Positions 1-36,793 of a DNA stretch of 36,793 nucleotides are shown piece after piece. Position numbers and translations under genes: made by a program. Location: assembly GCA_020627425.1 (NCBI GenBank), contig JAHKXX010000101.1, positions 1 to 36,793 on the forward strand, read 5' to 3'. The notes beneath the pieces are model-generated. The model had not been told where the DNA came from, made no database searches, and was given only the letters and a program-made list of their open reading frames with translations. Origin of the DNA: a bacterium (GTDB taxonomy: Bacteria > Bacillota > Clostridia > Oscillospirales > Acutalibacteraceae). How positions within the stretch are numbered: position 1 is the first letter of the stretch; each line of letters opens with the position of its first letter.

Positions 1-1052
1 ACCTCGTTCTTGCCGTGCGTGGGATAGATAACGGCTGTATCAAGTACTCTGCCGGTAGAATCGAGCACGGCTGTCTTGCAGCCTGTCCTGTAGCCGGGGT
101 CAAGACCTATGGTATTATAGCCCTTTACCGGCGGCTGCATCAAAAGCTGTCTGAGGTTCATGGCAAACAGCCTTATCGCCTGCTCGTCGGCTCGGTCTGT
201 TAGCTCTGATCTTATCTCGCGCTCTACCGACGGGAAGATAAGGCGCGAATAGGCGTCCGCACACGCCTGCTTTACTATTTCGGCACAGGTACCCCCTTTG
301 TTTATAAGGAGCCTGTACATTATATTAAGACATCTGTCGGGTTCTGTTTCTATGCTTACCTTTAAAATGTCCTCGCGCTCTCCTCTGTCAATAGCGAGGA
401 TGCGGTGAGAGGCTATGTTCTTTACGCTGTCGCGGTAGTTATAATAAGTGCTGTATTCGCTGTCCTTTTCGGGATCGGCAGCCTTTGATACAATACTTCC
501 GTTGAGCCTGATAATGTTTTTTATCCGCTTTCTTATCTCGACATTATCCGATATGTTTTCAGCAATTATGTCGGACGCTCCTTGCAGAGCATCTGCGACG
601 TCGGTAACGCCCTTTTCTTCATCTATGTATTTTTTTGCAAGCTCTTCGGGGTCGCCGTCTTTAAGACTCATGATCTCTTCTGCCAGAGGTTCCAGACCCT
701 TTTCCTTTGCAACGCTTGCCCTTGTCCTTCTTTTCGGGCGATAAGGTCTGTATATGTCCTCGATCTCGGCAAGGGTCTTTGCCTGTAAAAGAGCTGCGGA
801 TATTTCATCGGTCATCTTTCCCATACCGTCTATAAGAGAGTAGACCTCTTGTGTACGCTTGTCCATACCGCGAAGATATTCGAGTCTTTCACTTATGCTT
901 CTGATCGTCTGATCATCAAGGGTGCCGTGCATTTCCTTTCTGTAGCGTGCTATAAATGGAATTGTGTTTCCCTCGTCAAGCAGGTCAATTATATTCTGCG
1001 CGTACTCCTGTTTTATCTTGAATTCCTCTGAAAGTCGTTTTGCGTGTTCCAT
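1..1052 (-). CDS. tex: Tex-like transcription accessory protein (S1 RNA-binding domain protein), N-terminal ~350 codons; C-terminus lies beyond window start
   Basis: Absent from ORF track because it runs off the window edge. Reverse-strand ATG at 1050-1052 preceded by GGAGG (1057-1061). Hand translation MEHAKRLSEEFKIKQEYAQNIIDLLDEGNTIPFIARYRKEMHG ... GLDPGYRTGCKTAVLDSTGRVLDTAVIYPTHGKNE stays open to position 1 and resembles the Tex N-terminal and YqgF/RuvC-like regions. Confidence 0.85.
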   Translation of the reverse strand, partial: MEHAKRLSEEFKIKQEYAQNIIDLLDEGNTIPFIARYRKEMHGTLDDQTIRSISERLEYLRGMDKRTQEVYSLIDGMGKMTDEISAALLQAKTLAEIEDIYRPYRPKRRTRASVAKEKGLEPLAEEIMSLKDGDPEELAKKYIDEEKGVTDVADALQGASDIIAENISDNVEIRKRIKNIIRLNGSIVSKAADPEKDSEYSTYYNYRDSVKNIASHRILAIDRGEREDILKVSIETEPDRCLNIMYRLLINKGGTCAEIVKQACADAYSRLIFPSVEREIRSELTDRADEQAIRLFAMNLRQLLMQPPVKGYNTIGLDPGYRTGCKTAVLDSTGRVLDTAVIYPTHGKNE

Positions 1053-1074
1053 TTTTCCTCCGTCAGCAATGATC

Positions 1075-1818
1075 TCAGTCAAAGGGTACGACCAGAACGG
1101 TCATACCGTTTGTAACATTGAGAGTGTACTTATTATTTCCCTTTTCGTTTTTCTCGATATAATAGCTATAGTTTACCGAATCCGACGTTGCAGAGCAGAC
1201 GGGCATCATAAGTATACCGTTTTTTCTGAATACCTCTATGTTATGTACTATACCCACACCCGGAGCAGAAAACAGTGTATGCGCGGATACGTTGCTGTCA
1301 ACGACAGTGACCGTATCGCCGTCAGAAAGCTGTTCTTCGGTAAAGACCGCGTCGGTATAGGGATTCTGGATAACCGTCATAACGGCAAATACGGCAAACA
1401 GCAGAGTCAAGGCAAAGGAGAAAAGAAAATATATAGAATGGCTTTTTTCCTTTTTGCTATTAATCAGCTTTGCTGCCTTATAGCTTTTATAGAGTCCTAC
1501 ACTCATCATTATAAGCGGTACAAGATAGCACAGATAAAAATAAGCGTTAAGTATTGCGTTTGCTATTATGAACTTTATACCTGTAAATTCAAACACTATG
1601 TTTATTATAACAAACACTAAAAGCGTTATAAGCCCTGCTCTGTATAGCCTTGTTCCTTTTTTGTAGGTACTGTCCTTGTTTAGAATACTTATATCTTCTG
1701 CGGCGGCATCGCCATCCTGTCCGGAGCTTTCGGCAGGTTCTGCCGGACTTAGCTCTTTTGTGCCGTTTTCAAGCTCTGTTATTTTTTCTGTATCCATAGA
1801 ATTACACCTCTTTGTCAT
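1075..1818 (-). CDS. hypothetical membrane protein (several predicted TM helices)
   Basis: 247-aa ORF, same strand as and 22 bp upstream of tex. Hydrophobic stretches (LITLLVFVIINIVFEF, YLCYLVPLIMMSVGL, LLFAVFAVMTVI). The overlapping + strand ORF 964-1620 has Cys/Tyr-rich junk composition. Start could be the internal Met at 1797. Confidence 0.55.
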   Translation of the reverse strand: MTKRCNSMDTEKITELENGTKELSPAEPAESSGQDGDAAAEDISILNKDSTYKKGTRLYRAGLITLLVFVIINIVFEFTGIKFIIANAILNAYFYLCYLVPLIMMSVGLYKSYKAAKLINSKKEKSHSIYFLFSFALTLLFAVFAVMTVIQNPYTDAVFTEEQLSDGDTVTVVDSNVSAHTLFSAPGVGIVHNIEVFRKNGILMMPVCSATSDSVNYSYYIEKNEKGNNKYTLNVTNGMTVLVVPFD

Positions 1819-1839
1819 GTTGTGTAAGGAACTAAAGGC

Positions 1840-2631
1840 TCAGCCGTTTGAGCCGATAATAAGCTTTACGAGACTGCAAATGCCGTAGATAACGGGCTGG
1901 TGCAGTATATATACTAAAAGCGCGTGCCTGCCGAGAAAAGCAAGCGGCGGTATATGCTTTTTATAGGTAAAGGCAGGAAATTTTTTATCCGCAGCAAGCT
2001 TGCCGAAGAATCCGCCTGCAAAAAACAGGAACAGCCACGGCATAAGCGGAAAATAGTCGCTGGAAACAAAATCCTTTGACGGGAAACCCAGAGCATAGAA
2101 GATACCTGAGCTGTACCACTCCACCGGCAGCCTGAGCTGATATAAAAACGGGATACCGACATAGCCCCGTGTTATCTGTAGTGTAAAAACAAAAAGCAGG
2201 ACGTTCAGTATTATTCCTATCCACATAGGTACAAGCCCTACGACCTTTCGCAGAAGTCCGAAGGCTATCATACAGACAGCGAGCATATGCAGCACGCCGA
2301 AACGTATGACCTGATCCTCGCCGACAACCAGGAAGGTGACTACTGTCACTGCCTCGGCTATAAACAGAAGCTTGCAGCCGCGCTCAAGGTTTGAGTGACT
2401 GAGGTTTGAGGCAATGCCCGAGATCAGTATAAAGAGTCCGGCAAAAAACGGTTCTGCCGGCATAAAGAATTCTATCAGCTTCACTCCAAAGTCGAAGTTG
2501 AACAAATATCCGACGGTATAGAATGCGTGGTAGAACACCATACAAAACACAGCAAAGCCCCTTAACTCGTCAAGGGTATGTATCCTCTTTTTTTCTTTTT
2601 TTGAGGAGTTTTCTTTGGCTGCTTCCGACAT
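1840..2631 (-). CDS. DUF1624 / heparan-alpha-glucosaminide N-acetyltransferase-like membrane protein
   Basis: 263-aa polytopic ORF. N-terminal RIHTLDELRGFAVFCMVFYH is typical of the DUF1624 acyltransferase-like family. GGAGGAAG upstream of the start. Confidence 0.65.
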   Translation of the reverse strand: MSEAAKENSSKKEKKRIHTLDELRGFAVFCMVFYHAFYTVGYLFNFDFGVKLIEFFMPAEPFFAGLFILISGIASNLSHSNLERGCKLLFIAEAVTVVTFLVVGEDQVIRFGVLHMLAVCMIAFGLLRKVVGLVPMWIGIILNVLLFVFTLQITRGYVGIPFLYQLRLPVEWYSSGIFYALGFPSKDFVSSDYFPLMPWLFLFFAGGFFGKLAADKKFPAFTYKKHIPPLAFLGRHALLVYILHQPVIYGICSLVKLIIGSNG

Positions 2632-2735
2632 ATCGCTTCCTCCTTTACAGTAAATGGGCGTATGCCCACACGAATATTTATTAATCAGAATACAATCAAG
2701 CAGAATAAACGATCATACTTGATATCATTTTCAAT

Positions 2736-2766
2736 CAGCGCTAAGCGGCACCATGCCGCTACCACT
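2736..2766 (+). repeat. intergenic structured repeat, orphan fragment R0 (H1-type hairpin only)
   Basis: CAGCGCTAA + AGCGGCA-cca-TGCCGCT (2744-2760) matches the CAGCGCTAA-GCGGCxC start of hairpin H1 in R3/R11, but the rest of the unit is missing. Confidence 0.6.
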
Positions 2767-2784
2767 ACGAGTATTATTTTAACA

Positions 2785-2963
2785 GGACACACCAAGCAGA
2801 ATAGAGAAATGTACCTGCCTTAACTTCAATGCAGCACAAGCGGCACCCTGTGTGCCGCGACGCGGACAAAGATGGACAATAAACCCAGCCTGTACGCGTG
2901 CCAATTTAGTAGGCGGCAACACCAACTACAGTGCGCGAATTGCCACCGGCGGCTCGCCGGTGC
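2785..2963 (+). repeat. intergenic structured repeat R1 (short unit: linker+H1+core+H2), P-ward orientation on +
   Basis: Linker GGACACACCAAGCAGAATAGAGAAATGTACC. H1 GCGGCAC-cctgt-GTGCCGC (2840-2858). Core GCGGACAAAGATGGACAATAAACCCAGCCTGTACGCGTGCCAA ... ACAGTGCGCGAATTG. H2 CACCGGCG-gct-CGCCGGTG (2944-2962). TTGACG follows at 2964. Confidence 0.85.
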
Positions 2964-2993
2964 TTGACGGGGGTAGGCACGCTGCTTTATAAT
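2964..2993 (+). promoter_or_regulatory. sigma-A-type promoter abutting R1, drives the thioesterase-recD2-comF operon
   Basis: TTGACG (2964-2969), 18-nt G-rich spacer GGGGTAGGCACGCTGCTT, TATAAT (2988-2993); 45 nt upstream of the ATG at 3039. Confidence 0.7.
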
Positions 2994-3038
2994 TATATCA
3001 GTAAATTTGATTATAATCAAGATAAGGGAGAGAGCAAA

Positions 3039-3434
3039 ATGAAAGAGCTTCAGATAGGTATGAAAAATATAATGACGGAGACAGTCGATCAGAATAATAC
3101 AGCCGAGAGTGTCGGAAGCGGCACTCTGCCCGTGTATGCTACTCCGGCTGTTGCTGCACTTGCGGAGGGAGCGGCATATAAGCTGATAGAACCGTACCTT
3201 TCACAGGGGATAACAAGCGTCGGTACAAAAATAAACGTCGAACATATCGCCGCAAGCAGTATAGGAGCCGAGATAACGGCAGAAGCCGTTCTCAGGGAAT
3301 TTGACGGCAGAAAATACTGCTTCGATATAACCGTAAGCGATAATGCCGGTGTTGTGGCAAAAATTTATCACGAGAGATTTACCGTAAAGAAGGATAAATT
3401 CCTTATAAAAGCAGAACAAAGAGGTATACAGTAA
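3039..3434 (+). CDS. hotdog-fold thioesterase family protein
   Basis: Track ORF 2931-3434 trimmed to the ATG at 3039, preceded by AAGGGAGAGAG (3024-3034); the upstream part of that ORF lies in repeat R1 and the promoter. 131 aa, GSGTLPVYATPAVAALAEGAA ... small thioesterase-like sequence. Confidence 0.65.
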   Translation: MKELQIGMKNIMTETVDQNNTAESVGSGTLPVYATPAVAALAEGAAYKLIEPYLSQGITSVGTKINVEHIAASSIGAEITAEAVLREFDGRKYCFDITVSDNAGVVAKIYHERFTVKKDKFLIKAEQRGIQ

Positions 3435-3473
3435 AAAATGCTGTGTGTATAGTTGATCAATAGTGGTGAGATA

Positions 3474-5675
3474 ATGGAAGAAAGGCAGTTGCTGGAGCTG
3501 AAAGGCTCTGTCGAGGAAATAATCTATAGAAACGAAAACAACGGCTACTCAGTGCTTAATGTTCTGTGTGACGGGATAAATACTACCGCCGTGGGAAATA
3601 TGTCCGATGTAAGCGTGGGCGATGAACTGAGACTTGTGGGAAACTGGAAAAACCACCCAAGCTATGGAGAACAGTTTTCGTTTGAATACTATGAGCAGTT
3701 TATGCCCTCAACCGGCGAAAGCGTGCTTAAATACCTTTCATCGGGCACAATAAAGGGTATAGGCAGGGCTACCGCAAAAAGACTCGTGGACGCATTCGGC
3801 GAAAACACACTGGAGGTTATGCGGGATGAGCCTATGCGGCTTGTGGAAATAAAAGGAATATCCGAAGCAAAGGCAATGGCATTGTCCGAAGAGGTAAGAA
3901 AAAGCTTCGGTATGCGTGAGGTCATGGTCTACCTGGAAAAATTCAAGATCTCTGCGCGTGAGGCTGTAAGAGTCTGGAAGGCTCTCGGTACCGGGGCTGT
4001 CGCACTGATAGAAGAAAACCCGTATATCCTCTGTTCAAATAATATTGATATTCCCTTTGACCGCGCAGATATGATAGCGGCTTCATTCGACAAGCCAGAG
4101 GACGACGCTTTTCGTATAAGAGCAGGAATATACTATATAATCAGCTATAACTGCGGCAATGGTCATACATGCCTGCCGAGGGAAAAGCTTATAAAAGTGT
4201 GCGCGGATTATCTGAAGCTGCCAAATGAGCTTATTGAGGATATACTTGCACAGATGCTGATAGACGGTACACTGATATGCGATACTATAGACAACAGGGA
4301 ATTTGTTTTTATTCCGGAAATGTACCGCAGTGAGACATATGCCGCAGACAGACTTTTAATGCTGCTTAAATTTCCTCCTCAAAGCATACCCGGAGGCAGA
4401 CTGGCTCTGGAAGCCTTTGAAAAACAGCAGGGTATAAGCTATGCTACTCTGCAAAGACAGGCAATAACAGAGGCTCTGTCGAACGGCTTGCTTATACTTA
4501 CGGGCGGTCCCGGTACGGGAAAAACAACAACACTGAACGCTATTATTTCTCTGTTTATGCAAAGCGGTCTGAAGGTGCTGTTGGCGGCGCCTACGGGCAG
4601 GGCGGCTCAGCGTATGTCACAGGTGACCGGGCAGGACGCAAAAACCATTCACCGCCTGCTGGAGGTAGAGTGGGACAAAAACGACAGACCTGTATTCAAA
4701 AGAAACGACAGAAACCTGCTTGACTGCGACGCACTGATAATCGACGAGCTGTCTATGGTGGATGTTTCACTTTTCGAGGGAGTTATGCGCGCGCTGCCGC
4801 CCGGATGCCGGCTGATCATGGTCGGCGACAGCGATCAGCTGCCGAGTGTAGGAGCAGGAAATGTACTGGGGGATCTTATCGCATCGGGAAAAATACCCGT
4901 AGTACAGCTTACCGAGATATTCCGTCAATCAATGAAAAGTCTTATCGTAACAAATGCGCACAAGATAGTTCATGGCGAGATGCCCGAGATACGGCGAACG
5001 GACAGCGACTTCTTCTTTATGACCTGTGACAGCAGGGAAAGGATCTCCTCGGTCATTGTAGAGCTTTGCTCTGTACGGCTGCCGAAAACCTACGGTTTTT
5101 CGAGTTTTGAAAATATTCAGGTCCTATGCCCCGGCAGAAAAGGCGCACTCGGCGTGACAGAGCTGAACAAGGCGCTGCAGTCTGCTCTTAACCCTCAGGA
5201 CAAAAGCAAGCCTCAGCTTGTACTGCCGAATTACACCTTCAGAGTCGGCGACAAGGTAATGCAGACGAAGAACAATTATGAGCTTCTGTGGATAAAGTCC
5301 GACGGCAGCGAGGGTGCCGGAGTATACAACGGAGACATAGGTATAGTAGAGCATATAGACAAACTCTCAAAAAGCGCAATTATACGCTATGATGACAGAA
5401 GGGTAGTGTATGATACGGAGTCTTTACAAAACGTAGAGCTTGCATATGCGACCACCGTACACAAAAGTCAAGGCAACGAGTTTGACGCCGTTATAATGCC
5501 TATGTACTACGGTTCTCCAAGACTATACTACAGAAATCTTTTATACACTGCCGTAACGAGGGCGAAGAAAATGCTCATACTTGTCGGAAATGCTCCGACT
5601 CTCAGAAAAATGGTAGAAAACAACAAAAAGACCCTGCGTTACTCGGGGCTGAGAGCTTTTCTGGAAAGAGAATGA
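3474..5675 (+). CDS. recD2: ATP-dependent RecD-like DNA helicase (RecD2, SF1)
   Basis: Walker A GGPGTGKTT, DELSMVD, VGDSDQLPSVGAG and TVHKSQGNEFD motifs; N-terminal OB/HhH-like region. ATG at 3474 after GGTGAG preferred over the TTG at 3453. Confidence 0.9.
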   Translation: MEERQLLELKGSVEEIIYRNENNGYSVLNVLCDGINTTAVGNMSDVSVGDELRLVGNWKNHPSYGEQFSFEYYEQFMPSTGESVLKYLSSGTIKGIGRATAKRLVDAFGENTLEVMRDEPMRLVEIKGISEAKAMALSEEVRKSFGMREVMVYLEKFKISAREAVRVWKALGTGAVALIEENPYILCSNNIDIPFDRADMIAASFDKPEDDAFRIRAGIYYIISYNCGNGHTCLPREKLIKVCADYLKLPNELIEDILAQMLIDGTLICDTIDNREFVFIPEMYRSETYAADRLLMLLKFPPQSIPGGRLALEAFEKQQGISYATLQRQAITEALSNGLLILTGGPGTGKTTTLNAIISLFMQSGLKVLLAAPTGRAAQRMSQVTGQDAKTIHRLLEVEWDKNDRPVFKRNDRNLLDCDALIIDELSMVDVSLFEGVMRALPPGCRLIMVGDSDQLPSVGAGNVLGDLIASGKIPVVQLTEIFRQSMKSLIVTNAHKIVHGEMPEIRRTDSDFFFMTCDSRERISSVIVELCSVRLPKTYGFSSFENIQVLCPGRKGALGVTELNKALQSALNPQDKSKPQLVLPNYTFRVGDKVMQTKNNYELLWIKSDGSEGAGVYNGDIGIVEHIDKLSKSAIIRYDDRRVVYDTESLQNVELAYATTVHKSQGNEFDAVIMPMYYGSPRLYYRNLLYTAVTRAKKMLILVGNAPTLRKMVENNKKTLRYSGLRAFLERE

Positions 5676-6361
5676 CTGAATCTATGAACAGGCTTACAGA
5701 AACCGTATTATCATTTATTATGCCAAGCCGCTGTCCCTTTTGCGGAAAAAGGATAGCCTACGACGAGAGCGAGTGCAGCAATTGCCGCTCGTTTTTTCCG
5801 AAGGACATAAAAAGAAAGGCGCTCCCGACAGGCGAAGAATGCTTTTATCCGTTCTACTACGAGAGCAGGTACAAGGACGCTATGCTTGCTCTGAAGTTCA
5901 AGGGTATGCGATACTATGCCGTCAGCTTTGCAAAGGCTATGACAGGATGTGCAAAAAGAGCCTATGGTGAATATCATATAGATATGATAACCTATGTGCC
6001 TATGTCGGGAAAAAAGAAGCTGCTGCGCGGATACAACCAGTCAAAGCTTCTTGCCGACATTATCGCCCGTGAGCTTTCGGTACCCTGTTGCAGTACACTA
6101 TACAAAAACCCGAAAACTCCCGAACAGCACAAGCTATCAAAGGAAGAGCGGGAGCAAAACGTCCGCGGCGCTTTCTCTCTGAAATACAGCGGTTCTCTTG
6201 ACGGCAAAGTCGTTTTACTTATTGACGACATTATCACCACCGGAAACACCCTATCCGAATGCACTCGTTTACTCCGCTGCGCCGGCGCCCACCCCCTTCC
6301 CCTCTGCGCCACGGGCAGCGCCGGCGGAGTGCCTCCGCAGTCGATTCGCGCCGGCGAGTGA
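5672..6361 (+). CDS. comFC: ComF family protein (phosphoribosyltransferase-like, competence ComFC type)
   Basis: ATGA start/stop overlap with recD2. N-terminal Cys4 finger CPFCG...CSNCR and PRTase motif VLLIDDIITTGNTL. The last ~15-25 codons run into repeat R2 (see findings). Confidence 0.85.
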   Translation: MTESMNRLTETVLSFIMPSRCPFCGKRIAYDESECSNCRSFFPKDIKRKALPTGEECFYPFYYESRYKDAMLALKFKGMRYYAVSFAKAMTGCAKRAYGEYHIDMITYVPMSGKKKLLRGYNQSKLLADIIARELSVPCCSTLYKNPKTPEQHKLSKEEREQNVRGAFSLKYSGSLDGKVVLLIDDIITTGNTLSECTRLLRCAGAHPLPLCATGSAGGVPPQSIRAGE

Positions 6362-6500
6362 GTGTTACCGCATACCTTGTTGGCACGCGGTCGGGTTGGT
6401 CTTATTATACCTCTCAGTCCGCGCCGTGCCGTACAGGACGGCACTTGACGCTGCTATAAAGTGACGGCGAGTATATTTGTCTATTCTGTTTATTGTCTCC
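6315..6500 (-). repeat. intergenic structured repeat R2 (short unit, tail-less arm of dimer R2/R3), P-ward on -
   Basis: + strand reads GCGGAG-tgc-CTCCGC (6324-6338), AGTCGATTCGCGCC, TTGGCACGCGG, CTTATTATACCTCTCAGTCCGCG, H1 GTGCCGT-acagg-ACGGCAC (6426-6444), then linker ...GTCTATTCTGTTTATTGTCTCC ending at 6500. Overlaps the comF 3' end. Confidence 0.85.
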
Positions 6501-6836
6501 GACTTTTAAAATTTACTGAAGACTGAAAACTTAAAACTGAATATTTAAAAATGATAGTCAGAAACTCACATTATACTCGCTGTACTGTTTTTCGGAGACA
6601 ATGAGCAGAGTAGAAAAGTATACTCGCCTCCACAATAAACCAGCGCTAAGCGGCGCGTAAGCGCCGTGACACGGACAAAAAGGTATAATAAACCCGGCTC
6701 GTACGCGTGCCAAAAAAGTCGGCGATAAAAACAACTACAGTGCGCGTGTTGACCGCGCAGGCACTGCGCCGCGTGCCAAGAAGGTAAGCGGTAACATAAA
6801 CCACAGTGCGCGAGTCGACAGCCCGGGCACCGGGCA
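6501..6836 (+). repeat. intergenic structured repeat R3 (full unit with AT-rich tail; internal module duplication), P-ward on +
   Basis: Tail GACTTTTAAAATTTACTGAAGAC...CTCACATTATACTCGCTGTACTGTTTTTC, linker GGAGACAATGAGCAGAGTAGAAAAGTATACTCGCC. H1 CGGCGC-gtaa-GCGCCG (6651-6666). Core ...AATAAACCCGGCTCGTACGCGTGCCAA...ACAGTGCGCG (6705-6746), repeated at 6771-6812. H2 hairpins GCGCAG-gca-CTGCGC (6755-6769) and GCCCGG-gca-CCGGGC (6821-6835). Confidence 0.9.
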
Positions 6837-6843
6837 TTTTTTT
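6821..6843 (+). terminator. intrinsic-terminator-like hairpin forming the last H2 of R3 (likely end of the recD2-comF transcript and/or of a repeat transcript)
   Basis: GCCCGG-gca-CCGGGC followed by A + T7 (6837-6843). Confidence 0.5.
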
Positions 6844-6852
6844 GGAATAATG

Positions 6853-6881
6853 TTGAAAAATCAGACATAATATTGTAGAAT
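6853..6881 (+). promoter_or_regulatory. sigma-A-type promoter for the GNAT gene (not G-rich, outside the repeat)
   Basis: TTGAAA (6853-6858), 17-nt AT-rich spacer, TAGAAT (6876-6881). Confidence 0.6.
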
Positions 6882-6924
6882 AGTAGTTGACTCATATAGG
6901 TCATATATTTAAGGAGGGATATAT

Positions 6925-7773
6925 ATGGCATCAAAATTTGATCTGATCAAGGGAACAGACGATATTTTTAAAAATCCTGAGTATATTTCGGATTCCGTTG
7001 TGTTCAATTCTATAGAGTCGGCGAGGAACGAGGACGAGTATAAAATGTACTCCGACCATAGGAGCGTAATAATCTCTACTTCCGAAACCGGCAACAGAGT
7101 TTGGATATGGACATCGTCCTCCATAAAGAACAACACGGATAAGCTTATAGATATTTGCCGCTTTTTGCGCGACCTGAATATACCAAAGGTGGAGATATAC
7201 CTGAAGCAGGATGTTTCCGGCAATTTCTCCGATCTGTACGCACTGGCAACACTGGAGATAAACTATATCGTAAAGGACGAGTTTTCTCTCGGGGTTTATA
7301 CCTATAAGGGCGATAAGATAACGGATACAAATATCATTGTACCTGATGAGGATGAAAAGATAATTCTCATTGACAAAACCAATAAAGAGCATATAGCGCT
7401 TGTAACGGATTTCTATAAGGATTGCTGTGAGGAGTTTCGCTGGCAGGAAAAATTCGAGCGTAAGGTTCAGGAATATCTAAATATGGAAATGTACGCCCTT
7501 GTAAAGGACGGCAAAATGATAGCAAACGCCGCTATCGGCAGCCCTACAGAGAAATACCTGCGCATCAAGTCTATAGCTGTCCTCAAAAACGAGCGCCAAA
7601 AGGGCTATGGCTACAAGATGTGCGCCTTTGCAGTTAATAAAATACTGAAAAAGGGTACACAGCCTATGCTGTATACCCATGTCGGCAATTCCGCCGCTAT
7701 GGCACTATGGAAAAAGACCGGATTTAAGGAGCATAACAGACTCTGTCTGCTGAAAATCGAAGAGGATAACTGA
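6925..7773 (+). CDS. GNAT family N-acetyltransferase with an N-terminal domain of unknown function
   Basis: AGGAGGG RBS at 6912-6918. C-terminal acetyl-CoA motif RQKGYGYKM and ...AAMALWKKTGFKE. Confidence 0.7.
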   Translation: MASKFDLIKGTDDIFKNPEYISDSVVFNSIESARNEDEYKMYSDHRSVIISTSETGNRVWIWTSSSIKNNTDKLIDICRFLRDLNIPKVEIYLKQDVSGNFSDLYALATLEINYIVKDEFSLGVYTYKGDKITDTNIIVPDEDEKIILIDKTNKEHIALVTDFYKDCCEEFRWQEKFERKVQEYLNMEMYALVKDGKMIANAAIGSPTEKYLRIKSIAVLKNERQKGYGYKMCAFAVNKILKKGTQPMLYTHVGNSAAMALWKKTGFKEHNRLCLLKIEEDN

Positions 7774-7851
7774 TAACCGTAAAGTAAGCCTGCGGCTTGC
7801 CTTTGCTTGCCCCAAGCAACGCTTTTAATTATCCGTCAGGTACTATCCATA

Positions 7852-7880
7852 CAAAAAAAGCCCCGATGTGGGGCTTTTTT
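7852..7880. terminator. bidirectional rho-independent terminator between the convergent GNAT and S-component genes
   Basis: A7-GCCCC-gatgt-GGGGC-T6. Confidence 0.8.
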
Positions 7881-7887
7881 ATTTATT

Positions 7888-8403
7888 TCATTTTTTTAAT
7901 GTTTTCTTTATTACACCCGTTTTGTCAAGGGCAAGTCCTAAAAATACAAACAGAGCGCTGCTTGCAACTGACTGGATGCAGTTTGTAGGTATATCGGCTA
8001 CGGGACTTATAAAGCTGCCATAGATAAGAGAGGCAAACAGATAATAACCACCGACACAAATAATAAACCCGATAATAAGCGCGACAATGTTTCTTTTATT
8101 GATTATTTTTTCTTTTTTTGAAGTAAAGCAAAGCACTGTCAGCGATTTTATTATTACCGTCGGCAGTACCCATACTGCAAAGCCCGAAATATAATCCGAC
8201 AGTCCTGCTCCTATTGCGGACGCTGCTATAGCATAAGGGAGCGGAAGTATTGACGCGGCAATATATATAATTCCGTCGCCTATATGTATATAGCCCTGTG
8301 CCGTGGGTATATGCAGAAACGCCGTGAGAACAAATACCAGAGCTGCCATTGCTGCGGCTGTTACCATATACCTTACATTATCCTGATTCTTTCTGCGTTC
8401 CAT
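7888..8403 (-). CDS. small polytopic membrane protein, ECF-transporter S-component-like (substrate unknown)
   Basis: 171 aa, 5-6 TM helices; the HIPTAQGYIHIGDGIIY region resembles vitamin/precursor S components. No riboswitch recognised upstream. Confidence 0.5.
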   Translation of the reverse strand: MERRKNQDNVRYMVTAAAMAALVFVLTAFLHIPTAQGYIHIGDGIIYIAASILPLPYAIAASAIGAGLSDYISGFAVWVLPTVIIKSLTVLCFTSKKEKIINKRNIVALIIGFIICVGGYYLFASLIYGSFISPVADIPTNCIQSVASSALFVFLGLALDKTGVIKKTLKK

Positions 8404-8429
8404 TTTTCATCCTACCTTTCTCTCTAAAA

Positions 8430-8479
8430 CAAAAAAATCCTGTAATATCGGCGGCATAAAAGCGCGGACATTGCAGGAT
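8430..8479 (-). terminator. probable terminator after the acidic-tail membrane protein gene
   Basis: Reverse strand: ATCCTGCAAT ... ATTACAGGAT (10-bp stem, 1 mismatch, 23-nt loop) followed by T7. Confidence 0.45.
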
Positions 8480-8523
8480 CTTTATCCGATGATTAAAAAA
8501 GCTGAGACAAAGTACGCACCGGC

Positions 8524-9954
8524 TTACATATCGTCAAGCATAGACAATATTTCCGCATATGCATCATCAGTGCGCTTTTTGTCCTCGTCTTCTTCCTCTG
8601 CGTAGTCAGGTTTTCTGACGGAGGATTTTTCTTCATCTGTTTCCTCGGTGTCCGTTTCCCCGGCAACAACGGCTGTCACTTCGTCATCCAAAGGCTCAGA
8701 CTTGGTTTCTACTATACCGTCGTCCTCTACAGGCTCAGCCACAACAGGTCTTACCTGTGAAAAGTCTATCGCCTGAGTGCTTTGCTGCTGTACCGGTTCT
8801 TCAGTCACGGCTTCGGTCGTGGTCGAAGGGGCTTCGGTACTGTCTGCGTTGTCGTCGTCTGACCGGGGCAGTTCCTCGTCCGGCGTCATATCGGGCGCCT
8901 CGACGGGAGCCTCGGGCGTCTCTGCTTCATTTTCGGATTTTCCGGTCTCCTGCGTCTCTATCGCCTTATCGGTGTTGTCCGGTTCCTCGTTTGATTCTGT
9001 TATATCCTGCTCTTCTTCGTTCTCTGCATCCTTAGTAGCTTCATACGTAAGCGTGTTTTTTACAGGCTCTGTCATATTGCTGCTGTCAGCTTCAAGCTCG
9101 CCGAAATAATCGTCGTCATCATCCTCGTCCGACTGTTCTGTCGGAGCCTTCTGCATATCGTATAGCATACACAAAGCATAAAGCGAAAGCGATATATAGC
9201 AAACGCCGTTCATAATGTTTATAAGTGTAGGCTCTACTATCTCGGTATCGACATTTGTCACGGTCATAGGATAGCTCATTTTTATGAACAGGTCAACAGC
9301 AACAACCAGTCCTGCTATAAAGAAGGTATAGCCGTATACATTGGTTTTCCTTACGGCAAGGCTGTTGTTGACGCCTGCATAGAACATAGACTGATAAAGG
9401 AAAAACATAAGCAAAAGCGCGTCCGCAACCATATCAAAGATCTCCATAGACATAACGGAGCGGCTCTTGTATGTAGCAAAAAGCATTATAAACCTTGCTG
9501 CTATGCCGAGCGGCACAAGCAGGGTAAGCAGCGGCGCCTTTTTCATTCCGTTTGTACCCGTAAAGGAAATACAGCTTTCAAACAGAAGAACACAGCCTGC
9601 TACAGCCACAAGCAGATGACCCACCATTGTAGCTATAGACGCGTCTGACATTGACAGCAGATTTATAACGGATCCTCCCACCAGCATAACTGAGGATATA
9701 AATCCAAATATACCCGTAAGGATATTTTTTGAAGGTTTTGCGTTTAGTTCGACTTTTTTGTCAAGAGCGCCGAATATAAGTCCAAGCAAAAGCATAAGCA
9801 CTATACAGCCCACAAGAATACCGTTACAAACTGCGGTATCGAGAAAAAATCCCTCGCCGTGTACGTTAAACAGTGTATCGCAGATCTTTGCACAGCCGCC
9901 TATGACTGTCAGTATGAACATAGGTATCCATAATTTTTTTAATTTCATAAGCAC
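8524..9954 (-). CDS. hypothetical membrane protein with long acidic low-complexity C-terminal tail
   Basis: 476 aa. The N-terminal ~285 aa have ~8 TM helices; the C-terminal ~190 aa are D/E/T/P-rich. Starts 38 bp after the citrate synthase stop on the same strand. Confidence 0.6.
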   Translation of the reverse strand: MLMKLKKLWIPMFILTVIGGCAKICDTLFNVHGEGFFLDTAVCNGILVGCIVLMLLLGLIFGALDKKVELNAKPSKNILTGIFGFISSVMLVGGSVINLLSMSDASIATMVGHLLVAVAGCVLLFESCISFTGTNGMKKAPLLTLLVPLGIAARFIMLFATYKSRSVMSMEIFDMVADALLLMFFLYQSMFYAGVNNSLAVRKTNVYGYTFFIAGLVVAVDLFIKMSYPMTVTNVDTEIVEPTLINIMNGVCYISLSLYALCMLYDMQKAPTEQSDEDDDDDYFGELEADSSNMTEPVKNTLTYEATKDAENEEEQDITESNEEPDNTDKAIETQETGKSENEAETPEAPVEAPDMTPDEELPRSDDDNADSTEAPSTTTEAVTEEPVQQQSTQAIDFSQVRPVVAEPVEDDGIVETKSEPLDDEVTAVVAGETDTEETDEEKSSVRKPDYAEEEDEDKKRTDDAYAEILSMLDDM

Positions 9955-9992
9955 ATACTCCTTATTTTATCACTCAGAGCCGGAGCGTTTGT

Positions 9993-11381
9993 TTACTGTC
10001 CGGAAACCGCAGAGCCGCCGCGCTGCGATATAGGAGTGTATTTTTTATTATGCACCATAGACCGATAAGCCGGGCGAATTATCCTGCCGCCATAGGTCAC
10101 CTCTTCAATACGGTGAGCACACCAGCCGGCTATTCTTGACACTGCAAACAGCGGTGTAAAAAGCTCGCTCGGAATACCTAACATATCATACACAAATCCC
10201 GAATAAAAGTCAACATTTGCACAGATCACCTTTGAACTGCCCTTTACCTCTGACATTACCCTCGGGGTAAGCTTCTCTATTGTTCTGTACAGGTCAAACT
10301 CCTCGAGCATTTGCTTTTCTCCTGCCAGTTTTTCTGCGGTAGCCTTGAGAATAACTGCCCTCGGGTCGGACAGTGTATAGATTGCGTGTCCAAAGCCGTA
10401 TATCAGCCCCGTGCCGTCGCCTTTTTCTTTTCGGATTATGCCTGCCAGATAATTATATACTTCTTCTTCGTCCTTCCAGTCCTTTACGCTTTCCTTCAGT
10501 TCGGTCATCATTTTGCGGACTCTAAGGTTTGCGCCGCCGTGACGCGGTCCCTTCAGTGCGCCTATAGCGGCTGATATTGCCGAATATGTATCAGTACCGG
10601 AGGAAGAAAGCACACGCGCGGTAAAGGTAGAGTTATTGCCGCCGCCGTGCTCCGCGTGAAGTATCATACACAGATCAAGAAGCTTTGCTTCGGAGTCTGT
10701 AAACTTTGTGTCGGGTCTGAGTGCTCTCAAGATAGACTCACCGGTAGACAGGCTGTTATCCACAGGATGAAAGAACATACTCTCTCTGTCGAATGCCCTT
10801 CTCTTGACCTGATAAGCATAGGTCATGATCGTCGGCAGACAAGCAATAAGCTTTATAGACTGCTTCATAATATTCGGAAGGCTGGTATCATCCGGATTAT
10901 CATCATAGGAATAAAGACTCAGAACACTTCTGGAGAGCTTATTCATAATATCCCTTGACGGGTTTTTCAGTATCATATCCTCAGTAAAATTATCCGGCAG
11001 TTCTCTGCAGGAGCCAAGGGTCATTTTAAAGCCGTCAAGCATTTTCTTTGTAGGCAGGCTGCCAAAAAGCAGAAGCCATGCCGTTTCCTCAAACCCGAAT
11101 CTGTCTTCTTCCACACACGCGTTGACTATATCGTTTACATCTATGCCTCTGTATGTAAGCTTTCCTTCATCAGGCACGCGTTCTCCGTCAGCCATCACAA
11201 AGCCGTGTACGTTACATATATTTGTCAGTCCTGCCATAACTCCCGTACCGTCGGGGTTTCTCAGTCCGCGTTTTACTCCGTATGTCAAAAAATCTTCACT
11301 ATTAAAGCCGTTATGACTTCTGTATTCATCACACAGCTCCAGAAGCTTTTCGTTTAATTCATCTTTTCTTTCGATCATCAC
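9993..11381 (-). CDS. citrate synthase (Si-type citrate/2-methylcitrate synthase family)
   Basis: 462 aa. Family signature GFGHAIY...DPRA and the C-terminal IAGWCAHRIEE region. AAGAGG RBS upstream. Confidence 0.9.
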   Translation of the reverse strand: MMIERKDELNEKLLELCDEYRSHNGFNSEDFLTYGVKRGLRNPDGTGVMAGLTNICNVHGFVMADGERVPDEGKLTYRGIDVNDIVNACVEEDRFGFEETAWLLLFGSLPTKKMLDGFKMTLGSCRELPDNFTEDMILKNPSRDIMNKLSRSVLSLYSYDDNPDDTSLPNIMKQSIKLIACLPTIMTYAYQVKRRAFDRESMFFHPVDNSLSTGESILRALRPDTKFTDSEAKLLDLCMILHAEHGGGNNSTFTARVLSSSGTDTYSAISAAIGALKGPRHGGANLRVRKMMTELKESVKDWKDEEEVYNYLAGIIRKEKGDGTGLIYGFGHAIYTLSDPRAVILKATAEKLAGEKQMLEEFDLYRTIEKLTPRVMSEVKGSSKVICANVDFYSGFVYDMLGIPSELFTPLFAVSRIAGWCAHRIEEVTYGGRIIRPAYRSMVHNKKYTPISQRGGSAVSGQ

Positions 11382-11410
11382 TATACCTCTTTTCCCAACT
11401 CATATCCACT

Positions 11411-11439
11411 ATTTTACACCTCCCCCCTCCCCCTGTCAA
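11411..11439 (-). promoter_or_regulatory. sigma-A-type promoter abutting R4, drives citrate synthase
   Basis: Reverse strand: TTGACA (11434-11439), 17-nt spacer GGGGGAGGGGGGAGGTG, TAAAAT (11411-11416). Confidence 0.7.
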
Positions 11440-11712
11440 GCAGCGTGCCCGGCGCGTGCTCGCGCTGAGCAATTCGCGCACTGTAGTTGGTTGTGTCCTC
11501 CACTTTGTTGGCACGCGTACGAGCCGGGTTTATTGTCCCTCTCCGTCCGCGTCACGGCGCTCAGGGCGCCGCTCGTGCTGGTTTGGAGTGGCGGCAAGTA
11601 TATTTTCTACTCTACTTATTGTCTCCAAAAAACAATACAGCGAGTGTGATGTGAGTCTCTCACACTCATTATTCTTTTTTCTTTATTCTCTATTCTTTAT
11701 TCTTCTATTCTG
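11440..11712 (-). repeat. intergenic structured repeat R4 (full solo unit), P-ward on -
   Basis: + strand: GCGCG-tgct-CGCGC, TGAGCAATTCGCGCACTGT, TTGGCACGCGTACGAGCCGGGTTTATTGTCCCTCTCCGTCCGC, H1 CGGCGC-tcagg-GCGCCG (11555-11571), linker ...TTATTGTCTCC (to 11626), tail A6-CAATACAGCGAGTGTGATGTGAGTCTCTCAC plus TATTCT-rich run up to the yitJ stop at 11713. Confidence 0.9.
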
Positions 11713-13482
11713 TCATAATGATTTTATTATTTCGCTTATTACGTGCGCTCTGTTGAACGGTGTTACAAAATAGAAGCCATCGGCGTGGGGCTTTGCCGCC
11801 TGTACCAGCTCGCACGCTGCCTCTATTCCTGCTTTTTCCGCCTCGCTGCGGCTCATATCATAGTCAAACCGTTCTACAAGGCTGTCGGGGATCACCATTC
11901 CCGGTACTTCGTTTTTCATAAATTCGGCGTTTCTGCGGCTTATGACGGGCATTATTCCGACGAGTACCTTTACTCCGGTCTCTCTCGCCTTGTCGATAGA
12001 ATCAAAAGCCTCCTCCGAAAACACCGGCTGAGTAAGTACAAAGCCTGCTCCGGCATTCATTTTCTTTTGCAGTCTTTTCAGTGAATAGGGAGTTTTTTTC
12101 GGATCGGGATCATAGGCTCCGCCTATTGCTATAGGAGAGTCTGCAAACATTTCCGTATTCAGTGCAGAAATCATATTCATCAGTCTTACCGAATCTATGT
12201 TGAAAACCGGCTTTACTATACCCTTGTCGCTTTCTGCGACAGGGTCGCCCGTTACGGCAAGCACGGCGCGTATACCCTCGTTATGTGCTCCGAGCAGCAG
12301 AGAGCGCATACAGTTTATATTTCTGTCGCGGCAGCATATATGCGGCAGCACCTCTATATCCGTTTCGCGCTTTATCTTTGCCGAGCATATGACGGGGTCT
12401 GCCTTTGCCCGTCCGAGAGGAGAGTCGGACACGGTTATTATATCCACTCCGCTGTCCTTTAGTATTCTTGCGGCTGTCAGCAGCCCGGTAAAGTCAGAGC
12501 CTGACGGCGGGTCAAGCTCCGCGGCGATAATAAAGCGGTTTTCGGTCAAAGCCGAGGAAAAAGGAGCGCGCTTCTTCCTTTTGGGGTAGGCTGCTCTTTT
12601 TATCTCGGTATTTCCGGTGCCGGAGTCAAGACGGTCGGACAAAAGCCTTATAAACTTCGGTTCGGTACCGCAGCAGCCGCCGAGCGCCGACACGCCGTAG
12701 GAGAAAAACGCAGACGCCTTCTCCGCAAAGTATGACGGAGTAGAGGTAAACACTGTTCGTGAATTTTCCATTGTAGGATAGCCTGCATTCGGCATTACAG
12801 TCGTATAAAGACCCATATTTTTCAGCTCTGTAAGAAACGGCGGAGCAAAGCTGAGCATCTGTACGCTGCCGCAGCCGCAGTTAAGACCTGCTGCCGTAAG
12901 CTTTTGACGGTTATTTTTAATTTCACGAAGCAGTGCTTCTCCGGACAGACCCAGTCTTGTCAGACCGTCCGGCAGCAGTGTAAAGGACACGGCTATCTCT
13001 GCATCGGGCTTTTTTTCAAGTATATAGTCGATAGCCGGCATGACCGGCTCCAGCGATGACAGCGTCTCGAACAGGAAGTTCTCGGCGCCGCTCATAATAA
13101 ACGGGTCTATTATTTTTTTATATTCCCCGAGTATCTCCTTCCCGGAAAGCCGTGTGCTGTAAACAGCGCTGACATCGGCAAGAACTGCGGCTCTGCCGTC
13201 GGCGCAGTCGGCCGCTATATTAAACGCGGCGCTTATTATATCGGACAGCTTTTCCCTGTCGGCACCAAGAGTGATACTGTTTGCCGAAAATGTGTTTGTA
13301 CGTATCAGCGCAGCGCCTGCTTCAATATATTCACTGTGTATTTGTCTGATTATTTCGGGGTGGGTTATATTATAAAGCTCACAAAGACTGCTGTCCTGCT
13401 CGGTAAGCTTTGAAAAATAGGTCCCCATGGCTCCGTCTGCGATCACTGTTTTGTTCTGTGAAAAAAGCTGTGAAATTTTCAT
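11713..13482 (-). CDS. yitJ: bifunctional homocysteine S-methyltransferase / 5,10-methylenetetrahydrofolate reductase (YitJ-like)
   Basis: 589 aa. N-terminal Hcy-methyltransferase domain (ADGAMGT, Zn site GGCCGT) fused to a C-terminal MTHFR-like domain. Confidence 0.85.
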   Translation of the reverse strand: MKISQLFSQNKTVIADGAMGTYFSKLTEQDSSLCELYNITHPEIIRQIHSEYIEAGAALIRTNTFSANSITLGADREKLSDIISAAFNIAADCADGRAAVLADVSAVYSTRLSGKEILGEYKKIIDPFIMSGAENFLFETLSSLEPVMPAIDYILEKKPDAEIAVSFTLLPDGLTRLGLSGEALLREIKNNRQKLTAAGLNCGCGSVQMLSFAPPFLTELKNMGLYTTVMPNAGYPTMENSRTVFTSTPSYFAEKASAFFSYGVSALGGCCGTEPKFIRLLSDRLDSGTGNTEIKRAAYPKRKKRAPFSSALTENRFIIAAELDPPSGSDFTGLLTAARILKDSGVDIITVSDSPLGRAKADPVICSAKIKRETDIEVLPHICCRDRNINCMRSLLLGAHNEGIRAVLAVTGDPVAESDKGIVKPVFNIDSVRLMNMISALNTEMFADSPIAIGGAYDPDPKKTPYSLKRLQKKMNAGAGFVLTQPVFSEEAFDSIDKARETGVKVLVGIMPVISRRNAEFMKNEVPGMVIPDSLVERFDYDMSRSEAEKAGIEAACELVQAAKPHADGFYFVTPFNRAHVISEIIKSL

Positions 13483-13496
13483 AATTATATCACCCT

Positions 13497-13530
13497 GCCA
13501 AAACGGGCAAGACGAAGCACCGTCTTGCCC
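13497..13530 (-). terminator. hairpin terminator/attenuator between the yloV-like and yitJ-like genes
   Basis: GGGCAAGACG-loop-CGTCTTGCCC (13505-13530), followed on the reverse strand by GTTTTGG; short U tract, so possibly partial. Confidence 0.5.
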
Positions 13531-13554
13531 GCTGATCTTTTATTTTTATATGTG

Positions 13555-15252
13555 TTATTCTATAGACAATATGAAGTAATATACGGGCTGACCGCCGTTT
13601 ATCAAAGATACCTCTATATTGCTGTTTGTTCTGCTCTTTATGCTTTCAAGCGCTGTATTTGCCTGCGACTCGGATATTCCGTTGCCGTATATAACGGTGA
13701 CATAGGTCGAGTCTCTCTTTATCATTTCCTTAGCAAGCTTTACAACGGCGTGAACGGGATCCTTATCCTTCAGAGTCAGCTTACCGTTATTAAGACCGAT
13801 TATCTCGCCCTCTTTTATTTTCGTAGAGCCAAACTCGGAATCTCTTGCGGCGTAGGTAATGCTTCCTGTGGAAACATTTTTTGCAGCTGTTGTCATATAC
13901 TCGGTATTCAGCTCATCAGTAGCATCCTCCGAGTAGGACAGCATAGCGACCAGACCCTGCGGCACTGTTCTTGTCGGTATTATTATGACAGTTCTGTCGG
14001 TTACCAGAGGTACTACCTGTTCTGCTGCGAGAAGTATATTCTTGTTGTTGGGAAGCAGGAAAACCGTGCTGGCAGGTGTTGCCATAACAGCCTCGAGCAA
14101 ATCCTCCGTACTGGGGTTCATACTCTGACCGCCGTTTACTATATGCTGACAACCCAGATCGCGGAAAACAGTCTCGAGTCCGTCGCCCGAAGCCACTGCA
14201 ACAAATCCCGTACCGGGTACTGCCGCAACAGGCTTTAAAGCTTCTTTTCTGCGCTGCTCCTCTTCGCTCTGTTCTACTGCCTTCTGATATTCCTCAGCAG
14301 CCTTTCTGTGTTGCTCCTTCATATTCTCTACCTTTACCGCGAGCAGCTGACCGAACTTCAGACCCTCCTGAAGAGCTTTACCGGGGTTTTCGGTATGAAC
14401 ATGTACTTTTATTATATCGTCGTCCTCGGCAACAACAACGCAGTCACCGATAGTCTCCAGATAAGAGCGCAGAGCCGAGGGATTTTTTGTTATCTCAGGA
14501 TCCCTGCCTATAATAAGCTCTGTACAGTATGTAAAGTTGATAACGGTGTCAAACTGTGCAGCGGCATTTACAAAGAACTCGTCCCTGCCGTCTCCTCTGA
14601 GAGAAGGCGCAGCGGCTGCCTCCTCCTCGTCGAAGTCTACCATAACGCCGTCACGAAGCAGCGATACCATACCGTCGAATATAACGCAAAGGCCCTTGCC
14701 GCCTGCATCCACAACTCCTGCCTTTTTCAGCACGGGAAGCATTTCGGGAGTCTTGTCAAGCGCTTCGTGTGCGGCTGAGGCTATGGCGCTGAGTACGATT
14801 ATGGGATCGTTATCCTCCTCGCACGCTGCCCTTCCTGCTTCGTAAGCCATTCTTGCTACGGTAAGTATTGTACCCTCTGTCGGGTTCATAACAGCTCCGT
14901 AGGCGGTATCCACGCCTATTTTCAAAGCGTCGACAAATATTTTACCGTCAGCCTCGTCCTTGCCTGCAAGACCCTTTGATATTCCTCTGAACAGCAGTGA
15001 CAGTATAACGCCCGAGTTTCCTCTTGCACCCTTCAGCATTGCCGAAGCGGCAGCCTTTGATACGTCCGCTATACTCTGGGCATTGGTCTCCTCCATGGTC
15101 TTCCTTGCGGATTCCATAGTCATAGACATATTTGTGCCTGTATCGCCGTCCGGCACAGGGAAAATGTTCAGCGCGTTGATTTCTGCCTTTTGATTTATGA
15201 TATTGTTTGCTCCTGATATGATCGCGTTTTTGTAGCTTGAACCGTTTATCAT
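13555..15252 (-). CDS. yloV: DAK2 domain-containing protein (YloV-like, DhaL-fold)
   Basis: 565 aa; N-terminal DGDTGTNM motif of DhaL/DAK2 domains; length typical of YloV. Confidence 0.8.
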   Translation of the reverse strand: MINGSSYKNAIISGANNIINQKAEINALNIFPVPDGDTGTNMSMTMESARKTMEETNAQSIADVSKAAASAMLKGARGNSGVILSLLFRGISKGLAGKDEADGKIFVDALKIGVDTAYGAVMNPTEGTILTVARMAYEAGRAACEEDNDPIIVLSAIASAAHEALDKTPEMLPVLKKAGVVDAGGKGLCVIFDGMVSLLRDGVMVDFDEEEAAAAPSLRGDGRDEFFVNAAAQFDTVINFTYCTELIIGRDPEITKNPSALRSYLETIGDCVVVAEDDDIIKVHVHTENPGKALQEGLKFGQLLAVKVENMKEQHRKAAEEYQKAVEQSEEEQRRKEALKPVAAVPGTGFVAVASGDGLETVFRDLGCQHIVNGGQSMNPSTEDLLEAVMATPASTVFLLPNNKNILLAAEQVVPLVTDRTVIIIPTRTVPQGLVAMLSYSEDATDELNTEYMTTAAKNVSTGSITYAARDSEFGSTKIKEGEIIGLNNGKLTLKDKDPVHAVVKLAKEMIKRDSTYVTVIYGNGISESQANTALESIKSRTNSNIEVSLINGGQPVYYFILSIE

Positions 15253-15286
15253 GATTGCACTTCCTTATTCGGTCGGTTTGTTTTTC

Positions 15287-15547
15287 TCAGCGTATTTCAA
15301 CAATAAGCTTCATAGCGGTGCGCTCGGCTCCGTCTATTTCTATGCTGGTGAATGCAGGTATACATACAAGATCTATTCCCATCGGTGCAAGGTAGCCTCT
15401 GGCTACTGCAATAGATTTGAGTGCCTGATTGGTGGCTCCGGCGCCTACTGCCTGAACCTCTACACAGCCGTAATCTCTTATAACGCCTGCAATAGCTCCC
15501 GCAACCGAATTTGGTGATGATTTAGACGACACCTTTAAAATCTCCAT
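15287..15547 (-). CDS. spoVS: stage V sporulation protein S
   Basis: 86 aa MEILKVSSKSSPNSVAGAIAGVIRDYG...IPAFTSIEIDGAERTAMKLIVEIR, near-colinear with Bacillus SpoVS; lies downstream of ymdB as in Bacillus. Confidence 0.9.
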   Translation of the reverse strand: MEILKVSSKSSPNSVAGAIAGVIRDYGCVEVQAVGAGATNQALKSIAVARGYLAPMGIDLVCIPAFTSIEIDGAERTAMKLIVEIR

Positions 15548-15744
15548 TTTTATTATCCCCCTGAAAACTCTTAGAATTTAATGATATACGGGCTTCAATA
15601 ATTATACCGCCTACTGTAACTCTGTTCTCTCGTTCGCAAAACAAAATAGAATTACAGAATTATTTACACGCCCTATAATATAATATATGCAAAATGAATA
15701 TTATGCAAGCGATTTGTGTATAATTTTTTGTAAATTGAAAAAAA

Positions 15745-16515
15745 TTATACAATTTCAAGGCGCTTGACCGCCAAAGTCTTACCGGATTGGTTATCTATGG
15801 TAAATTTTATGCAGTTCATTTTACATGTGCCATCGGCAAGCTCAAATCTGACCGGAAGCTTTTGGGTAAATTTTTTTACTGCAAGCTCAGGCTTAACGCC
15901 GAGGACAGATTCCACAGGTCCGGTCATACCGACATCGGTAATATACCCGGTGCCGTCGGAAAAGATCCTCTCGTCAGCAGTCTGAACGTGAGTATGGGTA
16001 CCGAACACAGCAGACACTCTGCCGTTGAGATAATATGCCATAGCGAGTTTTTCCGCAGTAGCCTCGGCATGGAAATCAACGACAACAATTCGGGTATCAA
16101 TTTCCTTTAGCAGTCTGTCTACAGTAGAGAACGGGTCATCAAGGCTTTCGAGAAACATACAGCCGAGCAGATTTATCACCGCAATTTTTATTCTGCCCAT
16201 ATCATATATAACAAAGCCCTTACCCGGAGTAGTACCATCGGGGTAGTTGGCAGGTCTTAAAAGGCACTCCTCGCTATCGAACAACGGATAGCACTCTTTT
16301 CTTCTGAATGTATGGTTACCGTTTGTAATAACGTTCACGCCGCTTGTAAAAAGGTGCTGTGCCGATTTCGGAGTTATACCGTTTCCGTCTGCGGAGTTTT
16401 CTCCGTTTGCCACAACAAAATCTATCTCCTCCTCCTTCTTTAGTCTCGGGAGGCGTTCTCTGAGAAAGTTACAGCCCACAAGTCCGCACACATCGCCTAT
16501 CGCCAACACGTTCAA
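15745..16515 (-). CDS. ymdB: YmdB-like metallophosphoesterase (2',3'-cyclic-nucleotide 2'-phosphodiesterase family, TIGR00282)
   Basis: 256 aa, TTG start. GDVCG, NGENSADGNGIT, DFHAEATAEK and GTHTHVQT metallophosphatase motifs. Confidence 0.85.
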   Translation of the reverse strand: MNVLAIGDVCGLVGCNFLRERLPRLKKEEEIDFVVANGENSADGNGITPKSAQHLFTSGVNVITNGNHTFRRKECYPLFDSEECLLRPANYPDGTTPGKGFVIYDMGRIKIAVINLLGCMFLESLDDPFSTVDRLLKEIDTRIVVVDFHAEATAEKLAMAYYLNGRVSAVFGTHTHVQTADERIFSDGTGYITDVGMTGPVESVLGVKPELAVKKFTQKLPVRFELADGTCKMNCIKFTIDNQSGKTLAVKRLEIV

Positions 16516-16560
16516 TTATTATCACTTCATTCCTATCTAACAATATTCCGCAATAAAACC

Positions 16561-16589
16561 ATTTTAATACATTCCCCCCACTCTGTCAA
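16561..16589 (-). promoter_or_regulatory. sigma-A-type promoter abutting R5, drives ymdB
   Basis: Reverse strand: TTGACA (16584-16589), 17-nt spacer GAGTGGGGGGAATGTAT, TAAAAT (16561-16566). Confidence 0.7.
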
Positions 16590-16775
16590 CCCGGTGCCCG
16601 GGCGGCGCGTGCTCGCGCTGAGCAATTCGCGCTCTCGAATTGGTGTTGCCGCCGACTTTATTGGCACGCGGTCAAGCCTGGTTTATTATACCTCTCCGTC
16701 CGCGTCACGGCGCTTACGCGCCGCTCGTGCTGCATCGTTATGCAGGCAAATGTGTTTGTCTATTCTATTTGGTGT
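16590..16775 (-). repeat. intergenic structured repeat R5 (short unit), P-ward on -
   Basis: + strand: CCCGG-tgc-CCGGG (16590-16602), GCGCG-tgct-CGCGC, TGAGCAATTCGCGC, TTGGCACGCGG, GGTTTATTATACCTCTCCGTCCGCG, H1 CGGCGC-ttac-GCGCCG (16708-16723), GCTCGTGCTG, degenerate linker ...TTTGTCTATTCTATTTGGTGTAAC. Confidence 0.9.
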
Positions 16776-16869
16776 AACTGATTATTGTTTATATAATATA
16801 CAGTCAGTATACTATTTTATAACACTACTAATAGTATATTTATAACCGAAAGTAATATCTTGTAGACAA

Positions 16870-16915
16870 CAAAAAACACATCACCGTCATGATGATGTGT
16901 TTTGTACTTTTTATT
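16870..16915 (-). terminator. rho-independent terminator (bidirectional in form) downstream of the yabE-like gene and R6
   Basis: ACACATCA-ccgtcatga-TGATGTGT (16876-16900), flanked by A6 on the left (T6 on the reverse strand) and a T-rich run on the right. Confidence 0.7.
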
Positions 16916-16929
16916 TTGTTGGATCATTC

Positions 16930-17095
16930 AGCAGAAAAGCCAAATGAACTTGTCATTACTCCAAACCAGCACGAGCGGCACCCTGAGTGCCGCGACGCGG
17001 ACTGAGAGGTACAATAAACCCAACTCGACCGCGTGCCAACAAAGCGGGCGGTAACACACACCCGAGTGCGCGAATTGCTCAGCGCGAGCACGCGC
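16930..17095 (+). repeat. intergenic structured repeat R6 (short unit), P-ward on +, ends exactly at the yabE-like stop codon
   Basis: ...CTCCAAACCAGCACGA, H1 GCGGCAC-cctga-GTGCCGC (16975-16993), GACGCGGACTGAGAGGTACAATAAACCCAACTCGACCGCGTGCCAACAAAG...GAGTGCGCGAATTGCTCA, H2 GCGCG-agca-CGCGC ending at 17095. TTA (reverse-strand stop) at 17096-17098. Confidence 0.9.
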
Positions 17096-18358
17096 TTAGT
17101 TGTAGGTTGCGCTTTCGGGAACACCGCTGAGGACGTATATTGTAACGTCACGTCTGCCGAATACGCAGCACTCGTCAAGAGTGTCATAGTACAGGTCAAC
17201 GATAGCGGTACCTTCCCATAATGCTCCGCCTGTGTCACCTGCTACGGCATAACCGTAAACTACCTGTCCGTCGTTTGATACTATATAAAGTATTGAACCG
17301 TAGGGGATGATGTCGGGGTCAACGGCTACAACACCATAACGTGCTGCTCTGCCTGTTGCGGTAAGAGGATGCTCCTCCTCTGAATAATATGCTGTACCCG
17401 AACCTGTGAGTACCTGTGTGTAATCTACTGTGTTTCCGTTGGGATCTGTAAGAGTCTTTTCTGTCTCGTTGACGGTTATTGCTCCGCTGGAGGTTGAGAA
17501 ACGGTTTACTCTTTCCTTGGTTCCTACCAGTACTACCTCGTTTACAGGCTCCTTTACGACCTCGCTGCTAAGCTTTTTGCTTTCAACGACCTTGCCGTTT
17601 ACTATCTTGTCATTGGTTACTATCTTGCGCTCGCCCTCGACGCCGCTTCTTATTACTTTTCTCTCGCCGTCGTACAGTTCGTCGCTTGACTGTGTCTCTG
17701 TCTTGTAGCCTATCTTTTCTATCTTTGTGTTTTTCTTATAGGTCGTGTTCTCAATCTTTATCTCGAGTCCGTTTTCAACCTTCTGGTTACCATTTGTTAA
17801 AAGCTTGTCGTTCTTATTAAGCTCTATATCAAGATACTTAAGAGCCTGCTGAACTGTACCCTCGGGTACTTCCTTGCTGTATATCTTGCCTCTGAGATTT
17901 ACCTTTACAGTGTAAAAACGCTTTATGGTTATCTCTGAGCTTTCCGAGCCGCCGGATGCTTTCTCGGACAGTGAAGCGGAATCATTCTGGCTGAGTGTCA
18001 TTCCTGCTGCCTTGAGAGCGTCAGCTACAGTTCCTTCATCAAATGTAATAAATCTGCTTTCTTTGCCGTCCATTGAAAACGCACGCATTATAGAAATGTT
18101 TACGTTGTTAGCCTCGGCATCGGTGCGTACAAGCTTGTCGTTGCTGCCAAGCTCGACTCCTGCGCGTACAAGTATAGCGTCAGTGTCGGAATTCATAGTG
18201 TTGATAGTCATTGTCTTTTCGCCGTCTGTTACTGTAACGGTTTTTGATAACGCCGTAACCGAGAACGCAGCCGTAAGGCATATAGTACCCATAAGCGCAA
18301 CCGAAACTGCTTTTTGAAGTCCCTTATAGCGATTGTTGTTTTGACCGTTCATAATCAA
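17096..18358 (-). CDS. yabE: YabE-like cell-wall protein (DUF348 repeats + G5 domain + 3D/RlpA-like domain)
   Basis: 420 aa; signal/anchor helix; G5-like middle region; C-terminal 3D domain (TATGRAARYGVVAVDPDIIPYGS...AGDTGGAL...VDLYY). Canonical promoter at 18418-18446. Confidence 0.8.
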   Translation of the reverse strand: MIMNGQNNNRYKGLQKAVSVALMGTICLTAAFSVTALSKTVTVTDGEKTMTINTMNSDTDAILVRAGVELGSNDKLVRTDAEANNVNISIMRAFSMDGKESRFITFDEGTVADALKAAGMTLSQNDSASLSEKASGGSESSEITIKRFYTVKVNLRGKIYSKEVPEGTVQQALKYLDIELNKNDKLLTNGNQKVENGLEIKIENTTYKKNTKIEKIGYKTETQSSDELYDGERKVIRSGVEGERKIVTNDKIVNGKVVESKKLSSEVVKEPVNEVVLVGTKERVNRFSTSSGAITVNETEKTLTDPNGNTVDYTQVLTGSGTAYYSEEEHPLTATGRAARYGVVAVDPDIIPYGSILYIVSNDGQVVYGYAVAGDTGGALWEGTAIVDLYYDTLDECCVFGRRDVTIYVLSGVPESATYN

Positions 18359-18417
18359 GTGTTCTCCTTAGACTGACCTGCGTTTTATGTATGCAGACCG
18401 TTTTAGTTGATGGTGTT

Positions 18418-18446
18418 ATTATAATCCGACTAAACGGAATTGTCAA
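18418..18446 (-). promoter_or_regulatory. canonical sigma-A promoter of the yabE-like gene (repeat-independent)
   Basis: Reverse strand: T-rich upstream run, TTGACA (18441-18446), 17-nt spacer ATTCCGTTTAGTCGGAT, TATAAT (18418-18423); leader ~55 nt with AAGGAGAAC RBS. Confidence 0.8.
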
Positions 18447-19016
18447 AAAAAAACCAGAAGAATTTTTGTATAGTATGCACAAAATTGTTTGTCGAAAGAT
18501 TATTCTAAGAGTCCTGTTAATTCTGCAAAAGAATTATTATCGCTATTTTTTTGGCATTTTAGTAGAATTCCAAAGGTTACAAGAATGTAATACCTTTTTT
18601 GACCGGTATTTCGAAAAAAAAACGAAGCAAGACCTCCAAAAAATCCAGTAATAATCGGATTTTTATCAAAAATGATGTCATAAAAACCGCACTCAATATA
18701 AATTACGAAAAAATAATGAATATATTCTGAAAAGGAAAAATAAACGGTGTATTTCTGCATAAAAGACAGATATAAAAACGACCTTTTTCTCGGAAAAATC
18801 TTGTAAATATCCCATTTTATCATTATACAGTCTGTAATAAAAAAGCAAAATGATACTGATAATATATAAAGCAGAATTTTAACCTAATGGTTACAAGCCT
18901 GTTACAATTTGTTTTTTTATGTCGAATTAGTGTAACAATTATAAAAACCGCTTTAACTTAATAAACAAAAAAGAAACCAAAGACAATAAGGAAATTTGCT
19001 TTATCTGTTTTTGCAG

Positions 19017-19044
19017 CATAATAAAAGACCGCCGTGCGGCGGTC
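19017..19044 (-). terminator. rho-independent terminator of the tatD-SDR-thyX-like operon
   Basis: GACCGCC-gtgc-GGCGGTC (19027-19044), followed on the reverse strand by TTTTATTAT; 5 nt after the stop codon. Confidence 0.8.
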
Positions 19045-19049
19045 GATGG

Positions 19050-19667
19050 CTATTCACAAATAATCAGCTCTTTTGCATAGGGCAGCTTTGAAATATGATC
19101 ACAGAAAGTATGCCATTCGTCGAGCTTGTGGGATCTTCGCGCATTATAAATACCGATAAGGTTTTCATAATTCATTGTACAGGTGCGCATCTGGTTATAG
19201 CTTGACGGAAGAAGCTGGATAATATCGTACCAGATCTGTTTATCCTTTGTCTCGACAAACTGTTTTCTTAAGTTTTCAAGATAGTCTATGAGCGTCTGCA
19301 TAAACGAGAGAGTCTGCTCTGACATCTTATCGGTGCTGAAATGAGACATTTCAAAGGGAGCGGAGGTTATCTTGTGCATTGTACTTGTTGAATTTGCGAC
19401 GGTTCCTACTTTATAGGTATCGTATTCCTTCCACCAGTACATAGGCGCGGTAATATCCATTGTAACAAAGATCTGTCGGAGAAACTTTCTGTGGTCGCTG
19501 CCTGCCTTACGAAGTCTTACGGCAAGCGAGAGGTCGTTTTCTCCAAAGACGAAGTTACCGTTTTCATCAAAGCTGCTATCCATTCTTCCCCAGCTGTTCA
19601 TAGGGTTTCGGGCGCCTCTGATAGCGTTGTCGAAGTTCATAGCCTTCATATTATTTATTTCAAGCAT
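19050..19667 (-). CDS. thyX: ThyX-like (flavin-dependent thymidylate synthase family) protein, divergent
   Basis: Track ORF 19050-19751 trimmed to the ATG at 19665-19667, preceded by AAAGGAAC; the longer form would overlap the SDR gene by 70 nt. RGARNPMNSW...GSDHRKFLRQ...YWWKEYDTYK...NSTSTMH resembles short ThyX-like proteins, but I could not see the canonical RHR...S motif. Confidence 0.5.
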   Translation of the reverse strand: MLEINNMKAMNFDNAIRGARNPMNSWGRMDSSFDENGNFVFGENDLSLAVRLRKAGSDHRKFLRQIFVTMDITAPMYWWKEYDTYKVGTVANSTSTMHKITSAPFEMSHFSTDKMSEQTLSFMQTLIDYLENLRKQFVETKDKQIWYDIIQLLPSSYNQMRTCTMNYENLIGIYNARRSHKLDEWHTFCDHISKLPYAKELIICE

Positions 19668-19680
19668 ATTTAAGTTCCTT

Positions 19681-20433
19681 TCAGCCCTTCTTTTTCTGGA
19701 AGGTATAGCATATATGCGCGGCAGCCTTTTCGGGGCAAAGGCGCTTTGCAAATTTGAGGCATTTCATTTTTACTGTAGGTATCACATATAGTTTGCCGTC
19801 CATAACTCCGTCAATACCCTGCTGAGCGACTGTCTTGCTGTCGATAGGTGAAGCTGCAAAGCTGACATTAGCGACATCATTAAACTCGGTATCTACGGGT
19901 CCGGGGCAAAGCGCGCAGATATGAACGCTGCTGTTGCGGCGTTTAAGCTCCTCATATATAGCTCCGGTAAGGCTTACTACATAGTTTTTGGTCGCATAGT
20001 AGGTAGCCATAAGCGGACCGGGGAAAAATCCGGCTATAGAAGCGACGTTCAAAATATACCCACGGTTTCTGTTGACGAAGTCCTGTAGAAAAAGCTTGGT
20101 AAGGATATGTACTGCCGTTATGTTTGTCTGTATCATTTTCATTTCTGTAGACAGAGGTGTATCGGTAAATCTGCCGTAAAGACCGAAGCCGGCACAGTTC
20201 ACAAGCATTTGTATCTCGTCGTCAGTCTGGAGCACCTCGTGAAGCTTCATACACTCGTCTACGTGTGATACATCACACCGAACGCAGCGTGCGTGCTTGC
20301 CGAGTTCTTTTTTTAGCTCCATAAGTCTGTCGGCTCTGCGTGCGACGAGTATAACGTCCCATCCTCTGCACACCAGTGCTCTTGCTATATCTCTGCCTAT
20401 TCCGGAGCTTGCTCCGGTAACTACTGCTTTCAT
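19681..20433 (-). CDS. SDR family oxidoreductase
   Basis: 250 aa; TGASSGIG cofactor motif and YYATK catalytic motif. 4-bp overlap with the tatD stop. Confidence 0.85.
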   Translation of the reverse strand: MKAVVTGASSGIGRDIARALVCRGWDVILVARRADRLMELKKELGKHARCVRCDVSHVDECMKLHEVLQTDDEIQMLVNCAGFGLYGRFTDTPLSTEMKMIQTNITAVHILTKLFLQDFVNRNRGYILNVASIAGFFPGPLMATYYATKNYVVSLTGAIYEELKRRNSSVHICALCPGPVDTEFNDVANVSFAASPIDSKTVAQQGIDGVMDGKLYVIPTVKMKCLKFAKRLCPEKAAAHICYTFQKKKG

Positions 20434-21212
20434 ATATTATTCCTCCGTCTGTTGATACCATAGACTTCCACAGCGTTTTGCCTTGTTATTTCAAGTACGC
20501 TTTCGGCATCCGTATTTTTTATTTCCGCAATTTTTTGTGCTGTATATATAATGTATGAAGAGTCGTTGCGTTTTCCTCTGTATGGCACAGGGGAAAGATA
20601 GGGGCAGTCCGTCTCGAGGACTATTCTTTCAAGCGGAACGCTTTCTATAACAGAAACTGCTTTTTTCGCATTTTTAAAGGTTACTACGCCGCCCATACCT
20701 ATATACATACCGAGCTTTACGATTTCGGCTGCCATTTCGGCGCTGCCCGAAAAGCAGTGAAGAATACCCCGGGGCTTATATTTTTTCAGTATATTGAGGG
20801 TATCGCCGTGCGCCTCTCTGTCGTGTATATTGACCGGGAGAGACAGCCGAAGGCTCAGCTTAAGCTGTTTTTCAAACACTTCCCTCTGAAGCTCTCTCGG
20901 AACATCATAGTAATAATCAAGTCCTATCTCGCCCACTGCCACTACTTTTTCATCATCATAAAGCGGCAAAAGCTTTTCCAGCTCCCCGACAGAATTATTA
21001 TCGAGATACTCGGGGTGAAGTCCCACCGCGGCGTACACATTTTCATATTTATGTGCAAGCTCCACGCTGAATCTTGATGTTTCTACATCCGTGCCCTGAT
21101 TAACTATCGCACAAACTCCCTTATTATTAAACAGCTCATTTAGTAATTCATCTCTATCCTCATCAAACTGTTTATCATCATAATGTGCATGTGTATCAAA
21201 TATACGATTCAT
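20430..21212 (-). CDS. tatD: TatD family metal-dependent hydrolase/DNase
   Basis: 260 aa; FDTHAHY, GEIGLDYYY, HCFSGS and ETDCPYL motifs. Confidence 0.9.
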   Translation of the reverse strand: MNRIFDTHAHYDDKQFDEDRDELLNELFNNKGVCAIVNQGTDVETSRFSVELAHKYENVYAAVGLHPEYLDNNSVGELEKLLPLYDDEKVVAVGEIGLDYYYDVPRELQREVFEKQLKLSLRLSLPVNIHDREAHGDTLNILKKYKPRGILHCFSGSAEMAAEIVKLGMYIGMGGVVTFKNAKKAVSVIESVPLERIVLETDCPYLSPVPYRGKRNDSSYIIYTAQKIAEIKNTDAESVLEITRQNAVEVYGINRRRNNI

Positions 21213-21243
21213 CTATCCGTCCCCCAACTCCTCTGTCTCCCCT

Positions 21244-21272
21244 ATTATACCCCATAATCCCCCCTATTTCAA
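21244..21272 (-). promoter_or_regulatory. sigma-A-type promoter abutting R7, drives tatD-SDR-thyX-like
   Basis: Reverse strand: TTGAAA (21267-21272), 17-nt spacer TAGGGGGGATTATGGGG, TATAAT (21244-21249). Confidence 0.7.
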
Positions 21273-21530
21273 GCGGCGGAGTGCCTCCGCGGTCAATTCA
21301 CGCACTCTGGTTGGTGTTACCCCTACCTTATCAGCACGCGTACGAGTTTGGTTTATTGTACCTCTACATCCGCACCACAGCGCATAGAGCGCTGCTTGTG
21401 CTGGTTGGGAGTGAAGATTAAAATGCTTTCTACTCTATTCAATTTCCCCAAAAAACAGTACGGTGAGTATGATGTGAGTTTCTCACAATTGTTAATTTTT
21501 AAGTTTTAAGGTTTCCGTCTTCAGTAAACA
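21273..21530 (-). repeat. intergenic structured repeat R7 (full solo unit), P-ward on -
   Basis: + strand: GCGGAG-tgc-CTCCGC, GGTCAATTCACGCACTCT, ATCAGCACGCGTACGAGTTTGGTTTATTGTACCTCTACATCCGC, H1 CAGCGC-ataga-GCGCTG (21378-21394), linker ...CTACTCTATTCAATTTCCCC, tail A6-CAGTACGGTGAGTATGATGTGAGTTTCTCAC...GTCTTCAGTAAA. Fills the whole gap between the PLC-like stop (21543) and the tatD promoter. Confidence 0.9.
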
Positions 21531-21542
21531 TTTCTTCCGGGA

Positions 21543-22466
21543 TCATTTTACGCTATCCTTTTTTGCGCTGTCATATCCGGAGAAGGAGAGGGCGCAGTCG
21601 TTATGAGTCAGTGGAGTTCCGGAGAGAAGCTTGCCGATAAGGATAAATGAAAGTACGGCGGCACGGTCTACAAGATCGAAAAAGGAATCGTTGTAGTATT
21701 TATCCTCGATAGCGGAGTACCATATTCCACGCCTGAGGTTTGCGTAGTCCTTAGAAAGATCCAGATGATAGCTGCGCAGGATCGGAGATAATAACGGAGG
21801 TAAGCCTAATATGCGCTCGCCTTTCGTTATGAGGGTATGCTTTATGCTATAGGGGTCATTAAGACCCTTCAGAGACTTGTACCAGTCGGTCTGCACCTGC
21901 ATAAGTTTTTTGTCAGAAACAAGACAGCCGGCACTGTATTTCAGAAAATCTTTATATATACCGGTTATAGCATCGTTTGTCGTCTTGTCCAAGGGGGTCG
22001 CCGAATACAGAGGAAAGCTGTTTACGCATCTGTTCTGCTCTGCCTTCAGAAAGATAGTGTCAAGCGCGGACTCTATCTCGTGGTGAAAGGACGACTCGTT
22101 CCTTGACGGGTCGCGTTCTGCCATTTTAGAACTGAGATACAATATATACGGGTGACAAACACTGTCAAGTGCATAGTGCGTTATAAATCCGAGAGTATAG
22201 CTCATAGCAGTGTCGTTACGGGTCTTGCGTGAATAAGAAAAGAATCTGTTTATTATATACTCGGCGTTTGTTCGGTGCATAACTCTGCCGACGGTACGCA
22301 GCGAGTCGCCGTGCTGCCACGGCATAGCCCTGTGAAGAAAAAACAGATCGGGACCTGACGCACCCCACATAAAAGCCGTGTGATCAATATTAAGCTCCGG
22401 TACAGACTGCTTTACCGAGGAGTATATTCTTTCCGACAGAAGATAATGTGATATTACCGCAGGCAT
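21543..22466 (-). CDS. zinc-dependent phospholipase C-like family protein
   Basis: 307 aa. N-terminal MPAVISHYLL, several His clusters (HRAMPWQHGD, ITHYALDSVCHPY) as in PF00882-like proteins of Clostridia; assignment from memory. Confidence 0.5.
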   Translation of the reverse strand: MPAVISHYLLSERIYSSVKQSVPELNIDHTAFMWGASGPDLFFLHRAMPWQHGDSLRTVGRVMHRTNAEYIINRFFSYSRKTRNDTAMSYTLGFITHYALDSVCHPYILYLSSKMAERDPSRNESSFHHEIESALDTIFLKAEQNRCVNSFPLYSATPLDKTTNDAITGIYKDFLKYSAGCLVSDKKLMQVQTDWYKSLKGLNDPYSIKHTLITKGERILGLPPLLSPILRSYHLDLSKDYANLRRGIWYSAIEDKYYNDSFFDLVDRAAVLSFILIGKLLSGTPLTHNDCALSFSGYDSAKKDSVK

Positions 22467-22476
22467 TTACTCAACC

Positions 22477-24888
22477 TCACTCTATTATTTTTAGTTTTGC
22501 GGAAGACGCCATAAGCTTCTTTGTTCCTGCACTGTCAAAGGCGACCTCTACAAGACAGTCCGACGCCATCGGTCTGGTACTCAGAACAATGCCCGAGCCG
22601 AAGGAGTTGTGTTCTACCCTCATTCCTACGCTGTAATTCGTTTTGCTGCCGGCAGCAGCGTTTGTACCTATTACCTTGCTCTGCGCTATATCGTGACGGC
22701 GCAGATCTCTTTGACGGGGGATATAAACGCTTTTGTCTGTTTTTATTTCTCTGTGCTTTTTCTCTATGTTCTCCTGCGGCAGCTCTCTGAGAAAGCGCGA
22801 GGGTATGTTTCTTGTTGTATGACCGAACAGCATACGGCTCTCGGAATTAATAAAATAAAGCTCTCGCTTTGCCCTTGTTATACCGACATATGCAAGCCGT
22901 CTTTCCTCCTGCATATCCTCGTCGCTGTTTTTGGCTCCGAAGCCCGGGAAGATATTTTCCTCCATACCGGGTATAAACACGCACGGAAACTCCAGTCCCT
23001 TTGCGGAGTGCAGAGTCATAAGCACTACTTTGCCGCTGTCCTCTTCGTCGCTATAGGTATCAATATCCGTCATAAGGGCAGCCTCCTCAAGAAAGCCCTG
23101 TATAGACGCGTCGTCGCCGTTTTCCTGCTCGTACTGTATGATACTTGATTTAAGCTCTTGTATATTCTCTACGGCTGTGTCGCCGTGGTCGCTCTCGTGC
23201 ATTATAAAGCTTTCGTACTGAGTACGACTAAGCAGCTCGTCATACACCTCTGACAGCGGCATATCATCAAGCATATCCGTCAGCTCTTCTATCATCCTGT
23301 AAAAGCCCATCAGCTTGTCGCGGCTTCTTGACAGAGCCTCGAACTCGTCCGACTGTGTAATGGTCTCATACATACTCTGTCCGAGAGTGTTGCTTATTTC
23401 CTCCAGCTGACCGATAGTCCTGTCGCCGATACCGCGCTTTGGTACGTTTATTATTCTTTTCAGTCTGCTATTGTCGTGATGATTGCTGATAAGGTTCAGA
23501 TATGCCATCATATCGCGTATTTCTCTGCGCTCATAAAACCTGTGACCGCCGATTATCCTGTACGGCACGGCGTTTCTCACCAGTGCGCGCTCTATGGACT
23601 GCGACTGGGAGTTCATACGGTAAAGCACGGAATAATCAGAGTAGCTGCCGCCGTTTTTTACGCCTTCGGTGATGGTGTTTATTATAAACCTGCTCTCGTC
23701 GTTTTCGTCGCTTGCGGTGTACCATACTATGCTGTTACCCTGATCGTTGCCTGTCCAGAGCGTTTTTGATTTTCGGAGAGAGTTGTTTTTTATAACGGCG
23801 TTTGCCGCGTCAAGTATCGTTTTTGTAGAGCGGTAATTCTGCTCTAACTTTACCGTTCTTGCGTCCTCATAGTCCTTCTCAAATTCCAGTATATTGCGGA
23901 CGGTGGCGCCTCTGAATTTATATATGCTCTGGTCGTCGTCGCCCACAACGCAGATATTCCTGTATTTATCGGCAAGCAGTCTGACAAGCTCATACTGAAG
24001 AAGATTTGTATCCTGATACTCGTCAACCATAATATATTTAAACTGTTCCTGATAATGCTCTAAAATATCAGGACAGGTCTTAAACAGCACAACGGTATTA
24101 AAGATTATATCGTCAAAGTCCATAGCGTCGGCTTTCAGCAGTCGGTGCTGATAATTGTCATATATATTGGAAATGGTTTTCAGTCTTGCGTCTGTACCGG
24201 CGGCGGTTTTAAAAAGCCCGGGGTCTGTCATCTCGTCCTTTGCGTGAGATATAGCGGACATAACCGATCTTATCGGCATCATTTTTTCGTCGATCCTCAG
24301 CCCCTTCATAATATCCTTTATAAGGCGCTTCTGATCGTCCGTATCGTATATTGTAAAATGATTTGTATAGCCTATTCTGTCTCCGTATCTTCTCAGTATC
24401 CTTGCACAGCTTGAATGAAACGTAGACGCCCATATATCGTTGCCTATATCGCCAACCTTTGCACATATACGGCTTTTAAGCTCGTTTGCAGCCTTATTTG
24501 TAAAGGTTATGGCAAGTATTCTCCACGGGTACACCCGTGATACGGACAGTCTGTCTGCTATCTCGTCAGGCAGTCTCTCATCGGTTTCTGCGGATCTTTT
24601 TATTATTTCTGTTTCTTCATCGGAAAATTCGCCGTACACGGTGTCACTTTCGTAAGCCTCGCCCCAGCGCAGTATATTTGCTATCCTGTTTACAAGCACA
24701 GTCGTTTTTCCGCTTCCTGCTCCTGCGAGTATCTGAAGCGGTCCTCTCGTCGTAAGCGTTGCTGCTCTTTGCATATCGTTAAGTGAAGAAAATTCTTTTT
24801 CTATTATTCTTTTCCTCAGTCTGATCAATTCTTCTTTTTCGGTCAATCCTATTCGTCCTTCCTTTTTAGGATAAGCACTCCCCTTCAT
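22477..24888 (-). CDS. pcrA: ATP-dependent DNA helicase PcrA/UvrD (SF1)
   Basis: AGAGSGKTT, VDEYQDTN, TLHSAKGLEF and VGITRAK motifs. Track ORF (to 25014) is trimmed because its first 42 codons lie in the promoter and repeat R8. ATG at 24888 has no SD; the alternative TTG at 24846 follows AGGAAGG and may be the true start. Confidence 0.9.
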   Translation of the reverse strand: MKGSAYPKKEGRIGLTEKEELIRLRKRIIEKEFSSLNDMQRAATLTTRGPLQILAGAGSGKTTVLVNRIANILRWGEAYESDTVYGEFSDEETEIIKRSAETDERLPDEIADRLSVSRVYPWRILAITFTNKAANELKSRICAKVGDIGNDIWASTFHSSCARILRRYGDRIGYTNHFTIYDTDDQKRLIKDIMKGLRIDEKMMPIRSVMSAISHAKDEMTDPGLFKTAAGTDARLKTISNIYDNYQHRLLKADAMDFDDIIFNTVVLFKTCPDILEHYQEQFKYIMVDEYQDTNLLQYELVRLLADKYRNICVVGDDDQSIYKFRGATVRNILEFEKDYEDARTVKLEQNYRSTKTILDAANAVIKNNSLRKSKTLWTGNDQGNSIVWYTASDENDESRFIINTITEGVKNGGSYSDYSVLYRMNSQSQSIERALVRNAVPYRIIGGHRFYERREIRDMMAYLNLISNHHDNSRLKRIINVPKRGIGDRTIGQLEEISNTLGQSMYETITQSDEFEALSRSRDKLMGFYRMIEELTDMLDDMPLSEVYDELLSRTQYESFIMHESDHGDTAVENIQELKSSIIQYEQENGDDASIQGFLEEAALMTDIDTYSDEEDSGKVVLMTLHSAKGLEFPCVFIPGMEENIFPGFGAKNSDEDMQEERRLAYVGITRAKRELYFINSESRMLFGHTTRNIPSRFLRELPQENIEKKHREIKTDKSVYIPRQRDLRRHDIAQSKVIGTNAAAGSKTNYSVGMRVEHNSFGSGIVLSTRPMASDCLVEVAFDSAGTKKLMASSAKLKIIE

Positions 24889-24910
24889 CCGGCAAAGTAC
24901 TCTGTCCGTA

Positions 24911-24940
24911 ATTATACCACACCCTCCACCCAAAAAACAA
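24911..24940 (-). promoter_or_regulatory. sigma-A-type promoter abutting R8, drives pcrA (weak -35)
   Basis: Reverse strand: TTGTTT (24935-24940), 18-nt spacer TTTGGGTGGAGGGTGTGG, TATAAT (24911-24916). Confidence 0.55.
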
Positions 24941-25142
24941 CCCGGTGCCCGGGCGGCGTGCCTCCGGCGCGTGCTCGCGCTGAGCAATTCGCGCACTCTG
25001 ATTGATGTTACCACCTACCTATCGGCACGCGTACGAGTGGGGTTTATTGTCCCTCTCCGTCCGCGCCGTGCCGCACAGGGCGGCACTTGACGCTGCTTTA
25101 GAGTGGAGGCGAGTGTGTTTGTCTATTTTATTTATCGTCTCC
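24941..25142 (-). repeat. intergenic structured repeat R8 (short unit, tail-less arm of dimer R8/R9), P-ward on -
   Basis: + strand: CCCGG-tgc-CCGGG (24941-24953), GCGCG-tgct-CGCGC, TGAGCAATTCGCGCACTCT, ATCGGCACGCGTACGAGTGGGGTTTATTGTCCCTCTCCGTCCGCG, H1 GTGCCGC-acagg-GCGGCAC (25068-25086), linker ...TTTGTCTATTTTATTTATCGTCTCC ending at 25142. Confidence 0.9.
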
Positions 25143-25450
25143 GTTTTTAAAAAATACTGAAGACTTAAGACTGAAAACTGAAAAATGAATAATGATTGTG
25201 TGAACTCACATCATACTTGCCGTATTGCCTTTTTGGAGACAATAAGTAAAATAGAGAAATATACCAGCCTTCACTATTAAGCAGCACGAGCGCCGCCCTG
25301 AGCGGCGTGACGCGGAAAAAGAGGTAGAATAAACCAAGCTTGAGACGTTGCTCTGTAGTAGGCGGTAACAATAATTTGCCACGCTGCGGCGTGCCGTGCA
25401 CGCCCTTGCCGCCGTGCGGCAAGAGAGAGTTGACAGCACAGGCACTGTGT
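25143..25450 (+). repeat. intergenic structured repeat R9 (full unit, B subfamily), P-ward on +
   Basis: Tail GTTTTTAAAAAATACTGAAGAC...CTCACATCATACTTGCCGTATTGCCTTTTT, linker GGAGACAATAAGTAAAATAGAGAAATATACC. H1 CGCCGC-cctga-GCGGCG (25291-25307). Diverged core; extra hairpins GGCGTGC-cgt-GCACGCC (25388-25404) and CTTGCCGC-cgt-GCGGCAAG (25405-25423); TTGACA; H2 CACAG-gca-CTGTG (25437-25449). Confidence 0.85.
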
Positions 25451-25451
25451 G

Positions 25452-25480
25452 TTGTTTTTTTTGAAAATGTGTGATATTAT
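25452..25480 (+). promoter_or_regulatory. extended -10 promoter for the response regulator/kinase/htrA operon
   Basis: TTGTTT (25452-25457), 17-nt spacer, TGaTATTAT (TG at 25472-25473, TATTAT at 25475-25480). The TTGACA inside R9 (25430-25435) has no -10 partner. Confidence 0.5.
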
Positions 25481-25518
25481 GTATGTATAGATCATATAAC
25501 AGAGGGGTGTACGGTAAT

Positions 25519-26226
25519 ATGAGTTTAGGCAAAATACTGATAGTAGATGATGATATAAATATATGTGAGCTGCTGCGGCTATATATAGAGAAGGAAGGCT
25601 ATGACGTTGTTATAGCAAATGACGGCGGTCAGGCTGTTACGAAATTCAAAACAGAAAAGCCCGACCTTGTAATGCTGGATATAATGCTGCCTGTGCTTGA
25701 CGGCTGGCAGGTTTGCAGAGAAATACGAAAAACCTCTAAATGTCCCATTATTATGCTGTCGGCAAAGGGCGAGGTGTTTGATAAGGTACTCGGACTCGAG
25801 CTTGGAGCGGATGACTACGTTGTAAAGCCCTTTGAAACAAAGGAAATCGTTGCCCGTATCAAGGCTGTTATGCGCAGAACGGGCGGAGGCTTTGAGGAGG
25901 CTTCCGCTGCCGATGACTCTAAAAGAGAGGTTCGCTATGACAAGCTTGTTATTAACCTCACTAACTACGAACTAAAGGTAAACGGAGAACAGATAGATAC
26001 TCCTCCAAAGGAAATGGAGCTTATTTATCACCTTGCAAGTAACCCGAACCGCGTGTTCACAAGAGATCAGCTGCTTGACGAGGTGTGGGGCTTCGATTAT
26101 TACGGAGACTCCCGTACTGTCGATGTCCACGTTAAACGCCTGCGCGAAAAGCTGGAGGGCGTGTCCGATAAATGGGCTTTAAAGACCGTATGGGGAGTAG
26201 GTTATAAGTTTGAGGTTAAAGAGTAG
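25519..26226 (+). CDS. OmpR/PhoB-family response regulator
   Basis: ATG at 25519 (MSLGKILIVDDD) after AGAGGGG. Receiver domain with Asp in LVMLDIMLP; winged-helix C-terminus (TRDQLLDEVWG...RTVDVHVKRLREKL). Upstream part of the track ORF is repeat/promoter. Confidence 0.9.
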   Translation: MSLGKILIVDDDINICELLRLYIEKEGYDVVIANDGGQAVTKFKTEKPDLVMLDIMLPVLDGWQVCREIRKTSKCPIIMLSAKGEVFDKVLGLELGADDYVVKPFETKEIVARIKAVMRRTGGGFEEASAADDSKREVRYDKLVINLTNYELKVNGEQIDTPPKEMELIYHLASNPNRVFTRDQLLDEVWGFDYYGDSRTVDVHVKRLREKLEGVSDKWALKTVWGVGYKFEVKE

Positions 26227-27733
26227 CTTCTATGCAAGAAAATCACTGTTCAGAAAATATATGAACGTCAGTGTCCTTATAGTTTTTTTCAGTTTTCTTG
26301 TACTCGGTATTATTCTTACCGTAACTATTACTAATTATTGGTCAAACGAAAAAAAGGTCACGCTTGACAACCGTGCCCGCCATGTCGCAAACTATATACT
26401 GAAAAACGCAGCTATAAACCCGTCTATCTCTAACGGCGGCGATACCGTTTCCATAAACCATGCCGAGGACATTATGTCGTCGCTGCAGCTTTATGTTGAC
26501 GACGCCGAGGTGGATATAATAGTCACAAATTCCAGTGCAAAATCTATACTCGTTGTGAGCACTACCCCGGGCATATACACAAATATGATAGTAGCGCCGG
26601 ACGTTGTTCAGCAGACCATGAAGGATTCCGGATATTTTTCCCGCGGAACTCTTGGTGGGCTTTATAGCGAGGACAGGTATATATCAGCCTGCCCGATATA
26701 TTATAACAGCGGAAAAAGTATTATGGGCGTTGTTTTTGTCACGAGCAGCCTGAAGGATATAAACAACTTCACCGATATGGTGCTTAAAATATTCATACTC
26801 TCCGCTATAGCTGCGCTCGCGGTATCGTTCCTTGCTATCAGCCTGTTTTCGTATAACCTTGTAAAGCCTCTGAAGCAGATGGCACAGGCGGCAAAGCAAT
26901 TCGGTATGGGCAATTTCAGCATAAGAGTCAGCGAGTCAAGCAACGACGAGATAGGCGAGCTTGCCGTTGCATTTAACAATATGGCAGACTCACTGTCATC
27001 CTCGGAAAACATAAGAACAAACTTTATCGCAAACGTATCGCACGAGCTGAAAACACCTATGACCACTATCGCAGGATTTATTGACGGTATACTGGACGGC
27101 ACGATACCGCCCGAAAAGCAATCCTACTATCTTGACATTGTTTCCGGAGAAGTAAAGCGTCTTTCAAGGCTTGTAAAATCTATGCTTGATCTGTCGCGTA
27201 TCGACAGCGGAAAGCTGAAGCTGAATATGCAGGAATTCGACCTGCTTTCGACGCTCGTGACGATCATAATTACCTTTGAACAGGAAATAGACAAAAAGAA
27301 TATAGAGATACGCGGGCTTGACCTGATAACTCCGAAAATAGTATATGGTGACAAGGATCTTCTTCATCAGGTAATTTACAACCTTGTGGAGAATGCCGTA
27401 AAGTTTACCAACGAGAACGGATATATAGAATTAAACATAACCGAAAGCCTGGAGCGCTTTGACTTTATAATCAGAAACAGCGGTCAGGGCATAAAGTCAA
27501 ATGAAATAGAAATGGTATTCGACAGGTTTTACAAGACCGACAAATCGCGAAGCAAGGACAAAAAGGGTCTCGGACTCGGGCTGTACCTTGTACGCAGTAT
27601 CATAAGAATGCACGGCGGCGACATAAAGGCGTCAAGTGCATACGGCGAATACTGTGAGTTCGATTTTTACATACCAAAAAAGCAGCTTATGAAAAGGCAG
27701 GAAAAGGAAAAGAAAAGTCTTTTCGGAGGTTAA
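26210..27733 (+). CDS. sensor histidine kinase (two TM helices, HAMP, HisKA, HATPase)
   Basis: H-box SHELKTPMTTI, N-box and G-box GLGLGLYLVRSI. TTG start overlaps the regulator stop by 17 nt; alternative ATG at 26261. Confidence 0.85.
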   Translation: MRLKSSFYARKSLFRKYMNVSVLIVFFSFLVLGIILTVTITNYWSNEKKVTLDNRARHVANYILKNAAINPSISNGGDTVSINHAEDIMSSLQLYVDDAEVDIIVTNSSAKSILVVSTTPGIYTNMIVAPDVVQQTMKDSGYFSRGTLGGLYSEDRYISACPIYYNSGKSIMGVVFVTSSLKDINNFTDMVLKIFILSAIAALAVSFLAISLFSYNLVKPLKQMAQAAKQFGMGNFSIRVSESSNDEIGELAVAFNNMADSLSSSENIRTNFIANVSHELKTPMTTIAGFIDGILDGTIPPEKQSYYLDIVSGEVKRLSRLVKSMLDLSRIDSGKLKLNMQEFDLLSTLVTIIITFEQEIDKKNIEIRGLDLITPKIVYGDKDLLHQVIYNLVENAVKFTNENGYIELNITESLERFDFIIRNSGQGIKSNEIEMVFDRFYKTDKSRSKDKKGLGLGLYLVRSIIRMHGGDIKASSAYGEYCEFDFYIPKKQLMKRQEKEKKSLFGG

Positions 27734-27774
27734 GATTTTCTTTCTTTCAGCAGCCAAAAAGCAGGAGGTACAAA

Positions 27775-29256
27775 ATGCCTGACAACAGATTTACAGACGA
27801 CTCAAACAATCCGATACCGCAGAGCAGAGACAATATCTACAGCGGCTCGTACAACATCGACCCTTACGGTACAGCAAACAACGGTTCAAACGGATACAAC
27901 CCTTACAATAACAGAGGCTATAGCAGAATGGATCGCGGCGAGCTTTCCCGTCAGGTTGACGAGCGATACAACAGCATAAACGGCAACCAATACTATGCGG
28001 ACTACAATAATTACGGGTACAATTACAGTGTAAGTCCCCTGCCGCCCGAGCCTCCGAAAAAGAAGCACACCGGGCTGAAGGCTTTTGTGATCTCGTTTTT
28101 GTGCGTACTGCTTGCCGTTGTAATAGGTCTTTCGGTTTTACTTATATACAACATAGGAACAACCGACACAAAACCCAAAAAGTCAAAGGATGAGTCCTAC
28201 GACTACAATTCCGACACAAGCTACAGCACAGAGACCTCGTTCACAAGCGCACCCGAAGCAAGTGCAAATCTTAACGGTCCACAGGTAAGCATATCGGAGT
28301 CAAACGGCGATGATGAAGTATCCGATGAAGTGAACGGAGCATATCTGAAGGTATCAAAAAGTATAGTATGCATAACCTCCTATGAAGCCGGAACGGATTT
28401 TACCGTGACCGGGAACGGCGAAGGCTCCGGAATAGTAATAACCTCAGACGGCTATATAGCCACCAACAGCCATGTAGTCAACGACTCGACCACGACCGGT
28501 GTTATGATAACGCTGAACGACGGTTCGCAGTATCTGGGCACGATAATCGGCATAGACAAAAAAACAGACCTTGCGGTAATAAAGATAGACGCAAAGGATC
28601 TGTCTCCGGCAGAGTTTTCCGACTCCGACAAGCTATATGTCGGACAGCCTGCCTATGCTATCGGAAACCCCGGCGGCTCGGCTTTTTCCAATTCTCTTAC
28701 CACCGGCAGTATATCGGCTCTGAACAGGATATTATCCACAAACGGCTATGTAAAGTACATACAGACAGACGCCGCCATAAACCCCGGCAACTCCGGCGGC
28801 GCGCTCATTGACAAATACGGCAGCGTAGTAGGTATGAACACCGCAAAGCTGGTGGCTACGGACTACGAGAGTATGGGCTTTGCAATACCGAGCAACACTG
28901 TTGTATCCATAGTAAACAAGCTGATAAAATACGGCTATGTAAACGACAGGGGTACTCTCGGTATAGAAGGCGCTACCTCTACTCTGTACAATGCAAAAAT
29001 GAATGGTGTTCCCCAGGGTATGATACTGACAAAAATCGAAAGCTACAGCCCTCTCGCGAAAACCAACGTCAGAGAGCAGGACATCATCACTATGATCAAC
29101 GGAACAACCATAACCAATGTTAACGAATTTACCGACATCCTGAAGGACTACAAGCCCGGTGACAGTGTTACCCTTACGCTCTTCCGTCCCTCCTCCCGCA
29201 GCATCTCTGAAACTTTCAGCTACAACGTCACCGTAAAACTGATCCCCGACCGCTAG
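27775..29256 (+). CDS. HtrA/DegP-family S1C serine protease with PDZ domain, membrane-anchored
   Basis: AGGAGG RBS. N/Y-rich cytoplasmic head, one TM helix, catalytic TNSHVV ... D ... GNSGGAL, C-terminal PDZ-like region. Confidence 0.85.
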   Translation: MPDNRFTDDSNNPIPQSRDNIYSGSYNIDPYGTANNGSNGYNPYNNRGYSRMDRGELSRQVDERYNSINGNQYYADYNNYGYNYSVSPLPPEPPKKKHTGLKAFVISFLCVLLAVVIGLSVLLIYNIGTTDTKPKKSKDESYDYNSDTSYSTETSFTSAPEASANLNGPQVSISESNGDDEVSDEVNGAYLKVSKSIVCITSYEAGTDFTVTGNGEGSGIVITSDGYIATNSHVVNDSTTTGVMITLNDGSQYLGTIIGIDKKTDLAVIKIDAKDLSPAEFSDSDKLYVGQPAYAIGNPGGSAFSNSLTTGSISALNRILSTNGYVKYIQTDAAINPGNSGGALIDKYGSVVGMNTAKLVATDYESMGFAIPSNTVVSIVNKLIKYGYVNDRGTLGIEGATSTLYNAKMNGVPQGMILTKIESYSPLAKTNVREQDIITMINGTTITNVNEFTDILKDYKPGDSVTLTLFRPSSRSISETFSYNVTVKLIPDR

Positions 29257-29430
29257 GCGCTGTGCCTGCGCTGTCAATTCGCGCAATGTAGCTTTTGTTA
29301 CCACCTACTTTTTTGGCACGCGGTCAAGCTTGGTCTATTGTCCCTCTCCGTCCGCGTCACGGCGCTTACGCGCCGCTCGTGCTGGTTTGGAGTGGAGGAC
29401 GGTATATTTGTCTGTTCTGTTTTGTAGACC
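29257..29430 (-). repeat. intergenic structured repeat R10 (short unit, tail-less arm of dimer R10/R11), P-ward on -, begins directly after the htrA stop
   Basis: TAG at 29254-29256, then + strand GCGCTG-tgc-CTGCGC (one mismatch), TGTCAATTCGCGCAATGT, TTGGCACGCGGTCAAGCTTGGTCTATTGTCCCTCTCCGTCCGCG, H1 CGGCGC-ttac-GCGCCG (29360-29375), GCTCGTGCTGGTTTGGAGTGG, linker ...TTTGTCTGTTCTGTTTTGTAGACC. Confidence 0.9.
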
Positions 29431-29742
29431 GACTTTAATAATTTACTGAAGACTGAAGACTTAAGACTGAAAAATGAATAATGATAGTGAAAATCTCACC
29501 TCAGACTTGCTGTACTGTTTTTTTGGAGACAATGAGTAGAGCAGACAAACACACTTGCCTCCTCTCCAAACCAGCGCTAAGCGGCACTTTGTGTGCCGTG
29601 ACGCGGACGGTATCGTACAATAAACCCAACTTGAGACGGTGCTCTGAAGTCGGCGGTAACAAGTACCAGCCACGCTCCGGCGTGCCGTGCACGCCCTTGT
29701 CGCCGTGCGGCAAGAGAGAGTCGACAGCGGCGGCACGCCGCC
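29431..29742 (+). repeat. intergenic structured repeat R11 (full unit, B subfamily), P-ward on +
   Basis: Tail GACTTTAATAATTTACTGAAGAC...CTCACCTCAGACTTGCTGTACTGTTTTTTT, linker GGAGACAATGAGTAGAGCAGACAAAC. H1 CGGCAC-tttgt-GTGCCG (29582-29598). Core GCGGACGGTATCGTACAATAAACCCAACTTGAGACGGTGCTC. Extra hairpins 29679-29695 and 29696-29714. TCGACA; H2 GCGGCG-gca-CGCCGC (29727-29741). Confidence 0.9.
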
Positions 29743-29771
29743 TTGACAGGGGGATGGGAGAGAGGTATAAT
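29743..29771 (+). promoter_or_regulatory. sigma-A-type promoter abutting R11, drives the YkuD-like gene
   Basis: TTGACA (29743-29748), 17-nt spacer GGGGGATGGGAGAGAGG, TATAAT (29766-29771). Confidence 0.75.
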
Positions 29772-29808
29772 AGGGGCAAGATAGAATAATATAGGGAGGA
29801 TAGAGGAA

Positions 29809-30714
29809 ATGAAGAAACCGGCGTTTGTAATAGTTGAGACAATACTTTCGCTGTGCCTTGTTGCTTCCGTGGGAGCGGCAGGAGTGCTGGCATATGATAT
29901 AAAGACAAATGAGCTTGGACTTGATAAGCTGAATCCCTTTGCCGTGTCAGAAAGCTCTGATAAAACAAAGGAGGAAAGCTCTAAGGAAACAACCAAAAAA
30001 GAAAGTAAACCCGAACAGAAGGAGTCCTCTGTTTCAGAGGAAAGTAAGGTAGAGACCATAAAGCTCAGAGAGGAACCGAAGGGTCTTAAGAATCAACCGG
30101 CAGAGCTGGAGGATATGCTTGATGACTATGGCTATAGTATTAAAAACAGTATTACGGGCGATCACTTTATAGCTGTTGATGTAAGCAGATCGAATGCAAC
30201 TGTGTATTGCTATGAGAAAAATCAGAACGGCGTCTGGTGGAATGTAGTCGGTGATAAAAAGCCCATCACCACAGATGGCTTTGTCGGCGAAAACGGTACA
30301 GCCTTTGAAATAAGCGAAGGCTCAAAGACTACTCCGGGCGGTATTTATTACCTCGGAGACGGTTTCTATACCGGAGAAAAGCCCGACACCACATACTCTA
30401 TGTTCAAGATCACCGAGGATACATATTGGGTGACGGATCCGGGCTCGAAGTTCTATAACCAAAAGGTCGAGGGTACCGAAAACAAAGACTGGTCGAGTGC
30501 CGAGCATATGATAACAAATAAAGACTCCTATAAATACGGCGTCGTTGTCAATTATAACGTCTATGATACCAAGCCCGATGCCGGCTCCGCAATATTTATG
30601 CACTGCGGCAACACTCCTACCGCAGGATGTATAGTCGTTCCCGAAAATGTTATGAAAACCATTCTCGAATGGCTCGACGGGGACAGCACCGCTTCTATAT
30701 TTATAACAGTCTGA
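29809..30714 (+). CDS. secreted YkuD/L,D-transpeptidase-fold family protein
   Basis: Signal/anchor helix and K/E/S-rich linker. C-terminal FMHCGNTPTAGCIVVPENVM resembles the H...GC catalytic motif of L,D-transpeptidase-like domains. Confidence 0.55.
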   Translation: MKKPAFVIVETILSLCLVASVGAAGVLAYDIKTNELGLDKLNPFAVSESSDKTKEESSKETTKKESKPEQKESSVSEESKVETIKLREEPKGLKNQPAELEDMLDDYGYSIKNSITGDHFIAVDVSRSNATVYCYEKNQNGVWWNVVGDKKPITTDGFVGENGTAFEISEGSKTTPGGIYYLGDGFYTGEKPDTTYSMFKITEDTYWVTDPGSKFYNQKVEGTENKDWSSAEHMITNKDSYKYGVVVNYNVYDTKPDAGSAIFMHCGNTPTAGCIVVPENVMKTILEWLDGDSTASIFITV

Positions 30715-30724
30715 ATAATACAGA

Positions 30725-30754
30725 GCCGTGTCCCGGACAAAGGACACGGCTTTT
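30725..30754. terminator. bidirectional terminator between the convergent YkuD-like gene and sigG
   Basis: GCCGTGTCC-cggacaaa-GGACACGGC followed by TTTT. Confidence 0.75.
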
Positions 30755-30758
30755 CTGT

Positions 30759-31541
30759 TTACATAGCCGCTCTTATTTTTGTAAGGGCAGCTTTTTCAAG
30801 CCTTGATACCTGTGCCTGACTGATGCCTATCTCACTTGCTACCTCTACCTGTGTTTTGCCCTTAAAAAAGCGCATAGACAGTATCCTTTTTTCCCTTGGC
30901 AGCAAGCCTTTTACGGCTTCCTTCAGGGCGATACCCCTCAGCCAGTTTGTGTCGTCGTTTGTATCTCCTAACTGATCCATAACATAAATAGTATCGTTAC
31001 CGTCGGTGAATACAGGCTCATAAAGCGATACAGGCTCTACTATCGCCTCTAATGCCTCTACTACGTTTTCGCGGGGCTCCTCTATCATTTTTGAGATCTC
31101 GTCAATAGTAGGTTCCCGGTTGTTCTCGTTTATGAACCTTTCCTTTGCCTGCATAGCCTTGTAGGCTGTGTCGCGCAAAGAGCGGCTTATCCTGATTGCC
31201 GTGTAGTCCCTGAGATACCTTCGCACCTCTCCTATTATCATCGGCACACCGTAGGTAGAAAAACGGACGTCCTTGGAGCAGTCGAAATTGTCTATTGCCT
31301 TTATAAGTCCGATACAGCCGACCTGAAACAGGTCGTCGGGATTTTCTCCGCGTCCCGAAAAGCGCTGTATAACGCTCAGCACAAGTCTCAGATTCCCCTG
31401 TATCATCTCGTTTCTTGCAGTCTCTTTTTCGGCAGGGGTGCCGTTTTTTATTACCCCTAAAAGCTCTCGCTTTCTTTTTTCGGACAGTACCGGAAGCTTT
31501 GAGGTATTGACTCCGCAAATATAAACCTTACTGTAAAGCAT
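30759..31541 (-). CDS. sigG: RNA polymerase sporulation sigma factor SigG
   Basis: 260 aa, colinear with Bacillus SigG: VYICGVNTSKLPVL, GNLRLVLSVIQRF, DLFQVGCIGLIKAIDNFD, FSTYGVPMIIGEVRRYLRD, GISQAQVSRLEK. Confidence 0.85.
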   Translation of the reverse strand: MLYSKVYICGVNTSKLPVLSEKRKRELLGVIKNGTPAEKETARNEMIQGNLRLVLSVIQRFSGRGENPDDLFQVGCIGLIKAIDNFDCSKDVRFSTYGVPMIIGEVRRYLRDYTAIRISRSLRDTAYKAMQAKERFINENNREPTIDEISKMIEEPRENVVEALEAIVEPVSLYEPVFTDGNDTIYVMDQLGDTNDDTNWLRGIALKEAVKGLLPREKRILSMRFFKGKTQVEVASEIGISQAQVSRLEKAALTKIRAAM

Positions 31542-31572
31542 AATCTTACCTCCGCAAAATCATCTGTAGATA

Positions 31573-31601
31573 TAGTATTGACAATTTTTCGGAGTAAATA
31601 C
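31573..31601 (-). promoter_or_regulatory. possible forespore (sigma-F/sigma-G type) promoter of sigG
   Basis: Reverse strand: GTATT (31597-31601), ~17 nt, AATACTA within CAATACTA (31573-31580). Resembles the GHATR-N17/18-CATxxTA consensus as I remember it. Confidence 0.35.
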
Positions 31602-31640
31602 AAAAAAGCTATCCTCAGAGTACGATGAGGATAGCTTTTG
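31602..31640 (-). terminator. rho-independent terminator after mreB
   Basis: AGCTATCCTC-loop-GAGGATAGCT (31607-31636), followed on the reverse strand by TTTTTTG. Confidence 0.8.
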
Positions 31641-31644
31641 ATAT

Positions 31645-32664
31645 TTAATACCTGTCTGTTATGGGATTTACTGTGTTTGGGTTTTTTGAATTGATGTCTA
31701 TATATTTCAGCGCAGCGCCGCAGCCGCGTACTACACAGCCGGCAGGATCCTCGGCAACTCGGACCTTTAGCTTTGTGGCGTTTGATATAAGCTGTGCAAG
31801 CCCCGGTATCTGAGCGGTACCGCCTGTCAGTATCATTCCGTCGGAATATATATCGCCCGTAAGCTCCGGGGGGGTTTCCTCAAGTACGTCCTGAATAGCA
31901 TGAACTATTGCCTCTGCTATCTCGAGCAGCGGTTCTATCGTTTCCTCAGAGTGCAGATCCACCCAAGACGGCAGACCCGTGACAAGGTTTCTGCCCTTTA
32001 CGCGATAGGTGCTGTTGCGGCTGCCCTTTATTACGCAGCCTGTATTTATCTTTGCTTTTTCGGCAGTGTTTTTTCCGACAAGCATATTATATTCCTTTTT
32101 GATGTACTTCATAATATTCTCGTCCATATTATTGCCGGCAAGCTTTATAGAACGCGAAACAGCCACACCGCCGAGCGTGATGACAGCCATATCACAGGTA
32201 CCTGCGCCAAGGTCGGCAACAAATGTACCGTGTGCGTTCTCTATATCGACGCCTGCACCGATAGCCGCAGCGACAGGCTCCTCTATAAGACAAACCTTTC
32301 TGATACCCGAGGAGCTGATAGCGTTTACTACGGCTCTTTTTTCTACCTCGGTTATCTCTCCGGGGACGCACGCGACAGCCCTCGGCATTCCTATACCGGA
32401 GGATACCACGTTTCTCAGCATTGTAGATATCATAGCCTCTACAAGACCGAAGTCGGTTATTACTCCTCCGCTTAAGGGAAACGCCGCAAGCAGCCTGTCA
32501 GAGGTCTTTCCTACCATCTCGTAAGCCTGCTGACCGACGGCGATTATCGCGTCGGTCTCAAGGTCTACGGTTATAACGGACGGCTCGTCTATAATAAGTC
32601 CTTTATTCTGTGCGAATATTCTTATTCTTGATGTTCCCAGATCTATTGCTATATCCGATCTCAT
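31645..32664 (-). CDS. mreB: rod shape-determining protein MreB/Mbl (actin-like ATPase)
   Basis: 339 aa; DLGTSRIRIF phosphate-1 motif, DLGAGTCDMAVI, GGTAQIPGL. Confidence 0.9.
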   Translation of the reverse strand: MRSDIAIDLGTSRIRIFAQNKGLIIDEPSVITVDLETDAIIAVGQQAYEMVGKTSDRLLAAFPLSGGVITDFGLVEAMISTMLRNVVSSGIGMPRAVACVPGEITEVEKRAVVNAISSSGIRKVCLIEEPVAAAIGAGVDIENAHGTFVADLGAGTCDMAVITLGGVAVSRSIKLAGNNMDENIMKYIKKEYNMLVGKNTAEKAKINTGCVIKGSRNSTYRVKGRNLVTGLPSWVDLHSEETIEPLLEIAEAIVHAIQDVLEETPPELTGDIYSDGMILTGGTAQIPGLAQLISNATKLKVRVAEDPAGCVVRGCGAALKYIDINSKNPNTVNPITDRY

Positions 32665-32703
32665 ATCCTCTTTTACTCATCTCCTCATACAGCGCTGACC
32701 TTA

Positions 32704-35700
32704 TTATTTAAAATATGCAACACCGCTTTCAAATATCCTCTGATCCTTCTCAAACGGAACATTGAAGTACAGATCCTCGCCCTTACGCTCGGAATGTCCC
32801 ATTTTTCCGAGAACTCTTCCGTCGGGGCTTGTGATACCCTCTATAGCGCAGACAGAACCGTTGGGGTTGTAGTCTATGCTGTCGGCGACATTTCCGTTCG
32901 GGTCTACATACTGTGTAGCTATCTGACCGTTCTCCGAAAGAGTCTTTATTACCTCGTCGTTTGCGGCAAATCTGCCTTCACCGTGAGAGATCGGTACCGA
33001 GAATACATCTCCCGGGTTTACACCGGAGAGCCACGGGGATTTTACCGAGGTTATCCTTGTATATGCCATCTTCGAGATATGTCTGCCTATAGTATTGAAG
33101 GTAAGGGTCGGGTCGGTTTCCTTCAGCTCTCTTATCTCGCCGTAGGGAACAAGACCCAGCTTGATGAGTGCCTGGAAACCGTTGCAGATACCGAGCATAA
33201 GTCCGTCACGCTTTTGAAGCAGGGTGTTGACAGCCTCGGCTACTCTCGGGTTTCTGAAGGTAGTCGCAATAAACTTGCCCGAACCGTCCGGTTCGTCGCC
33301 GCCGGAGAAGCCGCCCGGAAGCATTATCATCTGGGACTCGTTTATCATCTCGGTCATTTTTTCTATTGTTTCCTCTATTGCTGCGGGAGTCAGGTTTCTG
33401 ACGATAAGAAGTCTCGGGTCTGCGCCTGCTTTCCTGAATGCACGGGCTGTATCTACCTCGCAGTTTGTACCCGGGAACACGGGTATAAATACCTTTGGCA
33501 CAGCCGTCTTTATCATCGGAGAAGCAGTGTTTCTCTGTGTATAGAGCGGTGTTTCTATTTTATTTTCGGGACAAGGAGCCTTTGTCGGGAACACCTTTTC
33601 CAGTGTGCCTGTCCACTTTTCGATAAGCTCATCTATCGAAAGCTCTGCGCCGTTTACGGTGATCTTTTCATCGTCCGTAGTAGAGCCAAGCTCGTAGTAA
33701 AGAATATCCTTTGGCATTTTTGCGCCGTCCTTCAGCTCCAGTATAAGGGAGCCTGACAGCGGAGCGAAAAGCTCGTCAAAGCTAAGCTCGTTTTTAAAGC
33801 GGAAGCCTATCCTGTTGCCAAACGACATTTTTGCGACAGCGGCAGCAGCACCGCCCTCCTTTACCGTAGAAGCGGCAAGTACCTTGCCGTCCTTCATAAG
33901 ACAGTAAACTGCGCGGTACATATTCTTTAAAGCCTCATAATCCGGCAGCTTTGATTTCTTGTCCTCGGGAACGGGTACATAGTAAACAGTCGAGCCTGAT
34001 TTTTTGAACTCGGCAGAAACAGTCTTTGAAGCCTTTGTCATAGCAACGGCAAAGCTGACAAGTGTCGGCGGTACGTCAAGCTCTTCAAACGAGCCGGACA
34101 TACTGTCCTTGCCGCCGATTGACGGCAGACCGAGCTTTATCTGTGCTGTCAGCGATCCGAGGAGTGCCGCAGCCGGCTTGCCCCAACGTGACGGAACGTC
34201 GTGCAGTCTTTCGAAATATTCCTGGAAGGTAAGTCTTGCACAGAGCGGATCGGCACCAATAGCAAGAAGCTTTGACAGTGACTCTACCACTGCATAAGCC
34301 GCACCGTGGAACGGGCTCCATTTTGATATACCCGGTATATAGCCGTAAGCCATCGCCGTAGCGTCGTCTGTTTCGCCCTCAAGAAGCGGTATCTTTGCAG
34401 CCATAGCCTCCTCGGGGGTGAGCTGTGTAACGCCGCCGAAGGGCATAAGCACGGTAGCAGCGCCTATACTGCTGTCAAAGCGCTCGCAAAGACCCTTTTG
34501 TGAGCACACCTGTAGTCTGGACATATTCTCTCTGAATGCGTCCGATATATCCATACCCGAAAGCTCTGACGGAGCTTTCTCTCTATAGCAGTCATTTTCG
34601 TCCGGTGAAGCTATAAATGCGCTTGCGGTCTGGGTAACGCCGTTTGTATTGAGGAATTCACGGCTAAGGTCTACTATGGTATTTCCTCTCCAGTTCATGG
34701 TAAGTCTGGGGCTTTCGGTAACGACCGCAACAGCCGTTGCTTCAAGGTTTTCCTTATCCGCTTCTTTTATAAATCTGTCAACGTCCTTTTGCTCGAGAAC
34801 TACTGCCATTCTCTCCTGTGACTCGGATATAGCCAGCTCTGTTCCGTCAAGTCCGTCGTATTTCTTTGTTACCTTGTCAAGGTCTACGGTCAGTCCGTCC
34901 GCAAGCTCGCCTATAGCAACACATACGCCGCCTGCACCGAAGTCATTACAGCGCTTTATCAGCGTAGAAACATCTTTATTTCTGAAAAGTCTCTGTATCT
35001 TTCTCTCTGTGGGAGGATTACCCTTTTGTACCTCTGCGCCGCAGGTCTCTATAGATTCTGTTGTATGCGCCTTAGAGGAGCCTGTAGCACCGCCGCAACC
35101 GTCACGGCCTGTTCTGCCGCCGAGGAGGACTATTATATCTCCCGGAGCAGGCACGCCGCGCACTACGTTTTCCTTCGGAGATGCACCTATTACCGCACCT
35201 ATCTCGAGTCTTTTTGCTACATAGCCGGGGTCATAAAGCTCTGTTACCTGACCCGTCGCAAGTCCTATCTGGTTACCGTAGGAGCTGTAGCCCTGAGCGG
35301 CGCCCGTGGTTATTTTTCTTGAGGGGAGCTTGCCCTCCATTGTTTTTTCAAACGGTACTGTCGGGTCGCCCGAGCCTGTCACTCTCATTGCCTGATATAC
35401 ATACGCTCTGCCCGAGAGAGGATCTCTTATAGCACCGCCGAGACATGTAGCGGCGCCGCCGAACGGCTCTATCTCTGTGGGGTGGTTATGAGTTTCGTTT
35501 TTAAATTGTACAAGCCACTGCTCCGTTTTGCCGTCTATGGTAACGGGAACCTCGATAGAGCATGCATTTATCTCGTCGCTCTGATCGAGATCGGGGATCA
35601 TACCGCGCTTTTTCAGCAGCTTCATACCAACAAGAGCCATATCCATCAGTGAAACGTCGCGGCTGCTGTCCTTTCCGTATATTTCGTCGCGGCTCTCATA

Positions 35701-36483
35701 GTAAAGTCTGAGGGCATCCTCTATAGCCTCGGTGATCGCTGCTTTTTCTATTTCTATTTTTTCAAGTCTTGTAAGGAAGGTGGTATGACGGCAGTGATCG
35801 GACCAATAGGTATCTATAACGCGCAGCTCTGTAACGGTCGGATCGCGGTGTTCCGTATCGCGGAAGTAGTCGCGGCAGAACTCAAGGTCTGACAGCGTCA
35901 TGGCAAAGCCCATAGAGCCATAGTATTTTTTCATTTCCTCGTCGTTCCATTTTATAAAGCCCGAGACCTTTGCTACATCAGCCGGTACCTCGGTAACAAG
36001 CTCCAGCGATTCGGGTTTTTCAAGAGACGCTTCCCTTGACTCAACGGGGTTTATAAGGTAATGCTGTATTTTTTTAAAATCGTTATCGTCTATATTGCCC
36101 TTTATTGCTATTACCTTTGCACTTTTTACTGTAGGTATCTCGCCCTGCGTCAGCAGCTGCACGCACTGTGCAGCCGAGTCCGCTCTCTGGTCGTACTGAC
36201 CCGGAAGGTACTCTACTGCGAATACTCTATAAGCTGCATCCTCGGGCAGCTTTTCATCATAGACCATATCGGCATTTGTTTCGCTGAGTATGGTATTTTT
36301 TGCCCTTTCAAAGCTTTCATCATCAAGTCCGCTTATATCGTATCTGTTGATTATCCTGACATTCTCTATACCCGTAAGTCCCAAGGTATTTACAAGGTCA
36401 GCCGAAAGATTTTGCGCCTCTACGTCAAAGCCGGGGCGTTTCTCTACAAAAATTCTTTTTACAGCGTCCATTTTATCCACCAT
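32704..36483 (-). CDS. purL: phosphoribosylformylglycinamidine synthase, single-chain large PurL (FGAM synthase with fused glutaminase)
   Basis: 1259 aa. AIR-synthase-like repeats; C-terminal class-I glutamine amidotransferase with GICNGFQAL and HGEGR. Start may be the Met at 36471 (GGTGGA RBS). Confidence 0.92.
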   Translation of the reverse strand: MVDKMDAVKRIFVEKRPGFDVEAQNLSADLVNTLGLTGIENVRIINRYDISGLDDESFERAKNTILSETNADMVYDEKLPEDAAYRVFAVEYLPGQYDQRADSAAQCVQLLTQGEIPTVKSAKVIAIKGNIDDNDFKKIQHYLINPVESREASLEKPESLELVTEVPADVAKVSGFIKWNDEEMKKYYGSMGFAMTLSDLEFCRDYFRDTEHRDPTVTELRVIDTYWSDHCRHTTFLTRLEKIEIEKAAITEAIEDALRLYYESRDEIYGKDSSRDVSLMDMALVGMKLLKKRGMIPDLDQSDEINACSIEVPVTIDGKTEQWLVQFKNETHNHPTEIEPFGGAATCLGGAIRDPLSGRAYVYQAMRVTGSGDPTVPFEKTMEGKLPSRKITTGAAQGYSSYGNQIGLATGQVTELYDPGYVAKRLEIGAVIGASPKENVVRGVPAPGDIIVLLGGRTGRDGCGGATGSSKAHTTESIETCGAEVQKGNPPTERKIQRLFRNKDVSTLIKRCNDFGAGGVCVAIGELADGLTVDLDKVTKKYDGLDGTELAISESQERMAVVLEQKDVDRFIKEADKENLEATAVAVVTESPRLTMNWRGNTIVDLSREFLNTNGVTQTASAFIASPDENDCYREKAPSELSGMDISDAFRENMSRLQVCSQKGLCERFDSSIGAATVLMPFGGVTQLTPEEAMAAKIPLLEGETDDATAMAYGYIPGISKWSPFHGAAYAVVESLSKLLAIGADPLCARLTFQEYFERLHDVPSRWGKPAAALLGSLTAQIKLGLPSIGGKDSMSGSFEELDVPPTLVSFAVAMTKASKTVSAEFKKSGSTVYYVPVPEDKKSKLPDYEALKNMYRAVYCLMKDGKVLAASTVKEGGAAAAVAKMSFGNRIGFRFKNELSFDELFAPLSGSLILELKDGAKMPKDILYYELGSTTDDEKITVNGAELSIDELIEKWTGTLEKVFPTKAPCPENKIETPLYTQRNTASPMIKTAVPKVFIPVFPGTNCEVDTARAFRKAGADPRLLIVRNLTPAAIEETIEKMTEMINESQMIMLPGGFSGGDEPDGSGKFIATTFRNPRVAEAVNTLLQKRDGLMLGICNGFQALIKLGLVPYGEIRELKETDPTLTFNTIGRHISKMAYTRITSVKSPWLSGVNPGDVFSVPISHGEGRFAANDEVIKTLSENGQIATQYVDPNGNVADSIDYNPNGSVCAIEGITSPDGRVLGKMGHSERKGEDLYFNVPFEKDQRIFESGVAYFK

Positions 36484-36537
36484 TCCTTAATTGTTCATTA
36501 AATCACTGTCTGTATTTATCGCCTCTGCGACACCCTA

Positions 36538-36567
36538 ATTATACCCCCGGCGTGCCGCCCCTGTCAA
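36538..36567 (-). promoter_or_regulatory. sigma-A-type promoter abutting R12, drives purL(-mreB)
   Basis: Reverse strand: TTGACA (36562-36567), 18-nt spacer GGGGCGGCACGCCGGGGG, TATAAT (36538-36543). Confidence 0.7.
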
Positions 36568-36745
36568 GCGGAGTGCCTCCGCGGTCGATTCGCGCACTCG
36601 AATTGGTAGTATCCCTACCTTGTGGCACGCGTACGAGCGGGGTTTATTGTCCCTCTCCGTCCGCGCCGTGCCGCACAGGGCGGCACTTGTCGCTGCTTTG
36701 ATGTGAGAATAAGTGTATTTGTCTTTTCCGCTTGGTGTATCACAC
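36568..36745 (-). repeat. intergenic structured repeat R12 (short unit as far as visible), P-ward on -
   Basis: + strand: GCGGAG-tgc-CTCCGC (36568-36582), GGTCGATTCGCGCACTCG, GTGGCACGCGTACGAGCGGGGTTTATTGTCCCTCTCCGTCCGCG, H1 GTGCCGC-acagg-GCGGCAC (36668-36686), degenerate linker ...GTATTTGTCTTTTCCGCTTGGTGTATCAC. Confidence 0.9.
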
Positions 36746-36793
36746 TAAATCGCGTTACTTGCACCTATTCCAAAACACCCAGAATTATTTTAC

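Follow-up and report, generated by a model that had tools for sequence, protein, structure and literature searches.

The intergenic regions of the 36,793-nt stretch analysed here (the window), which belongs to an uncultured Acutalibacteraceae/"Ruminococcus" lineage of the gut and rumen, harbour an undescribed family of short repeats, and about half of the gaps between the housekeeping genes of the window are built from its modules. The reading that we prefer, and to which we give about an even chance of being right, is that of a lineage-restricted, non-coding, non-autonomous and modular mosaic family that carries predicted promoters and recombines between its copies. The sequence base of the analysis comprises these 36.8 kb and about 40 kb from close relatives.

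The repeat family and its architecture

A core of about 180 nt is present in 12 copies and one half copy, spread over eight intergenic gaps longer than 100 nt, which is the number of occupied gaps originally proposed. All 12 copies were recovered, at about the coordinates and on the strands of the original prediction, by a repeat search, MAFFT alignment, nhmmer (E 6e-52 to 2e-73) and a covariance model (72-149 bits). The worry that alignments made by eye would fail under nhmmer has thus been dispelled, and the dense, hairpin-bearing intergenic family with subfamilies that had been called is real. Moreover, a 23-base exact pattern from the near-invariant block has eight matches in the window, whereas none is expected (100 shuffles). 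The units are short (175-340 nt) and the copies are 70-90% identical; their reading frames are not alike, so the family is non-coding. Coverage by self-BLAST amounts to 2,609 nt (7.1% of the window) and density to about one copy per 3 kb, from which, together with the contigs that break inside copies, any genome-wide copy number would be an extrapolation.

Each core is made up of a linker, the hairpin H1, the invariant block CGGA-N7-G-N-A-N-AATA-N-AC, a CGCGTGC/GTGCGCG stem and the motif GAATTGAC. An island combines an optional central spacer, one or two cores, one to three H2 hairpins with a GCA triloop and, where a gene start is faced, a predicted sigma-A promoter, and it takes up all of the gap between the stop codon upstream and the -35 hexamer downstream. 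The central spacer is either an AT-rich heptad tail or, in relatives, of a GC-rich type. Whole cores form inverted pairs around at least three types of spacer (the AT-rich tail, the GC-rich 'type G' and the R5/R6 spacer), namely R2/R3, R5/R6, R8/R9 and R10/R11 in the window and a fifth pair in one gap of the conspecific contig L001; the H2 ends point outward in all five, as the H2 end of a core always does. Each unit contains three to five occurrences of the motif GGCAC. A third of the copies are directed toward the 3' end of a gene, and R9 and R11 constitute a subfamily with a different 3' half and two extra hairpins.

The six-part anatomy first proposed holds in its layout and has to be amended in its details (Table 1). 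The fragment R0, given as 2736-2766, exists, its real extent by nhmmer being longer (about 2695-2766) and in tandem with R1. R3 contains an internal tandem duplication of its 3' module (6770-6832), and the AT-rich tail of about 90 nt is restricted to R3, R4 (as a variant), R7, R9 and R11. The promoter, of sigma-A type and directly 3' of the last H2 hairpin, is a seventh module that had been overlooked.

Table 1. Repeat copies and adjoining predicted promoter modules in the window
Feature	Positions	Strand	Description	Basis or putative target
R0	2695..2766	+	5' half copy: linker and H1 GCGGCAC-CAT-GCCGC; tandem, upstream of R1	nhmmer 2695-2755, E 3e-6; sequence reading
R1	2767..2963	+	core: linker, H1, invariant block, outer stem/H3, H2 CACCGGC-GGCTC-GCCGGTG	nhmmer E 1.4e-57; covariance model 148.9 bits at 2828-2962
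Promoter module after R1	2964..2993	+	TTGACG-18-TATAAT, G-rich spacer	would drive FlK-like thioesterase/recD2/comF-like operon (start ATG 3039)
R2	6318..6502	-	core; left arm of inverted pair with R3; H2 end overlaps 3' end of comF-like gene; flank/interior breakpoint versus L001	nhmmer E 6e-54; covariance model 122.7 bits
R3	6503..6842	+	heptad AT-rich tail 6503-6590, core 6591-6769, duplicated 3' module 6770-6820; end at 6821-6842 with hairpin GCCCGG-GCA-CCGGGC, then T-run	
R4	11440..11712	-	variant GAATAAA-heptad tail 11609-11712, beginning at MTHFR stop codon, and core 11440-11608	nhmmer E 2e-73; covariance model 136.6 bits
Promoter module after R4	11411..11439	-	TTGACA-GGGGGAGGGGGGAGGTG-TAAAAT; 100% conserved in L001 although the core is swapped	putative, for citrate synthase
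R5	16590..16790	-	core with two H2 hairpins, GCGCG-AGCA-CGCGC and CCCGG-GCA-CCGGG	nhmmer, covariance model
Promoter module after R5	16561..16589	-	TTGACA-17-TAAAAT; orthologous in L004/L005, where the core is replaced	putative, for ymdB
R6	16925..17098	+	core, inverted versus R5; H2 end adjoins stop codon of G5/3D-domain gene	repeat search, nhmmer, covariance model
R7	21273..21530	-	tail 21449-21530, beginning just past phospholipase C (PLPC) stop, and core 21273-21448	nhmmer, covariance model
Promoter module after R7	21244..21272	-	TTGAAA-TAGGGGGGATTATGGGG-TATAAT; orthology to sister species L096 begins at -35 hexamer	putative, for tatD
R8	24941..25146	-	core of young 'type B' subfamily, three hairpins at H2 end	nhmmer, covariance model
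Promoter module after R8	24911..24940	-	TTGTTT-18-TGGTATAAT, G-rich spacer; orthologous in L096	putative, for pcrA
R9	25147..25450	+	tail 25147-25231 and R9/R11-subfamily core; extra hairpins GGCGTGC-CGT-GCACGCC and CTTGCCG-CCGTG-CGGCAAG; H2 CACAG-GCA-CTGTG	nhmmer, covariance model
Promoter-like site after R9	25452..25480	+	TTGTTT-17-TATTAT, TG at -15/-14; T-rich spacer, also readable as T-run after hairpin	putative, for response-regulator operon
R10	29255..29432	-	core; left arm of pair with R11; H2 end adjoins htrA-like protease stop codon	nhmmer, covariance model
R11	29433..29742	+	tail 29433-29522 and R9/R11-subfamily core	nhmmer, covariance model
Promoter module after R11	29743..29771	+	TTGACA-GGGGGATGGGAGAGAGG-TATAAT	putative, for YkuD-domain gene
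R12	36568..36793	-	type B core and 5' extension; reaches window end	nhmmer, covariance model
Promoter module after R12	36538..36567	-	TTGACA-18-TATAAT; spacer holds GGCG-GCA-CGCC hairpin	putative, for purL

Hairpins and promoters

The hairpin covariation, like the family and its modules, is real. Compensatory changes occur both in H1 (19-21 nt), at five of the seven pairs, and in H2 (13-17 nt, perfect and preceded by GAATTGAC/GAGTCGAC), where 18 GCA triloops sit on at least seven different perfect stems; the outermost stems vary between ends and between copies. In an alignment that was not fitted to structure, pairing cells reached 83.2% against 75.2% in shuffles, and pairs changed on both sides numbered 12 against 6.3, a value attained by none of 500 shuffles, while the slid controls all remained far below what was observed. 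Pairing gives no account of the conservation of the invariant block. Wobble cells of the G-T kind exceed those of the A-C kind (49 against 12), which favours the strand called P-ward in the original prediction, that is the orientation pointing toward the adjacent promoter. Most of this excess can be traced to fixed wobble pairs, two in the outer stem and one in H1, and hence to few independent events. In 16 of 18 copies the P-ward strand gives the better fold of the H3 segment; the summed MFE is slightly in favour of the opposite strand, and the folding z-scores of whole cores lie at only -0.8 to -2.6 whichever strand is folded. The hairpins may act in the P-ward single strand, most likely RNA, and could serve as a boundary, stabiliser or insulator for the neighbouring transcription units, not as a diffusible RNA.

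Wherever a copy faces a gene start, its H2 end meets the -35 hexamer of a sigma-A-type promoter, as seen in all 11 distinct gene contexts of the window and its relatives. Sites of the type TTGACA-17/18-TATAAT come directly after H2 in R1, R4, R5, R7, R11 and R12, R8 being alike by sequence, and the repeat-associated promoters lie 25-65 nt upstream of the start codons. A G-rich spacer is common to seven of the nine window promoters, whereas promoters free of repeats are without it (for example 18446-18418, with the spacer ATTCCGTTTAGTCGGAT). Given this constant abutment and the shared spacers, the 'promoter-carrying' element and the 'insulator-promoter cassette' were the best-fitting candidates among those first listed. 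Judged from their sequence, the promoter modules probably drive the adjacent housekeeping genes.

Turnover between strains and range of the family

Exchange of cores between loci takes place within the time over which strains diverge, and the promoters and flanks stay orthologous both in the conspecific contigs (97-98% identical overall) and in the sister species L096 (about 92%). In the conspecific L001, L004 and L005 the flanks are 97-100% identical and the cores replaced, with sharp breakpoints that lie within the element. At orthologous sites the cores are different copies, only 69-82% identical, whereas those at the non-orthologous sites L001a, L005a and R8 form a young subfamily of 92-95% identity; it follows that cores are exchanged between loci and mark rearrangement breakpoints. 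Orthology to L096 starts at the -35 hexamers, and a core can there be lost or inverted while its promoter persists; in one L096 gap a complete inverted core at one edge is matched by no more than an end of about 28 nt at the other. The breakpoints between strains are situated at the outermost H2 hairpins and also in the invariant block and linker, L005 and L096 show rearrangements with breakpoints in cores, and the copies coincide with synteny breakpoints; seven of nine related contigs start inside a copy. Every orthologous gap recovered (L001, L004, L005, L096) is occupied, so that no empty site was found, and neither a target-site duplication nor a donor-recipient pair was seen among the recovered loci. 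We infer that dispersed copies exchange cores by homologous recombination or gene conversion. Homologous recombination by itself does not account for the initial spread of the family into many gaps. The family had been described as old and maintained, without a recent burst. Its age is consistent with the distant relative described below; however, orthologous cores that differ between strains 97-98% identical, together with the 92-95% subfamily, indicate that exchange is ongoing.

The family had no match in 185,579 GTDB species representatives, JGI metagenomes and IMG/VR, nor among plasmids or phages, and nhmmer found none outside same-species contigs in about 1.36 Mb from some 80 nearest species and other relatives. 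A search of Rfam, as had been suggested, left the repeats of the window without a match both at gathering score and at E<=1, and those of L001, L005, L096 and L097 without one at E<=0.1. As had been claimed, transposases, integrases and reverse transcriptases are absent by Pfam from the 27 ORFs of the window, five of which have no Pfam match and four of these no NCBIfam match either; positions 1-1070 (minus strand) encode what we take, from reading of the translation alone, to be a Tex-like N-terminus. No mobility gene was found near the repeats in the window or in the fetched loci of relatives, including RAYT in both and TnpA or TnpB in the window.

The distribution among relatives is patchy. 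The MAG 'uncultured Ruminococcus sp. RUG14860' (locus L034) carries at least three copies in 11 kb of a related family, likewise undescribed as far as we found, of which only the 3' module can be aligned (covariance model 24 bits, E 4e-5). Its parts follow one another in the same order as in our family, with a long GGCAC hairpin first, then an A-rich stretch AATAATAGCC, some 45 nt, CAGCGCGAATTGAC and the hairpin CCGGCG-GCA-CGCCGG, and its orientation upstream of ymdB and the next gene is also the same. In RUG14860, however, the hairpin is a 22-bp palindrome and the promoters are without the G-rich spacer and about 70 nt further off. This relative suggests that the layout is old.

Comparison with known repeat systems

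In its general character the family belongs with BIME/REPIN, Correia and BOX elements and putative mobile promoters. It falls outside the definitions of REP and Correia elements and probably outside that of MITEs. BOX elements of Streptococcus pneumoniae are intergenic modules of a Firmicutes host (boxA-boxB(n)-boxC) with variable module number and a predicted fold. This variability parallels the one to three H2 units seen here, but no sequence similarity is known, and to our knowledge no sigma-A promoter module has been reported and no cassette swapping described for BOX. Correia elements, as generally defined, measure 100-155 bp, have terminal inverted repeats of 26 bp and a TA duplication, contain an IHF site and are known only from Neisseria. 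The present repeats differ in length, ends and host (Clostridia), with no such inverted repeats on the single core and no known duplication or sequence similarity. They are nonetheless like Correia and ERIC in being dense intergenic repeats that supply outward-facing putative promoters; those elements bear outward promoters for neighbour genes and account for a few percent of a genome (PMC3575422, citing Siddique et al. 2011).

MITEs are short (under ~500 bp), non-coding and multicopy, and the present units share these traits. The original MITE candidate was not supported, since single cores have no terminal inverted repeats, their 5' (GGAGACAAT.. or ACACCAAG..) and 3' (GAATTGAC plus H2) ends being dissimilar, and no target-site duplication was demonstrable. 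Whole islands do have inverted ends (the four window pairs and the 28-nt ends in L096), and R4 and R7 have the tail at one end. A REP is an imperfect palindrome of 30-40 nt that has a conserved GTAG on its 5' side and must contain a mismatch in its stem (PMC3333891); the repeats contain no such palindrome, GTAG occurring only inside the weak H3 stem, and the REP candidate was abandoned. According to PMC3333891, PMC2817692 and PMC3116915, REP/BIME are high-copy extragenic GC-rich hairpins, mosaic with linkers, and rearrangement hot spots. The RAYT-associated REP/BIME/REPIN elements of E. coli and Pseudomonas thus share with our family the high-copy GC-rich extragenic hairpins, the compensatory changes, the mosaic of hairpin and linker, the frequent inverted pairs, the rearrangement hot spots and the placement at gene ends. 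Unlike in REP, the hairpins here are 13-21 nt long, mostly perfect and placed after GAATTGAC, the repeated unit is a core of about 180 nt with a long non-palindromic invariant block, and the family carries predicted promoters; the inverted pairing is about five times larger in scale than in BIME. An IS200/IS605-derived palindrome element, in which subterminal hairpins are strand-specific and keep one orientation relative to replication, was also rejected, as copies lie on both strands (five plus, seven minus) within 36.8 kb and TnpA/TnpB are absent from the window.

Putative mobile promoters are sequences of at least 50 nt and at least 80% identity upstream of unrelated genes in one genome, an operational definition under which most families are pairs (PMC3575422; Matus-Garcia, Nijveen and van Passel 2012). 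R4 (citrate synthase) and R5 (ymdB) are 85% identical, and R8 (pcrA) and R12 (purL) 87-88%, which places them in this class; R9 and R11 share 86% over 122 nt. Unlike the mobile-promoter families, ours is large and modular, with hairpins and with copies also at gene 3' ends.

Alternative explanations

The repeats might instead be a non-autonomous element that transposes, or undergoes site-specific recombination, through a trans-acting enzyme whose gene lies elsewhere in the genome (RAYT/Y1 HUH, IS110-type or another recombinase), which we find possible although rather doubtful. Such an enzyme would recognise the GAATTGAC/GAGTCGAC motif and the GCA-triloop hairpin at the outward ends, and the ancestral unit would be an inverted core pair around a spacer, single cores being deletion products. 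The conserved loop on variable stems after a conserved 8-mer does resemble a recognition hairpin, and the strain breakpoints at the outermost H2 hairpins, the five gaps with outward-facing inverted pairs, the resemblance of the L096 gap to terminal inverted repeats, the same 3' module in the distant RUG14860 family and the patchy distribution would all agree with it. However, the window and all fetched loci are free of such a gene, target-site duplications and empty sites were not seen among the recovered loci, and the outermost stems are not alike between ends or copies. Moreover, the occurrence of copies on both strands in 36.8 kb argues against the strand-specific IS200/IS605 mode, and the breakpoints in the invariant block and linker are those that homologous recombination predicts. 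A more speculative idea, which we regard as quite unlikely, is that the GCA-triloop hairpins and the GAATTGAC leader are recombination sites of an undescribed system moving regulatory cassettes (core with or without spacer) between intergenic sites. If true, it would be integron-like for promoter-upstream DNA, or a scaled-up REPIN, and would explain the hairpin-bounded replacements between conspecific strains as well as the patchy end module in a distant genus-level relative.

Each core could also be a small-RNA gene or a cis-acting RNA, the multicopy structured RNA of the original prediction, which we consider unlikely. Its transcript would run either P-ward, with H1 or a -10-like TAnAAT box at the 5' end and H2 as terminator, or on the opposite strand, starting at TTGGCA-17-TATTGT and passing H1 before it reaches the T-rich tail. 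The hairpin covariation, the G-U-dependent stem on the P-ward strand and the much better P-ward fold of the RUG14860 relative (z -5.1 versus -2.7) speak for an RNA, as do a T-run after H2 in R3, R8, R9 and, by sequence, L001b, and a correctly spaced -35/-10 pair on the opposite strand in seven window copies. Nevertheless no well-conserved promoter for it was found: the opposite strand of the invariant block reads TTGGCA-17-TATTGT in half of the copies (TTG of the -35 in only 9 of 18 in the alignment), the P-ward -10-like box is without a -35 and starts with G in 7 of 18, and the promoter-like linker site GAGACA-N17-TATACT is not conserved. Most copies have no terminator, the whole-core z-scores are weak and there is no Rfam relative; cores are, in addition, freely truncated, inverted and replaced beside the same conserved promoter, which is unexpected for a needed RNA. 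We judge it very unlikely that the invariant block and/or the GGCAC/GTGCC motifs form a platform to which a global regulator or a nucleoid protein binds, so that the repeats would be operators of a regulon that duplication has spread. The conservation of the block beyond pairing, the recurrence of GGCAC and the constant position upstream of promoters would suit a platform, but how far the block lies from the -35 depends on how many H2 hairpins are present, a third of the copies are at gene 3' ends, cores can be lost or inverted with the promoter kept, and the compensatory changes in the stems indicate a folded single strand rather than duplex recognition. An assembly artefact, with collapsed or chimeric repeats, deserves next to no credence: the window is a MAG-type contig and conspecific contigs often break inside copies, but independent assemblies reproduce the copies (L006 shows 100% identity along 4,971 nt, and three gaps with repeats are bridged by L001), and copies 70-90% identical can be resolved by short reads.

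Significance

Promoter-bearing Correia, ERIC and REPIN elements and mobile promoters have already been described (PMC3575422); such repeat families are little described in Firmicutes. The repeats break short-read assemblies and coincide with synteny breakpoints, which matters for MAG binning and comparative genomics, and a search for a binding protein or an enzyme could start from the conserved GCA-triloop hairpin and from the invariant block. Should the promoter modules prove active, members of one repeat family would drive the transcription of a large part of the lineage's housekeeping genes, in the window for instance of purL, pcrA, tatD, ymdB and citrate synthase. The DNA just upstream of these predicted promoters is rewritten between strains that are 97-98% identical, and the family offers a natural system for how interspersed repeats seed, carry and reshuffle regulatory DNA in Firmicutes.

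Reality and gene setting of the repeat family

The intergenic repeat family put forward in the original prediction is real. A repeat search of the window found direct and inverted families of 50-190 nt, 60-87% identical, which link all the predicted intervals, and in a MAFFT alignment the 12 intervals were collinear across ~170 nt. The nhmmer profile built from this alignment recovered each copy (R1 to R12) at E values of 6e-52 to 2e-73, together with two further partial matches, one a duplication internal to R3 and the other the half copy R0. Moreover, a 23-base pattern of the near-invariant block occurred eight times, against none expected in 100 shuffles. Self-similar DNA makes up 7.1% of the window, and the density is about one copy per 3 kb, or 7-8% of the DNA. 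The anatomy first described holds with some corrections: R0 is half a copy, comprising 72 nt of the 5' side, only five copies have the AT-rich tail, R9 and R11 form a subfamily with a different 3' half, and a promoter module had been overlooked.

The surrounding genes are the housekeeping set of a spore-forming Clostridia lineage (recD2, comF-like, citrate synthase, metH/MTHFR, fakA, spoVS, ymdB, tatD and pcrA, as well as a two-component system, htrA, sigG, mreB and purL); judged from translation alone, the gene at the left end is probably tex. As predicted, no transposase, integrase or reverse transcriptase family was matched among the 27 ORFs of the window. One apparent gap holds the 86-aa spoVS gene, which lies below the 100-aa ORF cut-off and is called in all related contigs, and is thus not empty intergenic DNA.

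Positions of features in the window and in related contigs
Feature	Sequence	Positions (strand)
R0, partial profile match	window	2695-2755
Duplication internal to R3, partial profile match	window	6770-6832
Tail units	window	6503-6560, 25147-25200, 29433-29490, 21480-21530
Tail units, variant	window	11640-11712
Type B block of R8	window	~25040-25075 (-)
Repeat-encoded 3' end of comF-like gene	window	6318-6361
Repeat-encoded 3' end of PLPC gene	L096	3822-3862
Gap holding spoVS	window	15253-15744
Palindrome in R5-R6 spacer	window	16873-16903
Promoter of a repeat-free gap	window	18446
RF03531 match within pcrA	window	22838-22943 (-)
RF03531 match	L096	2468-2561
Type G central spacer	L001	10080-10190
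Type G central spacer	L097	1290-1430
Second repeat family	L034	1-116, 3283-3440, 6422-6526
Unrelated repeat family	L045	2277-2513, 7906-7972, 8496-8674, 13972-14171

Anatomy and folding of the core

Covariation was assessed in a MAFFT alignment of 18 cores made without regard to structure. Here the proposed pairs were standard in 83.2% of cases, compared with 75.2% after shuffling. Changes on both sides were seen in 12 pairs, a number that none of 500 shuffles reached, the shuffles giving 6.3; when the partners were slid by 1-3 columns pairing fell to 17-59%. The hairpin H1 carries compensatory changes in five of its seven pairs; its stem comes in four types and its loop in several forms, GTAA among them. 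H2 is a perfect 5-7-bp stem on a GCA triloop, and 18 such hairpins stand on at least seven different stems, each preceded by GAATTGAC, GAATCGAC or GAGTCGAC. The outer stem, which pairs CGCGTGC with GTGCGCG through two G-T pairs, is conserved and hardly varies, so that it is uninformative for covariation, and the stem of the third hairpin, H3, is weak.

The folded form appears to be the single strand of the P-ward orientation, that is, the one pointing at the adjacent promoter. This is suggested by an excess of G-T over A-C cells (49 vs 12), by the H3 segment, which folds better P-ward in 16 of the 18 copies, and by a distant relative in the MAG RUG14860 (z -5.1 P-ward vs -2.7), although these rest on few independent events. 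Whole cores have no unusual stability on either strand (z -0.8 to -2.6); RNAalifold recovers H1 and one short stem only, with neither strand clearly favoured by total energy. Pairing does not account for the conservation of the invariant block, CGGA-N7-G-N-A-N-AATA-N-AC.

In the tail a 7-nt unit (ACTGAAG/ACTTAAA; in R4 GAATAAA) occurs five to six times in tandem, and the conserved CTCACATCATACTCGCTGTACTG-T6-GGAGACAAT comes after it. Between two diverging cores the tail can be replaced by a GC-rich "type G" central spacer with its own hairpins (AACCCCTCAGTCACG..CGCCGTGCCAGCT.CCC..GGGGAGCC..GCCTCCC..GGGGAGG), found in two related contigs and absent from the window.

Several readings of these parts were rejected. 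The copies do not code for protein: the anti-P strand, opposite to the P-ward one, frequently carries open frames longer than 100 codons, yet the frames differ between copies, and one anti-P ORF, compared with 5.8 billion proteins, matched a single spurious ORF, which led to the related contig L097. A small peptide in the tail was discarded on the same ground, its frames differing among R3, R9 and R11. The combination of a P-ward hairpin and T-run expected of a terminator occurs only in R3, R8 and R9, and the poorly conserved hairpin next to the tail is separated from its T-run by 9-17 nt. Readings of the invariant block as a sporulation-sigma or sigma-54 promoter were dismissed by eye on spacing and key bases against the published consensus; the sigma factor encoded in the window is SigG. 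In the core subfamily called type B (among others R8, and the cores L001a, L001b and L005a of relatives) the block reads TAAA-N16-GCCGATA(G/A) and resembles a sigma-D/FliA-type promoter, whereas most other copies have GCCAAnAA in place of GCCGATA(G/A). The corresponding reading, TAAA-N16-GCCGATAG, fits type B copies only and the likeness is probably a coincidence.

Promoters, gene ends and islands

Nine window genes have a copy at their start (the FlK-like operon, GNAT, citrate synthase, ymdB, tatD, pcrA, the response regulator, ykuD and purL). In seven of them the H2 end lies 0-2 nt from the -35 hexamer, while at R3 the promoter begins ~17 nt past the hairpin; with two genes in relatives, the H2 end faces the promoter in 11 of 11 contexts. 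A G-rich spacer and an AGGG-type start are common to seven of the nine promoters, as in TTGACA-GGGGGAGGGGGGAGGTG-TAAAAT and TTGACA-GGGGGATGGGAGAGAGG-TATAAT, whereas the promoters of repeat-free gaps are without the G-rich spacer (for example TTGACA-ATTCCGTTTAGTCGGAT-TATAAT). The predicted promoters lie 25-65 nt upstream of the start codons.

At gene 3' ends the H2 end runs up to the stop codon or into it, both in the window (the comF-like gene, the G5 gene and htrA) and in relatives (in L096 the phospholipase C gene PLPC, in L005 the acetolactate synthase small subunit and in L097 a gene of 693 aa). For two of them, the comF-like gene and PLPC, the element provides the last ~10-14 codons and the stop; as these codons vary between strains or species, the element rewrites protein C-termini. 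An island, the repeat assembly filling one gap, thus spans the entire distance between stop codon and -35 hexamer, and its middle is taken up by a tail, by a GC-rich spacer or by two diverging cores with their 5' ends. On a neutral reading of this outward placement of H2, internal deletions alone would be tolerated, both outer ends touching functional sequence. The spacer between R5 and R6 contains a 13-bp palindrome, AAAACACATCATCATGACGGTGATGTGTTTT, with A and T runs on either side in the shape of a bidirectional terminator.

Turnover between strains and loci

Genes and flanks are 97-100% identical to those of the related contigs L001, L004 and L005, but the interiors of the elements differ. 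In the comF-GNAT gap ~480 nt between the two outermost hairpins have been replaced, including the central spacer; upstream of citrate synthase the tail and promoter are identical and the ~190-nt core is of another subtype; upstream of ymdB orthology begins at the last hairpin and promoter. In the sister species (L096) orthology sets in at the -35 hexamers upstream of tatD and pcrA. There the tatD gap holds an inverted core and a 30-nt remnant in place of tail and core, and the pcrA gap a chimeric core joined to the spacer that lies upstream of ymdB in the window; the displacement of this R5-R6 spacer marks a rearrangement. Contig L005 is also rearranged past MTHFR, with the breakpoint within the invariant block. 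The copies are therefore substrates for chromosomal rearrangement.

Cores at the same site are only 69-82% identical (R4/L001a 82, R5/L005a 77, R3/L001b 75 and R2/L001c 69), whereas the type B cores L001a, L005a and R8, at three different sites, share 92-95%. Cores thus move or convert between loci faster than strains diverge, and the description of the family as old, maintained and not recent was only partly right. The promoter modules have been stable since before the ~92% split from the sister lineage, and the distant relative in RUG14860 suggests an old layout.

Host range and relatives

Judged by YmdB and TatD, the window belongs with uncultured Acutalibacteraceae and "Ruminococcus sp. 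RUG" MAGs from rumen and gut, the closest GTDB species having a YmdB identity of only 73%. Exact and relaxed scans for the repeat pattern gave no match in GTDB species representatives, JGI metagenomes or IMG/VR; the host species is evidently absent from these collections, so that the scans yield no copy-number estimate. BLASTN of the repeat against plasmids and phages gave no match, nor did nhmmer find the family in ~1.36 Mb of DNA surrounding ymdB, taken from the 80 nearest species and from further relatives. Exact-protein look-ups with citrate synthase and the FlK-like protein were negative, probably owing to differing called start codons. The Rfam comparison suggested with the original prediction returned nothing on the repeats, at the gathering score or at E<=1. 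The one notable Rfam hit, unrelated to the repeats, is a sub-threshold match to RF03531 ("Clostridioides difficile sRNA included into helicase gene"), with 42.2 bits vs a gathering score of 65.2 and E 9e-4; it lies within pcrA and recurs in the sister species at 38.3 bits.

The family is present in same-species contigs of 97-98% DNA identity (L001, L002, L004, L005, which is GCA_045539455.1, L006 and L008), in the ~92% identical sister lineage and in L097. Seven of nine related contigs start within a copy, which is what a genome rich in copies would produce.

A core covariance model picked up the distant relative in the MAG of uncultured Ruminococcus sp. RUG14860 (L034; YmdB 67% identical), a second dense intergenic family with at least three copies in 11 kb. 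It shares with the window family the order of parts, an identical 3' module (CAGCGCGAATTGAC and CCGGCG-GCA-CGCCGG) and the orientation, both upstream of ymdB and ahead of the gene that follows. Its repeats contain a 22-bp palindrome with GGTGCC/GGCACC and the segment AATAATAGCC, and from one copy to another an A-T pair of the hairpin has become G-C, a compensatory change. Consequently the layout either predates the alignable sequence family or extends beyond it, and its distribution is patchy, several closer relatives being without it in the 20 kb examined. The MAG RUG10751 (L045) carries an unrelated intergenic family of 170-200 nt with hairpins AAGGGGCGGCAGCCCCTT and GAACTTTTTGAAAAAAGTTC, three to four copies in 14 kb, so that other members of the clade have repeat families of their own.

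Nature of the element

In the best-supported interpretation the family is an interspersed element of mosaic build, and recombination between copies both homogenises its cores and reshuffles them. Homologous recombination would be the mechanism of exchange; the breakpoints fall in stretches that the copies have in common, namely the linker, the invariant block and the H2 region. Neighbouring genes would be transcribed from the promoter modules, and the hairpins may be kept because a folded single strand, probably an RNA at the borders of transcription units, is under selection.

An enzyme-driven transposon or recombination site, with GAATTGAC and the GCA hairpin as its ends, could also move cores between loci and is possible though unlikely. 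That the copies are a multicopy small RNA is rather improbable: hairpin covariation is what such an RNA would leave, set beside the ordinary stability of whole cores. There is a slight chance that they form a protein-binding platform, to which the invariant block would be suited and the covarying stems less so. An assembly artefact could be imagined where contigs start within copies; with independent assemblies reproducing the copies, we regard this as highly improbable.

Among known families, the element works like the promoter-bearing interspersed repeats (Correia, ERIC, REPIN), and by the operational definition it qualifies as a putative mobile promoter (PMC3575422). A classical MITE seems unlikely, since a single core is without terminal inverted repeats and no duplication was seen, and the occurrence of copies on both strands sets the family apart from an IS200/IS605 derivative. 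It is neither a Correia element nor any Rfam family, nor a REP/BIME, which is defined by a GTAG-footed imperfect palindrome of 30-40 nt (PMC3333891) that these repeats do not have. As far as these tools can show the family is undescribed, and on present evidence it is not categorically new. Its interest lies in its density, its linkage to promoters and the turnover of its cassettes within a species.

Follow-up and report, generated by a model that had tools for sequence, protein, structure and literature searches.

A covarying hairpin in a dense, promoter-associated interspersed repeat of an uncultured gut bacterium of the Clostridia

The hairpin stems of REPINs vary by compensatory changes (PMC3116915). 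Group-3 REPs are perfect 8-bp palindromes with 3-nt loops and a conserved head, and their folded single-stranded DNA is recognised strand-specifically (PMC8266576). The BOX elements of Streptococcus pneumoniae (boxA-boxB(n)-boxC) occur close to gene starts, differ in length between strains, have predicted stem-loops and can modify gene ends (PMC3049150). Correia elements, other MITEs and putative mobile promoters are interspersed repeats that bring or create promoters at unrelated genes (PMC3575422; PMC3049150). Here we describe a repeat from a window, the whole stretch of 36,793 nt that was analysed. We read it as a structured interspersed repeat, REP/BIME/BOX-like and promoter-associated, which is unusually dense and plastic.

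The window is a chromosomal contig of a Firmicute with housekeeping genes, among them recD2, comF, citrate synthase, a homocysteine methyltransferase/MTHFR fusion, fakA, ymdB, tatD, pcrA, a two-component system, htrA and purL. Two ORFs matched no Pfam family (8524-9954 on the minus strand, 476 aa, and 19050-19751 on the minus strand, 233 aa). Repeat finding and a profile search gave exactly 12 full copies of an intergenic repeat of about 200-250 nt (modules R1 to R12, Table 1), and two partial copies were found besides (2695-2765 and 6770-6832). The modules are mosaic, are about 230 nt in size and make up 8.7% of the contig. All copies were aligned in one sense, here termed promoter-ward since it faces the gene boundary next to the copy. 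In this alignment a 7-bp hairpin, H1, occupied the same columns in all 12 window copies. A sequence-only reading of the window had listed a hairpin in each copy; its 12 positions agreed with ours to within one outer pair, and the stem sequences it gave were all recovered in the promoter-ward alignment. The copy that it flagged, 25068-25086, reads GTGCCGC ACAGG GCGGCAC on the plus strand. The arm-swapped stems that it described are real as well, since R1 and R8 carry exchanged arms around the same loop (CCTGT in both, promoter-ward sense). The arm swap is not a simple inversion of the hairpin, as the orientation of the loop is unchanged. It had further noted GNRA loops in one orientation only. 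R3, R5 and R10 do have a GTAA loop promoter-ward, but this tells little about the strand, because such loops are few (3 of 12 window copies and 4 of 32 copies overall) and no loop can be GNRA on both strands.

Table 1. Repeat modules and H1 hairpins in the window, with gene context for modules and arm, loop and arm for hairpins.
Feature	Coordinates	Strand	Context or sequence
Module R1	2764-2976	+	Located with nhmmer; points to promoter 2964-2993 and recD2 operon
Module R2	6316-6549	-	3' end overlaps last comF codons, stop at 6361
Module R3	6551-6771	+	Followed by partial 3' duplicate 6770-6832, T-run hairpin 6821-6835 and promoter 6853-6881
Module R4	11428-11671	-	Upstream of promoter 11439-11411 and citrate synthase
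Module R5	16588-16827	-	Upstream of promoter 16589-16561 and ymdB
Module R6	16899-17096	+	Terminal hairpin adjoins stop codon of G5-domain gene
Module R7	21261-21493	-	Upstream of promoter 21272-21244 and tatD
Module R8	24941-25191	-	Upstream of pcrA
Module R9 (3' 'variant c')	25191-25428	+	Upstream of response-regulator operon
Module R10	29244-29481	-	Terminal hairpin adjoins htrA stop codon (29256)
Module R11 (3' 'variant c')	29479-29719	+	Upstream of 12/12 consensus promoter 29743-29771 and ykuD-like gene
Module R12	36560-36789	-	Upstream of 12/12 consensus promoter 36567-36538 and purL; contig ends inside R12
H1 of R1	2840-2858	+	GCGGCAC CCTGT GTGCCGC
H1 of R2	6426-6444	-	GTGCCGT CCTGT ACGGCAC (promoter-ward sense)
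H1 of R3	6650-6667	+	GCGGCGC GTAA GCGCCGT
H1 of R4	11554-11572	-	GCGGCGC CCTGA GCGCCGT
H1 of R5	16707-16724	-	GCGGCGC GTAA GCGCCGT
H1 of R6	16975-16993	+	GCGGCAC CCTGA GTGCCGC
H1 of R7	21377-21395	-	GCAGCGC TCTAT GCGCTGT
H1 of R8 (flagged copy)	25068-25086	-	GTGCCGC CCTGT GCGGCAC
H1 of R9	25290-25308	+	GCGCCGC CCTGA GCGGCGT
H1 of R10	29359-29376	-	GCGGCGC GTAA GCGCCGT
H1 of R11	29581-29599	+	GCGGCAC TTTGT GTGCCGT
H1 of R12	36668-36686	-	GTGCCGC CCTGT GCGGCAC
H1-like hairpin of truncated 13th copy (2695-2765, tandem, before R1)	2745-2759	+	GCGGCA CCA TGCCGC

Further copies came from two sources. Open frames of 50-90 codons are frequent on the reverse strand of the repeat, so a protein collection was searched with a profile of these spurious translations; six 'proteins' matched and their contigs were retrieved. 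Contigs carrying a near-identical YmdB were the second source. This gave 20 new copies from at least eight samples and, with the 12 window copies, a set of 32. The reverse-strand frame was rejected as coding ('LSILFIVS'-like peptides), because it contains frameshifting indels, has no conserved start and is interrupted by stops in several copies. Of the 20 new copies, which come from other gut-metagenome contigs, 19 carry H1; in the remaining one, L42b, a 1-nt deletion affects the 5' arm. Apart from L42b, only L39c is imperfect, with a C.A mismatch (2/32 in all).

RNAalifold predicted H1 unaided on 23 copies. When H1 and a second helix of 4 bp were scored in these copies, 97% of the cells were paired and 26 cells were changed on both sides. 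None of 500 shuffles reached the observed pairing and covariation, and sliding the 3' partners by 1-3 columns gave 17.5-73% pairing with at most two cells changed on both sides. Over all 32 copies the H1 pairs were 99-100% paired, and five of the seven pairs had changes on both sides (CG19/UA12, GC29/AU3, GC18/CG13, GC25/AU7 and CG26/UA1). A covariance model was built from 15 non-window copies and scored out of sample on the 12 window copies. They reached 64-88 bits with the seven H1 pairs versus 48-74 bits without them, and each of the 12 gained 10-20 bits.

H1 is conserved by compensatory changes. The sequence-only reading had proposed that both arms change together while pairing is kept, and this is borne out by the structural alignment and the covariance model, also in copies outside the window. 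The selection on a folded RNA or single-stranded DNA for which it argued is supported too, with the caveats that G.U pairs are few and that copies exchange segments. Because the inner stem is nearly without G.U and segments are exchanged, much of the 'covariation' is reassortment of whole hairpin alleles, and neutral palindrome correction is a remaining, unlikely alternative. The signal is not simply a subfamily effect, since the 3' 'variant c' (R9, R11, L38, L41 and L46b) is joined to four different H1 alleles. The H1 alleles differ stepwise, by one pair at a time (CGA, CGG, CCG and TCG at stem positions 2, 4 and 6), with a single C.A intermediate, L39c. H1 is very probably a real, selected hairpin in a new repeat family.

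The repeat copies are mosaics, and orthologous sites in strains of about 97% identity carry different cores. Contig L042 is 96.9% identical to window positions 6770-16605. At the R4 site, L042 and the window share an essentially identical AT-rich 5' part and promoter, but the core of about 195 nt differs, L042 having another H1 allele, a 26-nt insertion and another H2 (see below). The R3/R2 site shows the same pattern of identical flanks but replaced cores. When the sites of R4, R3, R2 and R5 were compared (window 11428-11671, 6316-6771 and 16588-16827 versus L042:5011-5372, L042:9820-10400, L043-L046 and L002), the flanks were about 100% identical and the cores were replaced, in strains that are about 96-97% identical. 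At least three alleles occur at the site upstream of ymdB: that of L042-L046 is shared by five independent assemblies, L047 has the window allele, and a third was found only in L002. Assembly chimeras are an unlikely source of the swapped cores, since independent samples and assemblers yielded the same alleles and the flanks are orthologous on both sides. The copy at the R4 site of L042, L42a, is closest to R8 (88%). Within the window, copies are 56-82% identical to each other, the best pair reaching about 82-83% over the core. The partners of the four inverted doublets in the window are 64-75% identical and are no more alike than non-partners.

The modules have one fixed polarity and order, namely a 5' hairpin with a T-run, a purine-rich block, H1, conserved blocks and H2 units. 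The 5' end is a weak terminator-like hairpin plus T-run, and AT-rich 7-nt tandem repeats lie on this side in some copies. Arrays with a 7-nt period are found at window 25150-25190, 29445-29478, 6512-6545 and 11680-11712 and at L038:1700-1760, and their units differ by locus (GACTGAA/GACTTAA, GAATAAA/GAATAGA and GCAATGG/GCAATTA). The purine-rich conserved block 5' of H1 reads GGAGACAATAAG..., and H1 itself is flanked by ..AAG/GAG and G(A/G)CGCGGA. Conserved blocks 3' of H1 are GACGCGGA..ACAATAAACC, CGCGTGCC, GGCGGTAAC and GTGCGCGAATTG. H1 has no U-tract that would make it an intrinsic terminator (GACGCGGA follows promoter-ward and CTCGTGCTGG on the reverse strand), and a terminator scan called none of the H1 hairpins. 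The 26-nt insertion, TACCCCAAGGGCACTTCCTTCGGGCG, is identical in four copies from two samples (three in L036, and L042:5160-5200) and interrupts H1 in its 3' arm. The inserted segment is itself a small hairpin whose loop contains GCAC, and a G.T pair makes the 3' arm whole again. An extended helix around H1 was found in some flank haplotypes only (73% of cells paired) and was therefore rejected as a general feature of H1.

Each module ends in one to three H2 units, which consist of TYGAC, one further base and a perfect palindrome of 5-8 bp around a GCA loop. Stem sequences of H2 vary between copies and tandem duplication of units is frequent (L037, L045 and window 6770-6832). Examples are window 6821-6835, 24940-24954, 29257-29271, 21276-21290 and 36568-36582, and L037:4600-4720. 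Three H2 hairpins are followed by T-runs and look terminator-like. The pentamer GGCAC/GTGCC occurs at 12.2 per kb in the modules versus 1.3 per kb in the rest of the window.

The H2 end of the module adjoins a gene boundary, in most cases the -35 of a promoter and in others a stop codon. The promoters that follow modules are near-consensus sigma-70 promoters (TTGACA-N17-TATAAT) with a G-rich spacer that is related across loci. Promoters with related spacers stand before unrelated genes at 29743-29771, 36538-36567, 11411-11439, 16561-16589 and 21244-21272 and at L037:4600-4632, which suggests that the promoter once spread with the repeat. Ten promoter regions were recognised in the window, and nine of them have a module directly upstream; a consensus promoter without a module is found at 18446-18418. 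All nine single copies with a downstream gene point towards it, and the polarity does not follow the replication strand. In L037 the module is followed by the promoter, and the FMN riboswitch of the rib operon starts about 6 nt after the TATAAT. The mRNA start is thus downstream of the repeat and H1 is not in the leader RNA; the module is upstream of the transcription start. A leader or riboswitch-like RNA of the downstream gene was rejected for this reason and because the downstream genes are unrelated. No promoter-ward promoter inside the module recurs across copies.

The repeat also touches or overlaps gene 3' ends (6316-6361, 17093-17096 and 29254-29256). The last 15 or so codons of comF are repeat sequence supplied by R2, and an H2 hairpin immediately follows the stop codons of the G5-domain gene and htrA. 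Ordinary intrinsic terminators are present at convergent gene ends of the window. Between the inverted R5 and R6 there is a strong bidirectional intrinsic terminator (16873-16903; 13-bp stem, A- and T-run flanks), and the copy in L039 is preceded by a similar one at 3372-3400.

The module is similar to REP, BIME and REPIN sequences in being a high-copy extragenic palindromic repeat that occurs in tandem and inverted clusters and varies between strains, and in having a hairpin kept by compensatory changes. The H2 units resemble group-3 REPs, with perfect palindromes and 3-nt loops after a conserved head (PMC8266576). However, TYGAC precedes the H2 units here instead of a GTAG head, and the low identity of the doublet partners differs from the co-evolving arms of inverted REP doublets. 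The module is also unlike REP and REPIN in its length, its long conserved non-palindromic blocks, its polarity tied to the adjacent promoter and its Firmicute host. No RAYT was encoded on the retrieved short contigs of the lineage. With BOX the module shares the composite architecture in a Firmicute, a variable number of internal sub-units (the H2 units here), a place near gene starts, length differences between strains, predicted stem-loops and an ability to alter gene ends. BOX is thought to act co-transcribed with genes, whereas the module lies upstream of the mapped promoter, and its density (12 copies in 37 kb) is far above that of BOX. BOX was compared by description, and Rfam gave no sequence relationship (0 matches). 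The homologous G-rich spacer of the promoters after the modules is reminiscent of mobile promoters and Correia elements, but here the promoter part is stable at each locus and the upstream core is swapped. A MITE of the Correia, RUP or bcr1 type was rejected, as no terminal inverted repeats join the ends of the single modules R4, R7 and R12; near-identical recent copies were not found in the window either. Target-site duplications were not detectable. The sites of close strains are filled with another core and distant relatives lack junction synteny, which left no clean empty site for comparison. Integron attC sites occur one after each mobile cassette ORF and have RYYYAAC/GTTRRRY ends. The modules were rejected as attC sites because the flanking genes are housekeeping genes (purL, pcrA, gltA and ymdB) and the alignment contains no such ends.

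The evidence on the strand of the hairpin and on RNA versus DNA is mixed. We put the probability that H1 acts at the DNA level as a folded single strand at roughly 45%. The family would then behave like REP/BIME/BOX-type interspersed repeats that once spread with a promoter as a 'mobile promoter' cassette and that recombination between copies now maintains and reshuffles. Both H1 and the H2 palindromes might be retained because one DNA strand must fold, and it might be this folded strand that is recognised or processed during the copying, exchange or stabilisation of cores. H1 would not be a regulatory RNA of the downstream gene. The DNA-level reading draws on unit duplication, hairpin insertion, core exchange and the almost purely Watson-Crick stems. 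Against it, there is no sign of recent transposition: the modules have no near-identical copies, terminal inverted repeats or GTAG head, and no dedicated enzyme was found in the window or on the retrieved contigs. The polarity of the module is set by the neighbouring gene, and thus a transcription-linked role fits at least as well as a DNA-level role; an RNA role may be the alternative. Several observations count against the DNA-level reading and would favour an RNA on the promoter-ward strand, formed by read-through, in which H1 and H2 stop or trim transcripts or protect them from exonucleases, so that the module would insulate the strong promoter behind it from the operon upstream. The outer H1 pair is G.T on the promoter-ward strand in 17 of 32 copies. 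The U.G pairs of the extended helix in some flank haplotypes and the G.T pair of the insertion-bearing copies are valid on that strand only, and the second small helix has C-to-U changes that favour it. Four copies have GUAA tetraloops and three H2 hairpins have T-runs. Purines make up 58% of the promoter-ward strand, compared with 55% of gene sense strands. Folding of the H1 region is slightly more favourable promoter-ward (-18.7 versus -17.8 kcal/mol, with 15 copies better versus 7; z-score of the core -1.6 forward versus -0.9 reverse), but overall folding is only weakly better than that of shuffles and the inner stems are nearly without G.U pairs. Moreover, the terminator-like hairpin and T-run before the core should leave little read-through to H1, nothing upstream transcribes into the module in divergent doublets, and R2, R6 and R10 face gene 3' ends, so that they would be read as 3' UTRs in the opposite sense. 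Canonical terminators also exist elsewhere in the window. We therefore regard such an RNA as unlikely, though worth keeping in mind.

An RNA from the other strand is improbable. The two most conserved blocks read TTGGCA-N17-TATTGT/TATTAT on the reverse strand, at the same column in 19 of 31 copies (for example window 29313-29341 and 16661-16689 on the plus strand, 17011-17039 on the minus strand, 11508-11536 on the plus strand and 2876-2904 on the minus strand), and the spacer is 17 nt in 18 copies and 16 nt in L36c. This is the only recurrent promoter-like match on either strand. If it fired away from the gene, a short RNA of 140-210 nt would carry H1 about 10 nt from its 5' end and would stop at the 5' hairpin and T-rich stretch or at a central bidirectional terminator like the one between R5 and R6; a flanking helix in about ten copies has G.U pairs that are valid only on the reverse strand. 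However, the motif fits 9-10 of 12 consensus positions, against 11-12 for the real promoters here, and one such match per module is about the chance expectation. The five 'variant c' copies have lost its -35 and seven others have a weaker one, the bases that never vary are GCA and not the TTG of a -35, and 17 copies would have A.C as the outer H1 pair on this strand. Overall the match is modest, and a quarter of the copies have lost it. The pairing might also be kept without any selection on folding, if intrastrand templated repair preserved a quasi-palindrome and short-tract gene conversion transferred its alleles together. The nearly perfect Watson-Crick stems with very few wobble intermediates, the directly observed exchange of segments and the distance of only 4-5 nt between the arms, which would be transferred together, are all consistent with this. 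Nevertheless, H1 is at the same position in 32/32 copies despite 17-44% divergence elsewhere, the outer G.T has persisted uncorrected in 17 copies, the loop orientation has survived a three-pair arm swap, and there is a single chimeric allele (L39c) although exchange breakpoints lie within about 40 nt of H1; we consider such a neutral origin doubtful. Finally, a double-stranded palindromic site for a dimeric DNA-binding protein upstream of promoters would agree with the fixed position relative to promoters and the conserved flanking blocks. Such a site should have conserved half-sites, yet the half-sites vary at five of seven positions while remaining complementary, and we give this possibility very little credence.

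If our reading of the repeat is correct, the family would be among the densest structured repeat families in bacteria, taking up about 9% of a 37-kb chromosomal stretch, and it would join three things that are mostly studied separately: hairpin-constrained interspersed repeats, promoter propagation and very fast intergenic exchange between strains. It would offer a natural system for testing whether its hairpins serve the host, by insulation or promoter context, or only the repeat itself. A bolder view, which we hold to be a long shot, is that nearly every operon of this bacterium is fronted by a cassette of terminator, hairpin core and promoter whose cores are continually exchanged between loci by dedicated ssDNA-hairpin machinery, or that each cassette fires a short divergent RNA beginning at H1. 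Either would be an undescribed, genome-wide programmed way of organising or tuning promoters.

The repeat was compared with known families and searched for in other genomes. Rfam 15 had no match in the window at the gathering score, a permissive scan of 24900-25500 returned only chance miRNA-like matches, and the sole Rfam match in the related loci was the FMN riboswitch; H1 and the repeat were therefore rejected as a known RNA family at both thresholds. DNA pattern scans of GTDB species genomes and JGI metagenomes gave chance matches only, and the repeat had no match in plasmids, phages and viral contigs. Neither a transposase nor a RAYT or other dedicated enzyme was found in the window or on the retrieved short contigs of the lineage. 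Outside the species cluster, YmdB identity reaches 73-75% in the best homologues, and these relatives have plain AT-rich spacers and no module; among the more distant matches, the named ones are from Acutalibacteraceae MAGs. The family is thus previously undescribed and lineage-restricted, and its host is an uncultured gut bacterium of the Clostridia, with Acutalibacteraceae as its closest named relatives. Short-read assemblies of this lineage are probably interrupted by the repeat, which is probably also why they consist of repeat-ended fragments and why genome catalogues lack the lineage. The public contigs of this organism (the window, L002 and L043-L048) start or stop inside repeat copies.

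Follow-up and report, generated by a model that had tools for sequence, protein, structure and literature searches.

The intergenic region between the pcrA gene and a response-regulator gene in an uncultured Acutalibacteraceae bacterium (Oscillospirales) from a gut or rumen community is made up almost entirely of two GC-rich repeat copies facing each other tail-to-tail, and the same arrangement with the same internal junction recurs at two further loci nearby. This raises the question whether the three loci are copies of one composite element or independent products of insertion, transposition, paired small-RNA genes or mere adjacency. The analysis covered the 36,793-nt stretch carrying the three loci (hereafter the window) and metagenome contigs; about 18 repeat copies and five distinct pairs were examined. 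The species or sister lineages of it are present in the samples SRR10765531, ERZ14209542, ERZ28594501, ERZ1029114 and ERZ12202796.

A nhmmer profile built from the copies and run on the window identified 12 GC-rich cores of ~180 nt (R1 to R12; E 1e-40 to 4e-50) and two core fragments (Table 1). With a density of about one copy per 3 kb the repeats cover 7.7% of the sequence and occupy most of the gaps separating operons; copies and fragments are 100% intergenic. Pairwise identity of the cores ranges from 51 to 79%; the variants termed A and B are mosaics, not clean lineages. The unit is tripartite. Its “head” comprises between one and three GC hairpins (stem-GGCAC-stem), in most cases with a sigma-70 promoter directed outward beyond them; the core has a single structurally conserved 6-bp hairpin; and the AT-rich tail of ~95 nt, which is optional, contains degenerate TGAAGAC heptads besides a hairpin and a T run. 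The head hairpins measure 13-19 nt and have a GGCAC centre and flanking TTGAC. The 6-bp core helix is Watson-Crick paired in 72 of 72 cells with compensatory changes in five of its six pairs; it was the one covarying helix found when the core was inspected for further RNA structure, and single cores reached mean z values of about -1.3 and -1.7. All six reading frames are interrupted, at places shifting between variants, and the repeat is thus not a gene; a six-frame “ORF” profile compared with 5.8 billion protein sequences revealed no miscalled protein. A type I toxin-antitoxin locus was discarded for want of a conserved small ORF, and integron attC sites because of the housekeeping flanking genes, the occurrence of both repeat orientations and the missing R'/R'' boxes.

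Table 1. Repeat copies, dimer parts and adjacent promoters in the window (a slash marks the junction point; promoters are given as -35 hexamer, spacer length in nt, -10 hexamer).
Feature	Position	Strand	Remarks
Core fragments	2688-2762 and 6769-6837		intergenic
R1, solo, tail-less	2784-2964	-	direct-orientation 75-nt core fragment at 2688-2762
R1 outward promoter	2964-2993	+	TTGACG-18-TATAAT
D1 left arm (R2)	6315-6501	+	E 1.2e-46; core ends ...ATTGTCTCC
D1 junction	6490-6522		...TTATTGTCTCC / GACTTTTAAAATTTACTGAAGAC
D1 AT-rich centre (tail of R3)	6502-6592	-	
D1 right arm (R3)	6593-6837	-	core and partly duplicated head
GNAT gene promoter	6853-6881		TTGAAA-17-TAGAAT; after R3
R4, solo, proximal half of tail only	11411-11690	+	core 11448-11627
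R4 outward promoter	11439-11411	-	TTGACA-17-TAAAAT; toward citrate synthase gene
R5/R6 pair, tail-to-tail	16601-17099		R5 16601-16780 (+), R6 16919-17099 (-)
R7, solo full copy	21244-21530	+	core 21272-21450, tail to 21530
R7 outward promoter	21272-21244	-	TTGAAA-17-TATAAT; toward TatD gene
Putative pcrA promoter	24911-24940	-	TTGTTT-18-TATAAT; directly outside R8 head; by eye
D2 left arm (R8)	24941-25144	+	core 24963-25143, E 1.3e-49; ends ...ATCGTCTCC; no own tail
D2 junction	25134-25165		...TTATCGTCTCC / GTTTTTAAAAAATACTGAAGAC
D2 AT-rich centre (tail of R9)	25145-25233	-	linker TTTTTAAAAAAT; degenerate TGAAGAC heptads
D2 right arm (R9)	25234-25450	-	core (E 1.3e-42) and “C-type” head
Putative response-regulator promoter	25452-25480	+	TTGTTT-17-TGaTATTAT, extended -10; directly outside R9 head; by eye
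D3 left arm (R10)	29253-29432	+	E 2.2e-46; core ends ...TGTAGACC
D3 junction	29421-29452		...TTTTGTAGACC / GACTTTAATAATTTACTGAAGAC; TAGACC instead of GTCTCC
D3 AT-rich centre (tail of R11)	29433-29523	-	
D3 right arm (R11)	29524-29742	-	core (E 1.2e-40) and C-type head
Promoter outside R11	29743-29771	+	TTGACA-17-TATAAT, 12/12 match; ahead of YkuD-family gene
R12, tail-less, near window end	36538-36743	+	core 36564-36743
R12 outward promoter	36567-36538	-	TTGACA-18-TATAAT, 12/12 match; toward purL

At each of the three loci (D1, 6315-6837; D2, 24941-25450; D3, 29253-29742) two cores lie tail-to-tail around one AT-rich tail of ~90 nt. The dimers are colinear over about 500-560 nt at a mean column identity of 78%, which is far beyond chance, and their junctions are offset by at most 1 nt: the junction strings quoted in the preliminary description are present as given, and its view that the dimer is a defined composite and not a chance adjacency is borne out by this colinearity. 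What had been described as the end of a tail-less plus-strand arm coincides exactly with the point where core and tail meet in the full copies; the “identical junction” is consequently the ordinary boundary of the core module (...TTGTCTCC) and the tail. A linker of 13-14 nt is common to the three dimers (GACTTTTAAAATTT, GTTTTTAAAAAAT and GACTTTAATAATTT) and missing from two solo full copies; should it simply be how the tail naturally ends, joining by a site-specific mechanism may be possible. The partner arms are 68%, 63% and 56% identical, i.e. within the family-wide range, so that they are old and, as previously proposed, different variants instead of recent self-duplications. Co-evolution of partner arms was rejected on the basis of their shared private substitutions (2 observed versus 2.5 expected). 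As left and right arms do not form separate clades, the putative common descent of the dimers is deduced from the colinearity and the linker. The assignment of the tail-less arm to the A type and of the full arm to the B type could be followed only in part, as it fails for R10 (internal hairpin of “B” form) and the types themselves are mosaic.

The tail-to-tail layout is general, and the exact junction is one of several forms. In the R5/R6 pair the cores do not end in GTCTCC and are separated by an unrelated, AT-rich spacer of 138 nt with a 13-bp bidirectional terminator (16873-16903); the pair of the related contig L089 has a different centre, a 115-nt GC palindrome, and the D1 locus of strain L088 a junction shortened by 13 nt. 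The variable junctions or spacers that the preliminary description would have read as chance adjacency thus do occur, at these pairs and alongside the three colinear dimers. The heads point outward in five of five distinct pairs, a hairpin or terminator lies in the centre of every pair, and the outer ends of the dimers reach to a promoter. When folded as a single strand, a dimer forms one long hairpin (z -10.9 and -12.3). No sign of an invertible promoter was seen, the orientation of the centre being the same in the three assemblies compared (window, L085 and L082); D3 is without a short perfect inverted repeat at the borders of its centre.

The control region between pcrA and the response-regulator gene consists, as had been noted, almost entirely of dimer D2 (510 of the 630 nt between the start codons), with a putative promoter at either outer edge; the one for pcrA has a weak -35 hexamer and does not appear among the promoter-scan matches. 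The R8 head comprises three GC hairpins with GGCAC/GTGCC centre, and an outward hairpin with T run is found on the minus strand at 24954-24940; the D2 centre contains a 10-bp hairpin (ATGATGTGAG..CACACAATCAT) and, next to it when read on the minus strand, a T-rich run, and the outermost hairpin of R9 (CACAGGCACTGTG) precedes a T run on the plus strand. A sigma-54 promoter reading of TTGGCACG was rejected by eye, given that the -12 TTGC element is missing. In D1, the R2 head extends over the final codons of a ComF-like gene and its stop codon, and the outer hairpin of R3 (GCCCGGGCACCGGGC) followed by T7 is terminator-like on the plus strand; in D3, the head hairpin of R10 begins at the stop codon of an HtrA-like gene.

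The fate of the dimers in related strains bears on their origin. D1 is present in the independent assembly L085 at about 99% identity including the junction, with an identical centre, and D2 occurs with the same junction in L082, a sister lineage about 9% diverged; hence, the dimers are not assembly artefacts. At the D1 locus of L088 the left arm with its GTCTCC is retained, and after 26 nt of heptads the sequence passes directly into remnants of the right head: the centre is mostly deleted and the right arm was lost by internal deletion. Other differences concern the cores. L089 has an A-type core in place of the R4 core, between a tail and a promoter flank that are 100% identical, and its D1 and R1 loci contain other variants within 98% identical flanks; in the left D2 arm of L082, the two thirds nearest the head are replaced, and the left neighbour gene is different. 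The outermost head hairpins vary between strains, the termini being the most variable part of the element. According to these comparisons, the composite is passed on as a block between lineages and gives rise to solo copies by internal deletion, and ectopic gene conversion from other copies overwrites cores while the flanks are kept; such conversion accounts for the mismatched arms within dimers and the mosaic A/B types. The three dimers would then derive from one ancestral dimer instead of three targeted insertions. The earlier suggestion that the dimer is itself a unit fits the common linker, the intact inheritance across strains and sister lineage, and the solo copy that is a deleted dimer.

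Copies that were not overwritten appear constrained. Centre and right core of D2 differ between L082 and the window at 6 of 269 nt (97.8% identical), whereas identity is 87% in head plus promoter and 82-85% at the third codon positions in neighbouring genes; the R2 body differs between L088 and the window at 3 of 118 nt (97.5%), two of them a compensatory hairpin pair, compared with 79-84% at third codon positions. The binomial probability of this conservation excess is <1e-9 and <4e-5, respectively, with the estimates drawn from metagenome contigs that might be strain chimeras inside the repeats. It is this copy-specific conservation, beside a divergence of 20-45% among copies of one genome, that the best explanation leaves unaccounted for.

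Of the eight promoter matches of at least 11/12 in the window, six lie just outside a head. All heads face a gene end, nine pointing toward gene starts and three abutting stop codons. Judged from its position, the element would act as a boundary cassette between transcription units: the heads would supply or abut the promoters and 3' hairpins of the flanking genes, and the centre would supply a hairpin or terminator between the arms. That a single composite form, belonging to a modular family of non-coding intergenic repeats with such a putative boundary role, is present in copy at the three loci is a reading to which we give about even confidence; it is best described as a REP/BIME/BOX-like mosaic boundary element of presumed function.

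Alternatively, a dimer could be a convergent pair of small-RNA genes, in which the cores are head-to-tail units, the dimer arms share the tail terminator and the left transcript runs antisense into the right one. The parts proposed for such genes are an internal promoter (TTGGCA-17-TATTGT), a 5' covarying stem-loop and the tail terminator. The most conserved core block resembles sigma-70 -35/-10 elements with invariant 17-nt spacing and variable spacer, and 7 of 12 copies of it score as promoters in the scan; the covarying hairpin is located a short way downstream of where transcription is predicted to start. In R4 and R7, the hairpin and T run of the tail look like a terminator when read head-to-tail, which is the strand opposite to that of the flanking genes, and the tail hairpin pairs better on this strand (5 versus 9 broken cells). 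All pairs are convergent with a central hairpin or terminator, canonical and bidirectional in R5/R6, and orthologous copies are strongly conserved. However, the poorest -35 hexamers belong to the full copies R7, R9 and R11, the solo full copy of L089 (L089-R1) has TGTTGT for the -10 hexamer, and the analogous elements of contigs L008 and L038 retain neither the promoter-like block nor its spacing; sequence homology to these elements, which are situated upstream of pcrA and similar in architecture, could not be demonstrated (best nhmmer E about 2). Furthermore, single cores are weakly structured, the hairpin plus T run in the heads of R3, R8 and R9 points the opposite way, no Rfam match was obtained, and the density in the window, if extrapolated, would give each genome such genes by the hundreds, a number without precedent. 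We therefore regard small-RNA gene pairs as an unlikely explanation. A broader version, in our judgement no more probable, would see in the repeat a host-constrained module that provides most sigma-70 promoters of the genome together with convergent small-RNA pairs sharing a terminator and partly antisense, with gene conversion rewiring the variants; it would explain why orthologues are conserved like non-synonymous sites while copies within a genome are 20-45% apart.

The inverted architecture invites comparison with transposable elements. Outward -35 hexamers or promoters are common at the termini of insertion sequences, and the Correia elements of Neisseria are MITEs with outward promoters. 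As in Correia-type MITEs and “reused” or mobile promoters (PMC3575422), the repeat described here places a -35 hexamer or a whole promoter before unrelated genes, and in its dimer form it shares the inverted-repeat architecture of MITEs. The dimer could be a complete foldback MITE, i.e. a non-autonomous transposon with terminal inverted repeats of ~200 nt (head plus core) and an AT-rich centre, the solo copies being half-elements; the uniformly outward heads and terminal promoters, the long single-strand hairpin and the dimer-derived solo copy of L088 are in agreement with this. In contrast to MITEs, neither the three dimers nor the solo copies show by eye a target-site duplication or other flanking direct repeat, and short conserved terminal inverted repeats are lacking: no part varies more from strain to strain than the head hairpins at the termini. 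Many near-identical copies were not found either; the copies are old and diverged (core identity 51-79%), partner arms, 56-68% identical, show no excess of shared private substitutions, and the differences between strains are deletions and conversion tracts; turnover proceeds by gene conversion and not by insertion and excision. R7 and L089-R1 are full solo copies, each having a tail of its own, a transposase was not found in the window, and a simpler rule, by which each head points toward the nearest gene, predicts outward heads just as well. A foldback MITE is thus rated slightly below the small-RNA gene pair.

Less probable again is that the full unit is a mobile element which, in independent events, inserted tail first just 3' of the GTCTCC of a tail-less copy already in place, as IS200/IS605 or REP/RAYT elements do at a short target motif. 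IS200/IS605 derivatives (PATEs) insert 3' of a tetra- or pentanucleotide (PMC3333891, PMC6006769), and the repeat resembles them by its hairpins near the ends (at the head and one in the tail) and by a solo unit without obvious terminal inverted repeats or duplications; the GTCTCC target suggested in the preliminary description would suit such a mode of insertion. The junction agrees within 1 nt at three loci with differing arm variants, the head hairpins are of a kind recognised by Y1 transposases, and the tail flank of R7 (…TCCCGG) is faintly like …CTCCGA. GTCTCC, however, is not free of the tail: it is present in the tail-adjoining cores R2, R3, R4, R8, R9 and R11, with variants in R7 and R10 (TAGACC in D3), and absent from the tail-less R1, R5, R6 and R12, the copies R1, R5 (grouped here with the solo copies and also part of the R5/R6 pair) and R12 ending in TTGGTGTRWC. 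In consequence, GTCTCC does not behave as a free insertion target, and among 18 copies there was none (0/18) in which a tail-less, GTCTCC-ended core stands “empty” beside unrelated DNA. As GGAGAC also borders the tail on the full copy's own side, GTCTCC is to be seen as the end of the core module; moreover, the solo full copy of L089 has GCGCTTCGCTA and not GTCTCC beside the end of its tail. The polymorphisms are an imprecise internal deletion and core swaps without clean gain or loss of a unit or clean insertion and excision alleles, any mobility must be old in view of the 20-45% divergence of the copies, and a look-up of the ORFs of the 36.8-kb window revealed no Y1_Tnp or other transposase domain. 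The insertion model, one of two put forward in the preliminary description, is therefore not supported. Finally, chance adjacency of independently placed copies, two of which would occasionally be expected in one intergenic region at this density, and assembly artefacts are of negligible probability, since three dimers are colinear within 1 nt with a linker in common, the same dimers occur in independent assemblies from other samples and the arms are too diverged for palindromic assembly chimeras.

The favoured reading as a mosaic boundary element places the repeat beside the REPINs and REP/BIME elements, with which it shares high abundance, non-coding nature and strictly intergenic location (PMC3116915, PMC3337134, PMC3333891, PMC2817692), an inverted unit pair around a spacer, mosaic modules with conserved linkers, covarying GC-rich hairpin stems and long persistence at orthologous sites; REPIN singlets have been interpreted as decayed doublets (same sources), similar to the deletion observed in L088. 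The differences are substantial: the arms measure about 180-250 nt instead of 20-40 nt and the composite about 500 nt instead of about 100 nt; partner arms are 56-68% identical without sign of co-evolution, and copies are 20-45% apart without a master sequence. A consistent GTAG/CGTC tag is missing (GTAG occurs in 4 of 12 copies, 10-15 nt from the hairpin and at another position), the heads carry outward promoters, the host belongs to the Bacillota and no RAYT gene was seen in the 36.8-kb window. The succession head-core, linker-tail, core-head recurs three times in BIME-like fashion, with other centres in R5/R6 and L089; the likeness is architectural only and does not extend to a sequence relationship with the BIMEs of E. 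coli. BOX elements of Streptococcus pneumoniae have the modular structure boxA-boxB(n)-boxC. Like these, the present repeat is a Firmicute intergenic, non-coding, hairpin-forming element beside promoters and gene ends with a variable number of modules (here one to three head hairpins and an optional tail); it differs in size and module order and shows no sequence similarity. To our knowledge, BOX elements have not been described as fixed inverted dimers with a shared centre or as carrying the full promoter of a flanking gene.

Rfam 15 gave no match at gathering score over the window, and the hits at relaxed E-values stayed far below threshold and were due to chance or to long hairpins. GTDB species genomes, JGI metagenomes and IMG/VR viral contigs were scanned with a 23-base core pattern, to which 7 of 12 window copies conform, and gave no hit; plasmid and phage collections gave no match, and exact-protein look-ups for purL and the leftmost gene, intended to reach past the ends of the window, found nothing. 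A scan of metagenomes for the tail heptad returned >120 contigs, all of which were pure (GACTGAA)n microsatellites; they came from unrelated environments and had no core in their vicinity, so that the scan was uninformative.

Logan contigs end inside the repeats, and short-read assemblies are broken there. This breakage helps to explain the poor representation of the lineage in genome collections. If the pattern of the window holds genome-wide, roughly 8% of the DNA would belong to one repeat family that builds most operon boundaries, with promoters located at the heads and hairpins lying between the arms; if true, an uncultured gut or rumen Firmicute would provide a clear example of a repeat that propagates promoters. 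Strains with 98% identical flanks would offer a natural system for studying ectopic gene conversion that swaps regulatory cassettes, and the strong conservation of untouched copies, as opposed to the wholesale replacement of others, is unusual for bacterial repeats.

The GC-rich core of ~180 nt, located by repeat finding, BLAST and a profile HMM trained on the copies themselves, is present in the window in 12 copies (R1–R12; nhmmer E-values of 1e-40 to 4e-50) and two fragments, which are all intergenic and jointly occupy 7.7% of the window (see table). An AT-rich tail of at most ~95 nt extends five of these copies (R3, R4, R7, R9 and R11). In the tail-to-tail dimers D1 (R2/R3), D2 (R8/R9) and D3 (R10/R11), the plus-strand core without a tail of its own adjoins the distal tail end of the minus-strand full copy; the junction strings quoted in the preliminary description were confirmed on reading all three loci, and alignment revealed the three composites to be colinear end to end with a junction offset of no more than 1 nt. 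Since the composites are colinear and the partner arms (identities of 68%, 63% and 56%) are no closer than random copy pairs (51–79%), the dimers are real, non-random and old. We give about even chances to the reading that they represent a single fixed composite within a mosaic repeat family that resembles REP, BIME and BOX elements. In the pair R5/R6, the spacer (16781–16918) contains a hairpin with an A run on one side and a T run on the other (16873–16903), i.e. a canonical bidirectional terminator exactly between two convergent cores.

Coordinates of repeat-associated features in the window and, where a contig is named, in comparison contigs
Feature	Position	Description
Dimer D1	6315–6837	plus-strand tail-less core and minus-strand full copy
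Dimer D2	24941–25450	plus-strand tail-less core and minus-strand full copy
Dimer D3	29253–29742	plus-strand tail-less core and minus-strand full copy
Pair R5/R6	16601–17099	fourth tail-to-tail pair; 138-nt unrelated spacer, 13-bp bidirectional terminator
Core fragment	2688–2762	75 nt, 3' part of core including hairpin GCGGCACCATGCCGC; direct orientation, just upstream of R1
Core fragment	6769–6837	
Head-adjacent promoter	2964–2993	
Head-adjacent promoter	11411–11439	
Head-adjacent promoter	16561–16589	
Head-adjacent promoter	21244–21272	
Head-adjacent promoter	29743–29771	outward, TTGACA-17-TATAAT
Head-adjacent promoter	36538–36567	
Head-hairpin gain/loss	L088 100–170 versus L089 4660–4700	
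Head-hairpin gain/loss	L082 950–1100	
Heptanucleotide tandem repeats near pcrA	L008 9660–9710	
Heptanucleotide tandem repeats near pcrA	L010 7830–7925	
Heptanucleotide tandem repeats near pcrA	L010 12385–12440	

Only one helix of the core, of 6 bp, covaries robustly (72 of 72 cells Watson-Crick, compensatory changes in five of the six pairs), the remainder being conserved at the sequence level; single cores folded only slightly better than shuffled controls. A 26-nt expansion (GCGCCCGAAGGAAGTGCCCTTGGGGTA) within the covarying hairpin was found in two copies of different lineages (L089 13145–13175; L088 20–60): a longer stem is tolerated, as with the variable stems of structured nucleic acids. 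The best-conserved core block on the head-to-tail strand, TTGGCA-17-TATTGT, passed a promoter scan in 7 of the 12 copies. The tail contains a 10-bp hairpin, whose pairing is better preserved on the head-to-tail strand (5 versus 9 broken cells), a subsequent T-rich run and, distal to the hairpin, three to six degenerate TGAAGAC heptads. Several features are suggestive of a convergent small-RNA gene pair with a common terminator, a reading of the dimers that we nevertheless hold to be unlikely. As single strands, the dimers form long hairpins (z-scores of −10.9 and −12.3); private substitutions were shared between partner arms not in excess of expectation, so there is no sign of selection on the long hairpin. 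A foldback MITE is a somewhat more doubtful candidate still, as no target duplications were visible, the arms are diverged and the termini variable.

Full copies have a core terminus ...TTGTCTCC followed by the tail, and in a dimer the core of the other arm carries the same end motif on the opposite side of the shared tail, so that GTCTCC and GGAGAC bracket the dimer centre. The cores in contact with a tail, and no others, carry GTCTCC (R2, R3, R4, R8, R9 and R11) or a close variant of it (R7 and R10); the tail-less R1, R5 and R12 end with TTGGTGTRWC, and R6 is likewise devoid of the motif. Because of this restriction to tail-touching cores, and because the tail end of a solo full copy in the related contig L089 adjoins GCGCTTCGCTA, GTCTCC behaves as the terminus of the core module at its contact with the tail and not as an independent insertion target. 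That the junction is identical at three loci is accounted for by a module boundary within a composite common to them. The preliminary description had considered a site-specific, IS200/IS605-type insertion after GTCTCC; this proposal was not borne out, as none of the 18 copies examined had a GTCTCC-ended core beside unrelated DNA, besides the deviating L089 tail end, and it is regarded as quite improbable. Chance adjacency or an assembly artefact is hardly conceivable for composites that are colinear at three loci.

Same-species and sister-lineage contigs from five other samples, retrieved by exact and near-exact protein look-ups, carry the repeat family. In L085 (99.2% identical to the window), D1 is present with the same junction, the left terminal hairpin being the sole difference. 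L082 (~91% identity over 4.3 kb) possesses D2 with the same junction, likewise upstream of the response-regulator gene; in its left arm, the two thirds closest to the head belong to a different variant, and the left neighbour is an ABC-transporter gene, not pcrA. These differences indicate that dispersed copies have recombined, the breakpoint lying within the arm. At the D1 locus of L088 (flanks ~92% identical), the left arm and GTCTCC are followed by 26 nt of heptads and right-head remnants; a dimer has here been reduced to a solo copy through internal deletion. The D1 locus of L089 (flanks 97–98% identical) is occupied by a different inverted pair with both arms truncated at one same position and a 115-nt GC-rich near-perfect palindrome as centre. 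At L089 8185–8300, the ~100-nt near-perfect palindrome in place of the AT-rich centre has a folding energy of −57 to −63 kcal/mol; similar CCTCTCC...GGAGAGG palindromes in related genomes (L084 9380–9520; L021 2824–2866) suggest a second small repeat family. The R1 locus of L089 carries a full copy with tail, and at its R4 locus an A-type core with a 26-nt hairpin expansion replaces the window core, the tail and promoter flank being 100% identical, which is a clean conversion tract. Such turnover of cores and heads explains the mosaic A/B types and the differing arms within a dimer. For the fixed composite, colinearity and the shared linker point to a common ancestral dimer; the strain comparisons show that the dimers are inherited as a block, decay through deletion and are continually re-patterned by ectopic gene conversion.

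Copies that were not replaced are strikingly conserved, with the qualification that strain chimeras within repeats are possible in metagenome contigs. The D2 centre and right core differ between the window and L082 at 6 of 269 nt (97.8% identity; binomial P < 1e-9), compared, as neutral references, with 82–85% for third codon positions of the adjacent genes and 87% for head and promoter; the R2 body differs from that of L088 at 3 of 118 nt (97.5%; P < 4e-5), two of these differences being a compensatory pair in the hairpin, compared with 79–84% for third codon positions and 86% for promoter and 5'UTR. This strong conservation of untouched orthologous copies contrasts with the 20–45% difference among copies of one genome.

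The head, at the outer end of the unit, is built of short GC hairpins, one to three in number, whose stems covary around a conserved GGCAC (GTGCC) centre; without exception, the heads point to the nearest gene. Nine are directed toward gene starts, each with a sigma-70-type promoter with G-rich spacer within a few bases; six of the eight promoter matches in the window scoring at least 11/12 lie directly outside a head and have the G-rich spacer in common. The promoter seems to belong to the repeated module. In R2, R6 and R10, the head touches or overlaps a stop codon, which may be supplied by the repeat end. The ComF-like ORF terminates within the R2 head (6320–6361), its C-terminal codons varying among strains with the head variant. 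In the G5-domain gene (17096–17098) and the HtrA-like gene (29254–29256), the stop codon coincides with the position of the terminal TCAAGC motif, which there reads CTAAGC and CTAGGC. In R3, R8 and R9, the outermost hairpin together with the T run after it resembles an outward-reading terminator. Between strains, head hairpins were gained or lost along with one TTGAC copy. The stem-GGCAC-stem units act like tiny duplicating modules: L082 has a tandem duplication of an entire C-type head, and one hairpin in L089 fills exactly the 17-nt gap from the −35 to the −10 hexamer. From its position, the element may serve as a boundary cassette separating transcription units.

The window encodes housekeeping functions (recD2, comF-like, citrate synthase, metF/S-methyltransferase, fakA, spoVS, ymdB, tatD, pcrA, a two-component system with htrA, ykuD, a sigma factor, mreB and purL), and the closest relatives of its PcrA, with amino-acid identities not exceeding 71%, stem from rumen 'Ruminococcus', Acutalibacteraceae and Ruminococcaceae MAGs. 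The strict core pattern had no match in GTDB species genomes, JGI metagenomes or viral contigs, the core HMM detected no copy in 80 related loci (1.2 Mb in total), and the repeats had no counterpart in Rfam or among plasmid and phage sequences. The nearest relatives have plain AT-rich DNA upstream of pcrA; in the more distant L008 and L038, this region consists of heptad repeats, a hairpin-containing core, a GC hairpin and a promoter, an architecture similar to that of the window family without demonstrable sequence homology. Intergenic heptanucleotide tandem repeats near pcrA, (GTGTGGA)n and (CATTGNA)n, were observed in related genomes, and pure (GACTGAA)n arrays, with the heptad of the window tail, in more than 120 unrelated metagenome contigs (among them loci L091–L170). 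Logan contigs of the same strain (L001, L086 and L087; SRR10765531) terminate within repeat heads, L001 beginning at window position 29711; the repeats break up short-read assemblies of their host.

Among known systems, REPINs/BIMEs are comparable in their inverted doublets with linkers and in singlets that are decayed doublets, pneumococcal BOX elements in their modular build, and promoter-bearing MITEs and 'reused promoters' in positioning promoters ahead of unrelated genes. However, the window family deviates from REP/REPIN in unit size, sequence tag and, probably, arm complementarity, from MITEs in lacking target duplication and near-identical copies, and from IS200/IS605-type insertion in lacking a target at every copy. 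With its density, promoter-bearing heads, strong constraint and rapid cassette-like replacement, the repeat family is a more interesting object than the junction.

Follow-up and report, generated by a model that had tools for sequence, protein, structure and literature searches.

Nearly all of the intergenic DNA of the window, i.e., the whole 36,793-nt stretch analyzed here, is taken up by a single repeat family whose ends lie directly against the promoters of core genes. This repeat is a new, lineage-restricted, modular, and structured intergenic repeat of the BOX/BIME/Correia kind, and seven of its ends adjoin predicted near-consensus sigma-A-type promoters, apparently resident to the downstream genes. 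The best reading, on which confidence is evenly balanced, is that resident gene promoters have been abutted by a recombining structured intergenic repeat.

Small interspersed repeats are usually seen as neutral filler or as occasional promoter donors. Here, hardly any intergenic region in a stretch of core genes is free of the repeat, which has been reshuffled between strains with 99% identity, and the promoters persist with a spacer composition not known from normal bacterial promoters. If functional, the G-run found in these spacers would be a new way for repeat DNA to constrain or tune core promoters; as a by-product of mutation, it would instead mark a local process at repeat ends. In practical terms, MAGs of this lineage suffer from such repeats, at which short-read assemblies break, spurious ORFs arise, and the C-termini of proteins are changed.

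Host and Genomic Context

The host is an uncultured rumen Acutalibacteraceae-like organism. Among 185,579 species genomes, the closest PcrA is 71% identical and can be found in rumen MAGs labelled uncultured Ruminococcus or Acutalibacteraceae; the phospholipase C-like protein has one cluster at 98% and a next best match of at most 49%. Exact-protein look-ups mostly returned short contigs, broken at the repeat. The right end of the window is continued by contig L090 (49/49 nt identical), and extra repeat copies of the species were recovered on contigs L090-L095 by translating the spurious repeat ORFs and searching them against a protein collection. The flanking genes were identified with Pfam and include those that the initial annotation had named as driven by repeat-adjacent promoters (purL, pcrA, tatD, ymdB, citrate synthase, and the recD2 operon): R1 is followed by thioesterase/recD2/comF, R4 by citrate synthase, R5 by ymdB (15745-16515), R7 by tatD, R8 by pcrA, R11 by a YkuD L,D-transpeptidase gene (29809-30714), and R12 by purL. 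A sigma factor (Pfam) is encoded at 30759-31541.

Architecture and Structure of the Repeat

Twelve repeat copies (R1-R12) of ~200-250 nt each can be found in eight intergenic regions of the window (Table 1), a unit being called forward in the direction in which it ends in small GC hairpins with a GCA loop (H2), of which there are one to three. Head-to-head pairs occupy four regions (R2/R3, R5/R6, R8/R9, and R10/R11), their two members being joined by an A/T-rich center with 7-nt tandem arrays, and single units occupy the other four (R1, R4, R7, and R12). In each unit, a head array of 7-nt tandem repeats is combined with a conserved core, which contains a hairpin termed H1, and with a tail made of one or two modules; the tail ends in one to three GC hairpins of 13-19 nt with a GCA loop, and TTGAC or TCGAC stands in front of each terminal hairpin inside the repeat. 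These modules vary from copy to copy, through duplication of the tail with a period of 66 nt, variable heptad arrays, a number of H2 hairpins ranging from 1 to 3, and an insertion of 26 nt into the H1 of some copies. Repeat copies also overlap the 3' ends of comF and of the phospholipase C-like gene.

The core hairpin H1 comprises 7 bp, is 97.7% paired, and displays compensatory changes at five of its seven pairs, a level of covariation matched by none of 500 shuffles. In the terminal hairpins, the GCA loops are conserved and the stems covary. On the forward strand, 35 G.T wobbles can be counted vs. 7 A.C mismatches, and this excess indicates that the structured strand is co-directional with the outward promoter. 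Such a forward-strand structure fits an RNA or a single-stranded DNA form, short of proof.

No Rfam 15 family matched any part of the window at its gathering score, and a single chance-level hit (E=1.3) was obtained in 29200-29830. The repeat gave no blastn hits against plasmids and phages, and its core pattern was absent from the 185,579 species genomes, a lone chance hit coming from metagenome contigs. In relatives, no repeat copies were detected by nhmmer near pcrA (80 loci, 1.2 Mb), and the best match of the repeat covariance model, in the L037 repeat, reached only E=0.37. Distinct repeats of ~170 nt exist in other genera; these carry terminal GC hairpins adjoining -35 boxes and, in L007, a G-run spacer. 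No duplicated flank (target-site duplication) was seen at any repeat boundary inspected, and GTAG is absent at the feet of the repeat hairpins. The head-to-head pairs form inverted arms of ~200 nt and single units are common, an organization that differs from terminal inverted repeats.

Table 1. Repeat copies, promoter sites, and related features of the window.
Feature	Position	Strand	Details
R1 repeat copy	2786..2963	+	terminal hairpin CACCGGCGGCTCGCCGGTG at 2944-2962; nhmmer/alignment, folding
R2 repeat copy	6322..6502	-	hairpin end inside the comF 3' end
R3 repeat copy	6592..6842	+	duplicated tail module; ends in hairpin GCCCGGGCACCGGGC and a T-run, terminator-like
R4 repeat copy	11440..11712	-	includes 7-nt tandem head array 11669-11711
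R5 repeat copy	16590..16790	-	two terminal hairpins
R6 repeat copy	16920..17095	+	hairpin flush with the stop codon of the convergent yabE-like gene; without G-run
R7 repeat copy	21273..21542	-	full forward unit, heptad head array
R8 repeat copy	24941..25150	-	three terminal hairpins
R9 repeat copy	25200..25451	+	ends in hairpin and T-run
R10 repeat copy	29257..29432	-	hairpin flush with the htrA stop codon
R11 repeat copy	29495..29742	+	forward arm of the R10/R11 pair, variant tail; nhmmer, alignment
R11 terminal GC hairpin H2	29729..29742	+	GGCGGCACGCCGCC; ends 0-1 nt before the -35
R12 repeat copy	36568..36760	-	nhmmer, alignment
R1 promoter, thioesterase/recD2/comF operon	2964-2993	+	TTGACG-GGGGTAGGCACGCTGCTT-TATAAT, 18 nt, G8 C4
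R4 promoter, citrate synthase	11439-11411	-	TTGACA-GGGGGAGGGGGGAGGTG-TAAAAT, 17 nt, G14 C0
R5 promoter, ymdB	16589-16561	-	TTGACA-GAGTGGGGGGAATGTAT-TAAAAT, 17 nt, G9 C0
R7 promoter, tatD	21272-21244	-	TTGAAA-TAGGGGGGATTATGGGG-TATAAT, 17 nt, G10 C0
R8 promoter, pcrA	24940-24911	-	TTGTTT-TTTGGGTGGAGGGTGTGG-TATAAT, 18 nt, G11 C0
R11 promoter, YkuD gene (29809-30714)	29743-29771	+	TTGACA-GGGGGATGGGAGAGAGG-TATAAT, 17 nt, G12 C0
R12 promoter, purL	36567-36538	-	TTGACA-GGGGCGGCACGCCGGGGG-TATAAT, 18 nt, G12 C5
GNAT promoter	6853-6881		after R3 hairpin and T-run; A/T-rich spacer
Response-regulator promoter	25452-25480		after R9 hairpin and T-run
yabE-like promoter, repeat-independent control	18446-18418	-	consensus; ordinary spacer G4 C3 A3 T7
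G-rich remnant after R2	6286..6307	-	without usable hexamers; + strand encodes part of the non-homologous ComF tail
Inter-copy junction	36745..36793	-	promoter-like; -10 TAAAAT at the window end, reads into R12

Promoters at the Repeat Ends

The initial annotation had placed an outward promoter next to seven repeat ends, and all seven sites are present, with a spacing of 17-18 nt and a location 30-75 nt upstream of the start codons of Pfam-supported genes. Six of them match the hexamer consensus at 11-12 of 12 positions; R8 reaches 9/12, its -35 matching at only 3 of 6. The -35 box is TTGACA in four of the seven. The gap of 0-3 nt described there between the last hairpin and the -35 is found by DNA folding at R5, R8, and R12 (0 nt), R1 and R11 (1 nt), and R7 (0-3 nt), but not at R4, where the gap of 6-12 nt (6 nt by folding) is occupied by a degenerate hairpin remnant. 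Among three promoters formerly taken as repeat-independent controls, the yabE-like one deserves the name, whereas the GNAT and response-regulator promoters follow R3 and R9, respectively, after a hairpin and a T-run. Sites with at least 11/12 hexamer matches are eight in the window vs. 0.72 expected from block shuffles (maximum 3), and six of these eight follow a repeat end.

Individual sites bear traces of the repeat itself. The R1 spacer holds a hairpin remnant, GGCACGC, of the repeat's own terminal type, the R12 spacer is an H2-type hairpin with G-runs on both sides, and at R8 the weak -35 TTGTTT and the T-run after it serve at the same time as the U-tract of a hairpin that resembles a terminator. 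The citrate synthase promoter next to R4 has a spacer made of 2.1 copies of GGGGAGG. A further promoter-like piece lies between repeat copies: a junction composed of TTGAC, half a hairpin, (G)TTAGTG, TAAAAT, and ~50 conserved bases can be found at the window end and on L083, L090, and L092, where it reads into the next forward repeat copy. This inter-copy junction is the only promoter-like piece that is itself repeated.

On the other contigs of the species, G-run promoters can be found on L091 (TTGAAA-TTGGGGAGGGGGTGTGA-TAGAAT), with the hairpin ending 2 nt from the -35, and on the plus strand of L094 (TTGACA-AGGGGAGGGGGAACGTGG-TAATAT), with no gap at all. The promoters on the minus strand of L094 and on L095 lie 5 and 8 nt, respectively, from the hairpin and have spacers that are C-free but A/T-rich. 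This brings the promoters within a few bases of a repeat end to at least 11 (seven in the window and at least four on other contigs), and a G-run is present at about 8 of 13 promoter-adjacent repeat ends in the window and further contigs. At yabE, htrA, leuS, and spoIID, the hairpins are flush with stop codons, and four repeat ends of this flush kind lack a G-run. The repeat end on L093 shows a hairpin and a T-run ~100 nt ahead of an rRNA promoter, and beyond that on L092 (near 3100) lies a G-rich tract lacking good hexamers. Thus, the flushness of repeat ends is general. Two kinds of repeat end can be distinguished, one with a hairpin and a T-run that scores as terminator-like (R3, R8, R9, and L093), the other with a hairpin and a G-run.

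Composition of the Spacers

The G fraction of the seven spacers ranges from 0.44 to 0.82 vs. a mean of 0.25 at 154 other promoter-like sites (Mann-Whitney p=5e-6). The abnormal G-richness reported earlier is thereby upheld, five spacers (R4, R5, R7, R8, and R11) being entirely free of C, with the restriction that those of R1 and R12 contain C within their hairpin remnants. Six 17-nt windows reach G≥11 with C≤1, and every one is located no more than 80 nt outward of a repeat end, with its G on the outward strand; one of them is the remnant after R2 in comF (6286-6307), which had been described before and is real. The number of such windows is not above that in mononucleotide shuffles (6 vs. 5.7), their location alone being exceptional. 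These data show that the C-free G-run in the part of the spacer next to the -35 is linked to repeat ends as a matter of composition.

The spacers look alike in composition and not in sequence. The mean pairwise identity of the six G-run spacers is 9.2/17 vs. 8.8/17 for composition-matched shuffles (p=0.135), a comparison that speaks against the spacers as a homologous module; the closest pairs, R4/R11 and R8/L091, are alike at 13 of 17 positions. A scan of 1.25 Mb of loci (the window, two same-species contigs, and relatives) yielded 14 G-rich spacer hits, of which 8 belong to this species, and one repeat-adjacent G-rich spacer in L007. This supports the confinement of G-rich spacers to this lineage, plus the L007 case.

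Several other accounts of the spacers and junctions were rejected. For derivation of the promoter from a reverse-orientation repeat tail (H1, TTGACG, G-rich stretch, TATATT), the overall similarity is not significant. A long-range helix, in which the G-rich flank would pair as 3' strand with a pyrimidine-rich repeat segment, is not significantly better for cognate than for non-cognate segments (p=0.14) or than in shuffles (combined p=0.53), and the R8 duplex (-27 kcal/mol) is lost in L087. The pcrA spacer could be imagined as an ancestral A/T-rich spacer with T-to-G changes, being identical at 10 of 17 positions, but an unrelated spacer scores similarly. A fixed insertion target TTGAC is missing at the stop-codon ends. 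Phase variation does not fit a tatD spacer of 17 nt in six strain contigs, its G6, G5, and G7 runs being substitutions. Sigma-B-like GGGTAT -10 boxes and G-quadruplex motifs, both judged by eye, are inconsistent across sites.

Persistence of the Promoters in Strains and Relatives

Six strain contigs (L083-L088) have genes 98.6-99% identical to those of the window (~91% for TatD in L087) and differ from it almost only in the repeats. The tatD site is occupied by a full forward unit in the window and, in L083-L086, by a partial copy of 150 nt that is reversed and has its H2 loop flipped; L087 and L088 contain this partial copy and 100 nt more. All six contigs nevertheless keep the tatD promoter, i.e., TTGAAA, a 17-nt G-rich spacer, and TATAAT, with invariant hexamers and spacer length and four variable spacer positions. 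Between strains with different repeat versions, homology at this site resumes 0-3 nt before the -35. Similarly, in L087 pcrA is preceded by a chimeric repeat and a different neighboring locus, yet TTGTGT-TTTGGGGGGAGAGTGTGG-TATAAT is kept. As these promoters stay when the repeat is swapped or inverted, they appear to follow the gene, rather than the repeat, in inheritance. In L083, the H1-to-H2 part of R10 has been replaced by that of another variant while the stop-codon boundary is the same, and R6 has one extra tandem repeat copy. Together with the L087 chimera, such changes show that repeat copies exchange sequence with each other.

Repeat-free genera offer a second comparison. Their ymdB loci carry TTGACA-17-TAAAAT/TAGAAT in 6-7 of 8 cases, matching the R5 site in hexamers and spacing, at a similar distance to the gene and with a related 5' UTR end, and their pcrA loci carry a conserved TTGATA-17-TAAAAT; the spacers of both are G-poor and mostly A/T-rich. 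This argues that the hexamers predate the repeat while the G-richness does not. The relatives compared are distant (PcrA identity 71% or less), and no clean empty (repeat-less) site can be found in the strain contigs, where only the extra R6 copy and the extra tatD DNA were seen; hence, a pre-existing promoter beside the insertion is deduced from distant relatives alone.

These observations bear directly on the proposal of the initial annotation that a homologous promoter module travels with the repeat. It is not supported, given the dissimilarity of the spacers, the promoters that stay at tatD and pcrA, and the ymdB and pcrA hexamers already present in repeat-free genera. The occurrence of the same promoters in relatives lacking the repeat, which had been named as a result that would speak against it, was found for the hexamers and not for the G-richness. 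A part of the proposal survives: outward near-consensus promoters and G-rich spacers are associated with repeat ends in a non-random way, and the -35 and spacer of R1, R12, and the inter-copy junction are recognizably repeat-derived.

Proposed Origin of the Layout

The reading in which resident promoters are abutted by the repeat can be described as follows. Dispensable intergenic DNA would have been overwritten by the repeat, and the terminal hairpin would thereby end against the first indispensable base, either the -35 or the stop codon of a convergent gene. The promoter, including its spacer, would be inherited with the gene. The hairpin would take the place of the A/T-rich UP element, and these promoters may then rely on their near-consensus hexamers together with the Gram-positive TRTG "-16" motif, with which the G near the -10 in these spacers is compatible.

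The G-richness itself calls for a separate explanation. In normal spacers, a T-tract adjoins the -35 and G-richness occurs only near the -10 (PMC12641261). A T-tract right after a strong GC hairpin would constitute an intrinsic terminator; it is tentatively suggested that a C-free G-run avoids this and also avoids extending the palindrome. Terminator avoidance does not account for the replacement of T by G rather than by A. GC-rich spacers need negative supercoiling (PMC8695583), and these promoters should depend on it. The G-rich C-free tracts that follow promoterless ends (R2 and L092) hint that such tracts may come with, or arise at, repeat ends, and repeat-adjacent promoters without G-richness also exist (minus strand of L094, L095, R3, and R9). 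Finally, some -35 boxes may be repeat-derived, given the TTGAC in every tail module and the repeat-type hairpin that forms the R1 and R12 spacers.

Alternative Explanations

With regard to a mobile promoter, in which the -35, the G-rich spacer, and the -10 would form one module at the repeat end that is copied along with it and supplies core operons, reuse of promoters is documented in prokaryotes (PMC3575422), and the tight linkage of G-rich spacers to repeat ends agrees with it, as do the resemblance of the R2 remnant inside comF to the R4 spacer, the L092 flank that is G-rich and lacks good hexamers, the 13/17 identity of two spacer pairs, and the junction of TTGAC, half a hairpin, and TAAAAT repeated at three loci or more. 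This explanation is nonetheless rather improbable, because the spacers are overall no closer than shuffles, tatD and pcrA keep their promoters next to swapped or inverted repeats, the ymdB and pcrA hexamers pre-exist in repeat-free genera, and the module is missing at tandem repeat junctions and stop-codon ends. Somewhat less is asked of the repeat if its end provides a -35, TTGAC(A), that points outward, along with a hairpin spacer in part of the copies, the -10 coming from the gene. Such a hybrid promoter, unlikely as it is, would make sense of the TTGAC/TCGAC ahead of every terminal hairpin, of the H2-type hairpin that serves as spacer in R12, R1, and the inter-copy junction, of -35 boxes unusually near consensus (TTGACA in 4/7), and of -35 boxes that start 0-6 nt after the hairpin at the seven window sites and at most 8 nt after it at the four further ones. 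It has to contend with the TTGACA of ymdB at the same spacing in 6-7 of 8 repeat-free relatives, with strain homology that resumes upstream and not downstream of the -35, and with stop-codon ends that have no TTGAC beyond the hairpin. A further idea is that the repeat end actively remodels the abutting promoters, supplying or reshaping the -35 and driving the spacer to a C-free G-run. Though a long shot, it would, if true, imply dozens of housekeeping promoters with a hairpin, -35, and G-run layout under common control, possibly exerted by coupling to supercoiling or cruciforms, by a protein that binds the hairpin, or by recombination that begins at the G-tract; the layout beside a different repeat in L007 would then be convergent evidence of function.

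Alternatively, the repeat could be transcribed forward, yielding a small RNA or serving as a 3' UTR or leader, with the hairpin acting as terminator or 3' stabilizer. The compensatory changes in H1 and the 35 to 7 wobble asymmetry on the forward strand are in line with this, the hairpin and T-run ends of R3, R8, R9, and L093 score as terminators, and a conserved promoter-like junction reads into R12. Nevertheless, no Rfam family matches, most terminal hairpins lack a U-tract and most copies lack a conserved promoter in front, transcription of R2, R6, and R10 in the forward sense would continue into genes in antisense, and the wobble asymmetry could reflect a transcription-linked mutation bias; an RNA gene is consequently judged improbable, and an origin of the flushness in tight packing of its terminator against the next promoter is no more expected. 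Still more doubtful is a functional composite, in which the GC palindrome and the G-run spacer would together constitute a regulatory or recombination device, whether by cruciform supercoiling coupling, as a protein-binding site, or by gene conversion started at the G-tract, options for which the expectation is equally low. While GCA loops kept over covarying stems suggest recognition of shape, the hairpin, -35, and G-run layout is seen again in L007, from another genus, beside a different repeat, recombination is concentrated at the repeats, and GC-rich spacers confer supercoiling dependence (PMC8695583), the support is purely inferential, several repeat-adjacent promoters have no G-run, the genes concerned share no common function, and canonical G-quadruplex motifs are not consistently present.

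Comparison With Known Systems

Putative mobile promoters, defined by near-identical promoter-like DNA at several loci (PMC3575422), have their counterpart here in the inter-copy junction, unlike the seven gene promoters, which are alike only in hexamers and composition. Hybrid promoters of IS elements likewise have a TTGAC at the outward end of the element, 17-18 nt from the -10 (PMC9330008, PMC9208149), but neither a transposase nor an IS is involved here and the -35 of ymdB, the sole comparable site, predates the element. With REP/BIME and REPINs of Proteobacteria, the repeat shares short GC-rich palindromes, extragenic arrays, a frequent location after stop codons, and use as a recombination substrate (PMC3184786, PMC8049555); it differs from REP/BIME in that the hairpins are one module of a larger unit and that the GTAG motif is absent.

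The Correia elements (CREE) of Neisseria are also small non-coding intergenic repeats with inverted ends, located directly upstream of genes, with possible promoter hexamers at their ends and with variation between strains (PMC2649163). They measure 100-155 bp and have short terminal inverted repeats, a TA duplication, and hexamers within the element or at its junction, whereas the present repeat is 200-250 nt long and modular, shows no target duplication, and is bordered by promoters that stay with the gene; a promoter forming part of the repeated unit, as in Correia-type MITEs, is found only at the inter-copy junction. BOX/RUP/SPRITE of Streptococcus pneumoniae are likewise Firmicutes repeats built from internal modules in variable number, have a predicted structure, and are intergenic, near promoters, and strain-variable (PMC3049150). 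The repeat described here has no sequence similarity to them and is set apart by its covarying core hairpin, its arrays of GCA-loop hairpins, its 7-nt head arrays, its systematic abutment (0-6 nt) to -35 boxes, and the G-run spacers that follow.

Repeats where strains differ and at gene ends

Between strains, gene order changes exactly at the repeats. On contig L087 the centre of the R5/R6 repeat copies is joined to the pcrA promoter, while on L084 the divergence begins past the centre of R6. Such differences are either real rearrangements that occurred via recombination between repeats or assembly chimeras. Short-read contigs of the same organism (L082, L089 and other Logan/ENA contigs) begin or stop inside the repeat, and gene callers draw spurious ORFs out of it (for example, proteins P0073-P0078 and a 128-aa "gene" on L083).

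Repeats can also be found overlapping gene 3' ends, the final codons and the stop codon being repeat-encoded. The TIGR00201 match of ComF stops at residue 207, and the coding sequence of its 22-aa tail is made up of R2 and the G-rich remnant that follows this copy. A phospholipase C-like protein has 307 aa in the window versus 309 aa in other strains, where the stop codon of the gene lies within a reversed repeat.

Motifs inside the repeat

Conserved within the repeat is a reverse-oriented promoter-like sequence, TTGGCA and TATTGT or TATTAT separated by 17 nt, which could drive a candidate reverse-strand transcript of about 120 nt; its end would lie close to a short T-rich-flanked region, a small hairpin with a T-rich sequence. 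In several copies, a 26-nt insert, GTACCCCAAGGGCACTTCCTTCGGGC, is nested on the loop side of the covarying core hairpin H1 and looks like another mobile or duplicating sub-module. In R11, a GTCGA upstream of the terminal hairpin is able to pair with the -35 TTGAC, extending the predicted hairpin by 5 bp; this pairing is not general among the repeat copies.

The head end of the repeat units carries tandem 7-nt arrays, the sequence of which varies by copy (ACTGAAG, AGAATAA, GCAATGG, GTGTGGA). The spacer of the R4 promoter is likewise a perfect 7-nt tandem (GGGGAGG x2.1).

Coordinates of repeat-associated features
Feature	Contig or locus	Positions (strand)
Gene-order change	L087	1-500
Gene-order change	L084	6830-7069
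Gene-order change	L083	1-65
Spurious 128-aa ORF	L083	12619-13005
Repeat-encoded gene 3' end	window	6290-6361; 21543-21577
Repeat-encoded gene 3' end	L083	8250-8290
Internal reverse promoter-like motif (among others)	window	11508-11536 (+); 29313-29341 (+); 16661-16689 (+); 2904-2876 (-)
Copy with 26-nt H1 insert	L083	12778-12982
Copy with 26-nt H1 insert	L084	6626-6829
Copy with 26-nt H1 insert	L090	3335-3755; 3878-4056
Copy with 26-nt H1 insert	L093	1240-1435
R11 GTCGA/-35 pairing	window	29713-29748
7-nt head array	window	6515-6554; 11669-11711; 21487-21514; 25156-25195; 29445-29471
7-nt tandem array	L091	~1700-1740
7-nt tandem array	L007	9708-9752
R4 spacer tandem	window	11419-11433
purL-side overlap	L090	3335-4111
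purL-side overlap	window	36745-36793
rRNA-operon promoter region	L093	1-600; 1100-1435
Other-genus repeat	L007	9783-9956; 13339-13512; 13633-13774
Other-genus repeat	L037	9619-9900; 13400-13577
Other-genus repeat	L015	8799-9807
Other-genus repeat	L014	14811-18188

Repeats at the purL and rRNA operons

Contig L090 and the right end of the window overlap with 49/49 nt identical, and the leuS-purL interval therefore holds at least four repeat copies. A conserved promoter-like junction at this end reads into R12 and might thereby provide purL with a long structured leader. On L093, the rRNA-operon promoter, TTGACA-AAAGGAGAATGAAGTGA-TATTAT, with a purine-rich, C-free spacer, lies about 100 nt downstream of a repeat copy, a hairpin and a T-run standing between the two.

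Comparison with repeats of other genera

Separate intergenic repeat families, with units of about 170 nt, are present in other genera of the family, and the terminal GC hairpins of these repeats lie immediately upstream of -35 boxes. The short motif CGGACGGAGA-GGA is common to the L007 and L037 repeats and the core of the window repeat, and the covariance model of the latter gives a weak match (E=0.37) to an L037 repeat.
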